DNA of 63,664 nt, counting the filler, from Bonamia ostreae (taxonomy: Eukaryota), in NCBI GenBank assembly GCA_040357525.1. It is 21 parts of 21 records of this genome, joined end to end, with 100 filler letters (N's around TTAATTAATTAA, not from the genome) between each part and the next. Parts side by side here need not be neighbours in the genome. Positions count along the whole stretch, not along the records: positions 21,426 to 24,371 come from JBDODL010000636.1; 20 more parts are not named here. One strand, 5' to 3'. A program made the position numbers and the translations under genes. Shown here one piece after another: positions 1 through 63,664 of this stretch. Within the stretch, counting starts at the first letter, position 1. Each line of letters starts with the position of its first letter. The notes under the pieces were generated by a model. The model was not told where the DNA came from, did not search any database, and worked only from the letters and a program-made list of their open reading frames with translations.

Positions 1-165
1 CCACCAAACACCACCACAAGATCCATCCCACACCCCCCCCACCTGACAACAACCACCAACCAACCCACTGACCATACCCAACTCACAAAACCCACCACCA
101 CCCCACAAACACAAGAACAAAAAAACAAAAATAATTAGGAACTGCACGTTCACGAAGACGAACAA

Positions 166-1032
166 ATGCTCGACAACGCTCTCGATGTCGACGGATCCGA
201 CGTTGAAATGCCACGCAGAGCCCAAAGTATTGAGAATGCCGAATTCGGTGAAATCAGTCAAGAGCGAATCCGCTTCGGAGACAAAAGTGTTCCTTCTTTG
301 TCTCCGCCCGATTTGCGTCGCGACATTTCTCTCGAAAAACAACACAATCTGCGGCGAAAACTCGAATTCGTCAAAAAGAAAAATTTTCTGCGTTTCGACA
401 AGAAAATCGAACTGGAAAAATCGAAAATCGAAAACGATTGTGACCGGGAAACTCCCGAAGAAGAAGAAACGCTCTTCTTCGACGCCGAGAATGTAATGAC
501 GCGCCCCTTTTTGTTGCCGGCGCTACAATCTTCTCTGTTCGGTTTGTTTGACAAGTTCTCGATCGCGAAGACCGCCAAAGACGCTCTCCCGCCTTCCAAA
601 AAGAACAAAGTACTTGACGACACAAACAAAAACGCAAATTCCGCACAAACCCATTTCGCCGAAGATGAGCTATCGATAGATTTTGCAGGGTTCAGTATCA
701 GTCCAGAGCGAGAAAACTCTGTCCAAAATTCGATACAAAGCGATATCGGCGATAGAGATTTGTCTGGGCTGAACGAATCGACGAATGCTTTGTTTTCGAG
801 TCCGCTCAAATCAAAGTTGGAAGCCGAAAACGCTGTAAAGGGGAAACGGTCAAAAATGTTGATAGACAAAATTCGAAAAGCGGAGAAGACTACTTTTAAA
901 AAGATCGCGGCGGATTCCTCAAGAAAAACTACCGCGGGAGTTTTCTTTGAATTGTTGTGTCTAAAGAGTCGTTCTTTGATTGAGTGTGAGCAAAAGGAAA
1001 TTTGGGGCGAAATTGTTGTTACAGTAAATTGA
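166..1032 (+). CDS. Rad21/Rec8-family cohesin kleisin, C-terminal part (5' truncated)
   Basis: C-terminal winged-helix motif SRKTTAGVFFELLCLKSRSLIECEQKEIWGEIVV. Confidence 0.85.
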   Translation: MLDNALDVDGSDVEMPRRAQSIENAEFGEISQERIRFGDKSVPSLSPPDLRRDISLEKQHNLRRKLEFVKKKNFLRFDKKIELEKSKIENDCDRETPEEEETLFFDAENVMTRPFLLPALQSSLFGLFDKFSIAKTAKDALPPSKKNKVLDDTNKNANSAQTHFAEDELSIDFAGFSISPERENSVQNSIQSDIGDRDLSGLNESTNALFSSPLKSKLEAENAVKGKRSKMLIDKIRKAEKTTFKKIAADSSRKTTAGVFFELLCLKSRSLIECEQKEIWGEIVVTVN

Positions 1033-1263
1033 TCTGTGATGTTTTGTGTACAACAAATTTTGTCAGTTTGAAGATACATTATTTCGGGGTTACAGAAAAA
1101 GGCTTTAGAATATAGAAGATTAGAAAATTAAGATATAATAAATAGCAGTTGTAAAATGATCTATTTTATAAAACATAGACTTTAGTTTTCAGTCTAAAAT
1201 TAGTTATTTTCAACATCATTAAAATAAACAAAATTAAAAATTTTTCATATAAACAGTTTTAAA

Positions 1264-1924
1264 ATGCAAAAGGAAGAAAAAAGAGAAAAGGAAATATTGA
1301 ACAAATCAAAAAACGAAGAAACGAAAAAATTGAACAAATCGAAAAGTAAAGTAACTAAAAAAATGAAAATAGCGAAAAAATCTAAAATCGAAGAATCGAA
1401 TAAAGAAAAAAAATCAAAAAACAAAAAATTGAAAAAACTAAAAAACGAAAAATTGAAAAAACCAAAAAACGAAAAATCGAAAAAATCGAAAAAACCAAAA
1501 AACGAAAAATTTGAAAAATCAAAAAAATCGAAAAAACCAAAAAACGAAAAATTGGAAAAATCGAAAAAATTGAAAAAACCAAAAAACGAAAAATTGGAAA
1601 AATCGAAAATAATAAAAAACGAAAAATTGAAAAAATCGAAAATAATAAAAAACGAAAAATCGAAGAAACAAAATAAAATCGAAAAGAAAACAAATAATAT
1701 AATCAAAAAACCAAAATTCCAAAAACCGGGACAGAGATTTAAGGAACCAGACCAAGTTTGCTATTATCTAAAACAAATTAAATAAGAACGACTCTTTGTT
1801 AATTTTTTACGGCTCTCTAAGAAAACAAATTCCTGAAAGCAAAATGGCTGAAAAATGGCTTTTAACACACGGATGTTTACCAGAAAATGAAGCGAAAAAT
1901 GTCTTTGAACGACTAAAAAAATAA
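1264..1924 (+). CDS. Lys-rich repetitive protein with a conserved small C-terminal domain; 31-nt intron at 1756-1786
   Basis: KKPKNEK repeats; splicing gives PGQRFKEPDQNDSLLIFYGSLRKQIPESKMAEKWLLTHG, resembling a conserved eukaryotic uncharacterised domain. Confidence 0.7.
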
Positions 1925-2804
1925 TTTGAAATTTTAAAATGTCTTTTTTGATGTTATAATTTATTTTGTAAATCGTATTCCAAAAAAATGTTCGTTATAA
2001 ATGGATGAACATGTTTTTCTGTTTTTATATTTTCGGACTGTGATTCGGCGTTTAAAGCTTCATAATCATCAAATAACGTTCTAAAAGAGAATATCGGATT
2101 TTTGTCGAAGCAAAAATCTTCGTCATCGGAAGATAACGAAAAAGCGGATTTTGATTTGTTATTTAATCTTTTACGTTTTTTTAATAGAATTTGCAATTTT
2201 TGCAATTTTTAAATGCGATTTTTTAAACATTTTTTTGTAAAGATCGGATATTTTATAAGAATTGATTTTTCTTATAATTTTGATTTTTTTCCCAAGAAAG
2301 CTAAATTTAATGCAAAATTACTTTTTCTATCAAAATTACTTTTGATGTTAAATTACTTTTGTTTTGGGTTTCAAATCCATTTTGAGTTACGACCTTTCTA
2401 ATTTTTGGTTAAAAATGCAAATTTGAAAATATATGAGAACTTTTTAATTAAAAGCTAATTATTGCAATGAATCGCAAAATAGTTTTGTTTATTGCGAAGA
2501 TACCCAGATATGTAGAGAACAATCTGGAAATCGCCTGGAATTCGACACCGATCGGAAAGAAAAAACCGCTAAATTTTAAAACTCAGATTTATCCAGTTTT
2601 AGCTAAAATCTGCTTTAAATAGAATTGATTGCTGAATAATGATAATAAAAAACATAAAATGTGAAATTTTTAACAAAAATAGAAAGTTGCATTGTGGACT
2701 TTAGTCGCCTATGGAGCGTTCAAATTGTGGAAAATTAAAAATGATAATCCGTTAACAAGATACCAAACAGTCGACCCATTCCGTTTATTAAAATAAAAAC
2801 AGAA

Positions 2805-2952
2805 AACTTAAACTTCAAAATTTTCAAAATGTCAATAAAAAACTAAAACTTCAAAATTTTCAAAATGTCAATAAAAAACTAAAACTTCAAAATGTCAATA
2901 AAAAACTAAAACTTCAAAATGTTCAAAATGTCAATAAAACTAAAACTTCAAA
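2805..2952. repeat. AT-rich minisatellite (unit ~AAAACTTCAAAATTTTCAAAATGTCAATAAAAAACT), probably intronic
   Basis: About four to five degenerate tandem copies visible. Confidence 0.85.
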
Positions 2953-2970
2953 AGGTCCTAGACCGCCACC

Positions 2971-3070
2971 NNNNNNNNNNNNNNNNNNNNNNNNNNNNNN
3001 NNNNNNNNNNNNNNTTAATTAATTAANNNNNNNNNNNNNNNNNNNNNNNNNNNNNNNNNNNNNNNNNNNN
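2971..3070. other. Artificial contig spacer N44-TTAATTAATTAA-N44 (first of 20; others start at 6041, 9107, 12170, 15230, 18278, 21326, 24372, 27414, 30455, 33490, 36523, 39553, 42578, 45599, 48616, 51631, 54643, 57653, 60659)
   Basis: Identical 100-bp block with a six-frame stop linker; the intervening contigs never increase in length (2970 down to 2906 bp). Confidence 0.99.
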
Positions 3071-4087
3071 GTTTCTTCTCGTTAAAAGTTTTGTTGAGCT
3101 TAAAAAATCCCGGAGATGTCAATAGATCGTCGACCAATTTTTTCGTGTTCGAGAACTCGCTTTCGTCGCCACTGTCGTAAGGAAATTCTCGAATCGCCAT
3201 TCGCGCTTTGCTGATCGCCCTCACCATCAAAACGTACACAAAATGCAAATTTTCCACTCTTTCGTTATGTCGTCCAAGAGAACGTTGAAATCTTGACCTT
3301 CATATAATAACCTTTTAAAGTCCGGTTTGGTGCTTTTGCCAATGTTCGTCTTTTCTGCAATATGGGCCGAAACTGAAGCGTGAAGCCCGGAAACGATTCT
3401 GTAAAAGAATTGGTCTTCCGTGCAACTGTCTTCGAAACCGCTTTCTTCAAAATTATTTTTGCAAAAAGCTAATTCCGCAGAGAAAGTCTAATAATGGCTT
3501 CTCCAAAAATTTAATGGAAAAATCTCATCAAAAAGAACCATGGAGACAGTTCTCGCCGTAAATCGCTTTCCAAACTTTGTGCGCGGACTCTCCGCCGTAG
3601 CCGGTGTCCTCGTGCGGATTCGCGGCCAAATCGATGTAAACGGCTAAAAATAAAAAATTCGACATTTTTCGTCGTTGGGCGAGACGATCCACATTTCGTC
3701 GTCTTCTGTCCAAGGCAAAAACCCGATCGACGTTTTTCTATTTACACGCAGAAAATCGGCCTCGTCTCGCCATTTCTGTGGAACCTAAAAACTAAAAAGG
3801 GCAACATCGCCATCTTCACAGGGGCAAACAGCGCAAGACGGCTTTACACAGAATTTCTGGGCATTCCAGAAAAGGCATTTTTCGTCGAGTGCGACTTTGA
3901 AAATTCGGAAAAAAAGGGTTTTCTGACGTTTTTGGGTAAATCGAACTTTAAGTTCTGAGAGGATTCCGTGGACGTGTCGATTGACTTCAAGAACGTCTGT
4001 TCCGTAACAATCGCATTGCGGCACCTTAAAATCTTTGCAAGAGTTGTGCAGTCCGACGAGTAGAATTAACAGAATTATAATCGTCAT
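3071..4087 (-). CDS. ERO1: ER oxidoreductin ERO1, 5' part; introns 3923-3946, 3785-3805, 3644-3663, ~3447-3540 and 3292-3311
   Basis: Signal peptide; FFRIFKVALDEKCLFW; YIDLAANPHEDTGYGGESAHKVWKAIYGENC; FFYRIVSGLHASVSAHI; ERVENLHFVY. Confidence 0.93.
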
Positions 4088-4145
4088 TTTGGCTAATTAC
4101 GAGCTTAGCTCATACAGATATAATTGTTTGAATTTAGCCGAAATA

Positions 4146-5548
4146 ATGGCTGGGTTCGCAGAGATGTTGATTAGTTTTAGGAACCAACAAGGTTCTTTGT
4201 TCAAATTCGTTTTTGAACTAAATTCAAATCATTTAGGCGAGAAAGTAGTGGAGCAACTTAAAAAATGCAAAGACAGTTTTAATGCCTTTCTAGAAAACGG
4301 TGTTGAAATGCAGAACGCAGACGCAGAGGACAACATTGAAATTGTCATCGCGAAGAATTTTTGTATTTTCACTGAAAAATCAAAATCCGAAAAGCTCAAA
4401 AGTCAAGAAGCCTTATCGTGCATTCTCGGAAAGTTTTATGAATGGATGAACTTGGAGCCACAGAAAAGAACGAATTGGTACATGTTCGTTCTTCTGTTTC
4501 TCTTAAAAGAATATTCGAACTTAAGTGACGAAGTTTAGTAAAAAAGTTTTAGATCGATTTGGACGAAAAGTCGACAAAATGGAAATTCGAAGCGGATTCA
4601 AAAATAAAAACCTTTTTCAGGCTCGTAGCGCAAAACAGAATTGATACCATCAACCATCCAAACTTTTACATTTACGGACTTGTCACCGAGCTATTCAAAA
4701 TCTATTTTAAGGTTTTGGTATAAAATATTTTTAGATGGATAATTATAAATTTTGCGAGGGCTTAAGAATCCAATTGAATTCTCCAGTCTTCCCGTCAATT
4801 GACAATTGTCCAAAATCGCATATAATCGAGTTTAGTTATTATTGTGGAATTTTAGACACTGTTTTCGCGAATTACGAAAACGTTTTGACAATTTTAAACT
4901 TTTACCGTCCCGCAATTTTTTAAACGTTTCAACAATTAAATTTAAGGCTGCGATTAATCTCCAAAAAGCTTTAAACCTAACAAAAAACGAACAATCGAAA
5001 ACAAAAATTCTTTTGTTTTTGATACCTATCAAAGCCCTTTCCTCTCAATTTCCAACATTAGAAGATTTTAGTAAAATATCAAAATCCGAAAAAGCTCTCT
5101 CGATTTTACTTAAATGGGCAATGGCTACTAAAAACGGCGACTTGAAACTCTTCAACGAGTTAACAGATCGTCTTAAACACGTCGTTTTAAATTTGGGCTT
5201 AGAAGACTTGTTCCTCAAAGTCAAGTCGACCACACTTTACAGAAACATCGTTAAAAAACAGTTTTATGACTGCATCAGTTTAGCTCTCTTTCGTGGATGT
5301 CATCTTTCGACAAAACCTCGCCAACAAAAACAAGTTATGCTCACCACGTCCCGCTGCATATTCTCCAAAAAGCCTTTGACGGCGACGAAAGCAGCGGAAA
5401 GCGAAGCTTCGAAGACATCGAAAATATTCTCAGCAACTTAATTTACGACGGGTTGATCAAAGGTTACATCGCGAGACAGCGATGTCTCGTTCTCAGCAAA
5501 AAGTTGCCTTTCCCGCCATTGCTAAAAGGGAAAATTTTGCAAAATTAA
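4146..5548 (+). CDS. PCI-domain protein, PCID2/Thp1/CSN12-like; four short introns (e.g. 4533-4552, 4712-4734)
   Basis: LVTELFKIYFK, IEFSYYCG, KILLFLIPIK, IENILSNLIYDGLIKGYIARQRCLVLSKKLPFP. Confidence 0.85.
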
Positions 5549-5551
5549 AAT

Positions 5552-5960
5552 TTAATCGAATTTCAAGTCTTCGTATTTTATCTTTTTGTTCAAACTGTCC
5601 AAATAGAAGAAACTAGTTTTCACTCCTTTGCATCCTTTCTTCCAGTCATATCCGGTCTTAGAACTAAGAGCTTCTTTTTCCAATTCGACTAAAAATGGCT
5701 CTAGATCGTCGAGGCTTTTGGCGGAAAGCAAAAGTTTAAAAGACTCGCAGTTGATTTTGGAACCTTTCAACATGGTGGTCAAGCAATATTTTGTGTAGGA
5801 CCAACGATGATTAGAGAGCATTGCAATGCGAGCGTACATCGGAACCACATCGGATAACGGCGAAAATCCGTTTTTGTCGAAAACACTTGGATTCCATAAA
5901 GCCCCTCTTGCTATCATCACACTGTCGCAGTTTGTTAAAGATTTGGCTTTTGGAATGCTC
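5552..5960 (-). CDS. tRNA-dihydrouridine synthase (DUS2-like), 3' exon
   Basis: CDSVMIARGALWNPSVF and YTKYCL motifs; start coordinate approximate. Confidence 0.85.
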
Positions 5961-6215
5961 TTTTTGGAACATTGTAATAAAATTTATTAAGAAAATATGG
6001 AAATTGGTGAAAAGTTATTTAAGAATGTTCAAAATTAAAANNNNNNNNNNNNNNNNNNNNNNNNNNNNNNNNNNNNNNNNNNNNTTAATTAATTAANNNN
6101 NNNNNNNNNNNNNNNNNNNNNNNNNNNNNNNNNNNNNNNNAAATTTAAACCAAAAATCCCATTTTGACTATTGCTCATTCCGATTTTAAATTTTAAAAAT
6201 CGAATTCTTTTAATT

Positions 6216-9010
6216 TCAATTGTCATTGTCGATCTTGTCAAATTCGGCAAAATCCGGTTCCGGCGAAACAGAGTCGCCCAATTTTTGTTTCTTGTCAGAT
6301 TTTGGGACCTCCACCAAATTTTTTTCGTCTCTTTTGGGATCCCTCACTCTTTTCCGACCAGAATCGTTGTCAATCTGGTCAAACTGATCAAAATCGACTT
6401 CCGGAGAATTACTGACAAAGTTGTGGAATTTGCCAGAATCGCCGCTTCTAGACAAGCCATTTTTCGCAAAGTTTTTCTGACTGTTCCAATTCCTGTTTCC
6501 GTCGTTAAAGTCGCGTTCAGATCGTCTGTTGTCATGTCCTGTGCGACTTCTGTAACTGTTGTTGCCATATCCTTCCGAGTTGTTGTGACCAAAATTGTTG
6601 CCGCGGCGATCATAGTTTCCTCGGCGACCGTAATTGCTTTTCTCAATGTGACTTCTGTTTTGAGGGCGTTTGTAGTCGCCGTAATTTTTTGACTCGTTTT
6701 GAGGGCGGTTTGAATAACCGCGAGGAGATGGTCTACTGAATTGGTGTTGTGGTTCCTGATATCTTGGCGATTGCTTCACATTTTTATGGCTATTTTCAAA
6801 TCTTCTGTTGTCAAAATTTTTCTCGTTTCTTCCAAAATTTCTGTTGACATTTTCATAATTTCTTTTCGTAAAATTTCTGTGACTATCATCATCAAAATTT
6901 TTGTTGCCGCTGTAATAGCGGTTTGGCTGTTGATATCTTTGACTAGAGTTTCTACTGTCGAAATCGACGCGATTTCTAAAATTGGCTCGTCGGTTATTGT
7001 AGCCGTCGTCTCTGTCGTGATTTCTAGAGTGCTCGTTTCTGTTGTAATTTTTGGGGGCACTTTTCCTTTTCACGTAAGGGGAGTTTTCGTAAGGGTGACT
7101 TTTGAACCAACTGACCAAACGATCGGCCGACTTGAAGACTTTGTTTCTGAATCTTTTTTCAGGCATTTTAGAACAATAAGAGAATTATTTCAAATTAGGA
7201 TTATGTAAAGCTTAATGGATATGTAATATATGCTGATTTGTTAATTTTGTGGGGAACTTTAGTCCGTTAGGAACGACGATGATGTACTCCTTTTTGACGT
7301 TGACGTTGAAGATGTAGAAGATGATGAGACAACCGGGATGTTTTTGGGACAGACCGATTCCGTAAGGAATTCTGGACGGGTCGTCTCTTTTTTCCGCGGT
7401 CACCATTTCTTCGACGTTTTTTTCGGTTCCGAATCGGAAACTTTTGAACTTTATCACTTCGTTTATTCTTGCCGTCATTTTCTCGAAAAATCTTGAATTT
7501 GTAATTAGTGACTGTTTTATGCCAAAATTTACAAAAATTGCGAAAATTATCACCAAAATAACGATAAAAAACAAAATTTAGGTGAAAATATAAAAATAGC
7601 AAAAAACAAAATTTAGGTGAAAATATCCAAAATAATTTATAGAAAATAACAAAAATAGAATTTAGCTAAAATATAGAAATATAACGGAAAATTAATTATA
7701 CAAAATATCGAAAAAAACGAAAACATTAATTCAGGAAAACGAAAAATAATGAAAAACAAGATTCAGATAAAATATAAAATTTAGTAGAAATGAATAAAAA
7801 TATCGAAATATAGAAAATATAAAAATATCGATATAAAAAATAAAATTTAAAATATAATTTTTATATAAATATTATTTAAAATAAAATATCGAAAATATAA
7901 AAACAAAATAAAGATTTTAATATAAAAATATCGAAATAAAATTTAGTAAAAATGGCGAAAAAAAAATTGAACAAAAATACCGAAAATAAATTATAAACAA
8001 AATTTAAACACCAAAAATAAAATAAAAATGGCGGAAATTTAGAACAACAAAAAATAAAATATAAATTTAGGTGAAAATATAAAATAAAAATGGCGAAAAA
8101 TATAAATTACAAAAATATCGAAAAATAAAATTAACCAAAAAATTTTGGCCAAACCTTGCATAGATCTCATCCAAATCCTCAAATTGCAAATTGCTAATCT
8201 CCAACAAACGGCCGACACTGAACGAATTCGGTTTGTTCTTTTCCTTTATCTCAATGTTGGCGCAAATAAAAGGATCTTTGAAAATCTTCCAAGTTGCAGT
8301 AAGGAAATTCGGTCCGCGTGTACTTGGGCGAATGACCAAACTACCCGTTTCCTTGTCGCGCAGATAGTTCTCCGCTTCGACTCTGGTCACATTTTTGAAG
8401 AACGGGAAATCGATTTTCCGCGCGACAAAAGTCGGCTTTTTGCTTTCCTTTTCGTCTTCCGATTCTTCTTTTTCTTCTTTTGTGTCCAAATATCGGTCCA
8501 ACCGTTTCGGCAAATATAATTTTTCTTTGTTTTAGACAAATTTTGTTATTTTTGCGATCGATTTATTGTTGTTTTAAACAAATTTTGAAAATTTTTGTAA
8601 TTATTTTGTCGCCATTTTTATACAAATTTGATTTGAATAAATTTTTGTACAGCAAATCAAACCTGGATTTTCGAGACTTTTGTCTTCAACACAATCTTTT
8701 AAAGCGTTGAGAAAAATCGAGAATTTTCCTTTTTCTTTTGAAAAGTCAACAACACGAGCTTTTATCGTTGTTCCAACAGGCACTTTTCTTTTAATCACTG
8801 AAATTTTGTCTTCGGAAGTGTTGAGGTCGTCCCACGACAAAAGATGTTCGAATTTGATAACGCCGAGGACATTACAGTCCAATTGGCACAAGACGCTTTT
8901 GTTTGTGTGGGCTACTACAGTCGCAGCGAGTAATTGACCGGGGTGGAGTGTTTGAGGGGATTCACATGTTATTAACCAAAAAAGTTCTTCGTCTGATAAT
9001 TTCTTGTATT
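6216..9010 (-). CDS. SPT6: Transcription elongation factor SPT6, 3' part (S1 domain, tandem SH2, R/N/G-rich tail); multi-exon
   Basis: FPFFKNVTRVEAENYL...VIRPSTRGPNFLTATWKI; FEDLDEIYARF; PSRIPYGIGLSQKHPG; FRNKVFKSADRLVSWFK. Confidence 0.92.
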
Positions 9011-9206
9011 CTAAAAATTTGAGTTTTTAGCTTCAAATTGACCATTTTTATTACAAATTTTTTAGCTTCAAATTGACCATTTTTTTATTACAAATTTTTT
9101 AGTTGCNNNNNNNNNNNNNNNNNNNNNNNNNNNNNNNNNNNNNNNNNNNNTTAATTAATTAANNNNNNNNNNNNNNNNNNNNNNNNNNNNNNNNNNNNNN
9201 NNNNNN

Positions 9207-9659
9207 CTGCACAACCGGGTTCTGCATCGTCTGCATCATCGCAGCCGGGTCATTCAGCAAATTCTGCAACTCTGGATTTCCGAAAGCGCCGCCCATATTC
9301 GCTTGGCCGAACATCCCCGAATTGCCAGAATTCGGTTGGAAACCGGCAGAAGACGCTGATTGCTGATAATTGGGCTGTTGCGGTTGAGAATCAGTGTTGG
9401 CAGAGTTCGAGACGTTTTGCTGCGGATTCGACGGTTTGGCGCTGCGGATCAAAATGACGACGTGATTTTCCTCTAAACCGGTTTCTTTCAGGATTTCATC
9501 CGGTTTGAGGATTTTGCCCTTGTAAATCATCTTTTGGTTGCTCGGTTCGATGTCGGTCTTCTCTTTGCACTTGCGCATCATTTCGGCGACGGTCGATTCC
9601 AAAGGGACGTCGACTTTGAAGCTATCTCCCTTTGTTCTTTTGATGTTGATAATGGCCAT
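9207..9659 (-). CDS. Ubiquilin/Dsk2-like UBL-STI1 protein, 5' part
   Basis: N-terminal UBL (QKMIYKGKILK) followed by NPELQNLLNDPAAMMQTMQNPVVQ. Confidence 0.85.
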
Positions 9660-9859
9660 CGAAGAAATATAATTTAGTATTGTTATACTGGGAAAGGTTA
9701 AACTGGAAAGGCTAAATCGTTTTTGTTGTTTAATGGAATTTTTGTTTTTGATGGAATTGGGGATGGGACTTTTGTGGATTTTTGTAAATTTGAATTTTTT
9801 GTTGCGATGAATCGAATATGTCAAATATCAAAAATTTAAATTGATGTAAATTTTTTTAT

Positions 9860-10420
9860 TACAAATGACAAAAATTATGCAAAAATAGACAAAATTTATC
9901 GTTAAATCGACAAAAAAATTATCGTAGAAAATGGACAAAAAAATATTGTAAAAAATGGCCAAAATAACAAAATTGCCAAAAATAGTGTTAAAATGCCAAA
10001 AATAAGGACAAAGATTATATAACAAAACGACAAAAATTATCGTAAAAATGGTCAAAAATATCGTTAAATCGGCAAAAAAATTATCGTAGATAATGGACAA
10101 ACAATATTGTAAAAAATGGTCAAAAATATTGCAAAAATTGCGAAAATAACAAAAATTATGTTAAAATGTCAGAAATAAGGACAAAATTATCGAACTAAAC
10201 GACAAAAATTTCCGTAAAAAATGGTCAAAAATATTGCAAAAATGGCGAAAATAACAAAAATTATGTTAAAAATGCCAAAAATAAGGACAAAGATTATCGA
10301 ACTAAACGACAAAAATTATCGTAAAAAATGGTCAAAATAATAAAAATTATATAAAAAATGCCAAAAATAAGGACAAAAATTATCGCAAAAATTAATAAAA
10401 ATTGTTCAAAAATTAAAAAA
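9860..10420. repeat. Degenerate tandem repeat array (recurring AAAATGGTCAAAAATAT / ATAAGGACAAAGATTAT / ACGACAAAAATTATCG blocks)
   Basis: Several diverged copies visible upstream of the ubiquilin gene. Confidence 0.75.
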
Positions 10421-10659
10421 AATGAAAAGTGACCAAAAATATAAAATTTATCCTATAAACGGACAAAATGTTATCAAAAGATGTCAATTTTTGACAAGAA
10501 ATTTGATACAAAGCTATTTTACCAACAAAAAATCGTTCTTTATCGTAATAAAATATTTCCAAAAATTTCGTCAAATAATATTTTGTAATTTTGTTGAAAA
10601 AGTTTTATCGCTTTAAATACACAAATAAGAAATATTAAAATTATTAAAAACAAAAAATT

Positions 10660-12169
10660 GTGGTGGAAATTTTTAAAAAATGGATTCGGATAACGATACG
10701 ACTCTTTCTTCACTCGAAGAATGTTTCTTTGATATTTTTAGTACCGCTTTCGAAAATCGATACCATCATTAACAACCATGTCTCACAGTTTATTCTGACC
10801 AACTTTAACAATTTTAGATGCGAAGGCAAGAATCCGGGGAATATCAATAGCGCTGGAAATATCTTTCATTACAGAAACGAACAAGTTTTCAAATAATCGC
10901 CATATTCAGAAGATTGTAAAAATCTTTGGTAACAAAAAGTTGGAGAAAAATTTAAAAGAGATTAAACAAGACCTTGGCTTTCTAGAACGAATATCTACAC
11001 GAGAAAAATTGCTTGGAGACGAATTGATTGGAATTGGAAAAGATTTTTGGAAATCGATCAAATCAAATTTTATGTCCAATGAAGAAAAGGAAATGTCTAT
11101 CGATAGAGACATCGGGAAAATGACTATTGAAATAGGTAAAAAAGCTGTTCTGATCTCTCATAAAAGAAGACAATTTCTTTTTGATTTCCGCGAACAATTT
11201 AAAGACAGTTTTTATCTTCAAGTTAGTGCTTTTTGTTACATATCTTTTACTGATTTTTTATCAACAATATTAACATAAGTCGAAGATAGTAAAAAATTTG
11301 TAAACGAATCAGTTGAAAACGAGAAAAAGAGATTGGATGACGCCATTAATAAAGTAAAATCTCAAATTTTGCCGGTTAACATGGAATTGAGAGAATTGAA
11401 TTCATTGCATAATCAAATTAAATTAAAAGAGGTTATTGTTATTAATAAATAATTAACGATCATTGTTATTTTTATAATTGATGCAAATAAAAAAGTTTTT
11501 TATATTAAAATGTTAAAGGAAAAACATCAAAGATATTTGGAGAAGAAAATGTCAATGCCGAGGAGATTTTTTTATGGTTCCAAGAGTTGCGAAAAAACAA
11601 TTATAAAATTGAGAATACAGGAAAATCTGCTCAAAAGAAAAATTATTGATCTGTGCAGATATCACAAAACACAAATTGAAAATATAAATTTTCTTCTTTG
11701 TGAGTTTTCCTAGTTAATATTTTAAAGATTCCATGAGATAAAAATGCCTCGTCTAATGAGAAAACAAAATAAAATTGTATTAAAAACTGAAAAAATGTTG
11801 GAAACCATTTTTTACAAATTTACAGAACTTGAAGATGAGAGATCTAATTTTAACAAAAGCATAACTGCTTTTTTTAAAACAAAATATTTTAATGAAAAAT
11901 TAAAAAGACAATCTAAGCGCAAAAACGATGCCATTTTCTGGTCAATTTTAACATTTTTATTAAATTGTTAAAATTTCACAAAATTATTGAATTTAAAATA
12001 GTCTTGAATCGTTTGGAAATTTCAATCCCAAAAAATATGAAATCGAATATCAAATGCCCAAAACAACAAAAGAAGTTAGAAAAAGTACGCCTAAAATTCC
12101 AGATTGGGGCAGATTTATTCTAATGGACAAAGCTCCGCAAGTTTTGCAGTTGGATACAGAATCCAGTGA
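10660..12169 (+). CDS. Hypothetical multi-exon, probably coiled-coil protein
   Basis: Consecutive same-strand K/E-rich ORFs separated by short GT..AG segments; no family recognised; boundaries uncertain. Confidence 0.4.
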
Positions 12170-12269
12170 NNNNNNNNNNNNNNNNNNNNNNNNNNNNNNN
12201 NNNNNNNNNNNNNTTAATTAATTAANNNNNNNNNNNNNNNNNNNNNNNNNNNNNNNNNNNNNNNNNNNN

Positions 12270-13146
12270 CTGTGCCAGTTTGCAGATACGAATCTTCAAA
12301 CGATTGGTGGGTCAGCAAAATGATAAAGAAGCACAAAAGCACCGTGCTCTCCGTCAGCTGGCATCCAAACAACGTCTTCCTCTTGACCGGAGGCTGCGAT
12401 GCTATCTGCAGAATTTTCTCTGGATACATTGAAGAACTCGACACAATGTTCCATTATCAACATTTCTGGTTAAAGGGACGGATATGAAGAATTGGTAAGT
12501 TTGTTCCCGAAATACAACAAATTCGGAACTCTTTTGGCCGAAATCGATTGTTCGAAAAGTTGGATCGAAGACGTTTGTTGGGCTCCGGATGGAATCCAAG
12601 GAGCTTTTGTATGTTTATATTCGTTTATTATTACAGCTCACGATCCGGCTTTGACTTTTTTCGGGTTATCCGCAATCAGCGAAAAGAAGGTCGAAGTACA
12701 AGTTTCCGGTTAAACCATAAAAATAGACGATCAAACTGGGCAACCTCCCGTTTCGAGTCTCCAAATTCGTTGACAATTTCAGATTGATTGCTGCCGGGCA
12801 CGACAACAATCCCTTTCTTTTTCAGAACAACAACGAAGCAAAATTGGAATGGAAATTTGTCGAGAAACTTGATAAAGAAAAAGGCGAAAAAACAGTTTCC
12901 AACAAAAAGGTGACTGCTTTCGCAGCCAATAAAGCGTTGTTCCAAAGTTTTGCCAAATTTTAAAAACGAAAGAAACCACGACGCAAGGGGCAAGTTCTTT
13001 GCTTGAGAAGACTGATTTGAACACACTTCATCAAAATCAAATCATGTTTTTTTGTATAAAAAAGCGGTTTGTCAATAATCGGAGACGGAGCCGAATTTTT
13101 TTCGAGTGGTCTTGACGGAAGAGTTGTTTATTGGAAATTGAAGTAA
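12270..13146 (+). CDS. ARPC1: Arp2/3 complex subunit 1 (WD40), 3' part; five tiny introns
   Basis: NDWWVSKMIKKHKSTVLSVSWHPNNVFL, GAFVSHD, IAAGHDNNP, LHQNQI, SSGLDGRVVYW. Confidence 0.95.
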
Positions 13147-14290
13147 ATCTTAACAAAAATTTTTTTGTTCTATCAATGAACCAAAATAAAATAACGTTTG
13201 TTGCAATTGGATAACAAGTTACAAAAAAAATCGTTCAAAAAGACAAATAATTGAGTCGCCAAACAAAAAGTCGTTCTTGTTTTAGGAAGAAAACTTTAAT
13301 GATTATTTTTATAAACCATTTTTAGCAGTTTCGGATTTTTTGTCATTAAAATTTTAAGTTACAAGTTTTGCAATTTTGTGTTTTTGTCGGTAAAATTTTC
13401 TGTAATGACGCAAGTTTATTGAACGATCTACTCAATAAACTCTTCGGTTAGAAAAGCAGTCATTTCGTATTTGAAATAATTTGTTTCATCTAAAAACATT
13501 TTGTGATCTTTTGCAATTTCGTTCGCTTCTATACAATTTTTCAAGTTCGGAATCTCTTTTCTCTAAAATCACTTTTTTCTAGTTGTTCATCGCTTCGTTC
13601 ATTGTAAATAACTTTTTTCGTTCATTGTTGTCTTTGTCAAAAACTAAAAACAAGGACTGTTTGTTAAATATGAAGACATTGGCTTCATGGGCAGTTTTCC
13701 TTTTAGATATATTCATCATCTCGTCTTCTTCAATGCGATTTTCTTCCGCTCTAGCAAAATTAAAAACATCAAATTCGCAAATTCCCAGTAAAATATCCCT
13801 GGTTGAAGACTTATTTTGTCCATGAATTTGAACTCGATCGAAGAGTTTTGATACAAATCAATCTGTGTTTAGTTTCTTCTTCATTCAATATGTCTATTGA
13901 AATGGTTGAAGCGAATTTGAAACGAACATTGAAATGTCCATTTACCGTTTTTTGTAATTTTAGACATATTTTTTGAAGAAATATCCTTCAATTTTATTGG
14001 CTATATCTAATTTTAATGTTGTTTTATTAAACTTTCGTTTGATTGTTATATAAAAAATTTTATTTTTTTATAATTTTTAAAGTTCTAAATTTATTTAAAA
14101 GATTTTTCATCGTAATTCTAAATTTATAAAAATTTTAAGATTTCTAAAATAAATATTGATTAAACGGTTTCGAAAACATTTATTGAAATTTAAATTTTGC
14201 GTGAACAGAATAAATAAAAATATTTTTGTAAAATATTTACTAAAAGAGGAGAGGGCTCATAGCCCCCGATCTTGGCCGATCCGTTACAAT

Positions 14291-15085
14291 TTACTTGTTG
14301 CGGCGGAGGAACGCCCTTTCGGTCACGTCATTCCTCCGCAACAACATATAGCACATTTGAATCAACGCTCCCGTGAGATCCGTCATCTCCTCTCGCAAGA
14401 TGCCGATTCGTTGGGAAATGCTATTCATACTTCGATCCAGCGCGTATCGCGCGATCTCCGTCATATTCACGTTCACCATCCTAGTCTGCAGAAGTTCAGA
14501 GTACCTGCTTCTGCTGCCCGCTCGTACGCTTCGGATGGGGCTCGCTTCGAAAGCGAATGAGAACATTGGGTCAAACAAATCGATTTCAAAGGGACAGCGT
14601 ATTCGCCGTTCTCTCGCTGTCAGGATGCCTCCTGCTTCGATTCGATCAGTGGAAGCTCCTTGGAAAACGGGGAACAGGGAAGATTGAGGTGATTCCCAGC
14701 GGTACCGCCCTGGTTGCAGGACGAAGCGGCGCCGCGGGAACCGGAATTCGAAAACCATGCATTGCAAGCTCGGCGAAACTGGTCTGGTCTGGGCCGTCAG
14801 CAATGGCCGGTCGCCAACGCATCCGAGCCGGTACAGCCGCAGCCCGACCAAGATCGGAGAAGTGGCGTTTGGGGCGTATGGCGACAAGGCTATGCCGATG
14901 CGCGCCCTGGTCGCTATAACTGGCTCTGTGACCACGAAGTCGAGGCCGGAGTTGTTGCACGGCGGCCCGAACTGCATGGGACAAGTTTCGTTACGGGCCG
15001 GACCGGCCGGAGACGATGGCATTGGGAAACTGTAGGTCGCCACTGGGCTCGCGATTAGCAGAATTGTGTAAATGATTTGAAGCAT
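14291..15085 (-). CDS. Secreted orphan protein, Arg-rich and essentially Lys-free
   Basis: 264-codon ATG-initiated ORF, GC-rich against AT-rich flanks; hydrophobic signal peptide; N-glycosylation sequons NET, NNS, NAT, NMT. Confidence 0.75.
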   Translation of the reverse strand: MLQIIYTILLIASPVATYSFPMPSSPAGPARNETCPMQFGPPCNNSGLDFVVTEPVIATRARIGIALSPYAPNATSPILVGLRLYRLGCVGDRPLLTAQTRPVSPSLQCMVFEFRFPRRRFVLQPGRYRWESPQSSLFPVFQGASTDRIEAGGILTARERRIRCPFEIDLFDPMFSFAFEASPIRSVRAGSRSRYSELLQTRMVNVNMTEIARYALDRSMNSISQRIGILREEMTDLTGALIQMCYMLLRRNDVTERAFLRRNK

Positions 15086-15934
15086 TTGTTTTCGAATGTT
15101 TTACGAGAATGAATTTTTGTCACTAACTCGTTTTCGAAATAAGAATTTTCACTTTTGTTCTGACAATTAGCAGTGAATGCAATGACTTGTTTTGTTCTCC
15201 ATTTTTAGCAATTTGTAATTTATTGAAATNNNNNNNNNNNNNNNNNNNNNNNNNNNNNNNNNNNNNNNNNNNNTTAATTAATTAANNNNNNNNNNNNNNN
15301 NNNNNNNNNNNNNNNNNNNNNNNNNNNNNCGGATCTTCTGAAAATGATGTAGCTCTCCCTATTTTAAAGTTGTGACGATCGATTATGTTAAAATCTGTTA
15401 TATGTAGTAGTAACAGTTTATTTTTTAAATAGTGCTAATGTTGTTAATAACCAGAAAAGTAGAAGAAAATGGGCATTCCGAATTGGACAAAAATTCTAAA
15501 AATTCCATCCAAAATATCTTTTTCTAGCATTGTCAACGTCATCACGTATTCAAAAGAGCTGAGAATGTGTATTGATACTACCAAATATATTGCAATGCTT
15601 TTGTCGATTAAAAGGGATTAATAAATTTTTAAAACTTTAAATCTAAACGAAATTTAATTGCTTTAAAAACTTTCTCATCCAATCTGTAAAGACAGATCTT
15701 GAATAATCTTTTTTGTCAAGAAGTAAATCCTTATTTAATGTATTATAATAGTGATTGGACATTATATTTTTAAATTTATTATCGATCATTCTGTTCTTTT
15801 TTTAGGATCCTATTCTTTGATATATTTTTTTCTTAATTTATTCTTTAATATATCTTTTAATAGCAAATCTATTCTTTAACATATCTTTTAATATATTAAA
15901 AAATTCCAAAATAATCTTTATTTTTATTCAAAAA

Positions 15935-16680
15935 ATGGAAAATAAAAACAACTTTGAAATGACAACTCCAATCCAAAGAAAAATATCGCCATTTGTAACT
16001 AAATTACATTTAGCTATAAACGATGAAAAAGTTACAAAATCTTTGATACAAAAACATTTTGTTTAAATATTTGTAAGATCACAATAAAAACGATTCGAAA
16101 AAAAATTTTACAAAAAGCTAAATTTCGCCATAAAATGGTCTAACGAAGACAAGAAAATAATTGCAATAACAACAAACAAGTTAGAAGAGATACTTCCAGA
16201 ACATTTTGGCATCAACAAAACACAGTTGTTCAAAAGACTCCTAAGAATTTACGGATTTGAGCAAATGAACACTTTTAATTTATCAGAAAACGGTAGAGAA
16301 TTTTGGCGGAACAATTTTTTTGTGAAATATCAATTTCCGTTGTTGCGGCTAATAAAAACGAATATTGAAAGAAGAAAAAAGTATTTTAGAAGAGGGGATA
16401 ACTTGGTTTGCGTGTTGATAAAAATAAAAGGAATTCAGAAACAGAACAGATTGTTGAAAAGGAAAGTTTTATTCTTTTGAATAATTTTGTTATTCAATTT
16501 ATATTTCAGTAATGATCTTTTTTAATATTTTTATATCTAAAATTTTTCTACCTTTAATTTTTCTTGCATCACTAAAAATTAAAAGTACAAAATAGCGAAA
16601 CAAATGAAAAATCTTGTTCTTGAAATGCTATCAGATTTGTCAGGATATACAGTCGAAGATTTAAAAACAAAAATAAATAA
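15935..16680 (+). CDS. HSF-type DNA-binding domain protein (divergent); multi-exon
   Basis: ISPFVTKLHLAI..AIKWSNEDK..ILPEHFG..LFKRLLRIYGF..EFWRNNFFVKYQFPLLRLIK; 3' end approximate. Confidence 0.8.
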
Positions 16681-16920
16681 ATTTTAAATATTATAAAAAA
16701 GACTCAATTGGATTGTTGATTAATTTTTTTATGTTAAAAATTTTTTAATATAAAAAGAATAATTTTGATTTTATCGGTCCCAATTTTTATTTCAGCTGGC
16801 CGTTCTTAATTAGATTTATTTTCATAATCATCTTTATTGTGTTTAACCTTAAGTGGTTTAACCTTAAATAGAAACTAATTTACATATATTTTCAAACAAT
16901 ATTATCTGTACAAACCTTCT

Positions 16921-18100
16921 ATGGAAAGCTGGATTGAACATTTACACATTACATCGGAAGAATTGAAGAATGCAACATGTTCCTGGCATGAAAATTGTGA
17001 AAAATCTATTAACGATTATGAAGCAGTAGATGTCATTTGTAAAACTGCAACAAGTACAATTTTGAAAGGTAAATTTTTTCAACGCAATATTTAAATATTT
17101 TGTAGTTAAAAATAAAGACGAAATTTATGCAGTAAAATGCATAGACACAACTAATGACATGAGAAAATTTCGAGCAGAAGTCGAGGTGAACAATTTATCT
17201 GTTTTGGCCGGACACGAAAACATTGTGAAGTGCCTGCACGTGTTTGATACAGAAAACCATTCTCTCATTTTCAAAGAACTCTTAATGGGTGACGCATCGT
17301 TTTACATTTACATTTGATTAACTTAATTACCAACATTAATTATAATATAAAGAGATTACAAAGGAGAAAAAGATTTGAATTTCTATAGTTTTATACAATA
17401 ATTAGTATCATTATTTTAAAATTCCTTCGATTAACTGTAAACGTAAAGGTGTTTTAGGTGCAACTGTAGCAGAAGTACTTAGATTCATGCACACAAAACA
17501 AATTGTTTACGTCGATTTAAAAGCAGAAAACCTCATGTTTGACTTTACTGGAAAATTAAAATTGTGCGATTTTGATTTGAGCTATAGAACAAATATTGAA
17601 TATAGGATAAAATTAATAAAACGTGGTTCTCGGGTTTCAGCTGGTTTTAAAATTAAAAACAAATTAAATTTACCGAAAACAATTTTCAAATATTATGGTA
17701 TTTAAAGCACCAGAACAGTCATTTGGAAAGTGTACAAATCAAACAGATTGGTATTGTTTTGGTATGACGCTTTGGGAACTTTTAAGAGGTAAGACACCTA
17801 ACGCTGATTTTTATGGAGATGACTTTTGGTCTGACATTAATGAGAATAAAGCTGACTTTTTTATATTCTTTGATGGTTTTTGGGGAAAAGTAGCCAGATT
17901 GATAAACAAATGCCTTAAAAATGAACCAGAAAAAAGATTGCATTTAGATGATGATAAAGTTTTTCGTCAAATAAAACTTTTTCAGAATATAACCGAAGAA
18001 AATATTAAAAAGTTTTTTCAATTGTAATAACAGGTTCCAAGATGATATAGTATGTGGATTGCTAAGAAAATTTTTGTTCTTATACTAAAATCTTATCTTG
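16921..18100 (+). CDS. Ser/Thr protein kinase (AGC-like, divergent); multi-exon
   Basis: YAVK, HENIVK, IVYVDLKAENL, KLCDFDLS, APE, TDWYCFGMTLWELL, CLKNEPEKR; 3' end approximate. Confidence 0.85.
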
Positions 18101-19234
18101 AATAAATGATATGAGAAATTATTTTTATCTGCCAAATTTACAAATTAAATAATATAATATTTGCTTGTCAAAAACAGTTTTCGTTTGTTCAATTTAAAAT
18201 TGCAAAAAAAATAAATGGGAAAAAGAAAGTTAAAATTGCAAGATCTAAAAATCGCAGAAAAATAAAAAATTTTGCAANNNNNNNNNNNNNNNNNNNNNNN
18301 NNNNNNNNNNNNNNNNNNNNNTTAATTAATTAANNNNNNNNNNNNNNNNNNNNNNNNNNNNNNNNNNNNNNNNNNNNTGTCTCTTTCAGAATATTCCACA
18401 TGAGTCTTTGAAGCATTGAATGAAAAGGGCGCACGAGTAGTAAATTTATCACAGTCGACTTTTATGAATTCTATTAATTTTTTAATCTTGATGAAATTAA
18501 CCTTTTATTTCTTCTGATGCCATTTTTAAAATTTAAAAAATTATTAGTTTAATTTTAATTTGTTTTTCTGTAATTTTGTGTAAAAATTGTATATATTTAA
18601 TTTTTGATTATTTTTCATCAAAATCGTCAATGGTCTAATCATTTTTTAATCATTTTAATTTTGTCATTTTTATCATTTTTAATTTTTCCACAATTCATTT
18701 TATAACAAGTATTAAAATTGTTTTATCGCGAAACCTATTTAGAGATCAATCATTTAGCATTTCATCAAAAGATAAAATTTTTAACTTGACAAATCATTTG
18801 TCTTGATTTATTTAATTTGTTGGTTTTTGATTTGACAAATTATTTGATTCTCTAAAAACATGAGGATCTTTTTTGATAAAATGTCTTCAAAGATATTATC
18901 TTCTAATAGAAGTCTTTATTTTAAAACTTAAAAGAAAAAAAATTAAAATTGAATATTAGACGACAAATTGTCAAAAATAATAATTTGGGGCATAAAAACG
19001 GATCGAGTAAACTATTTGAAGATTTTGATCAAATATCTACAAAACAATTTTGAAGATTGCTTTTTTTCAAGCAATTTTAAAAATTCTGCAACTTTTAAAA
19101 AAAGTTATTGAAGTGCCTTACTTCAAAACGAAAAACATTTCGCTTTAAAATTTACTTAAAACGAAATTTTCAATACAACTTTTCGAAAAATAATTAAATT
19201 TGATTAAAAAAAATTAAATTGATTTTTTTATTGT

Positions 19235-20336
19235 CTAAATCAATTTTTTCAGTTTGAAAAAGTGCTTGAGAACGTACATTTGAGCAACTGAAAATACGAC
19301 GAACAGAAAAGTTTCCAACATGCTAATGTTCTTAATCAGTTCGCTCGTTTCGTCGGTCATTTTCGTCATCTGGGATTCTCTGATATTTTGTATTATCAAT
19401 TCCTGTTTTATTTCAACCATCAAATCGATCATTTTTTTCATTTCTATCTCTATTGCTTTTTAAAATTTATTTTTGTAATTTTGATTTTTAGAATATTTGT
19501 GGAACCTCCCATTTTTTCAAATTTGGCAAAGTCTATTGAATTGTATTTATCATCTATTCCGGATTCTATCGATATTTTCTTTATGTGTTATTAGACAAAA
19601 AAAATTTGGACAAAGAAATTTGAAAAAAGATTAAAGAATTAAAAAAAATTTGAACGTAAAACAAAAAATTGACGAAAAAATTAAAAAAAAGTGTTGAACG
19701 AAAAAAAAATGAATTAAAAAATTTCAACGAAAAAAAAAGTGAATTAAAAAATTGGACGAAAAAAATTAAAAAATGTGAATTAAAAAATTTCAACGAAAAA
19801 AAAATGTCAATTAAAAAATTTGGAAGAAAAAATTAAAAAAGTGAATTAAAAAATTGGACGAAAAAATTTTGACAAATATTAGATTAAATTGACTAAAAAC
19901 AGTTTTGATTTGCGGACCGTTATTTCCGGTCTGGAAACAAAGATTGTAAACTCCGTCGGCTCTACTCATAAAAACGAATCGGTCTTCTTTCTTCAGATAA
20001 CGCGATTTTATTTTGTTCCCATTTTCGTCCAAAACATAAATCAAAATGTTCGAATGTCCAGAATCGTCTTCCATTTGACTGGAGACCTTAATTTTAGCAT
20101 TGTAGATCGCGTTTTCTTGCACTTTTTTTTGTTAAATTATTTTGGCGAAATTTTATTTTGTGCAAAAGAATTTTGACATTTCAAATAAAAATTGTTTTTT
20201 GGATTAAAAAACGATCTTCTTTAAGACAAAAATTTTCTTTGCGGCGATGATCATTTACGTAAAAATGGAAAGCGGTCGATAATTTCAAAAACAAGAAAAA
20301 AGCCCATATTGCCCCATTTATCACCTTTTTAGACAT
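19235..20336 (-). CDS. p24/emp24/TMED GOLD-domain cargo receptor; multi-exon
   Basis: Signal peptide MSKKVINGAIWAFFLFLKLSTA, GVYNLCF, coiled coil, TM helix, tail AQMYVLKHFFKLKKLI. Confidence 0.92.
19595..19870. repeat. Minisatellite filling a p24 intron (GAATTAAAAAATT(G/T)(G/C)ACGAAAAAA units)
   Basis: Many degenerate copies between exons. Confidence 0.8.
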
Positions 20337-20593
20337 AAAATCAAACGAAATATTTATGTAATTTGAACGTAACTACTATATAGTTATTTTTTAATAAAAG
20401 ATCTTGAAAAATGACGGAAAATATATATTTTCAATAATTTAGAACTGGCAACATTTTCTTAAAATATTTTTTCTTCGTTAACAAAATTGTTAAAATTTTT
20501 TATTTGTTAATAATATTTTTATATTTATGTCCCAGACTTAACTTTGTTCGGATATTATTAAAACCGCAAAATCAACCGCAAAATATTAAAAAA

Positions 20594-21049
20594 ATGAACA
20601 CGATTAATATTATAATATTGTTCCAAATCCACTTTTTGCTCTTCGCAAAATTTTCTTTATCGTCGAATTCAACTATTTTAAATAATTCTTGTCCGTTGCC
20701 AAAATTGACTGAAGATCAAACTTTCAAAAAAACGACTACAATTTTTAAAGATAAATCGACGAAAACATTATTCTGCAAAGAAAAAAAATTCTACAACAGC
20801 GCCATTCGTTACAATGTCTTTGAAAAGAAGATTTTGTGTGATGTGGAAAAACAAAAATATTTTGACGTTGAAAATGGTCAAAAATACGATTTTGAGAGTA
20901 CTGAAATTTGTCATTACAGTTATATTTTGGTTTCCTGCACTTTTATTTCGGTCGCTTATAGTCTCCTTAATTGTCTAAATTTATGTTTTTTATTAAATAA
21001 ATTTTTCTATTTAGATTACAATTTCGTTTTTATTTATAAATTGTTATAA
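20594..21049 (+). CDS. Putative type-I membrane protein with one Sushi/CCP-like Cys module
   Basis: Signal peptide, CPLP..C..C..C spacing, C-terminal hydrophobic segment; 3' end may be spliced. Confidence 0.5.
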   Translation: MNTINIIILFQIHFLLFAKFSLSSNSTILNNSCPLPKLTEDQTFKKTTTIFKDKSTKTLFCKEKKFYNSAIRYNVFEKKILCDVEKQKYFDVENGQKYDFESTEICHYSYILVSCTFISVAYSLLNCLNLCFLLNKFFYLDYNFVFIYKLL

Positions 21050-21780
21050 TTTGCTTAAATTACAAAATAAATATAAAAAAGTGAGGCTTTATTTTAAAAA
21101 TGTTTTATTGTTCAAATTTTAAAGAATAATGAAGAAAATAATAATGACAATCAAAATATTGTTTTTTATAAAAATTAAAAGGAAATGGAAGTTTTATAAA
21201 TTTATTAAAAACGAAGAATTTGAATGCTCAGCAACAACAGCCATCGAATGTTTTAAATAAAAATCGAATTAATTTTAATAAACTTAGATTCCAGATGTTT
21301 TTAAATTAAGCGAACTTTAAGAATCNNNNNNNNNNNNNNNNNNNNNNNNNNNNNNNNNNNNNNNNNNNNTTAATTAATTAANNNNNNNNNNNNNNNNNNN
21401 NNNNNNNNNNNNNNNNNNNNNNNNNTTTAATAATGTTTAAAAATATTTAAAAATAATTTAAAATTTTTGACAATTATCTCTTACGATTAAAAATTATGTG
21501 TACGCAAAAATATAAAATGGAAGATAAATTAATCTTTTAAAATTTCAAAATAAATAAAAGAATTTGAAATGTGTGGGATTTGAGAACTTGAAATATAATT
21601 TTGAAAGGAAAAGGATTAAAAAATATTAAAAGGAAATGGGAGGAGAAAGACAATGTTCCTTGTAATTTATGATAAATGTCTTGAATATATTATAACAAAA
21701 ATATTATTTAGTAATTTAACATTTCGAATACTATAATTATAACAAAATATTCCGAAAAATATAACAAAACGGCAAATTTA

Positions 21781-22112
21781 ATGACAAAATATTATTTGTC
21801 AAAATTGGCTTTGTTGTTTCTGATTAAGTATTTCCAAGCTAACTATATCATTGATGATCCATCGCCTTGTTATAGCTATAACCAGGAAGTGTGCAATGGT
21901 TTAACAAAATGTTACTGGGACAGTAGCGACAATTGTGGAAGTTGTTAACGATTTTTACAAAAGAGTGTGAATACGAGTGCGAATATAGTTATTCGCCCGT
22001 TTGCGGCTCAGATATTATTTTTTACGCTAATTTGTGTGTCTTTGAAGTCGAAAAGTGTACAAGAGCTGATTTACATTATTCTACTGTCGACTTTAGACTC
22101 TGTGAAGAATAA
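21781..22112 (+). CDS. Secreted Kazal-type serine protease inhibitor A (102 aa; intron 21941-21963); P1 = Tyr
   Basis: Spliced product ...NCGKCEYECEYSYSPVCGSDIIFYANLCVFEVEKCTRADLHYSTVDFRLCEE with all six Kazal cysteines. Confidence 0.9.
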
Positions 22113-22176
22113 AACCTTATTCCTTAAATTTTGAACAAAATAACTATTTTATTTTAACAAACACAAATTTTATTTT

Positions 22177-22491
22177 TCAGTTTTGGGGATCACAAATACC
22201 CCTTTTTTTCACTTGCAAATCTTCTCCACTGTAACATTTTCTTAAATTAAGGTGACATTCATTATTATAAGAAATATTGTCACTGCCGCAAACCGGATAG
22301 AAAAATTTTAAACAATTATCTTTGCACACTTTAGAAAACTATAATAAAAAATTACCGCCGCAATTTTTTTCTAAATCCCAACAGCAAAGCGGGTTACTGT
22401 CACAAATCACTTTCTCGTCTACAAAACATTCTTCAAATTTTGTGCTTTTGATAAACGCCATGCACAGCAATAGTATATATTTTTTAACCAT
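22177..22491 (-). CDS. Secreted Kazal-type serine protease inhibitor B (95 aa; intron 22329-22355); P1 = Lys
   Basis: Spliced product ...NCGVCKDNCLKFFYPVCGSDNISYNNECHLNLRKCYSGEDLQVKKRGICDPQN. Confidence 0.92.
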
Positions 22492-23414
22492 TTTTTATTC
22501 AAATGTGCCTTTTTAAATTTTTATATTTGATTTCCTTGCAATTTCTCTAAACGACAACAATATTTTCAAATTTTTATTCGATTGCGATATTTTTAAATAT
22601 CTTTAATTCAAAAATCGATTTTACCAAAAAACTTTTTATTCAAAAAAATTTAATATTTGAACAAACTCTTTAAAAGTAATAGTTCTCTTATTGATTTTGT
22701 CTTCCCAATATTGTTGTACTTGTAACAAAGGAATTGCGCTTTCAACAAAGTAGTTTTCCGCTTCTTCATCTATATTAATGAAAAAATAACAAGTGATCAT
22801 TTTAGAAAAATTATCATCATTTTGATAAAACATTTCATACACTCTTTCTGCCTTTTCCAGGTTAAATTTTGGCGGTTTTGTGTCAATTTTAACAATGTTT
22901 TCTTTTAAAAGCTTTTTGTAGTGTACTAATAAACTTTTGTGTTCTGTTGGCACATTGATATTAATCTTAAAGCCAGATAAAACTCGGTTTCATTCAACTC
23001 AGAAGGTTTGTTTCGACAGCAAATATCCCAAATTAACTTTTGTGAAAATATAAACTTCCAAATTCTTCATTTCAACACCGCTTTTAAGAAAAAGTTTTTT
23101 TGCGTTTTCAGATGTGCACTTTTCTTGATTTTTAAATAAAAATTACTGGCTCTTTGGATATTATTCCAATGCTTCGAATATAAATTAATATCTTTTTTGT
23201 TTTAAAATCGCAACAAAATTTTTGACCATTTTGTGACAAGAGATTATCCCCTTGTCACTATTGAAGGGGTATTGTAATAATTCCATTTAAAGCGAATAGC
23301 GGTTTTTTTATCTAAAATGAAAATATGATTTTTGAAATATTGTTTATCAATTTGCAAATTTTGGAATATTTTTATTGAGTCAAAAAGAATTTTCAACACG
23401 TTAAAATTTAATCC

Positions 23415-24040
23415 TCATTCAACAGAATCAACATTTTTCCCAACAATCTCCTTTTCCTTCGAATTCTTTTCGACTTTTTCTGATTGGACATCTTTTTCTA
23501 GATTCTTTCTTTTCTGAATCTCGAAATTCTCTTCGAGGACAGGCGAATCGTCTTCTTCCCAAAGTAGACTTTTCTTTGTTTCATTCAATACCTTCAAAGC
23601 CTCGCTTTTTCTCAGCTTAGACTGTTCTTCGGCGTCGGAGCTACTTTTGGGCTGAGATATTGTCTTCAACTTGTCCCATTCGAGAGAATTTGTCTCATCC
23701 TTTGACATACTCGGAGCTTTAATATCAGTGATCTTGACTTTAAAATTTTCCTTGTTTTTGAGAGGGCAATCATTTTCCATGTGAAACTTTCGCAGCAAGT
23801 TTGAAACACATCTCATTCCACAAAAATCACAGCGAATTGCAGTAGAAATTTGGAAATGGCTGTTCTTCGAATGGTGATTCAATTGACTTTCGGTCCTGAA
23901 TCTTTTTCCACAAAGGAAGCAGACATACGGCCAGTCTTGAGGCGGAATTGGATTGATCTTGTTGTTTTTGATTTTCCGCTTCGATTCGTGGGTCGGATGT
24001 ATTTTCTTCTGCTCTTGATCTTTGTCGATCTAAATATCCC
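23415..24040 (-). CDS. C2H2 zinc-finger protein (exon; gene probably continues toward ~22600)
   Basis: YVCFLCGKRFRTESQLNHHSKNSH and CDFCGMRCVSNLLRKFHMENDC in one frame. Confidence 0.7.
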
Positions 24041-25308
24041 ATAAATTTAAAATTCGACAAGTTTGTTTATATATGTTAGTAATTATAAGCAAAATTTCTC
24101 GTTCAAACAAAACAAAGATTAAAGGCTTCAATTTGCGAATTGAATTAAAACGACAAAATTATAAATTTGTTGACCAAATTACGAACGAATCAATAAACTG
24201 AAAATAAAGCAACAATGAAAAATCGCAACAAAATTGCTTAAACAAAATTTTTACTTAAAAAAAGTAAATTTATCGAAACGAAAATTTTTTGTCGAATCAA
24301 AATTTGGGCGGTAAATTACAGCAACTTTGAATAAATGTTTTCTATAAATGGTTAATATGCTATAACGACAGNNNNNNNNNNNNNNNNNNNNNNNNNNNNN
24401 NNNNNNNNNNNNNNNTTAATTAATTAANNNNNNNNNNNNNNNNNNNNNNNNNNNNNNNNNNNNNNNNNNNNCAAGACATTCAGCGATAATTGTAATCTTG
24501 GTAATCAATTGATAGCTTCAACAATTATACTTCTTCTTGTTAATATCAAGGTATTTTGTAAAGAAGTGGTACAACACATCTAAAATTCTGTCTTCAGTTC
24601 CCTTGATTAAGATGAACTTTCCACACTTTATATTTGTACAGTAAGTATAGCAATGTTTGGCTTTTACACTTCTAAAGGGGAGTAGATAATGATTTTAAAT
24701 CAAGAATAGGCACCTGAAATTCAAAAATAACAAGAACTCTAATTCATGTGTCATATGACTAGTTAAAGTCATGGTTAATATCTGTATGTATAAAAGAGAT
24801 TTAACTTCTGTGATTTCCTTTTACCTAATTAATTTATGGTTTCCGTCGATATGCCAAAGTGAAAGAGGTGATGGTACTTGGTATGTCCGTCTCCTTATCA
24901 CAATCATACTCCTTGAGGTTTGACGTGCTGGGTTAAGACGATGCATAGAATCTCTGATTCTTTGTCTTTGAACACGAATAGATTCAGACCTCAAAAAACC
25001 CTTGAATTGTTTTGTATCCTGTCAAAATAAATGTATACCTATTTAGATATATGTATTTCCAAATATTTGGTTGGTTCAGCAACTTAATCAAACATATATG
25101 TTTGATATCAGATTACTCAATTTCCTTTTGTATTGTTATCTTGCATTAAAAAGAGAATACCTTCAGAATGTAAATTTCAGCTTTCTTTCAAAGATTATAG
25201 AAATTAAGTAGTGGGTACAATTTATCACTAAATGTCCCTGAAAGGGATATACATACAACATGGAAATGCACACAGTCATACTACTAAAGTATACCCCACT
25301 AGCTAATT

Positions 25309-25950
25309 AACAAGATCCCATCAAAAACATACACACCCAAAAATAGCATACATGATACAATTAAGTCATATCTTAGACCCAACATACCAAAAATTAAAGC
25401 TTACGAATAACTATAATATATATATAAACGAAGTTCTGAAAAACAGGAAATGTAGAATCAAGAGGGCCTAAAATAGCTTACAACATAAGAGTTTTATTTA
25501 GGACCCACCATACCAAAAATGAAAGCTTTATAGGAATAAATATTACCAGAGATATCCAGTCTTTACCAAAATTATTTTGCTCCACTGGCCCGTCGGACTT
25601 GTATGATTTTCAACTTTACTGGCTCCCAGCAAATTTTACTGGCCTTGGGCGTGCGGGTTTTGGTAATGACTGGATATCTGCGGCAGAAATTTTAATTCAG
25701 ATACATGGACAAAATGAAGAAAGTCCCGTCAAATAGGAAGTCTGGAACTGAGAGACCCAAAATTAGCTCAAAACAACATACAACTTATATTTAGGACTCC
25801 ACATGCCAAAAATTAAAGCCTAGGAATAATACTGATAAGTATAACCTGAAATATCTGTGACAGAAATTTTTAGTTGATGGACGGACAGACGAACGGACAA
25901 TCCAACATGGTGACTTCAGTATACCCCATTCTCTGCGAGTGGGGGTATAA
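25309..25950 (+). mobile_element. Non-autonomous Helentron/DINE-like repeat with internal tandem units
   Basis: Starts AACAAGA; repeated GACCCACCATACCAAAAAT units; GGACGGACAGAC microsatellite; ends in TATACCCC..GGGGTATA hairpin. Confidence 0.55.
25550..25679. mobile_element. MITE with 22-bp terminal inverted repeats, nested in the previous element
   Basis: AGATATCCAGTCTTTACCAAAA (25550-25571) versus TTTTGGTAATGACTGGATATCT (25658-25679), one mismatch. Confidence 0.7.
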
Positions 25951-26280
25951 TAATTATCTACTTTTTAATGTGAATTTAATTATTTCAAGCTGACTTCTCT
26001 TACCTGCTCTGGGAAAAATACTGAGCCCTCTGCCCACCCAGGAATCCAACATGTCATCATCTATAATTGAATATGAAGAGTGCACTGATAATCCAAACTC
26101 CTTCATCTTGTATTTCACTGTTCTTTCACTGACGCTTAACAAAACACTGATGTCCTTTATAGTGAATTTGTAATCTAGATTGAAAATAATAAATGTACTG
26201 TAAAGTGGAATTAATAATTGATCAACTCTCTGCAATTTTCATGCATACAAATCTTTAGCCACTATAATCATGTACAATTG

Positions 26281-26446
26281 AACTTTACTATCTCAAACAC
26301 CGATATATCTGGAATACCATCGGTACGTCAAATTTATTTGGAGGTTCCAACCAATTTCTCTCTCCGCATTTTAACCTCTGATATACCTAGCACTTGGATA
26401 TCTTGAAGTTTTTCCACGGTTCCATTGAGTTTGAGATAGTGAAGTT
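26281..26446. mobile_element. Tc1/mariner-type MITE relic
   Basis: Inverted repeats AACTTTACTATCTCAAAC (26281-26298) and GTTTGAGATAGTGAAGTT (26429-26446), one mismatch. Confidence 0.65.
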
Positions 26447-27513
26447 TGCTATTAATGTCAAATGGGTTTAAAAACAAAATGTTAATGGCTCTCTTGAGTT
26501 AAGATTCACCAATTGAAAGGAGATTTTATAAAGAGGAAAGTGTCTAGGATTACACAGAGTTTGGGTCAGATTTTACCAGTGATGGCAAACATTTAACAAT
26601 TTATATAGATCGATATCTACTGGTACATTGAGTGACTTCAATAAATTTTTAACCAATTTAAATGACATACAGCGCAGCAAATCATGTACATTTTTACTTG
26701 TACCAAAACTTCCCTATTCTATTTTTAGAAAGTACAGATCTAGAAAGACCCACTCAGATCTTTCAATTTTTAATGTTTATAGTTAGAAAGACCCACTCAT
26801 CATCACCCACATTTCTATAGTTTGGCAAGTGATATCAAACTAGCTTACATTGTATGATAAAACTACAATGTATGAAAATAATCAAAAAATTGTACAGTAT
26901 TGTTGTACAAAACCCATATACCTGTATACCTACATGTATATCATGATATATTATATTTTAAGCTATTATAGTTTATTTCTTTTGAGTTTTATCTAATAAT
27001 TTGAAATAAGTGATTTTCTTTATTTACTTAAGTTTTTATTGTCCTCAGAGCTTATTGATATTGCATAATGTTGTTAAATTTGTGAATTTGATGAAATAAT
27101 CTACCTTTGTCCTTTCACAATGTAATTGGGAAGTATAGAGACATACAAATTATATAATATTAAAAATATGAAAGGTGAATTATTCAATACAAATCAAGAT
27201 ACAGGCCAAGTGTATCAGAGTATATCATGATAAGCTTATAGCCGAATCATTACACCCCTAGTTGAAATACATTCACTTGTAAGTGACTTAAAAATATCAA
27301 CAATACTATATATGATAAATTATTAATAAGAACCTGAATTCTGACTCCAGACATTTCTGGATTTCATTTTTCATTGAGTATACCGACACCGGCGCGGGGG
27401 GGGGGGGCAAGCCNNNNNNNNNNNNNNNNNNNNNNNNNNNNNNNNNNNNNNNNNNNNTTAATTAATTAANNNNNNNNNNNNNNNNNNNNNNNNNNNNNNN
27501 NNNNNNNNNNNNN

Positions 27514-27946
27514 AAATGCTAAGACGACATGTCTTCGAAAACTTAAACAAAGGACGGAACGGGAGAGATTTGATTACACTTTATCGACTAAAAAGTCTGT
27601 AAAGCAAAGTTTTGATTTGCAAAAATTTAAAACTGTCAAAAGTGAATCCGATCGGATCGTTGGGAAGGTCGGGCACAACATTGACGAGTATAATCAAATC
27701 TCCGTTCTTGAAAAAATTGGCCAATGCCCATTTTACAGCAAATTCCGATCCGAACGAATTGTCGTACGCGAAAAGCACGACTCTTTTGCCATTCGAGTCG
27801 ACCGACCAGCTTTTCGGCTCTGGCTCGGCCGATTCCGCGAAACATCGCGTGAAAGCCGTTTTCGAGAAGAAAGCCGTTGCCGCGAAAGTCGCCGCGGAGT
27901 AAAACAGTCTTCTCTTAATAACCGGGCGCAGAGCTGTTCTGGCCAT
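27514..27946 (-). CDS. Universal stress protein A domain protein with mitochondrial-type presequence, 5' part
   Basis: KRVVLFAYDNSFGSEFAVKWALANFFKNGDLIILVNV; Arg/Ala/Thr-rich, acid-free N-terminus. Confidence 0.85.
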
Positions 27947-28023
27947 TCGCCGGAAAATTAGCGATTGCGTCATAAAGTCAGCGATTGAAAGTCGGGTTGC
28001 GATTATATACAAATTGAATAAAT

Positions 28024-29181
28024 TTATTCGCGTATTTTTACTTTGCAGCGCATCTCGAGCAACGCCATTTTCTCCGGGTCGGTTTTTACAGAGTGATGGA
28101 TTGCGGGGAGCTGCTTCTTCTTCCGATTGTAAAACTTCTTTTTCTTCAATCTGAAGAAAAGGCCATCTTTTGTTTCGACGTTTGGGGGCTGGGCCAATTT
28201 TTCCATTATTCTTTCGTTTGTCCCGTTTTCAGCCATTATTCGTTTTCGCTCTTCGAAAGTCGTGTTTTTGAGGCGTTCGTCCGTTTTCCATGAATCGTCT
28301 GTTTTGAACAAATCTGGATATTTTTGGCGATAGCGATTGTGTGGAATCCCGTTGGTTCTGGTGATGAATTCTGATTTCCACGGGTACAAGTGAGCATTCA
28401 AAGAGACTTTGTTGTACCAGACTAGATTAATTTTGCCGCCAAAATCTTCGACCATTTTTATCGCCTCTTTTGACGCGGCTGTGGCTTCGATCAGCGCTTT
28501 GTGGCGAAATATGGGTTTGTAGTCTTTGTTGGTCTAAAATTATGTTACGGAGTGAACCTTGCGCCCTCTTACGATTTTGACCCCTTTTTTGATTTTCTTC
28601 GTTATTCGGGAATCGATGAGTACTTTCATTGTTATCGGTTTCGCCGTGTTCAATCTGCCGTCTTCGATCCATTTTCCGATTTTGTCTAGACTGACCGGCA
28701 GCAATTTGTCTGGCTAACAACAAAGTTGAGCAGATTTAACAAAAAGGTCAAAATTTGAATGTAAATTTAAAAAAAAACAAAATTTTTTCAAAACAAATAT
28801 TTAAAATGAAAAATTTTTGTTATAAATTTTATTAATAAAATTGCTAAAACAAAAATTTTTAAAAACGTTGATTGTTCTCAAGCCGCGTTTGGGTATTTTG
28901 AGGTACAATGGCTTGGCTCCTCCGATATAACCAGGTCTAAGTCTGCTGGAATGGGCTTTTTGTCCTTTCATTCCTCGACCAGATTTTCTTCCGCGGCCAG
29001 AATTGTGTCCTCTTCCTCTCCTTTGTTTCTTTTTTCGTGCTCCTTTGTTGTCCCTTAGATCAGAGAGCCTAAGTCGATTTTTTCCGAGCTGGGTCATGTA
29101 CAGACTTGAACTGAAATGGCGAGAAAAAAGTGCGGATTTGTTGCGTGAAAACAAATTTGATTTTTGGAAAAACTTTAGCAT
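28024..29181 (-). CDS. MRPL15: Mitochondrial ribosomal protein uL15m; two introns
   Basis: Presequence, LSDLRDNKGARKKKQRRGRGHNSGRGRKSGRGMKGQKA, GGAKPLYLKIPKRG, ASKEAIKMVEDFGG. Confidence 0.92.
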
Positions 29182-29293
29182 GAACACCGTTGGCTAAATT
29201 TTAACTTTATTTGTAATTTTCGATATGAATATTTTTGTTTTTTGTATTTATTAGTCTACTATATAGTGTAGAAAGTCCGAAATTCGTTGCCAA

Positions 29294-29749
29294 ATGAGCT
29301 TATGTTATTGTAACAAAAAACAAAATGAGTTTTGTCCCGAAGCGCCAATAGTTTTAATGACAAAATATTTGAAGAATGGCACTGATTACATAAACAAAAT
29401 AGCTGATTCTTTTAGAAATGGCTATAATTACAAAATTAGCTATAACAGAAATAAATTCAACAACAGAAATGTCCAAATTTCCGAGTTCGCTTTAAACAAC
29501 ATAAGACGGTACCAAACATCGAACAATTCCAGAACTTTCGATGAAGACGAATTTGAAAAAGAAAACAAAAATGTGGAAAAAAGAGCTGGAAAAATTGAGA
29601 AAGTTGACGATTATAAAAAATATGGCGAATATAAAGAGGAAATCATAAAAGCGGAACAACAGGCGGAATTGATCTTCGAAAAAGAAAAAAGTAGTTCGTC
29701 CGTTTACTACCCGGAATTGCCATTGAACCTTGATTTATTGTGGAAGTAA
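29294..29749 (+). CDS. Hypothetical protein (151 aa)
   Basis: Intact ATG ORF divergent from uL15m; no family recognised. Confidence 0.5.
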   Translation: MSLCYCNKKQNEFCPEAPIVLMTKYLKNGTDYINKIADSFRNGYNYKISYNRNKFNNRNVQISEFALNNIRRYQTSNNSRTFDEDEFEKENKNVEKRAGKIEKVDDYKKYGEYKEEIIKAEQQAELIFEKEKSSSSVYYPELPLNLDLLWK

Positions 29750-29958
29750 TAAATATTTTTCTACTTTGTCAAAATCAAATTCTTTTTATTTCCGCTTTTA
29801 CTTTTAATTGCGTTTTTACTCTTTTCAATAACCTTTTAAAGTAACGAAAAAAGCATTCAGAGCAACGAAAGAATTTAAAAATTGCGCAAAGAAAACTGAA
29901 TCAAGAAAATCCAAAAATTGTAATTTGCAAAAAATATTGTAAAACGAAAAAATGTAAT

Positions 29959-30285
29959 TTATTTTTTGTTTCTTCTTTTTCTGAATTTTTTCTTTTTCCA
30001 ACTTTTTCTTTTAATTTTTGGATGCAAAATCCGAAAAGCTTTACCACTTAACGCTTTTGTGTTTCTAGAAATGTTTTGCAAAAAAGCGATATCTTCCGTT
30101 TCTCTTGTTTGAGAATAATTTTTCGAATCTACGAAATTCGGAGTTTTTCTGATACGAAGACCGTTGCAGTCATATCGGATTTTATGTTTGTCAACGCAGC
30201 TTAAACAACAAGTGTGGATTTCGCATTTGGGGCACTTGTACTTCGCATTTGAATTCAAGCATATTTTACATTCTTTAAAGGACAT
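29959..30285 (-). CDS. zf-HIT protein, Bcd1/ZNHIT6-like (short)
   Basis: CKICLNSNAKYKCPKCEIHTCCLSCVDKHKIRYDCNGLR..DIAFL. Confidence 0.85.
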   Translation of the reverse strand: MSFKECKICLNSNAKYKCPKCEIHTCCLSCVDKHKIRYDCNGLRIRKTPNFVDSKNYSQTRETEDIAFLQNISRNTKALSGKAFRILHPKIKRKSWKKKKFRKRRNKK

Positions 30286-30554
30286 TGTTTTGTTTGGAAA
30301 TTTATGCAAACACTTTAATTAGGCGCGATGAAAAGTTCTTTGCTCTTTTCTGTTCGTCCTTGTTTTGACGCTAAATTTGCTTTGTGGGTTGGGCAACTTT
30401 TGTCGTTTGCTATGTAATGGCATCAATATTTCGAATCGGTACCAAATCTGAGAGNNNNNNNNNNNNNNNNNNNNNNNNNNNNNNNNNNNNNNNNNNNNTT
30501 AATTAATTAANNNNNNNNNNNNNNNNNNNNNNNNNNNNNNNNNNNNNNNNNNNN

Positions 30555-30965
30555 ACGGTTACTACACCAGCAAAAATCGAGAGAATACCAAAAATTTTGT
30601 GCCTACATTTGTCAAGAGGACTTCAAAATGCGAAAAACAACAAATTTGTAAAATTTGACGCCATTATCTCAGACGATTATTATCCTTTTTTATACGACTT
30701 CAAGTTTAAAACTATTTTTATACGACTTTTTTAAAACTCTTATTATCTAAACTCAAATTTGAAAATCGAACAAAAAAGATTCAAATATGTGCTCTCCGCG
30801 GTTATAGAGCACAGAGGTTTTTTGTTCGAAGGTCATTACATCGCTTATGTCAAAAATAATAATAATTGGTACAAATGCTCAGATTCGAAAATTGAATATT
30901 CAAATATAGACGAAGTTTTGAGAACTCAAGCTTATATTCTATTTTACGAATATGAAAGCCATTAA
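30555..30965 (+). CDS. Ubiquitin-specific protease (C19), C-terminal part
   Basis: PKILCLHLSR and His box YVLSAVIEHRGFLFEGHYIAYVK..WYKCSDSKI..AYILFYE. Confidence 0.92.
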
Positions 30966-31163
30966 ATTTTTTGTTCTTTCGGTTGAAATTTTTTCTAATT
31001 TTCAAATTTGTCGTCGTTTCTCTGCAATCAAATCTCTTATTAGTTCTCTTCATTCCTCGTTAATTTGAATTATTTGATTTTAGTTGCAATTAAATATGTC
31101 AAACAGAAAAGAAAACATTTAAAAATATATCACAAATAATAAACACCGAAAATTAGTTTTCGA

Positions 31164-31870
31164 ATGTCCGAAATTTGCGAAATTTGCGACAAAAGTGATA
31201 ATACAGTTAAATGCGTCCACTGCGGCGTCTCTGTGCATAGAGATTGCTATGGCTATCCTTTAGGTAACTTTTGTCAAATTTGAGTAAAATTGTCTAAAAC
31301 GAAAAAATGGACTTGTCTCGTCTGCGGGTTTCCAAAGGACTTCAAAACCAAAAATGAGCAATTTGTTTAAATTAGCCAAATCGAATTTACAATAAAAAGA
31401 AATGTGCGTTGTGCCCAAACAGAAAAGGAGCGATGAAAAAAGCGACTGACTGGAGATGGGTCCATCTTCGCTGCGCTCTTTGGATACCAGAAGCGTTTTT
31501 CTATTCCACTGAAGGAAGAGAACCGATCGATCTTTTAAGAATACCCCCGAAACGATTTTCAGAAGTTTGGAATTTTTACAAATTTTTGAAAGTCGATTTA
31601 CAAATTAATCAAAAAAGAAATGCAGTTATTGCAAAAAAGGGGGAGACGGCGCATGTTTGAGCTGCTCGACTCAAAACTGCAAAATGAAGTTTCATGTGCC
31701 TTGCGGCATAAATAAAAATGTGTTCTTGACTTATCGCTCGAACAAGAAATCGCAAATTGACGAAATTTTTTCCTACTGCCATTTGCATTCTGAATATTGG
31801 CGCAATAAAGTTAATTTTTGACATTTTTCGAATTTCGTGAAAACTAAATTATTTTGTCTTTAATTAGTTC
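31164..31870 (+). CDS. PHD / extended-PHD (PZP-type, BRPF/JADE-like) zinc-finger protein; multi-exon
   Basis: CEIC..CVHCGVSVHRDCYG; CALCPNRKGAMK..WVHLRCALWIPE; CSYCKKRGDGAC..FHVPC; 3' end uncertain. Confidence 0.85.
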
Positions 31871-31993
31871 TGTTTTCTGGTTGTCAGTCTCCGTTTTTAC
31901 CTATTACAAATTGTCACAGCATTACAAAAAGGCTTCGAACGCTGTCTAAATATATATTAGCGCCGCAAGATAAAAATATTTAGCTCATCAATT

Positions 31994-32257
31994 ATGTCGT
32001 TTTCAAGTTCTGAAGACGACCCGATAACATTGATAATAAACGGTCACAAATATGACGTGACTGATTACATCAATGTGCATCCAGGCGAAGGACATAACAA
32101 TATTTATCTCGAAAATTTTGACAAACAGGATGTCACAAACCAATTTAATTACTACCACAAAAAAACGATTCAAACCAATTTAAAGTTGCTTCAAAGAGCG
32201 AGAGAAAGAGGTTGCCACAAGAAGATAAGGCATTTGGGCGAAATTTCTAAAGATTAA
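31994..32257 (+). CDS. Small soluble cytochrome b5-like heme-binding protein
   Basis: LIINGHKYDVTDYINVHPGEG..DVTNQFNYYH; no TM tail. Confidence 0.85.
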   Translation: MSFSSSEDDPITLIINGHKYDVTDYINVHPGEGHNNIYLENFDKQDVTNQFNYYHKKTIQTNLKLLQRARERGCHKKIRHLGEISKD

Positions 32258-32397
32258 ATTTTTTCTAATTCTTTCTGTAACTTTGTTTATTTTATGTACT
32301 TTTGTGTAAATATGAACATAAAATTGTCATTGGAAAAATCAGTTTCGCGTTTACAGTTCATTGGAAAATCCGTTAGAATCTAAAATTATCAGTCAAA

Positions 32398-33489
32398 ATG
32401 GAGAATATAAACTCTCTTGAAAATGTGATAAAAATACATAACCGATCACATGAAACGGTCAAACTCTTTTTACAAAGTAACGATCCTCTCAAATCTAACG
32501 ACTATTATGGTTTGCTTCAAAATAATGTTTTGAAAAATCTCAAATCTGAAAATGTTTTTAAAAATGTTTTAAATGGCTTTTTTCATCTCAAACCAATCAA
32601 AAATGGCTTTAAAAATTGCAAACATTTATCTTCAAAAATTTTCACTGTTGCGAATAAAGGGCAGAAATTGGATAATCAGAGATCTTCGCACTGACGAAAT
32701 CCTCCAAACAATAGAAATAAAAGAAAAAAGCGATTATTACCGTGTGACGTTGAGCCCTTCAAGAGAACTACTGAAAAAAGTGCTGGACGAGAATTCACAT
32801 GATTTCACAGAGCTCTACAAAGATAAAACAAAACTTGACTGGCTCACGGTTTACCCGCGCTGCAAGACGATGCATCACATTCTGGAGACCGGGAAAGTCG
32901 GCGATAAACAGATCGCGACTTCTTCGGCAACTTTTTACAACGAAGTTGAAAAGAAAAAACAGAAATTTGAGATTGAGACGATGAGCATTAGCCCGAGAAT
33001 ATTTTTGGTCAAGGACTGTCTCAGTGAAGAAGAAGCTGACGTTTTGATAAATATGGCGCAAGGTAAGTTGGAGAGATCGACCATTATCGATGATGACGGT
33101 TTTATCAACGACGAAAATTTATTTTACTTCCAAAACATTTCCGTAAACGGTAACAACGAAGGATCTGGTGTATTGCTGAGCGACATTCGCACATCGAGCA
33201 CATGTTGGTTAAAATACAGTGACAGCCCGGTTGTCGAAAATATTTTTGACAGAATTTCCGATATTCTGAGGATTGACAGAGATTACGTTAAGTACCAAAG
33301 TTCAGAGTCATTGCAGGTGGTTTATTACGGGGTGACACAGGAATTTAGACACCACCACGATTATTTGGATCCTCTGACGCACGTCGGAAACAATTCTGTG
33401 ATGAGGGGTAACAACAGAATGGCTACTTTTCTGTTCTATCTCAAAACTCCAGAAGAAGGCGGTGAAACCGATTTTCCGTACTCGGATTC
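32398..33489 (+). CDS. Prolyl 4-hydroxylase (2OG-Fe(II) oxygenase), 3' truncated; intron 32554-32659
   Basis: SPRIFLVKDCLSEEEAD, RTSSTCWL, ESLQVVYY, HHDY, NRMATFLFYL..EEGGETDFP. Confidence 0.92.
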
Positions 33490-33953
33490 NNNNNNNNNNN
33501 NNNNNNNNNNNNNNNNNNNNNNNNNNNNNNNNNTTAATTAATTAANNNNNNNNNNNNNNNNNNNNNNNNNNNNNNNNNNNNNNNNNNNNCGGAACTATGT
33601 GGCAAAGCAGTGATTAAATTTTCAATTTTTTGCTCTTCATATTTCTCCGAAATCTCTATCGAGAAGAGTCTTCTACAAGAAGATTTCTTTCGTCTCTTTA
33701 AATAAAATTTTGCCAAATAAATTTAATTCCATCTCGTTAAACGAGGATTTAATTTTCACTTTTTGCTGCAAAATTTTTACTGTTAAAAACATTTTTGGGC
33801 CATTTTGATGATCCAATGACCATTGTTCACTCACTTTAAACCAATGGCGATGGCGTCCTTAGAACGCCCGCTTTAGTCCCAAATGGCGGTTTGCCGCCAA
33901 AACAGTGATTTCGAACAAACCCAATTTGTATAAAAATAAACATTATATTAAAA

Positions 33954-36456
33954 ATGCCTCCACTGAAAAGCATTTATAATTTAAATAAAAGCATTTATGA
34001 TTTTGATTCTTCAGATCAAGAATCAGAACCAGAAGGATCCAAAATCTCAGATCTCGAATTTGAATCCGAAGATGAAACGGATAAAGATTCGATTAAAGTT
34101 CGAAAATTGCCTGATTACTCTGAGACCACCTTTCCGGCCGGAACACAATTTCATTTGTATGATCAAAGTGTTGCTTTTTGTTCGTGGTATAACCCAGATG
34201 TTGAAAGCGCTGAAAAGATGTATTTTTGTGGCAAAGATAATCTTGGCGAGTGTTGTAGAATAAGGGAAAATTGCGAGGGCAATATGAAAGATTATGAAAT
34301 TTGCGAGGAAATTTTTACGGATGGAAAAGGCATACATGAATACAAAGGTTTGATGTGCACATTTTATTGTTGTTGCTGTTTTTATAAATGACAATGTTCA
34401 AAAATAAATAGTAACTGATAGACGAAGTGGGGAATTATATACTCTAAAAGCTTTTACCAAGTCAGAAAACATGGTTAAGTGTTTGACAGAAATTTGGACG
34501 CTGGAAAAATTGAGTGAAATTGATCATCCTGTCGAATACTATCACCTTTTCGAAACAGGAAAATGTATCTACCTCCTCAAAGAATGGTTTGCTTGCAATT
34601 TTACGGAATTGCTAAAAGGCAACGATTTTATCAACATAGATTCTGTCATGCATATCGGGATGGGATCTATTCTTGCTCTTGAACCGATTCACAAACTCGG
34701 AATAGTCATCAATAACATAAATCCGTCCAACGTAAGACTGACATTCAGAGGCAAAATAAAATATACCGATTTCACAGAAGCAACATCACAAGGAGGAGAT
34801 ATAAATCGTGATTTCAAAGCTGTTGCATTAAATTTGTTTTATTTGGTGAATTCCAAATATACGATCAATGACGCTGAAACTTCAAAGGAAAACCAAGAAA
34901 GAATGTTAAAAGAAATCCAACGTGACTATGAAGGTATATCAGAAGTTGGAGTTTACTCGTTTATGTTGTGGTTGGCGAGATATGAAATTGATTACAAATA
35001 TCTACGCAACAACACATTTATCTTGGATAAAGAAGCCGATTTTGTAAAAAGGGGTCCGAGATTACTAATGGAATTGGTGAACAAAGCCAAAGGAAATCAA
35101 CGCATTGTGGATTTGGCCAGAGCGAAACCGATTGAAAAAGTTTTCAAGTTGGAAAATATGAAATGTATGTTTGATATGGAATCGACCGAGAGTGGGATTT
35201 ACTTTTCTTTAATGGGTAGATTATTAGAATCTCTGGAGAACCCAACGTTTGCTTGTGACAAGAAGCTTAAAGTATTCAAAGAAAAATGTGGAATTTATTG
35301 CAGTTCTTTTTAAAAATTAACCGAAACATTTATTTATTGACCAAAATAAAATTGTTTTTATTAGAAAAAAGATGCAGCCCTAGATGCGTAGTGACTTTAA
35401 AACAAATTAAGATTGAATTGGAACAAATCGTTGCAGTCGGTAGACATTCAGTCGTTTTCCCAGGTTTCATTTAGATTCAATTGCAGCAACCTTTAATAAC
35501 AGAAAGTATGTTGTGAAAGTGTGTGTCAAAAAAGAAAGAAATATCGACCGCATAAGAAACGAAGTTAACATTTTATGCAAAGTTAACCACGAAAACGTTC
35601 TCGGGTTGTTACATATCTTTGAAACTAATTTATTTGTAATTATGCTCGAAGAAAAATGCGATCACAAATTAAGGTTTGATTAATTTCAACTTACGAACAT
35701 TAAAAAAGCGATTTGCGTTACGAGGAACTAGGAAAAGAAAAATTGGGTTTTGTTTTGTTATTTTAAGAAATTTTTTGTATCCAAATTTGGAATGCATTTT
35801 TGTATTTGAACTCCATTGGAATAACTCACACGAACTTTAATTTTGAAAATACTTTATTGGCGGGTACAACTGTCAAACTTTCAGGGTTCAGTTTAAGTGT
35901 TGATCAGGGAGTGCAAAATCCGCCCATTAAAAACAAAGGGACCTTTCCTTTTGTCGGTTCTTTGTCATTTTGTTTTCGATATCTGTCTGAAAATAATTTT
36001 TGTTATTTTGAATCAAATTGCAAATAAAAAGCTCCAGAGGTGTTAGTAGGGTTCTGTGCTCCTTCAACTCCATTCTACAGTTTAGGTTTAGCGGTATTAC
36101 ACTTTGTCACTGGAGAAACGATCGAAAATGTTGACGAACTATTGGAAAAAAATGTCACGAAAGATATGCCAGAACTAGCTTGGGGAGTTTTTATTGATGG
36201 CGTGGGTGCTTTGCGTCCAGAGTTTAGAACTTTTGAACTTAGAAATGTCCTTCACAAACTGTTACCTTTTAAAAACAGGTTTCAGTTATCTTAATTTAAA
36301 AAAAAATAAAAATTTGCCATTTTTAAAATCTTAATATTTCGAAAAAAGATTAACGATAAAAAAGAAGAGAGTTCTTTTATATTAAATGAAAATCTTAAAA
36401 AATAATAAAATCTCGTTTCAGTGAATTCTCGTACTGTTAGTTCCAGTGAAATATAG
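33954..36456 (+). CDS. Tandem double kinase-fold protein, both domains lacking catalytic residues; multi-exon
   Basis: Domain 1: YTLK, GIVINNINPSN, YTDFTE. Domain 2: YVVK, HENVL, GITHTNFNFEN, LSGFSL, APE. 3' end approximate. Confidence 0.7.
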
Positions 36457-36622
36457 TTTTTTTGTGTTGCAACTTTAAAATATTCGATATCATTTTCTGT
36501 TCAAGTTTCTTTTTAAAATTCTNNNNNNNNNNNNNNNNNNNNNNNNNNNNNNNNNNNNNNNNNNNNTTAATTAATTAANNNNNNNNNNNNNNNNNNNNNN
36601 NNNNNNNNNNNNNNNNNNNNNN

Positions 36623-37486
36623 GCACTTTTTAGAAATTTCAACAACTGTCTATAAATCTCGTCGTGAAATGGTTAAACTGCAAAAACGACATATCTTCTA
36701 AAAATAAAAGCAGGCCTGCGCACAAAGAAAAATATAAATTGGAAAGATTTGATAAATCTTTATCGACTAAAAAAGCGAAATAGCAATTCGTTAAAAATAA
36801 CTTTCCGGCAATAAATCCAAAATCCGGTTCATTTCCTGTTCAAAACCGTTGTCCAAAATCCGATCAGCTTCGTCAATTACGAGAAGCTTCAGTTTTTTAA
36901 GAACAAATTTTTTTGTGTTCTTGAGATGATCTAGAAGTCTTCCCGGCGTCGCCACGAGCAAGCTGACGTTTTTCGAAAGCATTTTCGCTTCTTTGGCGCG
37001 GTTGCAGCCGCCCATCACGATCCCGATGTTTCTGGAGGGGTGTTCTTTCCCGATTTCTTTTGCGACCCCAAAAATTTGCAGTGCCAACTCTCTCGTTGGC
37101 GATATTATCAGGACGCCTGTGCCTGAGTTTGCAAAATTTAACGTATGGATTTTGTTATTTGGAACGTGTAAATATTAAAAAAAATCGCTGAGACCGTATT
37201 TTTGCTTAAAATTGTCGCGGTGCAAAAGATCAAAAGAGGGGATTAAAAAGGAAAGAGTTTTTCCGGAACCGGTTTTAGCAGCGCCGATAACGTCTTTATC
37301 GGACTTGAGTGAGAATGTGGAAACCATTATGAGAGGGATAGACTTAGCTTGGATTTCGGTCATCGTCGAGAATCCCAGCTTTTTAACGGCGTTTTTTGTT
37401 CGGTCGGAAATGTTTAGACTTTCAAACGATCTATCGGAAATAGAGGTGCTGTCACCAATTTTTGTGGTAAGCTCTCTATCGGACAT
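36623..37486 (-). CDS. DDX18: DEAD-box RNA helicase DDX18/HAS1, 5' part
   Basis: [58 protein letters not shown]. Confidence 0.92.
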
Positions 37487-37816
37487 TAACGATTTGAATA
37501 TAAACGGTTAAAATGTTTTTATATATGATAACAATCCAATTTTTAAATGAATTCGAATTTCGATATTTTTTTCTGAACTACGCTTTGCGATGAACATGAC
37601 AAGGTCAAGGTGGTAAGCCGCAGATTCCAAATTAAAAAAATTGATCCATTTTGGTATTTGATCATCAATTGAAAGTTTTTTGTCAATAAAATTTAATCTC
37701 ATCATTTGCTTTGTTTTAGNNNNNNNNNNAGATTTATAACTTTTGTAGGCAAATTCATACTTTCCAAAAAGTTATTTAAACAAAGTCGATATAAGTTAAA
37801 AATCCAACCAGCTTTA

Positions 37817-38038
37817 ATGGGCATTATCAATTTGTCGTTAGACCAAGACACAGCCTATATCGACGTAGTCGATAGTCTAAACAGCGTGGCCATTGAAAAC
37901 CGAATTTGCTTTGAAAATTGCATCAAAAGAAATTTTGAAGAACCTCTCGAACCGCAACTAACGCAAGAAGAACTTAATTGCATAAAACTGTGCGGGAAAA
38001 TTAGTCGATCCGTGATAAAAATGAACAAAACTGATTAA
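37817..38038 (+). CDS. Small Tim-like (twin CX3C) mitochondrial intermembrane-space chaperone
   Basis: CFENC...LTQEELNCIKLC in a 73-aa ORF. Confidence 0.65.
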   Translation: MGIINLSLDQDTAYIDVVDSLNSVAIENRICFENCIKRNFEEPLEPQLTQEELNCIKLCGKISRSVIKMNKTD

Positions 38039-38079
38039 ATTTATTGACTTTTCGATTAAACTTCGAACAAAATGACAAT

Positions 38080-39028
38080 TTATTTAATGGGCATATTTTG
38101 GAGAGAACGAATATTAATGACGTCTTCCTCGGATGATAAATCTTCAAGACAACATTTGTCGATGTTCTCAAATTTTTTTCCGTTCCAATCGTCTCCGTCC
38201 TCACTCGTTAATTCGTCCAGACCGCCATTTTTATGCGATCTCTTTTTCGGGGATTCTTCGAGCTTCTGTTTCAATTTTGGCTTTTTCGTTGATATTTGGA
38301 ATTTTTTGTTGAACATTTCGGTTAGATCTGAGTCGCTGGTTTCTGCGTCGACGAGGATATTTGGGTCGTATTGGTCGATGTCGATTTTGCTCTTAAAGTT
38401 TTTAAGCTGAATTTCGTCTTCTAACATATCTTCGACGTCGTTGTTGACGACCAAGGAATCCCCTTTTACTCTTTCCAGGGCTTCGATGATTTGTCTTGTT
38501 TTGCCACTTTTCAGAATCATCGAAATTAGAGCTTTTCTGTCAAAGTTGATTTGGTCGAGCATGTTCAAAAGGGCTTCTTGCAAGTCTTCTTGATGATATT
38601 TTTCTAGTTTTTTCATCAAGGTTTTTTGTTTTACGTTTTTGCTTGTCATTTTTAAGCTCAAATAAGCCCGATATGTTGATTTATGGTAAATCTTTAAATC
38701 CCATTTTTGTTTGTCGACAATTAAATCTTGTCATATATTCTAGAACAAAGTACAAAAGTCTGAAAAAACTTTTACAAAAAATCAAAACAAATTCGCAAAC
38801 AAAATTTTATAAAAAAATTAAATCTTGTAATATATTCTTGAACAAAGTACAAAAGTCCGAAAAAACTTTAATTTCCAAATTTTCGTCAAAATGTATAACA
38901 ATATCTCGAATTCTTGCTTGGACAAGGTTGTCTAGAAAACTTTGGTCTGGATGTCTCGCCAGATGCACGTACGCGGGTAATGGAGAGAGCCCCCAAATCA
39001 GAAATAAAAAAGCGATGTAGTAAAACAT
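38080..39028 (-). CDS. Hypothetical protein with N-terminal signal peptide (two ORFs probably joined by an intron)
   Basis: MFYYIAFLFLIWGLSPLPA start; the downstream 193-aa ORF frame stays open up to the intron acceptor; junction inferred. Confidence 0.5.
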
Positions 39029-39707
39029 TACAAAAATATTTTAGATTGAATAGTAAAAATTTTTAGATTTTTAGTATACAATTTGTCATTGCATTTTGCA
39101 TTTGCATTTCTTGAGAAACAGTATTCTATTTCTTTCATTTTGCTCTTGCATTTCAAGTAAACACAATCAGTCAAGAAAAAGCAAATTTCATTTTCCACCA
39201 AATCCGTAAAGGGAACCTTAAAATTAACAGGTAAACTTTTTTCTATGTCATCTCTAATAGTCACATGTCTTCATTTTCTATGTGTATCGCATGTCTTCAT
39301 TTTCAGAATTCATTAAGGTTTATTAGTTTATGTTTATTTTGTTTGTTTATGTTTGATATGTCATCTCTAAAGCACAAGAGATTGTTGAAAATGAATTGCG
39401 TTTCATAAATCATAAAAATGAAACTGGTAAAGATATATTCACAGCGGAAAAATCTTAACTATAAATTAAAATTAATGAGCAAAGATATAGATAATATAGT
39501 TTTGAGTTTCATTATTTTAAGAGAAAATGTAAAAACTCAAAAGAACGTGTTGNNNNNNNNNNNNNNNNNNNNNNNNNNNNNNNNNNNNNNNNNNNNTTAA
39601 TTAATTAANNNNNNNNNNNNNNNNNNNNNNNNNNNNNNNNNNNNNNNNNNNNTAAATTTATTGACAAAAAACTTTTTTTAATTTATTAAATTCGCGACCA
39701 TTATAAA

Positions 39708-39968
39708 AGCGCAACATTCATCGGGAATTCGACGAGCATAAAGGATTTGTTCAAACGGATATCGGAGCAATTCACGGCAATGTTTAGACGAAAGGCGTTT
39801 TTGCATTGGTACACTGGCGAAGGAATGGACGAAATGGAGTTCACAGAAGCGGAGAGCAACATGAACGATTTGATATCGGAATACAGCCAGTACCAAGAAG
39901 CCACCGCGGACGGAGGTCTTGATGACGAGGAGCCGGAAGAAGATTTGGGGGCCGAGGAAGCAGAGTAA
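39708..39968 (+). CDS. TUBB: Beta-tubulin, last exon
   Basis: [54 protein letters not shown]. Confidence 0.98.
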
Positions 39969-40107
39969 ACGCGATAGCGTACACGATTTGAAAATTTTTA
40001 AATAATAAAAATATCACAAAGTCCGTTAAATCGGTTTCTTCTGTTTTAAAAATCTGTTTCTTCATTGGAAATGTCATTTAAAAAATATAACAACAAATTT
40101 TTAATAA

Positions 40108-40656
40108 CTAATCTACAGGAGCTCTTATTTTCTCCAAATCGGGAGGTTCAAATTTCCCGGTTTTCGGCGGTCGCACTTCATTCAAATTCAAAACGCAGTT
40201 TTTGATATTAACTCTCTTCGAAACGCGTTCCTTCTGTCCGAATCGACTGTTTGCTCGGAATTTATTATTTTCTTCGAATGTGCCATTTCCTTCAATTTTG
40301 CAGTTTTGCTTCAACCCGGGATTCTTCCCCATTTCGCAATTTCTTCGGAATTCGTTGGGCGGTTCGATCCTTCTCAATTGTGCCGCCGGCAATTTTCTTC
40401 CGGCGTTTTTGCGTCTACAGTAATTACTGAGACACCTAGAACTATCTTTGCAGTGCGGGCAAATGAACCGTGGCAACCCGTCATCTTCCGAACGATCATA
40501 ATAACGTTCCAAAATAGAAGTGGAACCGTACGTCTGTCGTAATTTTTTGAGACAGTTATTTCTGTAACAATAAACGCGCGAACAAAAATCGTTCTCGCAA
40601 CTAATTTTCTTCTTGTTCGTGGCGTTTTTGCAGAAATGACAAGTTTTGTTCTTCAT
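40108..40656 (-). CDS. zf-4CXXC_R1 (CDCA7-like) zinc-finger protein
   Basis: TCHFCK..SCENDFCSRVYC..CLKK..YG..FICPHCK..CLSNYCRRK. Confidence 0.65.
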   Translation of the reverse strand: MKNKTCHFCKNATNKKKISCENDFCSRVYCYRNNCLKKLRQTYGSTSILERYYDRSEDDGLPRFICPHCKDSSRCLSNYCRRKNAGRKLPAAQLRRIEPPNEFRRNCEMGKNPGLKQNCKIEGNGTFEENNKFRANSRFGQKERVSKRVNIKNCVLNLNEVRPPKTGKFEPPDLEKIRAPVD

Positions 40657-41682
40657 TTTGTAAATATTGTTAAAATTCCACATTCGAAAAGTTCTTATTC
40701 TCAAAATAGCCGGTTTTAACCAAACGACATAAAACGGTCGGCTACTTTGAGTAAAAAAACATGTAATTTACGGAACTTTATAATAATACCATTTCCTTTT
40801 AAATTAATAGTAAACCATTATTTTTTGCATTGTTTCGACTCGTGATTTTCCTATTTTTAAATTTAGTTTTCGTAATTTTACCAAAAGAACTTTTATTTTT
40901 ATAATTTTTTGTTTTTAAATATTTATCGAAAAACACTTTTTAAGTTTTGTACTAAAAATATTTATCGGGTTTTATAGTGTTCCAGTTTTTCAGTTTAACA
41001 TTTTGTGTTAAATTTATAAAAGTCGGGCATTTTGGAAAATTTTTATTAAACAGTTTGAAAAAAAACCTTTTTCTCAGCCGTTTAGCGTATTGTTTCTTAT
41101 ACGATAATTTTCGTTTTGTTAATCTTCTATTTTTTTTATGAATATCGCTTAAATTGTACCAAAGTTCGATAAAATAAGAAATTAGTTTAATTATATTCGT
41201 CATCGATAAAATGGACCATTTTGTATCAATATTTTCCATTTAAACGCTAAAATTAATTTTGTATTAGCAAAGAAATTTTTTTAAATCTCCTTCGCAGCAA
41301 AAGAAGATATTTTTGCTAAAAAGAAATTAAAATTTCCGTTAATAGAAATTGAAGCAAAAAATTAAAAGTAGTTTCTATTTACACAACAAAATTTCTTCAA
41401 GTTTAGAAGATGGCAATAAAAAGATTTTGTTTTTTTGCGGAAAATAGTATAAAAAGTCTTCTCCTGCGCAGAAAATCTGTCTTTTCGTCATTTTTGTTTT
41501 GTTTCCACATTTTAAAAATTCTTTGATGTTTTCACCAAAATAAAATTTGTTTTTCGATAACTTGGCGTTTCCGTAATGCCAATCAATCAAGTAACAGTTC
41601 TGAGAATTTTTTTCCAGTTCTTATTTTGTTAAATTAGTTCCTACAATCTTTAAAACTTTTGTATCATTAAACAATCTCAATT

Positions 41683-41970
41683 TTAGCGATGGTAAAAACC
41701 CTTTTGACAGTGACAAACCATATTAGCATCAACCTCTTTTAAACAAGAAATTTCTTTGTGTTTGTTACAAGTGCCTGAAAAAGCTTTTGCGCAATAATAA
41801 CCGGAACCGAATAAAATTTTGCATTTTTTGGAACAATTTGAGAGTGGTCTTATTATTGACACAACGCAATTGTTAACAGATTGGTAACAGTAATTTAAGT
41901 TTGATGGTAGTTCGCTTTTACAACAAGGCATAAGATAATGAAAAATTAGTAGTTGCAAAATTATCGTCAT
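41683..41970 (-). CDS. Small secreted cysteine-rich protein
   Basis: Signal peptide; 95 aa; many Cys; ends CHCQKGFYHR (EGF-like tail). Confidence 0.6.
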   Translation of the reverse strand: MTIILQLLIFHYLMPCCKSELPSNLNYCYQSVNNCVVSIIRPLSNCSKKCKILFGSGYYCAKAFSGTCNKHKEISCLKEVDANMVCHCQKGFYHR

Positions 41971-42196
41971 TTCGAAAATATTTTGAAAGCCAAATTTTAA
42001 TAATTTTTGTTTAATAATTTTAAAATATTTTTATTAAATATAGATCTTTGGAAACTATAATCAAATCAGAAATAAAAGTTTTTTAAGAAATCATTTTTAA
42101 AATCAGTTTTTTGTATATTGAAGTTGCTTAATTAAAACGAAAAGCGAAATGAAAGAATTTATTATATTTTCATAAAACAGCGGAAAAATAACTCGA

Positions 42197-42433
42197 ATGG
42201 CAAAAAAAAATCAAAAAGTTTTTATTTGTTATTGGAGACATTTTTATTGTCGATTGACGGTTGGGGAATTTCTGCCGAAAAAAGAGGAAATGCGATATTG
42301 GAAGCAAATACGCCGATAATGGATTCGTTGACTGCTAATAAAAAACAATATTGCGATCTCGGAGCTTCTGGTCTTGATGTTGGTCTACCCGAAGGTGTTA
42401 TGGGCAACAGTGAAGTTGGACATCTCACTATGG
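42197..42433 (+). CDS. gpmI: Cofactor-independent phosphoglycerate mutase, 5' part; intron 42218-42237
   Basis: IDGWG..GNAILEANTP..ASGLDVGLPEGVMGNSEVGHLTMG. Confidence 0.95.
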
Positions 42434-42677
42434 GTTTCTCTCTATTTTTACTTGAAAATGGCGCAATGGAAACTTTTATTTTTATCAAATTAGTTGTTTC
42501 GTGATAATTAAAATTCAAATTACGTAAATCAATCAAAATGGTTAATTAAAACTCGATAAAATATTAAAAAGTCGATCNNNNNNNNNNNNNNNNNNNNNNN
42601 NNNNNNNNNNNNNNNNNNNNNTTAATTAATTAANNNNNNNNNNNNNNNNNNNNNNNNNNNNNNNNNNNNNNNNNNNN

Positions 42678-43148
42678 GCATTTTTGCCCATTCATTTTTA
42701 GCATTTAGAGCGCTCTTGATCGCTTCGTTGATCAGTTTTTTGTCAGCGACGTGATATTTGCAGACGACATGCGAATGCAAAGACGGCATCACTTGCGTTT
42801 TTATGTTTCCCGTTCTAACCTCTTTTCCGTTTACGATACAGGGAATCTCAGGGCATTCACTGAAAGATTTCTAATTTTTGTTTTTTGTCGTTTTTCAATT
42901 TTGTCGTTTTTATAAAATTGCAAATTTCGGAAATTTTCCAATTGTTTTGTAAAAACATATTTTTCAGCAAAAAAAATTGAAATAAAAACGGAAAGAGCGT
43001 GTTTCAGTTCAGCACGTTCTGGACTACCAGGACTGTAATTAAGAAGTTTCTCGCCTCTTAAAGGCGGCAAATTAGGTTCGATAGTTGAAAAGTATTTGCG
43101 TCTTAAAACGTATCGGAATCGACCTTTAATTGCGCGAATTTTTAGCAT
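42678..43148 (-). CDS. ALDH4A1: Mitochondrial delta-1-pyrroline-5-carboxylate dehydrogenase, 5' part
   Basis: Presequence, YSPGSPERAELKHAL, EIPCIVNGKEVRTG..QVMPSLHSHVVCKYHVAD. Confidence 0.9.
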
Positions 43149-43702
43149 TTCGATTTTTTTAGTTTTGCTTTTTATAAGTTATTGTTAACAAAGAAAAATA
43201 TGTGTTTACGTTAATAAAAATATTATTTTTGTTTCTGAAAAGACGTTTTTACTGAAAAATCAACTCTTTCTAAATATTTTATTCAAATTTGTTTAGAAAA
43301 AACAAATTTAAAAGTCAAAACGACGTTTGAAAAGATTAAATTGTACGAAAATTAAAAGAGATTTTTCTTGTCGAAAATATGTTAAATCGACAATTTGTAA
43401 AATAATTAATATTTTATTATAAATATTTCGTAAAAATATTGTAATTTTCGGTAATTTTAAATTTTCTGATTAAAAAGAACGGTTCGTTAATGACTTGTTT
43501 ACTGATATTTTCGTTTCATAGAACTGTCGGCGAAAATCATATTGATTTAATACGCAGAGATCCAAGAATGATTCATTATATCGAGTTTTTTATCCAAATT
43601 CAAAATTTTCTTAACGTTAAAATCTGTTTAAAAAAACAACAAAAAATTTGTAGTCCGTTTTTTACGTGGAAAGACGGAGTAAAAATCAAAAAATCAAACA
43701 AA

Positions 43703-43855
43703 ATGGAGAAAAAAGTGGATTCAAAACCTGAAAATAGCAATCGTTCTGTTGAAGTCAATGCAAAATGTGTGAGCTTTGAAATCGAAATTTCAAAACCAAA
43801 AGCCAAACCCAAAAAAAATTTTTTCAAAAAAATTTTTTCCTGTTTTGCGGGATAA
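43703..43855 (+). CDS. Possible 50-aa lipid-anchored protein
   Basis: ATG after an A-run; ends KPKKNFFKKIFSCFAG-stop. Confidence 0.35.
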   Translation: MEKKVDSKPENSNRSVEVNAKCVSFEIEISKPKAKPKKNFFKKIFSCFAG

Positions 43856-46532
43856 ATTGAATTTTTGGAATTTTAAATTTTAAAAAAATAAGTCTTTTCA
43901 AATTTTATCTGTTTTATTTTCTTCGGTTTGTTGCTTAAAAATTATGAAACTTCAAATTATGAGATCCCATCTTGTTATCTTCTTTATCCCGTTCAAATTT
44001 TTAAATTCTTTACAATTATCAATTTTTTAAATCCGTTTAAAGTTGTTTTGGCATTTTTAAATTTCAAAGGCTCAGAAATTGCTTATTTTGAAAAGCAATC
44101 AACTACAATTAAAAGCTAATTGTATCCACTAAAATCAATAATTTTTGTTTATTAAATGACAAATTTTTCAAAAATGGCAATTTTTTTAATCTTGATATAG
44201 TTTATATTTCATTTCGATCATTTCAATCTTTGTTTAGAAATTTTAATTGCAAATTAAAAGACGTTTCTATAAAATTTAAAACATTTTTAGTTTTATGTTT
44301 GAAAAATCGGACCAATTTGTAAATTTGTTTGTCTTTTTTGTTCAAATTCTAAAAGTTTGCTTTTTGAAACTTGCAAAAATAAAAGACAAAGTTTTAGCAC
44401 AAACATGTGCACATTTCTTCCGTTTGCGATTAATGACAACCATTTCCATGAGAATCTTTTGATTTCTTAAAATTTGCAAAAAATATTAATTTTGTCAAAA
44501 AATTAGTAAAAGAATAATTATTAAAATTTGGCCAAAATAATAAAATTTCTAAAAGTTCGAAAAAAATTAGTCAAAACAAAATCGCTTGAAAACCATCAAA
44601 ATTTTGCAAAGAAGCCAAAATTTCAATAACGTTTTTTAGAACGGTTTTAAAATCGTCCAAATTTTTGCTGCGAATAGCCAAAATGCTATCGACTGAATTT
44701 CTATCAAATAACGGCAAAAATAACGGCGAAACAAATGTCAAAGAATCGATAAAAATTTTTACAAATTCTCTGTGACTAAATATTGTTATAATTTTTGATT
44801 TTCTCTTTTCTAAATTATCTTTTGTCTTTATTTGCAAATAAAATTTAAAAACTAATAATAAATGAACAAAAATTTTTCTGACGACAAAATCTCTTGAATT
44901 CAAATCCTCTATTTTCATAATTTCTTTGTTGAAATTTTTAATATTTGTATCGACAATCTGAACAAAATTAGAAAATTTGTCCAATTTTTGATTTTTAGCC
45001 TTTTTATCTTTATCGAAAATTTCATTCATTTTTTCAATCGATTCTATTAAATTGTTTTCGTACTCTTTTTTAATTTGTTCGTTCTTTTCAATATTTTTCT
45101 ATTTTGTCAGTTTTTTAAAATTTTGTTTTTGGCCATTTTTTGTGAAATTTAATAAAATTTTGTTTTGTCCATTTTTAAATTTCTCAAAACAAAAAAAAAC
45201 AAAATTTGTTTGAAAAATATCGCCATCTTCAATAAACTCAATTTTATTGTTCACAAAATTAATTGTCTTAAAAGCATTTTCGTGTAACAAATCAAAATTT
45301 GTTTTAGAATCAACATTTTCTTTAAAATCTTTTTCATTTAATTTATCCAAATTTTCTTCACTAGTTTCATAAGAATAAGAAGAACTGCTTTCGAATTTTG
45401 GCGACAACACTTTTTTGTTGTAACCAAAAGTTTTAAATCCAAGTTCAATAACATCTTTTTCTAATTTTTCTTTTTCGTTTTTGTCAATTTTTTCTTCGAT
45501 TTTGTTAATTTCATTCTTAGCATTTTCAATTTTTTCGTTTTGAATAAATTTTAAATTTTCGTTTTTCGTTTTTTCGATTTTGTTGTTATCGAAAAATANN
45601 NNNNNNNNNNNNNNNNNNNNNNNNNNNNNNNNNNNNNNNNNNTTAATTAATTAANNNNNNNNNNNNNNNNNNNNNNNNNNNNNNNNNNNNNNNNNNNNGA
45701 AATTAGCAAAATCAATTAAAGGCAGGTGTACGGCGAATTGTTACTCAATAAGATTTTGGTGCACGGCAACTTGTTGTTTCGATGTACAGCGAATTGGCAA
45801 GTTTATCAAATTAAGTTTATCATAATTCAATATACGTATGGCATGTGTCTTATACAATTATTTCTTATTGTAATATATTGCAATACACGACATTTAATTT
45901 ATAAAGAAATGGACTTTAGCTCATAAAAGTTCCCTTTAATAGATCAATTGTAGAACATGATCATGAGACCTGTCGTAGAATCAAAAGTATAAAAATATTT
46001 TTGAAATGCGTCTGTTGTGTGTAAACGTATGTACGATGTCCATTTATACATACAGGTGTCCAATACATTTGGTTTCTCAGTACTTTATTTTCCACATCTA
46101 AAATTATGCAGTAATTTTACACATTTATATCGCACATATTAGGAACATGGGTAGCAACCATTGAAAGGTTGAGGCATGTGTGAGAAAAAGAGTTTAAGCC
46201 TAAAGATGAGGCTAGTTTTGTCTATGATTAGTGTTGCATTTCGCTGCATGTAATGTTATATTGTAATTTTTCAAATAGTTGAGTTATGCTTTCTAAAATT
46301 ACACTTCAAGTCTTCATTATATTTTTCATATTATCATTATATACTTGGGACTAACAACAGCTTTTTGCCCTTTGTTTAAGGCTGAATGTTGCCTCGATGT
46401 TTTCTGTTACTTTGGCGTTGTTTGTTTGCATGTTTCTACCTCATTTACAGTTATCCTAAGTCCTTTCATCCTCTTTTTTTTTTTTAAATGAATGCTATTA
46501 AAATGTGTCCTTATTGGTTTGTTTGTTTTTAG

Positions 46533-47157
46533 ATGTCAGCGAAAACAGATTTTGACCAATCCTTTGATGTGATACCAATGAAACAGTCTATTCACATACA
46601 ACATACATGTGACATCTGCAATTATTCTACAGCAGACAAGAGCAATTTCAACAAACATATGAAAAGGGATGGAATTGCTGATAAAAACAATAACCAACCT
46701 CAGGTCTCAGGTATCTCATTGTGCAATGTGTGTGGTAAAACATTCAAAAGCAAATTTGGTCTGAGTCTTCACATTAAAAACAAACACGAGAAGACCTTCA
46801 GACATGTTTGCACAATGTGCAATAAAGGCTTTAACCAGAAGGTCCAATAGAGATACCATTGCTCATCTCATTTGAAGGTGCCCTTGGACAAATGCAAATT
46901 CTTTAAAATAATCTTCTTCTCTCATGGATCTCTGAAACGTCATCTAGAAACCTGCAGAGATGTTAAGCCAGACATATTTGTTTGTGATAATTGCCAGGCC
47001 ACCTTTCCACAGAAGGAAAAGGTTACAGGATCGTGTGAAAGGGAAACACCAACCACCAAGATATATGTGTAACCTGTGTGGTAAACGGTTCGGTTGGAGA
47101 TCAAGTTTAAAGGCCCATCTAGCTCATGCCCACTTAAATGAAGATCAAGAAATGTAA
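46533..47157 (+). pseudogene. Multi-C2H2 zinc-finger gene with in-frame stop and frameshift (metazoan type)
   Basis: CDICNY..FNKHM, CNVCGKTFKSKFGLSLHIKNKH, TAG at 46848-46850, frameshift before CNLCGKRF. Confidence 0.8.
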
Positions 47158-47929
47158 TCTTGATACGTTAATATCAGGATCTAAATACTTTTGTTTTGAC
47201 TGTTGATTCTATTTCATGCCAAAGATATTGGATAGATATGCATTTTTATAGTCAAAGGTCTGTGTTAGCTATTGTCATTTTGGTCCATTTATTTGTATAA
47301 ATATAAAGTAGACGCTTACGGTGAGTCTATTATTACATCTCCATTTATTTATTATTGATACAACGAACTAAGTGTTATGTTGTTATGTTTTACATTTGTC
47401 AGAAACGACATTATACATGTAATAAAATTTTATTTAATCTGATAATGGTATTCCCAGTCTCTTGTGTGGCAGAATCTTGCTTTCATCTACTTTGTGATAT
47501 TGTCGAACTGGAGTTACACCTTTTCCAGAAAGGTCTGATTCTGTAATAGTAACTAGTCTCCTTTGCGATTTCCTCTTTGACCTCAATTTCAAATCGAAGG
47601 GGTGATCTCTGCATTGGAAATAGATGAAATATTTCTATTCAATACTGTTTTGTAAATCTACAAACAATGAGAAATTATATATACCTTTCATGTTTTATAC
47701 ATTTGCATTAAGTTTTAAGAATATATATACAATAATTTTTCTTGTTTGATTTTCATGTTCAGAATACTATGTTTTGAAGCATAAACAAATTTTTCAATAT
47801 ACATGTAAAGTGGTTGGATATTTTGTGTGGGGTTTTTTTTCACGTGTAGACTGAAAAATCTATCCCCCCAACTTTGTTGACGGGACATACTAAAAATATC
47901 GGGTATAAGGTTTAATGCATATAAACATA

Positions 47930-48355
47930 CCTCAAATCTATATGATTTGTTATGGTTGTGTAAACATAAACTTCACCAATTTCCATTTCACATTCGAAGA
48001 TGAGTTCTTTTACGGGGTATACTTTTGCCTATGACAAGGAGATATGGAATGGTCGATTCGGCAAAAGACGAGTGCTCATTAATTGACAGGCAGATTCAAG
48101 TGCTGCTGGAACTTCCTCAGCTTCGATTACTCCTGAACCCTTTGGATCCAAGTCTTGGAATTCTCCGAAGAAATTTTCTACCTCTAAACTACCTAATGTC
48201 CTTACGTTGTATCTGTTACATTTAGCATAAGGAAATGACTGTATTCGTCTGTCAATATTTGTCAACAAGCCTTGGAACATAATATTAAGAATTCCCACAG
48301 GTAAAATTGTAGGTATAATCTCTCTCACGGCAATGCCCACAGGTAAAATTCATTC
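47930..48355 (-). pseudogene. Degenerate exon of a possible transposase-like protein
   Basis: YNVRTLGSLEVENFFGEFQDLD resembles the ENFF motif of DDE transposases; internal stop and duplicated ILPVGI. Confidence 0.4.
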
Positions 48356-49628
48356 TGAAAAAGATAGTCTAATAGAATAACATTGTTTATATCTACAATT
48401 TAAAATTATATGTTAGCAAGTTGCTGTACAGTGAAAAGTTGTTGTTTCACAATTCGCCGTACACCGGCCTTTGATTGATTTTGCCAATTTCTTTCATAAA
48501 ATGAATATTTGTGGTATAACACTGACTTGTATGTAAATATCATGAAATATTATGACGATTCAGACCGGGAAACAGTGAAATAAATTCTTTATTATTGTAT
48601 TTGAGTCCAAAACAGNNNNNNNNNNNNNNNNNNNNNNNNNNNNNNNNNNNNNNNNNNNNTTAATTAATTAANNNNNNNNNNNNNNNNNNNNNNNNNNNNN
48701 NNNNNNNNNNNNNNNGAATCTGACAAAATTGAAAGAATAAAAAGTGTCAATAAACGAGAATGGAGATATATAAGAGATCCGCAAACTATCGCTTTGGATC
48801 CGCGCCACAATCCATTCTTTGAAACAAAAAAGCACGGACCGTACGAAAAAAGTCCTTTCGGTTACAGAATCAGACATTGCGTCCCAAAACTGCCAAAATT
48901 TAAGCCGGTCAGACGAAAAGCTAAAATCGCTTTGGAAAAACGTAGTACGGAAGACAGCATTATATATTAATTTGCATTTTTTGACAAAACATTTAAAAAC
49001 AATTTGCCAAATGTCTCAAAAAATGTTTTCGAAAGAGAAGTTGACGATTCTGCTTTGCAATTTCTTTCTCATAAAAAGGTGAAAAGACTTTAGAAAAATT
49101 TGAAATCAATTATAAAAAAATCCTATTCCAAAATGTGATCAAATTTGAAAACGACTCAAATTTATTTCTTAGTCGATTAATTTTCAATTTGAGTTGTGGA
49201 AATTTTGAGTCGAATAAAAATCTAACTTGAGATTGTTTTTAAATCTGAAACGACAAAAATGTACATTTTGATTAATTTTAATGTTGATCAATTAAAATTA
49301 AACGACTCAAATTTACAAACTTTCGATTGATTATTGTGTCGACGCTTCGTTTTCGAAGTAATGTCTTTTTTTTTACATTTTTTCGAAATTTTTTGTCGTT
49401 TTCTTTTCATTTTTATTTGTCGTTTTATAACAAATTTACAATTTTTTCGAAATTTTTTGTCGTTATCTTTTCATTTTTATTTGTCGTTTTATAACAAAAT
49501 TACATTTTGTGTCTTTTTTCCAGATAAAATTTATCCAAATGGCTAATTTTCCTTAAAGCTAAATCCATTTAACTATCCCATAAAAAACAATTTTACACAA
49601 TATACCAAAAAGCTCATTATTTAACAAA

Positions 49629-50490
49629 ATGTCCGACACCAAAACCGTCTCTGCGCTCCCTCCAATCCTAAAACTGCAAAACGTTCCCAGAACCACCAAA
49701 AAGACAAAATCCGTCAGCTTCGCAACGGGCACGAAAGAGAAAGTTTCGTCTAAAAATCCCAAAGGACGCCGAAGGCCCAAACAAGTACCACATCACCACA
49801 AAATATCGCCCTTTCGCAGTCGACTCCGTAAATTCTGAAAGTCGTTTCCCGACGACGCAGTTCGGCGCAGTTCTCGGAAGACCGCCCTTCGAACTCTACG
49901 ACCCCGCGGCGCCAAACGAGTACGAAGATTACTGCAAAGCCAAGAAAGAGCGATTAATGCTCAAAAGACACGCAAATTCGCTCTCGCGGATCAACGAAGC
50001 GGAAAAGTCGTCCGCGGCGGAAGAGAAGTCGGCCGAAGGCGGGGACGTTTTTTCCAACTCGTTCGCGGAGAAAATGATGAAGAAGATGGGCTGGGAAGAA
50101 GGGAAAGGTCTCGGGAAGTCGCAGCAAGGAATAAGCAGTTATCTGGTCCCGTCGGGCAGATTCAACCGGCTGAGCGAAGCAGACAAGCGGACGAGCAGTT
50201 GTATGTGCATCGTCAATATGGCGTCGAGAAACCAGATGGATTCTTTTCTGAAGGAGGAAACGATGATGGAGTGCGCCAAGTTTGGGAAAGTGGTGGAGTG
50301 CGTTGTTTATGTGAATCCGGACCACTTCTGTAGTGTGGAGGAGGAAGTGACCATCTATGTCCAATTTCAATTCGATGTCGATTGCGAAAGGGCCGTTTTG
50401 GCGATGGATGGGAGGTTCTTTGGCGGGAGGAAGTTGCGGTGCTATTTTTTCGATTTGAATCGTTTTCTGAGGAGAGATTTTTCTGAGTAA
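49629..50490 (+). CDS. SPF45: Splicing factor SPF45/RBM17 (G-patch + UHM); intron 49743-49764
   Basis: YDPAAPNEYEDY, FAEKMMKKMGWEEGKGLGKSQQGI, ECAKFGKV, MDGRFFGGR. Confidence 0.92.
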
Positions 50491-51008
50491 ATTTTTGTTT
50501 GTTAGTCGTTTTTGAAAAATTTTTGTTGTTTTTAACTTTTTTGACGATTTTGTGTTTTTAATAAAGCGATGAAAAAATTTTTGTTGTTTTTAACATTTTT
50601 GACGATTTTGTGTTTTTAATAAAGCGATGAAAAAAATTTTTTTGTTTTTGACGATTTTTATTCTTGTAATTAAATTTAGATTTTATTTTTGAAATCTTCA
50701 TATTGCTGTTTTTTTATTAAAAGTAAATATTTTTCAATTTGAAAATCGATTTGAACACAAAAAATGTAATAACGACATTATATTTAATCGAAGATTTTAA
50801 AAATAAAAATGCTCAAAATCGTTCAACTGTTTTTAAATTAAATTTGACGATTTCATTAAAACAAAAAGAAACTTCCATCGTCAACAAGAAGCGATTAGTC
50901 AAACAAATATAGAATTTTCTATTCGAAACAATTTTTTGAACAATTTATACAAAAACAATATCAAAAACAAACCATCTTCTAAACCGCCAGTTTTAAAATA
51001 CCTCAAAA

Positions 51009-51576
51009 ATGGAAGTAGAAAGTCTTTCAATTTCTTTGTCCAAATCAAAAGATAAATCCAGTAACAGCATTGAAGCGCCTGTCGAGCCGCCATTAGTCAC
51101 TCTCGACGAAAAAGATTTAAAAGACGCTTTTTATAAGAAAAAAAGTTGGCGGAATATGGGAGCGCGAGAAAGATTTTTGAAGATTTTGAAGATTTTCTTG
51201 ATTGTTTTGGCTTTTTGCATTTTGATGATCATTTTCTTTGCTGGCATCACTTTGATGAGTGACGCTTTTAAAGTTCTTTCCGGTTACAATACCAGAAACA
51301 TCTTTGAGTTTGCTAGCAACCCGATGGCAGGTATTTTTTGAATATGCTCATTAATGTGTTGTGTCAACTTATAATAACTGGTAATTTTTAAAAGGATTGT
51401 GTGTGGGAATTTTAGCCACGGTGTTGTTTCAGTCATCCTCGACAACGACAAGTCTCTCTGTGGCCTTAGTTGCTTCAAGCGTTTTAAGTGTGAAAGACGC
51501 AATTCCCATCGTCATGGGAGCAAACGTCGGCACATCTGTTACCAATACTTTGGTGTCTTTGGGGCATATCAGGAAA
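51009..51576 (+). CDS. Sodium-dependent phosphate cotransporter (SLC34/NaPi-II), 5' part
   Basis: [38 protein letters not shown]. Confidence 0.93.
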
Positions 51577-51730
51577 GTTTATTATGCCAAAATCATAAGT
51601 TCATATTCAATTAAATGACGCAAAAGTCTTNNNNNNNNNNNNNNNNNNNNNNNNNNNNNNNNNNNNNNNNNNNNTTAATTAATTAANNNNNNNNNNNNNN
51701 NNNNNNNNNNNNNNNNNNNNNNNNNNNNNN

Positions 51731-51975
51731 TTATTTTTATTAAGAATTTTTATTTTTTAAGACGAATTTTTGTTTTTAATAAGACGAATTTTTATTTTTT
51801 TTAAGACCAATTTTTGTTTTAATGACGAATTTTTATTTTTTTAAGACGAATTTTTATTTTTTTAAGACGAATTTTTGTTTTAATGACCAATTTTTATTTT
51901 TATTAAGAATTTTTATTTTTTAAGACCAATTTTTGTTTTAATGACGAATTTTTATTTTTATTAAGACGAATTTTT
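51731..51975. repeat. Intronic minisatellite (TTAAGACGAATTTTTATTTTT units)
   Basis: About a dozen degenerate ~20-bp copies. Confidence 0.85.
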
Positions 51976-51989
51976 GGCATTTTTATATT

Positions 51990-54524
51990 CCAACGTAATA
52001 ATGACAAAAACCGTCCGCGGCGTCAACTTTGTACTTCTCAGACAAAAAGTAGTTGAGCAGAAACGGCGTGTTCGAAAGGCACTTTATTTTGCCGTAAAAA
52101 CCTGTATTGCAGAGTTCATATAACAGGTGTTCCCCAGATTGCGCAGTCCCGTAATCCCTTTGATGCTGCTGTCCTTGTTGTCTCTTCTAGACTGTGGCGG
52201 AATTTTTAAAAATTGTGGTGTTTTTGATTTTGTTTGTTCATAAAAAAAATAAACGTGTGTGAAAGGCTCGGCCAAGACCTTATCACAAAAACAGTAAGAA
52301 TCGATGCATCCACAAAGCAGATCTTCGTCCGAAGAAGCCGAATTTTTTGGCACTGCGAACTGCTCCTTCTTCTTTTCCAGATCTGCTAGAATAACAGAAT
52401 CGGCGTCGATTCTGACGATTTTGGCCAAAATCCTATTTTTTCGATTTTTTAAAACCATTTGCTTCCGATTTTGAGGTCGACCAGACTTCCTATTTTGAAA
52501 CGCCAATTGTTCAGAGAGTCCAAGAATTCTCCGAACTACTTTTGAAAAATAAACTTTGTCGGTTTCAACCAAAACATCTTCGGAAATGCCCAGATCCTTC
52601 AGCGAGACGTCTCCTTTTTCTTCCGACAATTCGGCCCAATCTTTTTCAAAACGGAAGGCGCCTTTCTGCTCTCTCTCGAACGCAGAGACGTTTTCCGCCT
52701 CAAACCTTTGGTCGACCGAGTCGTTATCCGTGAAATGGCTGTCCTCGCAATAAAACGAATCCCTGTTTTGCGATTCCGTTTCGGAATTCGCGCCTTTCTT
52801 GGTGTACGTTGCTTCTGGCAACAATGTCCATTTCGAGTCGGTTTCTCCCTTTTCCGAAATTCCGACTTTTTTGCGAACCCAAAATATTGCATTTGGACGA
52901 TTCTTTTCGTTCTTTTGCGTAAAACTGAAAACCGCTTTCGCGAATTTGGAGAACAAGTTCGACGCCGTTCTTCGGTCGCTCATTCTGATTTCCGCCAAAA
53001 TCCGGGGCACATTTTTGGAGTTGACTTTTACAAATCGCAAACAAAACGGCTCCAGAATATCCACTTTTTCGGTTCCACGTCGACGAAGCGCTTGTTCTCT
53101 TCGGTGACCGCGCAAAATGAAGGCGACGGATCGCCCCCGTAAATGACGGCCAGTTTTTCTTTAACCGCCAGTGGCACTAGGACGGAATTGTCGAGACATT
53201 GGAAGGCGCCTTCCGAGAAAGCGATTAGCGGCGGTTTCGGGAAAAAATTGTCTTTCATCTTTTGTCTGTCCAGTCGGGGCAGAATCAAGTGCTTCAATCT
53301 CGTCGGGCGCACTAACGGCTCTTTTTCCGCGAAAGTCGTTTGTTGGTCAACAGCGCTTTTTTCGTTATCCGTTTTGTCCTTCTCGTCCCGGAATCCGGTT
53401 TGAAGGAAGTCTTCGTACACTGCGGAATGTTTGGAAGACAGATTTTGAGTAGTGTGGGAGAGTTCATTGCTGGAAGCGACGCTTCTGCTTCTGCTTATTT
53501 CCTTGCTGTAAAACGTTTCTTCGTTCGAAGTCTCCGACAAATTCTGCGAAGACGCCATTTTTTTGACCAATTGCCCTTTTTCCAAATCTTTCGAACCAAA
53601 ATTAGTGTAGTTGGCCCAGTCTTCCCACCATTCTTTGTCAATGAAAGCCCTTTTCGTTAAAATTTTTGTCAATGAAAAACCATTTGCTGCCGACGTTAAG
53701 TCTGCGCTGGTTTTTCAGGATGGAAACAACGAGCTGTTTCTGCGATTCGCGGGGAATCACAAAATTGAAAGAATAAAAAAGTTCGTCGAAAACGTCGCTA
53801 ATAAAATTTTCGGCCGATTCGATAAAGTTGACATTGGACAAATATTTCTGAATTGTCGAAAAAACTTTTTTGCGCGACGTTTTGGATTGCGAGGACGACT
53901 TTTTGGCGAAGCGGTCGACTTCTTTGATTTTGTGTCGTTTTTGTTGTGTCGAATAGACGTTCGATTTTGCAATGACGCGTTTGGAGGCGATCGCGATATC
54001 GGCGACTTGGCGGCGACTAAGAAACGCGTCGCCGTTTTGGTCGAACAGGAAAAAAATGACTTTATTTGAAAATCCAAACATTTGCTTTTTTGCGATCTGT
54101 TGTTTCTGAAGACATCCATTTTCATCAAAAATTTGCAGAAAGATAGGAACCCCGTCCGAACGCTGTTCATAAAAGACGTTCTTAGTTTTTCGAGGGCATA
54201 ATAGGGAAACTGCTTCTCGAAATCTGAGTTGAAAATCCTTTTTATCTCCTTTTTGGATTTTTTGCTGCCAGCTTAAAATTATATGTGGTTATATCTAAAA
54301 TGTCAATGGGCGAAAATGCCGAAGTTTGGTTTCGAAAAATGAAAAACTGATTTTGCTGAACAGTTTATAGAGTTCATTGATTTCGTAGCCGTTGTCTTAA
54401 AGTTAGTTGGAAAACAAAAAGTTTCTTTTTCGACCAAACGTCTATCCGCGTATGAAAGACCACTCTCGTGCGACGTACTCAATTGCTTTCCATCGTTAGT
54501 TACCATTGAATTAGTACCTCCCAT
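51990..54524 (-). CDS. USP32-like deubiquitinase (myristoylation-type MG start, EF-hand, DUSP, Cys box), 3' truncated
   Basis: [61 protein letters not shown]. Confidence 0.85.
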
Positions 54525-54759
54525 AAAGCCCAAAAAGCTAATTATAATATTAAATTTTATCTATATAACAAATCGTCACGTTTACTATCACGACGTCGTA
54601 AGAGATTATGCCCCAGCAATTCAATTATGTCAACATTCAATTNNNNNNNNNNNNNNNNNNNNNNNNNNNNNNNNNNNNNNNNNNNNTTAATTAATTAANN
54701 NNNNNNNNNNNNNNNNNNNNNNNNNNNNNNNNNNNNNNNNNNTACAAAAGATTTAATCT

Positions 54760-55020
54760 TTAAGCGAAAAGAACAAAAATATTGACGCCTGTAATAAACG
54801 CTGCGATAATAGTGTTAATGACATTCTTTCCAAAATTGTGCTTCTTTCCGAATCTCAACAAATTTAGAACAAAGAAAGTGGTTATGCTCGCCGAAAAACA
54901 GATTCCCATTTGCTGAACAAATTTCACGGTCTGTTCAACCGGAAAAATCGTTAAAATGAAAAAGGTGATCGAAGCCATTATGCAGAGCAACTGCAATACA
55001 TTAACAAAGTGATCCATCAT
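54760..55020 (-). CDS. Hypothetical multi-pass membrane protein, 5' exon
   Basis: Three hydrophobic segments. Confidence 0.45.
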   Translation of the reverse strand: MMDHFVNVLQLLCIMASITFFILTIFPVEQTVKFVQQMGICFSASITTFFVLNLLRFGKKHNFGKNVINTIIAAFITGVNIFVLFA

Positions 55021-55203
55021 TTTTTAATAATATCTGATATAATTTTTTTAAAGTTGTTATATTTTGTGTGTTTAAAATTTGTAACTTAAATGTCTTCAAT
55101 TTTTTTCTAATTCTATTATTAAACAGATTTGATTTTTTCGAAGAATTAAAATTTTTGAACAATGAAAAATTGCAAGGAATAATTTAGAAGACTAAATAAA
55201 GAA

Positions 55204-55464
55204 ATGGCAGACTCGTTGAAACTTCCAGAATTTGTAACAGATTTGTACATAACCGATCGAATTTTGGTTTTTTTGGACATCTCGCCGGAAAACGTTTTTG
55301 TCGCATTTATCTTTTATTTTATGGTCGGAACTTTAGTTCTCATAATTGTTGCCACTGTTGTAAAATTTGCAAGTTATCCCTTGCGCACAGCTCGCTTGGC
55401 TGTTTCCCCTTTGTTTCTAAAACCGGAAAGTGTCGAAGGAAAAAGTAAATTTTTTCAATATTAA
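55204..55464 (+). CDS. Hypothetical small single-pass membrane protein
   Basis: ATG ORF with one hydrophobic helix; may continue through an intron. Confidence 0.45.
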   Translation: MADSLKLPEFVTDLYITDRILVFLDISPENVFVAFIFYFMVGTLVLIIVATVVKFASYPLRTARLAVSPLFLKPESVEGKSKFFQY

Positions 55465-55937
55465 ATTTTATGCTTATTTTAAGGTTACAAGGAGTTGTCG
55501 CTCATGAATATAAAAAGCTAAATTTGAAGAAAACAAAATATCTGAATAAAATCTATAAACAGCAAAACAAAGCTTAATTGCTAAAAATTGCGCGGTTTTA
55601 AGCCCTAATGGTCGCCGTAACAAAAATGTTGACAACATGATTATAAACATTGCAAAATTGGGGAATAAAAAGAGCTTTTGGGATTTTTGCAATTTTGGAA
55701 GCTCTTCCTTTATTCCCGAAAGCAAAAATCAAGTAGAAAACTTTTGACTGAAAATCAGTTGAAAACTTGTCACTTGAAACATTTATAAAAGCTATTTTTT
55801 AGCCGACTAAAATTTGAGTTTTCGTCTAAAAATTTGAATTTAGAAAACCGATAAAAAGCAGTTCAGATTTGGTTTTGTCTGAGACAATCCCTCCGAAATG
55901 CAAAATATATTCCACAAAATCGATTTTCTCCAACTTT

Positions 55938-57084
55938 TTAGCAGTTTCCACGATCACATTTTCTTCTCTTTTTTTTGTGTCGATAAAACTTTTCGTTGAT
56001 ACAATTTAGATGCGTTCCCATCAATATTAAAATTTTAAGATGGTTCAAATTAAAGTTCTCTTGTCCGTTTTTTAAATACCAAAATAACGGTCTCATCCCA
56101 TTAATTGAGACATTTGCGACAAACTCGAGAAAAACGTCGATTTTGTCGCAAGAACTTTTTTTTCGTTCTACAAAAAAAATTTTGTTCTCCCTTTTAACCA
56201 AATTAATCGAATTTGTTTCGTCGTTTTTGCTTTTGCCGCGACCATATTTGCTCCAAAAAGTACACAAATCCAAAGGATTCAGAATGTTTAAACAATCGCT
56301 ATTTTTTCCAACAAAAGTTGTTTCTGGGTCGACCATCGAAACAAACATTTTGTTTGGAGAAAGTGCGGCTTTTTTGGTTAAGACATTTTTGTGTTTCTGT
56401 AAAAAAAGTGAGCCGACGAAAATGAGTTGTTCGTCTTCATTTTCTAAAAATCTGTTTTCAGCCGGAAATTTTATTTCTTTTTCCGGGATTAAACAGTTGA
56501 TAGACAGAAGTTTGGCCTCGAAACTTTTCGAGCAGCCATCAATTTCCTTAAACTGATTTATTTTGAGAGAGCAACTATTGTCCACCAAAAAATACTCGCT
56601 CTTTCGAAGACACGATTTTGATTTTACCATTTTATTGCACTCAATAAATGTATCGAAAAAATCCGAATGAGATGAGCTGTCCAATTTTGGACAATCGATT
56701 ATAAAGATGTTAGAAATGGAGTTCAGTTTGGAAACGAACTGAGCGTCTGAAACTAGACTGTTGCAGTGGCTTGCGTTAAAATATTGAAGGGAATGTTGAA
56801 ATTTCCCCAAAATTTTTGTAAGCGCTTTTTGGCAAATTTTTAAAATTGGCTTGAAAACCATAATTATGGATGTTGCAATTGTTCAGATTTATAGATTTTA
56901 AATCTGCGTAAATTCTGCAAATATCTTCAGCGACCAAATTCCACTTTTTAACCGTCAAATTTTTGTTTTCTATTTTAAGCTTATTTTTGCCAATTTTAAG
57001 ATTGAAAATATGGTCAAAATTGTCGTTGTTTTCGAGATAAGTTGAGATTTTGACCAAAATTTCAAACGGCAAAACGTTTTTCAT
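55938..57084 (-). CDS. Hypothetical protein with F-box-like N-terminus
   Basis: MKNVLPFEILVKISTYL; two overlapping ORFs probably joined by a tiny intron. Confidence 0.5.
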
Positions 57085-57130
57085 TTTAAAAAATTAGTCA
57101 AATTTTCTTTTAGCAAATTTCTATAACAAT

Positions 57131-57600
57131 TTAATCGAAAGACATCGCATTGACAACATCAGTTTCAGAGTCTTTTCTCAGTTCTTCTAGTGCCAATTCA
57201 ACCGTCGTCGCGACGTCTTTAAATCTTTCCGCTATTCGTTTGTAACAAATTGCGGAGTGCATTCTTATGTTTGGCACTTTGTCTTTTCGCATTTTGTCCA
57301 AAACTGGCAACAAAGTCAAAACTTGGTCTTTGTCCATTACTTTGCACAAGCTCTGAGAATCTATCTTAAAAACCTTGAGAATGAACAGTGCCGAACTTCT
57401 GTGAAGATAGTTTTTGCTATTGGTCAAATCTACAATTCGGTTCCAAAAAATCGCGTTAAACTTTTCAGGCGATATTTCTTCGTAAATTTTGGTGATTCCG
57501 ACGCCGATCTCTTTTCTCACGCGATATATTTTGTCGACTAACAAACTTTCGACTTCTCTGAAAAACTTTTCATCAAAATTTTCCAATTCCTTTAAATTTG
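57131..57600 (-). CDS. PP2A scaffold A subunit (HEAT repeats), C-terminal part; 21-nt in-frame intron 57353-57373
   Basis: LVDKIYRVR, NYLHRSSALF, LLPVLDKMRKDKVPNIR, DSETDV. Confidence 0.85.
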
Positions 57601-57752
57601 CGTTCGGAAAAATTTTAAATTCGAAAATAGTAACTTCCGATAAATCTTATCTNNNNNNNNNNNNNNNNNNNNNNNNNNNNNNNNNNNNNNNNNNNNTTAA
57701 TTAATTAANNNNNNNNNNNNNNNNNNNNNNNNNNNNNNNNNNNNNNNNNNNN

Positions 57753-60658
57753 TTCATTTATCTGTACACCTTATTTACTTGAATAAAACAGTTTTTCTAC
57801 ATTTCAAAAATCCTAAACAATAGGTCCATGGACTACGTCCCTCATTTGAACCACCTTGGTCATGTACTTATTAAAAATATTCTCTATATATTCGCAGATA
57901 AATGTATTACCCCGTTTTATGACTCCATCTTACCCCCGTGGTCTATGCTTTTAGCAAATGCGAATTTGCACTTTTTCAGGTAACTTTCGTGTAGATTTTC
58001 TGGTACAGTGATCCTAGAGCAGACGGTTCCTAAATATATCCCCTATATATTCACATGAAAAACACACCTTATCCCATGAGACCATGATTTTGACACTTTC
58101 ATGTCAATTTTCACTTTTCTGGCGGAGTGGTTCTTTGAAATAATTTGTAATGACCCCGGCCTAATTTCGCATTTTCGTGATTATCTCTGCCTTAAAGAGA
58201 ACATGGCACTTTATTTGCAGAAACATGAATCCCCTTCATCCAAGGATTGGAAAATTTACGGACAAACTGACAGACGGACGGATAGATAAACAAGAAACGA
58301 AAGGTATCAGAAAATATCACTTGAGCTTTCAGTTCGAGCGAACTAACAACATGCACACTTAAACGATTTGTAGTATAACATAATACAAAACGTAAACACT
58401 GAAAAGGTGAAACTTCAATCTAATAACTCATGCATACAAAGAAAACAAAAAATAAGAGTATGCCAAGCACATCCCCTGGATATACCAGAGAGGGTATTAT
58501 GTGCCTAGGAGTAGTAAGTATCCCCTGTCAACNNNNNNNNNNATCCCGATATCTTGATCAGGTAGACTGAGAAAACTATAGTCAAAATCAGTGTGCAAGA
58601 AATCGCCTCAATTGGTATGACACATGTCATACAGGATATTAACCAAGGTTTTTGCATGTATTGAACACTTGAAAACTGTAAATAAAATACAAATGACCAA
58701 ACAATATGTCATCATGTTTCCCGGCTACCCGTGTCCAGACTAACTTCACCACAAAGAAAATATTCACGGCAAAACTGCCAATAAACATGCCCCCAGGTTT
58801 TCTTTTCACTTATAGGAGTGTCTATTAATGACTGACATATATCTGCAACAGACGGGCGTATCATGTGCCCTTGTGGTGAACTTTATCAAAAGTTACTCAA
58901 TATCATGTATCTACATGTAGGTCACAATTTTGAAATTTTACAACTAAATATTTTTGAACAGCAACTTACATACACGTGAATTTATACATGTAAATCTATA
59001 CAAAGATCTTTGTAACAAAAGAAAATTCTGATGAGGCAGTCTTTGTTTCTCTTTTTACACGTCCATTTTCCTCCAGCAATATCTAGATGTGTGATCCATA
59101 ATTAACATAGACGGAATACCCATCTTGTAGATATTGTAATCTGTAGATGCATTCATTTGTTCGTCTTTTAATTGCAGAAAAGAAATGAGCTTAGCATACT
59201 ACTTGATGTGGTAGCAGACAATCTTGCACGGGAATGTCACGCATATCTGTCATCGGTGGAGTTTAAGGAGAGAATATTAAAATCGATAAGCAACAAATTT
59301 TCATTGCAGCCAATGGTCGATTTATACGAAAAGGTATCACACGAGGTTGAAAATTGGTGTGAGGGAAATGCTGTCGAAGCTGCAATAAATGAAATAGATT
59401 GCCAAATTAAAAGTTGTTCGACTGAATTTGAAACAAAAGCGCTTCATGTCATCCAATCGACGACGGGTGAAACTGATCATCAATTTCCAAAGACTGAATT
59501 TGGTTTAGAAGGGATGTTTCTTAGGCGTGTTCCAAAAGCAGTGCTATTTCAAATTACGACTTTCTCTAGGATTACATGGCTATTCTTAACAACTTCAAGT
59601 AGAAAAAAAAAACTTCAAGAATTTTTTAAAGAACTCATGGATTCATATTCTATAGATATCTTAAATCAGAGTTTCAAGTCTCTTTTTCAGTTGCATTTTT
59701 GTCCAAAAATAAAGCACTTGGTGAATACCTTTGTACGCAAATATGATGCTCTAAAGATGATATTGGAAGCAAATGCCTTGTCGGAATTGACAGACGAAGA
59801 GATTGCAAATTTAAAAACTGTCGCTGATGACCTTGACAAGATTTCTGATGGATTGGTCAGTTTGAATTCAGCCATGTCCGAGATCCAACATCGTCCCCAA
59901 TGACGACTACGCATATGAATTCATTATCTGCTTTGAAGTTGTTATAAATGTCGAAGAAACACATTTCAAAAGCAACAACTGAAGAAGTTAGATGTAATTG
60001 AGAAGACAATGATTGCATGCGGTAAAAAGAAATTAAATAACGTCATACCAAAAAGGGGGGGGGGGGGTAAAAACTTGCGAAGTAATTAAAGAACAACGCA
60101 ACAAGTATAATAATACTGAGTTCGGGCTTGGAAAGTTTAGAAAGAAACTGAAATACAGATGGTTGACTTGAAATTTCGATCAATGAGGGACAATTTATTC
60201 TTTTCTAATATACCGAAATCTAAAAACGAAATTCCGAGAGACGTCAAAATATTCTTCTCTACATTCCTGTGAAAAGAACACTTTAAAATTGGGCGAAACG
60301 CAAACTTGTGAACCGATTAAAACTTGATCGCGTGCATAGGATTGCGGTATGTACATGTAATTGCAGCGACATTTAATGATTTTAGCACAGGCAACTGATA
60401 TATGGACCGTCCAAAATTAAAACCAACAACATACAAGCTATTAAATCAATGGACATTGTCAACATGAACTATTCGCAAAAAAAAATCAAGAAAGGACACT
60501 ATTTAAAATGTGAAGGATACCTCAATGTAGAGATACATATAAATGTTGTAATGTTTAGTAAGTGATAAGCAAGTGATAGAACACAATTTCATGAAGACAC
60601 CATTAGATACGTTATAAATTAACTGTTTTGTTCCATTGCATAATTACAAGATATCGTT
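57753..60658. other. Metazoan (bivalve-like) contig, probable host contamination; contains one 243-codon exon (59172-59903) of unknown function
   Basis: Gene-poor; GACAGACGGACGGA microsatellite followed by a CACTTGAGCTTTCAG..GAGC end motif; no tiny introns. Confidence 0.75.
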
Positions 60659-60790
60659 NNNNNNNNNNNNNNNNNNNNNNNNNNNNNNNNNNNNNNNNNN
60701 NNTTAATTAATTAANNNNNNNNNNNNNNNNNNNNNNNNNNNNNNNNNNNNNNNNNNNNGAAAAGACTAAATTTTGTAAATTTAACAAACA

Positions 60791-62065
60791 ATGATCTCCT
60801 GCCCAATAAACGCCGTATATAATTTTGAGTCAGGAGACTCAAATTTGCCGATTACAAAATTGGCCGATTTCAAATTCGACCAAAATAGCTTTTACAATTG
60901 CATTTTGGATCCCAAAATATTAATTTTAAAAAAAGTTTTGACTTAAATTTTAAAGCGAATGAACAAAATAAAATTGGCGAAAGAAATAATTTTTAAGAAC
61001 AAAATCGATTGTGGACTCTCTTTTTTGGATTTTAGACTGTTGTTCCAAAATATTTCAAATTGGTCAAAAAAATATCCCAATTTGACTCCTTTTTATTGTT
61101 ATTTTTACAAATAACATTTAAGCGCTAAGATGTTTAAAAGACCCTCTGCTTCTAAGATTACTACACCATTTGAAAATCGGATTTTTTTGTTATAACTTAA
61201 ATGATTTAGAACTGCTTGAAATATTAGATATTTCTTATAAAAGTTTTTTGTATAAATTTAAAGCGACAATAATGGCTAATCCATGGCTCAACTATAACCA
61301 AATTTTAGTGAGCTTAAGTAAAGGAATCCGTTATTTTCTTGTTGATAGTGAATTCTATCTAAATTGCATTTTCAAAGCTTTAAAATATTTTAAAATAAAA
61401 AATGGCGTACATATCGGTGTCATAATGGATGACATGTTTATTGATTTTTATATTTTTGCATAATTTGCCATTTTATGTGAAAATAAAAATAGGAAAACAA
61501 TAAACAAAATGGCATTCAACGCAAAAACTGCAAATAAAATGGCAGATTCGCATAATTTGCGTGTAATTACTTTTGACATAAATTCGAATTTTGATAAAAT
61601 TGACAATTGCACATTCTTCTCAAACGAAAATTGCAATTCGAACATTTCAAAATTCATATTGCGTCCCATTCTGTTCAAAGTCGTAAAAATAATCTCGATA
61701 AGAAAAGACGTCACCAAAAAGACGATAAAATTTAATTATTTTGTAGATGACAGCGTCTACCAAAATTTCTTCCATTTGAAAACGCATTTAAATTCAAATC
61801 CTTTGCCCTTTTCGTTGAAAAGAGATTTCAAAATAAACGAGAAAAATTACATTTCAACGATTTGGGGCAGAACTTGTGACGATTTGGATTGCTTTTACAA
61901 ATATATTTATTTGCCTGAAATGAGTGTTGGAGATTGGTTTCTGTTCAAGTTTTTTTTCGATTTTTAAGAAATATCGATTTTTCCTCGTTAAACACGTTCA
62001 CAGAATTTAACGGTTACGCCAGCAAAAGAACGACGTTCTACGTTATTGAGACAAATATGAAATAA
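60791..62065 (+). CDS. Ornithine decarboxylase-fold protein, predicted catalytically inactive; four introns (e.g. 61098-61122, 61949-61968)
   Basis: LTPFYSLRC, YFVDDSVYQNF, STIWGRTCDDLD, LPEMSVGDWFLF, FNGY. Confidence 0.85.
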
Positions 62066-62205
62066 ATTATTTTTTTAACAAATTTTAATCAAAAACGATT
62101 TTTTAGATCAAATTTAATGGATCAAAGATAAAATTTGATATTTTTCAGTTTTAATTTGACGAAAATCAAAAACGAAATATAAAATTTACTTTCAGAAGCA
62201 CACAT

Positions 62206-63050
62206 TTATGTGTACATTCTTTTAACTGATTCATCCTCACTAATTATCTCTTCACTGTTGAAGACAAGTTTGTCGACATCACTTTCTTCCCCAAAATCAG
62301 AAATATCAAAATTTACGTCTATAATAGTCTTAACAGCCCACAAAACAGCCAAAACGCCCAAACCGTCTTTTTTCCGCGTCTTGTTTACAATTATAGTCAC
62401 TTTCGGCGCATCGGGATGGAAAAACTGTGCATCCCTTAACAACATGCTCGACATTCCAAAGACCATAATCTCTTTCGCAGGGCGAAAACCGATTGAAGTC
62501 AAATCTTGGGCTGTTTTCTCGCTGTTGGTCTTAAAAATCGCCTTCTTTTCTAAATTCGAAAACGCTTTGTTTTCATTTGACTTGTTTAATGGACTGAACG
62601 AGGTTTTAGTGATATCGGCGACGACATCGACTTCTTTGTCAAAAAAATAAGTGTCTTGTCCCGAAACGGAGATCAAATGCGTCATTTCGAAGTTGATAAT
62701 GAATTCCATCAAGATGTTGTGTAAGTGCATTAAAGTTTTGAACGTGTTTGGAGTGAAAATTAGTTCAGTTGTGACTATTACAAGATTTTCGTTTCCGTAT
62801 ATTCGAAACTGGGAATTATAAATTTTTGTAAATTTTTCTGACCAAAACAACAATTTTAATAAAAAATTTAAACCGGATATAAAATATCTCCTTTGTGAAC
62901 AATTGTTATACCAGTAGTGAAGATATCAGAAGAAATTATCCCTATTATCGGCAAATCCAATTCCTTTATAAGCATTCTGCACACTTTCACTGGAATTATT
63001 GTTGTGTCGGGAAAACCAAAAATTATTTTTGCCCCTTTTATCTCTTTCAA
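62206..63050 (-). CDS. Proteasome assembly chaperone, PAC2/Pba family, with C-terminal HbYX motif
   Basis: IIFGFPD..LIKELDLPIIGIISS..YP-FRIYG; C-terminus KRMYT; true start lies further upstream. Confidence 0.7.
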
Positions 63051-63664
63051 AATAAATTATCTAACAATGTTCGGATAAAAAATTTTATAAAAATATCGAT
63101 TAAAAATTTTAAAAAGAGTTTGTAAAAATATCGATTAAAATTGTAAAATTTGTAAAAATTAATTGATATCGAATAAAAATTTAAGATTTTGTAAAAATAT
63201 CGATTAAAATTGTAAAATTTGTAACAATTTATAGATTAATTGTGATTTTGAATAAGAATACTTGCATTTTTAGATAAACGCAAATTTCCTTCTTTTTTAT
63301 TGTAATTATTGACTTCTCCGTATCTTTTAAAATATATTTCCTCTTCAGTAGTTTCGTAATTATTAGAGAATATTTTTTTATTTAAAAGTGTCATCTGTTG
63401 AATATATTTATTAGAATTTAACAAATCTTTTTTCATTTTAAAAGCTATTTAACGGATAAAGTTAGATTTTTTAAAAACTTTACTTTTTGCGACTAAAATT
63501 TGTATAAAATTTATCATTCGAAAATTTGAAATTTAGTTGCAATGTTTAATAAATTTATTTCGACCATAAAAACTAAAATTACAAAAAGTTACAAAAATTT
63601 ATCCAAATTTAATACACATAAATTGAATCCTTTTCTTAAAAGATTTCTTGCTATCTTCAAAAAA

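Follow-up and report, generated by a model that had tools for sequence, protein, structure and literature searches.

The DNA analysed here raises the question of whether the very short stretches, mostly beginning with GTT, that interrupt genes of Bonamia ostreae, a haplosporidian oyster parasite, are introns, and how their ends might be recognised. The window, i.e. the whole stretch of 63,664 nucleotides, is composed of 21 separate B. ostreae contigs (2970 to 2906 nt each), which are joined by spacers of the form N44-TTAATTAATTAA-N44, and genes end where contigs end. The sequence-only reading had presented positions 1756-61968 as a single feature; this span is not one locus but a series of N-spaced contigs.

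A set of 23 introns was assembled: RNA placed 10 of them, homology 8 and a public gene model the remaining 5. The base at +3 was not used in placing any of them. The RNA set stems from one contig (contig 2, 3071-6040) and one run only, X4, whose label as RNA is tentative (a guess), while X1 is a DNA run. Comparison of the X4 and X1 contigs reports the presence of an intron and carries no information on splicing efficiency or minor isoforms. All 10 stretches (20-94 nt) are absent from the X4 contigs, whose depth over them is about 1000-2300, and are retained in the X1 contigs. Each can be placed as GT..AG in one way only, on the coding strand; five of them interrupt a minus-strand gene (ERO1) and five a plus-strand gene (PCI-domain):

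3292-3311, minus strand: ERO1 intron, 20 nt, GTT..AAG; X4 vs X1, sole GT..AG placement
3445-3538, minus strand: ERO1 intron, 94 nt, GTT..AAG; X4 joint from 3444 to 3539
3644-3663, minus strand: ERO1 intron, 20 nt, GTC..TAG; X4 vs X1, GT..AG placement
3785-3805, minus strand: ERO1 intron, 21 nt, GTT..TAG; X4 vs X1, sole GT..AG among 4 equivalent placements
3923-3946, minus strand: ERO1 intron, 24 nt, GTT..CAG; X4 vs X1, GT..AG placement
4192-4236, plus strand: PCI-domain gene intron, 45 nt, GTT..TAG; X4 joint from 4189 to 4235 (cut +2)
4533-4552, plus strand: PCI-domain gene intron, 20 nt, GTT..TAG; X4 vs X1, GT..AG placement
4712-4734, plus strand: PCI-domain gene intron, 23 nt, GTT..TAG; X4 vs X1, GT..AG placement
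4882-4946, plus strand: PCI-domain gene intron, 65 nt, GTT..AAG; X4 joint from 4881 to 4947
5261-5283, plus strand: PCI-domain gene intron, 23 nt, GTT..TAG; X4 vs X1, GT..AG placement

When these stretches are taken out, ERO1 yields an open frame of 280 codons and the PCI-domain gene one of 423 codons, which bears out the earlier claim that the short introns are real.

The introns of ARPC1 and DDX18/HAS1 were placed by spliced alignment to homologues, with 12 alignments per gene, and that of a Na/Pi cotransporter by alignment to PDB chain 9z60_A. The kinase introns come from the mapping of a public protein, MHBO_002047 [Bonamia ostreae] (P0391), of which 309/309 residues are identical on contig 6 across five GT-AG introns; these five may in part be the output of a gene predictor. 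For all 13 introns placed by homology or gene model, GT..AG was imposed by the aligner, and they are thus no test of GT..AG.

12448-12475, plus strand: ARPC1 intron, 28 nt, GTT..AAG; 9/12 alignments to ARPC1 homologues
12613-12636, plus strand: ARPC1 intron, 24 nt, GTT..CAG, at the conserved VSHD motif; 12/12 alignments
12696-12726, plus strand: ARPC1 intron, 31 nt, GTA..TAG; 9/12 alignments, donor ambiguous
12947-12972, plus strand: ARPC1 intron, 26 nt, GTT..AAG; 8/12 alignments
13046-13064, plus strand: ARPC1 intron, 19 nt, GTT..AAG, the shortest of the set; 11/12 alignments
37304-37324, minus strand: DDX18/HAS1 intron, 21 nt, GTT..AAG, in frame and stop-free; 12/12 alignments
37123-37194, minus strand: DDX18/HAS1 intron, 72 nt, GTC..CAG; 12/12 alignments
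51331-51394, plus strand: Na/Pi cotransporter intron, 64 nt, GTA..AAG; 9z60_A alignment
17069-17105, plus strand: kinase intron, 37 nt, GTA..TAG; MHBO_002047 mapping
17299-17352, plus strand: kinase intron, 54 nt, GTT..AAG; MHBO_002047 mapping
17388-17448, plus strand: kinase intron, 61 nt, GTT..AAG; MHBO_002047 mapping
17644-17707, plus strand: kinase intron, 64 nt, GTT..AAG; MHBO_002047 mapping
18012-18033, plus strand: kinase intron, 22 nt, GTT..CAG; MHBO_002047 mapping

Spliced ARPC1 gives 248 residues free of stops. It had been argued that in this gene the GTT at 12613, and not the textbook donor at 12609, is used; the alignments agree with this unanimously, and use of 12609 would lead to a frameshift with a stop five codons on. 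At the third ARPC1 intron, alternative donors were chosen at 12702 (2/12 alignments) and 12690 (1/12), the former giving an in-frame intron of 25 nt (12702-12726) with a GTT donor. Removal of the DDX18/HAS1 intron at 37304-37324 restores the spacing ahead of the AKTGSGKT motif, and the joins in this gene are gap-free after intron removal. In the cotransporter the flanking frames overlap on 9z60_A (one reaching up to residue 127, the other starting from 124), so that the position of the join is known to within a few residues, and 51331-51394 is the sole GT..AG pair that gives a gap-free join. Since RNA-derived contigs are without the stretches and DNA retains them, since they are placed on the strand of the gene, and since frames and protein spacing are restored upon removal, we conclude that they are very probably genuine GT-AG spliceosomal introns.

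Strain deletions, assembly artefacts, ciliate-like DNA elimination or U12-type introns could in principle produce a similar picture. The RNA status of X4 is, after all, a guess, and many single-base differences among X4, X1 and the window indicate that more than one strain is present. However, all 10 stretches run from GT to AG on the strand of the interrupted gene and are not bounded by TA, both frames become open upon removal, and the standard genetic code suffices. U12-type (minor) introns have an extended 5' motif, (A/G)TATCC, and none of the 23 introns starts with ATATCC or GTATCC. We thus give these explanations practically no weight. A strict length-based definition of the kind seen in mikrocytids or Stentor, in which sequence beyond GT..AG is irrelevant, finds some support at the short end of the distribution: 14 of the 23 introns measure 19-31 nt, and 7 of the 10 RNA-verified ones 20-24 nt. 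The commonest lengths are 20-24 nt and the minimum is 19 nt, but a tail extends to at least 94 nt and 9/23 introns measure 37-94 nt, so that the statement that most introns fall at 19-31 nt describes the majority and misses a substantial longer class. Moreover, the 94-nt ERO1 intron has 14 additional bases in the X1 copy, a length polymorphism, and in 2,060 nt of mature mRNA, which had carried seven real tiny introns, 28 GTT..HAG pairs 19-31 nt long are left unspliced. The length-based definition proposed from the sequence is therefore not supported in its strict form, and we consider that form very improbable. Lengths divisible by three (7/23) show no depletion in this small sample. The five genes examined together carry about 22 introns over about 4.3 kb of coding sequence, a density of about 5 per kb.

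A more serious rival accepts the introns as real and takes the T at +3 to be free of signal: only GU and AG would be needed, and the T would follow from T-rich 5' parts and the commonness of GTT. Indeed, the base after GT is T in 43% of all cases in the window and in 42% of decoy GT..AG pairs (19-31 nt); GTT is more common than any other GTN in this genome, intron interiors contain 42-44% T, and positions +4 to +9 average 50% T. The acceptors (AAG 11, TAG 8, CAG 4, GAG 0; n = 23) speak in its favour as well. AAG is frequent, as had been noticed, but its share of 11/23 is at background level (44% of all NAG in the window are AAG), and hence at least one of the two oddities originally remarked on, GTT donors and AAG acceptors, is compositional. 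The donor behaves differently. T stands at +3 in 18 of the 23 introns (78%), with A in three and C in two; this exceeds 0.43 (p = 6 x 10^-4) and, as a weaker excess, the local 0.50 (p = 0.005), so that the objection that +3 merely tracks the T-rich background, raised together with the original claim, probably does not account for the GTT bias. In the RNA-only set, 9/10 donors are GTT (p = 0.003). At +4, A is depleted (2/23 vs 0.33 expected, p = 0.007). A gene-chain search blind to +3 to +6 returned T at +3 in 23/31 introns off the training contigs, although this search is inaccurate (10/17 known introns exact at penalty 8) and conflicts with the public kinase model. Taken together, we judge a signal-free +3 improbable.

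Across the 23 introns the 5' signal reads A-A-N|G-T-T-Y. In the upstream exon, A is found at -3 in 16/23 and at -2 in 16/23 (p = 4 x 10^-4 each); +4 is a pyrimidine in 19/23 (83%, p = 0.004) and T in 14/23, and +5 is G in just one of the 23. A purine is tolerated at +3 (3/23, all GTA). The 3' end consists of a short T-rich run followed by HAG, with A at -3 not selected against; an A-rich block lies at -9 to -7 before the acceptor, and no branch-point motif was seen in the 23 introns. GAG, listed earlier as an occasional acceptor, occurs in none of the placed introns and is retained in one of three candidates that were identified from the sequence alone:

42218-42237, plus strand: candidate first intron of iPGM, 20 nt, GTT..GAG
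1756-1786, plus strand: candidate intron, 31 nt, GTT..AAG
61949-61968, plus strand: candidate intron at the end of an ODC-like frame, 20 nt, GTT..AAG

For the iPGM candidate, no other GT..AG pair connects the ATG at 42197 with the frame that has a Pfam Metalloenzyme match; the other two candidates lie at the start and end coordinates, respectively, of the span given in the sequence-only reading.

As to mechanism, splicing would follow the usual two-step chemistry, with recognition of both ends spanning the very short intron, and the 5' splice site would offer a canonical U1 5' end few pairs beyond G+1 and U+2. The donor departs from the canonical GTRAGT consensus, which pairs with U1 ACUUAC, at +3, +4 and +5; ordinary U1 pairing past GU is therefore not available, and the donor sequence fits an altered or minimal 5' splice-site pairing. 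Of the ways in which this might come about, an unchanged U1 that pairs weakly, with selection left to U6, Prp8 and the AT-richness of the intron, has close to an even chance of being correct. That the U1 5' end has changed to compensate, as it has in Entamoeba, is possible but somewhat doubtful, and a U1 that is lost or unrecognisable seems unlikely. A search of the window with Rfam returned no spliceosomal snRNA at gathering scores, nor did one relaxed to E values of up to 10. One frame encoding a putative splicing factor was found with Pfam and solved structures:

49672-50487, plus strand: SPF45/RBM17-like splicing-factor frame (G-patch and C-terminal UHM), not an intron

Its G-patch was matched by Pfam with E = 3.4 x 10^-12, and among solved structures the frame matches Splicing factor 45 UHM domains best (E = 1.7 x 10^-13).

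No published description of GTT-start tiny introns in B. ostreae was found. The accessible text of the genome paper (PMC11069148) calls the spliceosomal introns of this species 'canonical' and puts their mean number per mRNA at 2, and in that text no mention of intron length or donor sequence was found. The findings bear on the annotation of the B. ostreae genome and on how splice sites are recognised. We tentatively propose that B. ostreae, and perhaps all Haplosporida, may combine a rewired 5' splice-site recognition with an intron-dense genome, U1 having either co-evolved with GUUY or become dispensable. U1 may also be dispensable in the mikrocytid relatives, whose spliceosome, in the available part of the source paper, comprises 17-19 proteins with only U2, U4 and U6 identified (PMC10245619). 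If the proposal is correct, the usual tie of transformed splice signals to intron loss would be broken, and Ascetosporea would form a graded series of miniaturisation, from haplosporidian introns of about 20-90 nt with loose sequence to mikrocytid introns of 16-17 nt with fixed sequence.

The tiny introns of Paramecium, Stentor and the Bigelowiella nucleomorph have GTA donors. Their lengths occupy narrow ranges, whereas Bonamia has GTT donors and lengths that trail off to at least 94 nt; the modal length of the 23 Bonamia introns lies below about 30 nt, as in this narrow-range class, but their lengths are not restricted to a span of a few nucleotides. Shared with these systems, as far as the available account goes, are a modal length near the lower limit of splicing (15-25 nt), AT-richness and GT..AG ends (PMC10245619). 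The mikrocytids Mikrocytos mackini and Paramikrocytos canceri are, like Bonamia, AT-rich Ascetosporea parasitic in marine invertebrates with extremely short spliceosomal introns; the same partial source gives 224 introns, all of 16 or 17 nt and highly conserved in sequence (PMC10245619), in contrast to the 19-94 nt, weak sequence conservation and roughly 5 introns per kb of Bonamia. The comparison with Entamoeba drawn in the sequence-only reading stands, with T at +3 in 18/23 and mostly T at +4 (14/23): both genomes are AT-rich, and both have GT-AG introns with +3 T and mostly +4 T. In the accessible part of Roy & Bowser (bioRxiv 10.1101/2022.06.08.495308), Entamoeba is described as intron-poor, with GUUUGU donors and a U1 carrying ACAAAC, the hexamer being near-invariant (88-90% GUUUGU, including G at +5). 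Unlike these, the introns of Bonamia are dense and mostly far shorter, and their donors prefer only GTTY, with G at +5 in 1/23.

The window is made up of 21 pieces, sorted by length from 2970 down to 2906 nt and separated by 20 spacers (starting at 2971, 6041, 9107 and onward to 60659), each of which consists of 44 N, the twelve letters TTAATTAATTAA and a further 44 N. The single span 1756..61968 proposed by the sequence-only reading has to be abandoned: the pieces stem from a fragmented assembly, each being a short contig, and do not form one locus. Genes end at their edges (on contig 5, counted along the window, ARPC1 begins at base 1, and iPGM runs off contig 14). Any feature drawn over a spacer is an artefact. 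Additional gaps of 10 N lie at 37720-37729 and 58533-58542, and the GC content of the window is 25-38%. All 291 stop-to-stop frames of at least 60 residues were subjected to a Pfam scan, which recognized ordinary eukaryotic genes spread over several frames each, e.g. ERO1, a PCI-domain protein, Spt6, a kinase, emp24, DDX18, iPGM, a Na/Pi cotransporter, USP-type hydrolases and ODC. B. ostreae is placed in Haplosporida, Ascetosporea, Rhizaria, and the DNA runs that contain its sequence are labelled in keeping with this, under a coded organism name, 'oyster' or 'mollusc metagenome'; in a quick ARPC1 tree the window protein falls in a 5-row clade beside a plasmodiophorid clade, which is compatible with Rhizaria.

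Side features of the window
24824-25021 (minus strand, contig 9): short match to integrase core domain rva_4 (E = 4.6e-6), probably a transposon remnant
1228-1782 (plus), ~9860-10400 (plus) and 44574-45596 (minus): long low-complexity frames rich in K, N and E, with internal repeats ~70-75% identical; no Pfam match
36623-46600: of the sampled words, a near-constant 7-9% in each of eleven runs (ten DNA, one RNA-Seq) and 53-92% in three DNA runs; the part common to the former eleven may be multi-copy or conserved
42679-43178 (minus): two frames, by eye presumably the N-terminus of delta-1-pyrroline-5-carboxylate dehydrogenase, which is cut by the start of contig 15; the two frames are probably separated by one intron; no Pfam match at E <= 0.001
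55659-55784 (plus): below-threshold Rfam match to the H/ACA snoRNA SNORA69 (29.9 bits against a gathering score of 47, E = 0.33)

Direct evidence for introns comes from a comparison of RNA and DNA runs, which covers contig 2 only (3071-6040) and its two head-to-head genes, ERO1 and a PCI-domain gene. Ten stretches are absent from the contigs of the public run X4 (depth about 1000-2300), whose RNA nature is a guess (it is labelled 'RNA?'), and present in those of the public DNA run X1. Each missing stretch has a single possible GT..AG placement on the strand of its own gene. After excision of all ten, ERO1 is open for 280 codons up to the contig edge and the PCI-domain gene for 423 codons. We read this as splicing, because splicing predicts GT..AG ends on the gene strand together with restored frames, which strain deletion or DNA elimination does not. 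The donors of these introns are GTT in nine cases and GTC in one; the acceptors are TAG (6), AAG (3) and CAG (1). The RNA-Seq run X6 covered 5 of the 30 bins of contig 2, with no junction among them, and X23 covered 2.

ERO1, on the minus strand, and the PCI-domain gene, on the plus strand, have their starts ~60 nt apart at 4090-4150. One X4 contig spans both genes and lacks the introns of either strand; the two transcripts therefore overlap or adjoin. In X1, 14 additional bases sit at 3447, within the 94-nt ERO1 intron; about 28 single-base differences among X4, X1 and the window are spread over 3071-6040, and 4400-4516 is represented by two variant contigs in each of X4 and X1. The public data contain more than one parasite strain or allele.

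Further introns were placed by homology, using a purpose-written protein-to-DNA aligner that permits GT..AG introns of 15-130 nt and assigns a score of zero to donor position +3. For both ARPC1 and DDX18/HAS1, 12 of the 120 listed homologues were used. For the Na/Pi cotransporter, the frames either side of the intron match overlapping residues of PDB chain 9z60_A, and one GT..AG pair gives a gap-free join. The kinase introns follow a public model, the hypothetical protein MHBO_002047 [Bonamia ostreae] of 309 residues, which is identical to contig 6 at 309 of 309 positions. Exon searches with ARPC1 and DDX18 returned no spliced protein of the same species among the matches listed, the best identities being 77% and 71%; the kinase query alone retrieved one.

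Introns placed without use of donor position +3
ERO1 (contig 2, minus strand): five introns of 20, 94, 20, 21 and 24 nt, X4 against X1
PCI-domain gene (contig 2, plus strand): five introns of 45, 20, 23, 65 and 23 nt, X4 against X1
12448-12475: ARPC1, 9 of 12 alignments
12613-12636: ARPC1, 12 of 12 alignments
12696-12726: ARPC1, 9 of 12 alignments; alternative in-frame donor at 12702
12947-12972: ARPC1, 8 of 12 alignments
13046-13064: ARPC1, 11 of 12 alignments
37304-37324: DDX18/HAS1, 21 nt, GTT..AAG, in frame without a stop, 12 of 12 alignments
37123-37194: DDX18/HAS1, 72 nt, GTC..CAG, 12 of 12 alignments
51331-51394: Na/Pi cotransporter, GTA..AAG
Kinase (contig 6): five introns of 37, 54, 61, 64 and 22 nt, donors GTA 1 and GTT 4

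Candidates outside this set
36698-36801 (minus strand): third DDX18 intron, GTT donor at 36801; acceptor ambiguous, with a length of 104 or 107 nt given by 3 of 12 alignments and no intron by 9
42218-42237: iPGM intron with a GAG acceptor
1756-1786 and 61949-61968: introns at the outermost coordinates of the sequence-only reading

In ARPC1, the choice of donor 12613 over the GTATGT at 12609 was upheld: the former leads into the conserved VSHD stretch, the latter to a frameshift and a stop five codons on. For the candidate iPGM intron, no other GT..AG pair connects the ATG at 42197 with the conserved frame; its GAG acceptor is plausible from the sequence and would be the lone GAG among 24. Introns in Spt6 (contig 3; 12 of the 150 listed relatives) came out at 74-126 nt, inconsistent and in poorly conserved stretches, and none were counted.

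A naive list of frame-joining GT..AG pairs was useless, as it ran to 840 and 886 candidates whose lengths showed a flat histogram, and a first chain search on codon usage (~0.17 bits per codon) found 5 of the 10 RNA-verified introns of contig 2. An improved chain search, run with penalties of 6, 8 and 10, found 13, 10 and 10 of 17 known introns among 101, 47 and 32 predictions. This search is crude (10 of 17 known introns exact), ignores positions +3 to +6 and was used solely as a control blind to +3; of the 31 introns that it called on contigs other than its three training ones, 23 have T at +3.

Statistics of the 23 introns
Length: 19-94 nt; 14/23 at most 31 nt; 7/23 divisible by three
Donor +3: T 18, A 3, C 2, G 0; background 43% T after any GT; p = 6e-4
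Donor +3 T against local T-richness: 18/23; 50% T at +4..+9; p = 0.005
Donor +4 pyrimidine: 19/23; background 54%; p = 0.004
Donor +4 A: 2/23; background 33%; p = 0.007
Donor +5 G: 1/23; background 13%; p = 0.18
Upstream exon -3 and -2: A, 16/23 at each; background 33%; p = 4e-4
Acceptor -5: T 16/23; background 42%; p = 0.007
Acceptor -3: A 11, T 8, C 4, G 0; background 44, 18, 20 and 18.5%

The observation of tiny GTT introns made from the sequence is largely confirmed, with T at +3 in 18 of 23, but the range of 19-31 nt holds for 14 of 23 only. The excess of T at +3 also exceeds the T-rich background, by a margin smaller than the raw 78% suggests (p = 0.005 against local T); 3,057 decoy GT..AG pairs of 19-31 nt gave 42% T at this position. 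As to the frequent AAG acceptors, A at -3 is unavoided (11/23) but not preferred, the background being 44%. TAG acceptors are mildly enriched (p = 0.04) and GAG acceptors do not occur (0/23, p = 0.009). Towards the acceptor, positions -9..-7 are rich in A and positions -6..-4 rich in T, but the 3' parts of the 23 introns hold no branch-site motif. The 5' signal approximates AAN|GTTY (Y = pyrimidine). In chemistry the introns are presumably ordinary GT-AG spliceosomal ones. In kind they are unusual, being very short, many only 19-24 nt, and dense: summed over five genes, about 4.3 kb of coding sequence is interrupted by 22 introns, about 5 per kb.

Because the donor departs from GTRAGT at +3, +4 and +5, the 5' end of a canonical U1 could pair with little past G+1 and U+2. 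The divergent spliceosome proposed in the sequence-only reading thus has partial support and is, at its core, still a hypothesis; how the donors are recognized can only be inferred. They could, with a chance slightly below even, be read by an unchanged U1 with weak pairing; tentatively, U1 may instead have co-evolved to match them; and it is unlikely that U1 would be lost or unrecognisable. We divide our expectation in this way because, in the available parts of the sources, several lineages with +4 pyrimidine donors retain canonical U1 (bioRxiv 10.1101/2022.06.08.495308), and in mikrocytids, related to B. ostreae, only U2, U4 and U6 were identified (PMC10245619). An Rfam search over the window gave no match at gathering scores and five weak ones at E up to 10, with no spliceosomal snRNA among them.

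Definition of introns strictly by length, which had also been considered, is unlikely given that lengths vary from 19 to 94 nt and that the 94-nt intron is 14 bases longer in X1. Moreover, 28 GTT..HAG pairs (H = A, C or T) of 19-31 nt are left unspliced in 2,060 nt of two verified mature mRNAs, against 7 real tiny introns. Such pairs of the right length are thus four times commoner in mature mRNA than the introns themselves, which raises the question of specificity. Real introns are richer in AT and T than these decoys (GC 0.28 versus 0.41), but some decoys are equally AT-rich. A frame at 49672-50487 (plus strand) combines a G-patch with a C-terminal UHM; among solved structures it matches Splicing factor 45 best (E = 1.7e-13), followed by PUF60 and U2AF65. 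It encodes an SPF45/RBM17-like 3' splice-site factor, so at least this factor is present. In humans, SPF45 is connected with the splicing of short introns.

B. ostreae is a major pathogen of flat oysters. We suspect that introns of 19-24 nt, of which the five genes examined contain many, are often missed by gene-prediction and read-mapping pipelines; should the same apply across the genome, gene models and gene counts would have to be reconsidered, as would the gene losses inferred from them. An intron-dense case would also test the co-evolution of splice signals and snRNAs without prior intron loss.

The B. ostreae genome paper speaks, in its available part, of 'canonical introns', giving 2 of them for each mRNA and coding sequences of 658 bp on average, and the word 'intron' is absent from its four supplementary text files (PMC11069148). 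Searches of full-text literature turned up nothing on how long introns are, or which donor sequences they use, in Bonamia or any other haplosporidian. Some older papers on haplosporidian actin genes, in subscription journals outside that scope, reportedly mention short introns. Such introns are already present in the public gene model on contig 6, so the data are public; the pattern itself is undescribed in the literature searched. According to the available part of a preprint, donors departing from GTRAGT at +3, +4 and +5 are associated with intron-poor lineages, and the GUUUGU donors of Entamoeba are matched by a U1 with ACAAAC (bioRxiv 10.1101/2022.06.08.495308). Judged from that part, Entamoeba is the closest precedent, but it is intron-poor with a near-invariant hexamer, whereas the B. 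ostreae genes examined here are intron-dense.

Follow-up and report, generated by a model that had tools for sequence, protein, structure and literature searches.

A convergent pair of short-intron genes encodes Kazal-domain proteins with different predicted P1 residues

Gene structures, splicing and N-termini

Two small protein-coding genes, hereafter A and B, are located tail to tail in the window, by which we mean the whole stretch of 63,664 bases that was analyzed. Gene A occupies positions 21781-22112 of the plus strand and gene B positions 22491-22177 of the minus strand. Each consists of two exons, which are joined in the standard code into coding sequences of 309 nt (102 amino acids) for A and 288 nt (95 amino acids) for B, stop codons included. 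The genes are convergent, and the gap from stop to stop measures 64 nt (22113-22176). Both introns are of phase 1 with GT..AG ends, and in both genes the split codon comes right after an N-C-G sequence, one residue before the first cysteine of the Kazal domain (Cys-I). The initial annotation had proposed two hidden two-exon genes with stops 64 bp apart and a tiny phase-1 intron after NCG in each, and the coordinates and the joined coding sequences listed in Table 1 agree with this proposal. Reading of the sequence also revealed an AATAAA hexamer at 22108-22113 on the plus strand and another at 22174-22169 on the minus strand.

Table 1. Coordinates of the elements of genes A and B, numbered along the window
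Feature	Positions	Strand	Description	Basis
Gene A, exon 1	21781-21940	+	ATG at 21781; hydrophobic N-terminus (about residues 1-20) and four-Cys pre-module (Cys30, Cys38, Cys44, Cys52; 21868-21939)	Translation, motif scan, hydropathy
Gene A, intron	21941-21963	+	23 nt, GT..AG, phase 1, in-frame TAA inside	Absent in X5 contig, present in X2, X3 and X4 contigs
Gene A, exon 2	21964-22112	+	Kazal domain (Cys-I to Cys-VI, 21966-22103); predicted P1 Tyr61 codon 21984-21986; stop TAA 22110-22112	Pfam, PDB sequence matches
Spacer	22113-22176		64 nt, AT-rich, must contain the 3' ends of both genes	Sequence
Gene B, exon 2	22177-22328	-	Kazal domain (22326-22192); predicted P1 Lys53 codon 22308-22306; stop TGA 22179-22177	Pfam, AlphaFold2 model, Foldseek
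Gene B, intron	22329-22355	-	27 nt, GT..AG, phase 1, predicted	Sequence, and same position and phase as the intron of A
Gene B, exon 1	22356-22491	-	ATG at 22491; hydrophobic N-terminus (about residues 1-16) and four-Cys pre-module (Cys22, Cys30, Cys36, Cys44, with an extra Cys37; 22428-22357)	Translation, motif scan, hydropathy

A 329-nt contig of run X5 (depth 31.5), a run guessed to be RNA, spans positions 21763-22114 and omits exactly 23 nt at 21941, whereas contigs of the DNA runs X2, X3 and X4 cross positions 21941-21963 without a gap. Gene A thus occurs in a spliced form whose intron borders are the predicted ones; we conclude that this intron is spliced out, X5 being RNA by our guess. 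The spliced contig contains no ATG upstream of 21781, i.e., its first ATG is the predicted start codon of gene A. Among the X5 contigs of the 21600-22700 region, none covers gene B, which says nothing about the expression of this gene. The initial annotation had expected RNA to bear out both introns, and this it did for the intron at 21941-21963, which is removed in the X5 contig, while the one at 22329-22355 is without contig support. The intron of gene B is predicted from its GT-AG ends, from the position and phase that it shares with the intron of gene A, and from the sequence reading, in which it was the sole splice found by which an open frame continues into the Kazal exon.

Contigs of runs X2-X5 were also compared over the entire 21600-22700 region. 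Three single-base differences were detected, all of them inside gene B: the differences at 22225 and 22309 are synonymous, and the one at 22451 results in an I14T change in the putative signal region (run X2). In the spacer, a 3-nt indel at 22160 is present in two short X2 contigs. No frame-breaking changes were found in these contigs across the 1.1 kb.

Ciliate-type genetic codes were considered and rejected. The stop codon of gene A is TAA, located 2 nt before the end of the spliced contig (contigs cannot reveal true transcript ends), that of gene B is TGA, and the long ORFs of the window use all three stop codons (TAA in 23 cases, TGA in 13 and TAG in 4), in line with the standard code.

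Signal peptides were judged by hydropathy alone. Among the 9-residue stretches of the N-terminus, the highest Kyte-Doolittle mean was 3.27 in B and 2.18 in A, and two lysines are present among the first eight residues of A and, likewise, of B. When the 177 ORFs of the window were read from their first Met, an N-terminal score of at least 2.6 was reached by 14. By this measure, the N-terminus of B appears unusual and that of A not clearly so, the hydrophobic core of A being short (7 residues) and its score of 2.18 in effect no higher than that of an internal stretch (2.14). Signal peptides are thus plausible in both proteins, A being the weaker case.

Since the four-Cys motif, the codon interrupted by the intron and the hydrophobic N-terminus are each found twice, tail to tail, the arrangement is not a chance one. 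Annotation based on ORFs misses small secreted-protein genes that are cut by introns of 23-27 nt; as this locus illustrates, such genes can nevertheless be recovered and checked.

Kazal domains and reactive-site loops

The second exon of gene A scored 30.0 bits with the Pfam family Kazal_2 and 27.4 bits with Kazal_1; the corresponding scores for the second exon of gene B were 37.2 and 36.7 bits. The curated cut-offs of the two families are 22.8 and 21 bits, and the E-values of the second exons were 5.6e-7 and 3.2e-9. Both exons being above the cut-offs, the complete six-Cys Kazal domain that the initial annotation had assigned to each gene was recovered (family labels Pfam PF00050/PF07648 and MEROPS I1). 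The six cysteines are in Kazal order in A and B, with the spacing C-x3-C-x7-C-x10-C-x6-C, and the Tyr and Asn residues before Cys-IV are kept (Y-A-N-L-C in A and Y-N-N-E-C in B). In a six-frame regular-expression scan of the 63,664-base window, the full Kazal cysteine pattern was found only at these two genes.

A profile built from both second exons matched 3855 representative proteins at E <= 0.001. The 150 listed among them are long multi-Kazal proteins, in each of which the profile matched 4 to 29 stretches; no orthologue of A or B could be singled out from these 150. Seven of them were scanned with Pfam, and both Kazal_1 and Kazal_2 were present in all seven. When the second exons of A and B were compared to the longer entries of a protein collection, no candidate had three words in common with them, by which the absence of the spliced proteins and of close relatives from this collection is only weakly indicated. 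A metagenome scan with the second exon of gene B yielded 124 pattern matches, and two loci passed. One of these, L001, is 45% identical but was rejected as an orthologue, since it is an animal-type gene with tandem follistatin-type (FS) domains; the other, L002, was dropped as spurious, since its match comprises 15 residues only.

Among proteins of known structure, the best single-domain sequence match of A was the Anemonia elastase inhibitor (AEI; 1y1b, E 2e-4). The best sequence matches of B were an agrin domain (8s9p, 30.1 bits), follistatin (2p6a, 24 bits), FSTL3, rhodniin and ovomucoid. An AlphaFold2 model of the Kazal domain of gene B was obtained with a pLDDT of 92.9 from a 35-row alignment that contained the two exons and 33 shorter profile matches; with two rows only, the pLDDT was 38.8 and the model could not be used. 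The model contains strands at residues 12-14 and 39-42 and a helix at residues 23-33. A Foldseek search with this model returned 104 matches at E <= 10, nine of them at E <= 0.001, and all rows listed were Kazal inhibitors or follistatin-type modules (TMq 0.63-0.90). They included FSTL1 (6jza; TMq 0.90, rmsd 0.8 Å), the SPINK2-derived KLK4 inhibitor from its complex with KLK4 (6kbr; TMq 0.88, rmsd 1.0 Å), infestin-1 with trypsin (2f3c; TMq 0.84, rmsd 1.0 Å), SPINK1 (TMq 0.82-0.84) and the ovomucoid third domain with elastase or chymotrypsin (1ppf and 1cho; TMq 0.79-0.80, rmsd 1.3 Å). According to the model, which covers the Kazal domain of B only, the second exon of gene B adopts the Kazal fold.

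In HMMER alignments, the sequence C-E-Y-S-Y-S-P-V-C of A is aligned on C-T-L-E-Y-R-P-L-C of the ovomucoid third domain (1yu6_C, residues 144-166), and C-L-K-F-F-Y-P-V-C of B occupies the same columns (query residues 2-27 against residues 13-38 of 1ovo_A). In the ovomucoid third domain, P1 is Leu18. Alignments to ovomucoid, SPINK1 and AEI display the canonical loop layout, in which Cys-II occupies P3 and is followed by P1 two residues later. It is described that the cysteine that precedes the reactive site is P3 and that P1 dictates Kazal specificity (PMC3082530), to which P1 is likewise said to be central in PMC1192801. The alignment to ovomucoid and these definitions place P1 at Tyr61 of A and at Lys53 of B. 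The ovomucoid alignment thus agrees with the initial annotation, in which the two proteins had been assigned different P1 residues, Tyr in A and Lys in B.

Both loops are laid out as in the aligned inhibitors of known structure: Cys-II and Cys-III are separated by seven residues, P2' is aromatic (Tyr in A and Phe in B) and Pro-Val precedes Cys-III. After Cys-III, both proteins have G-S-D and then Y-x-N-x-C, where the Asn lies two residues before Cys-IV; in ovomucoid, this Asn braces the reactive loop. From P2 to P3', none of the five residues is identical between A and B, and the adjoining P-V-C-G-S-D is identical. Variable contact residues beside a conserved flank are the usual Kazal pattern, known from the work of Laskowski.

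Non-classical Kazal inhibitors of group I are defined by a Cys-I that is near Cys-II (x3) and a Cys-V that is shifted C-terminally (x6 after Cys-IV), with the 1-5 disulfide displaced (PMC3082530), and the cysteine spacing of A and B is of this type. The same spacing is present in the group I inhibitors AEI (1y1b), crayfish PAPI-1 (in its domains) and horseshoe-crab CrSPI-1. Residues 1-35 of AEI are aligned to A from Cys-I onwards, the loop form x-x-x-Y-x-P-V-C-G-S-D being shared by the group I inhibitors with A and B (with Phe for Tyr in B). PAPI-1 and CrSPI-1 contain several domains, whereas A and B are single-domain proteins, and we know of no report of an extra N-terminal four-Cys module, such as that of A and B, in AEI, PAPI-1 or CrSPI-1. 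Classical Kazal domains, i.e., the turkey ovomucoid third domain, SPINK1/PSTI and SPINK2, have the same fold (as judged by the model of B), loop length, aromatic P2' and Pro at P4', and the same P1 column; in contrast, their Cys-I lies 7 or more residues before Cys-II and their Cys-IV and Cys-V are separated by 2-3 residues, where A and B have 3 and 6, respectively. We conclude that A and B are real genes for small, non-classical Kazal proteins that, to judge by their N-termini, are probably secreted.

The pre-module and the relationship between the two genes

In front of the Kazal domain, both proteins carry a pre-module with the motif C-x7-C-x5-C-x-WD-x3-NCG, in which the C, C, C, W, D, N, C and G residues are invariant in the alignment. 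The window was scanned in six frames with a more permissive regular expression (C, 5-9 residues, C, 4-7, C, 0-2, WD, 2-5, C), and the pre-module was found only at A and B. The four-Cys module that the initial annotation had described as shared is therefore present in both genes and nowhere else in the window. A Pfam search with the first exons of A and B produced no match to FOLN or any other family at E <= 1, and a feature search of the ESM Atlas with the pre-module gave no usable match.

Altogether, gene A encodes ten cysteines spaced C7C5C7C2C3C7C10C6C14C. Mature B contains 11 cysteines, the eleventh being Cys37; one cysteine of B, probably Cys37, is likely to be unpaired, or else the pairing differs. 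The cysteine order of the pre-module and the Kazal domain is that of a follistatin-type FS unit, as in the FS-like units of database matches and of L001. This FS-like order, which was absent from the initial annotation, opens a reading of A and B as proteins other than inhibitors.

The relationship between A and B was assessed by BLAST against a pool of 151 entries (the 150 listed Kazal proteins and the paralogue). When the pre-module and the Kazal domain were used together, B was the best match of A, and A was the fourth match of B; the alignment of A and B including the pre-module is ungapped and scores 53.5 bits, with 22 of 56 residues identical. When the Kazal parts were used alone, A and B ranked 122nd and 148th of 151 for each other (33 bits), in a pool whose proteins offer many domains each. 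From the rank obtained with the pre-module included and from the identical position and phase of the introns, we conclude that A and B are paralogues. Over a 56-codon block, their nucleotide identity is 86/168, with dN of 0.59 and pS of 0.89, i.e., synonymous sites are saturated, and the split is therefore old.

No inverted DNA repeat was found between A and B beyond short AT-rich matches at chance level. Of the inverted duplication that the initial annotation had put forward, paralogy stands, with 22/56 identities and the same intron position, but no inverted repeat is left at a pS of 0.89; an inverted duplication is a plausible origin of the pair that is no longer visible in DNA. The low similarity of the Kazal parts fits strong divergence, by which adaptive diversification is not in itself demonstrated.

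Predicted function and genomic setting

The Pfam matches to Kazal families, the fold match of B to protease-bound inhibitors, the inhibitor-type loops and the spliced form of gene A together lead us to read A and B as inhibitors. Most likely, and with reasonable if not high confidence on our part, they are standard-mechanism serine protease inhibitors, A with a preference of the chymotrypsin/subtilisin type and B with one of the trypsin type; this activity is what we infer, and both are probably functional as inhibitors. In such a scheme, two old paralogous genes would encode small secreted proteins with a mature size of ca. 80 residues, and these would inhibit serine proteases in the canonical, substrate-like manner. 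The protease would take up the loop between Cys-II and Cys-III in its active site, with the P1 side chain filling the S1 pocket. The P1 Tyr of A would direct it to chymotrypsin-, subtilisin- or cathepsin-G-like enzymes, and the P1 Lys of B to trypsin-like enzymes. The proteases targeted could belong to the producer itself, to a host or to microbes around it. Host proteases as targets, and haemocyte proteases in particular, which the initial annotation had put forward as a possibility, gained no support from the analysis, nor did a parasitic way of life of the producer. The inhibitory mechanism itself is textbook, and the remaining interest lies in the pre-module and in the producer.

Toxoplasma (TgPI-1/2) and Phytophthora are established producers of secreted Kazal inhibitors, those of Phytophthora being EPI1 and EPI10, which act against the tomato subtilase P69B (PMC1192801); some domains of secreted parasite Kazal inhibitors are reported to have only two disulfides (PMC1236909). 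TgPI-1/2 and EPI1/EPI10 are Kazal proteins of eukaryotic microbes with domains that differ in P1, and in this they are like the A/B pair (PMC1192801, PMC3082530). The TgPI and EPI proteins, however, have two to four domains per chain, whereas the predicted specificities of A and B are housed in two separate convergent genes.

The modules of follistatin, FSTL1 and agrin match B as well as true inhibitors do, both in sequence and in fold, which weighs against an inhibitory function. Many Kazal-type modules of the follistatin/FSTL1/agrin kind are binding domains, not inhibitors. Each mature protein could then be a single follistatin-type unit, made of an EGF-like four-Cys hairpin and a Kazal-like subdomain, that would bind a growth factor, matrix or surface ligand and inhibit no protease. 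As can be seen from FS domains of known structure (follistatin 2p6a, FSTL1 6jza, FSTL3 and agrin 8s9p), these have ten cysteines in the same order as A and a very similar Kazal sub-domain; agrin, follistatin and FSTL3 top the PDB sequence matches of B, FSTL1 is among its best fold matches, and the 45%-identical metagenome relative L001 is a tandem FS-domain gene. An HMM constructed from 61 ten-Cys units, which came from 11 of the 150 listed Kazal proteins, aligns from HMM position 3 through both pre-modules and scores residues 35-88 of A at 35.0 bits and residues 27-91 of B at 40.6 bits, and an ungapped alignment of B to the FS-like unit of one listed Kazal protein (P0107) extends over 68 residues, of which 21 belong to the pre-module. 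Conversely, an HMM of the FOLN part only gave A and B scores of -2.7 to -1.5 bits, below those of chance ORFs of the window, so that the FOLN hairpin of FS domains is without detectable similarity to the pre-module taken alone. Relative to the FS consensus, the fourth Cys of A and B is displaced by one position, the reactive loops are those of inhibitors in length (7 residues) and motif, the feature search with the pre-module was without a usable match, and the producer is not known to be an animal. The lack of a Pfam FOLN match in the first exons points in the same direction but is a weak test, FOLN being shown by 0 of the 7 Pfam-scanned proteins with FS-like units. FS proteins are also multidomain proteins that bind matrix or growth factors, whereas A and B are single small proteins predicted to be secreted. 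Taken as a whole, we regard a purely ligand-binding role as unlikely, and the four-Cys module may represent a follistatin-type hairpin that has diverged strongly and occurs here without the multidomain context in which such hairpins are usually found.

It is quite improbable, in our opinion, that A and B are Kazal-fold antimicrobial or toxin-like peptides that chiefly serve to kill or disable microbes, prey or host cells instead of regulating proteases stoichiometrically. Kazal-domain peptides are named among the venom and toxin-like components of cnidarians, the jellyfish Kazal inhibitor CcKPI1 is reported to be antimicrobial (PMC12767216), and antimicrobial activity of TgPI-1 is reported in a preprint (10.1101/2025.11.28.691165). 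In the cases cited, however, this activity accompanies protease inhibition and would represent the same mechanism rather than a rival one; moreover, mature A and B are acidic (net charge of about -10 and -3, respectively), whereas typical antimicrobial peptides are cationic, and nothing in the window ties them to a venom apparatus. The lack of RNA support for gene B, its odd number of cysteines and the strong divergence of the Kazal parts (33 bits to each other) could also be expected if one or both genes were decaying, functionless duplicates. Against such decay, which we hold to be highly improbable, the reading frames and splice sites of both genes are intact, as are all of their Kazal consensus residues, despite saturated synonymous sites, two thirds of the substitutions in B are synonymous and none is disruptive, and a spliced form of A was found.

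Returning to A and B as inhibitors, their Tyr-P1 and Lys-P1 pair would be a simple candidate for protection against chymotrypsin- and trypsin-like proteases if the producer is a parasite or a gut dweller. In a more far-reaching version, which we consider doubtful, a lineage-specific five-disulfide FS-like unit would be a true inhibitor in a highly reduced parasite with ultra-short introns (e.g., a myxozoan-like animal), and the pair would form a two-specificity cassette against trypsin- and chymotrypsin-like proteases of the host. If true, this would offer a first way into the study of host interference by Kazal proteins in such a parasite group. Judging by titles and the beginnings of abstracts, we found no dedicated paper on Kazal genes of myxozoa, Myxobolus or Dicyem*. 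In the excerpt of PMC7650755, "putative Kazal-type serpins" are mentioned only as left out of the data set, and the excerpt of PMC12767216 describes toxin-like proteins in myxobolids, with Kazal not among the classes named, and Kazal peptides in other cnidarians.

Among animals, the combination of ultra-short introns and the standard code is reported solely from myxobolid myxozoans and Dicyema (PMC13644364). The GC content of Henneguya salminicola is 29.1% and its median intron 27 nt, and the median intron is 22 nt in Thelohanellus kitauei and Myxobolus rasmusseni (PMC13644364); a GC content of 36.7% is given for Dicyema japonicum (PMC6736024). Mikrocytid introns are described as all 16-17 nt long (PMC10245619), against 23 and 27 nt in A and B, and mikrocytids were therefore rejected as the producer. 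Dicyema japonicum and myxobolids are candidates, subject to the gene density given below, and our best guess, held with low confidence, is a reduced animal of a myxozoan-like kind.

The G+C content of the window is ca. 31%. A search for Rfam families in the window gave no matches, and no telomere repeats were found in it. A feature search with a PP2A-A fragment pointed no further than to Eukaryota. Apart from A and B, ca. 25 further Pfam-supported housekeeping loci are present, among them Rad21, ERO1, Spt6, HSF, kinases, a DEAD helicase, USPs, a PP2A-A-like HEAT protein and ODC. For a neighbouring prolyl-hydroxylase-like (P4H-like) ORF, the best relative in the database shares only 57% identity with it. 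Gene density amounts to ca. one gene per 2.4 kb or is higher, and the window is thus much denser in genes than the averages implied for myxobolid and Dicyema genomes.

3′ ends of genes A and B and the spacer between them

Both convergent transcripts of the paired Kazal-type genes, A and B, would need to terminate inside the 64-nt spacer that separates their stop codons. An AATAAA hexamer is found at the stop of each gene and, since the DNA there is so AT-rich, both hexamers may have arisen by chance. The contig carrying spliced gene A, from run X5 (guessed to be RNA), terminates 2 nt beyond the stop codon. Within the spacer, two very short contigs (32 and 48 nt) of the DNA run X2 lack 3 nt of the window sequence at position 22160, and one of them continues into 16 unlike letters at position 22145.

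Features of the window discussed in this part
Feature	Position	Strand	Remark
Lysine-rich ORF	1228-1785	+	
Spt6-like gene	7490-8147 (stretch within the gene)	-	
ORF a short way upstream of gene A	20438-21049	+	
Pair of 44-N runs	21326-21425		~350 nt upstream of gene A
AATAAA at gene A	22108-22113	+	overlaps TAA stop
AATAAA at gene B	22174-22169	-	begins 2 nt past TGA stop
Region of raised GC	52000-54300		

Surroundings of the gene pair and other genes of the window

The ORF a short way upstream of gene A encodes a product whose N-terminus, read from the first Met, is strongly hydrophobic, and which contains several cysteines and ends in a hydrophobic C-terminus; a search of it against Pfam gave no match. 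This product, too, may be secreted or sit in a membrane. The ORF and gene A share an AT-rich stretch, with a GC content of 0.22-0.23 at 18-22 kb of the window. GC climbs locally to 0.44 around a USP/UCH-type gene, where long ORFs overlap on both strands.

The 44-N runs (40 in all, in addition to two 10-N runs; 1780 N in total) occur in pairs spaced ~3 kb across the whole window, and look more like masking than assembly gaps.

In the Spt6-like gene, positions 114 and 112 of the SH2_2 profile, adjacent in the profile, lie ~650 nt apart in the DNA, so that the gene would have to hold a large insertion or else a long intron, in contrast to the other introns of this genome, which look tiny. The lysine-rich ORF is of low complexity, with repeated K-S-K-K-P-K-N-E-K-type units.

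Metagenome contig matched by gene B

The metagenome contig matched by the Kazal-domain exon of gene B (L001, 1212 nt) encodes, at its positions 356-1137, ten-cysteine units of the follistatin/agrin type, at least three in a row. Since these are in two frames, an intron probably lies between units. One Kazal part of this contig is 45% identical to that of gene B.
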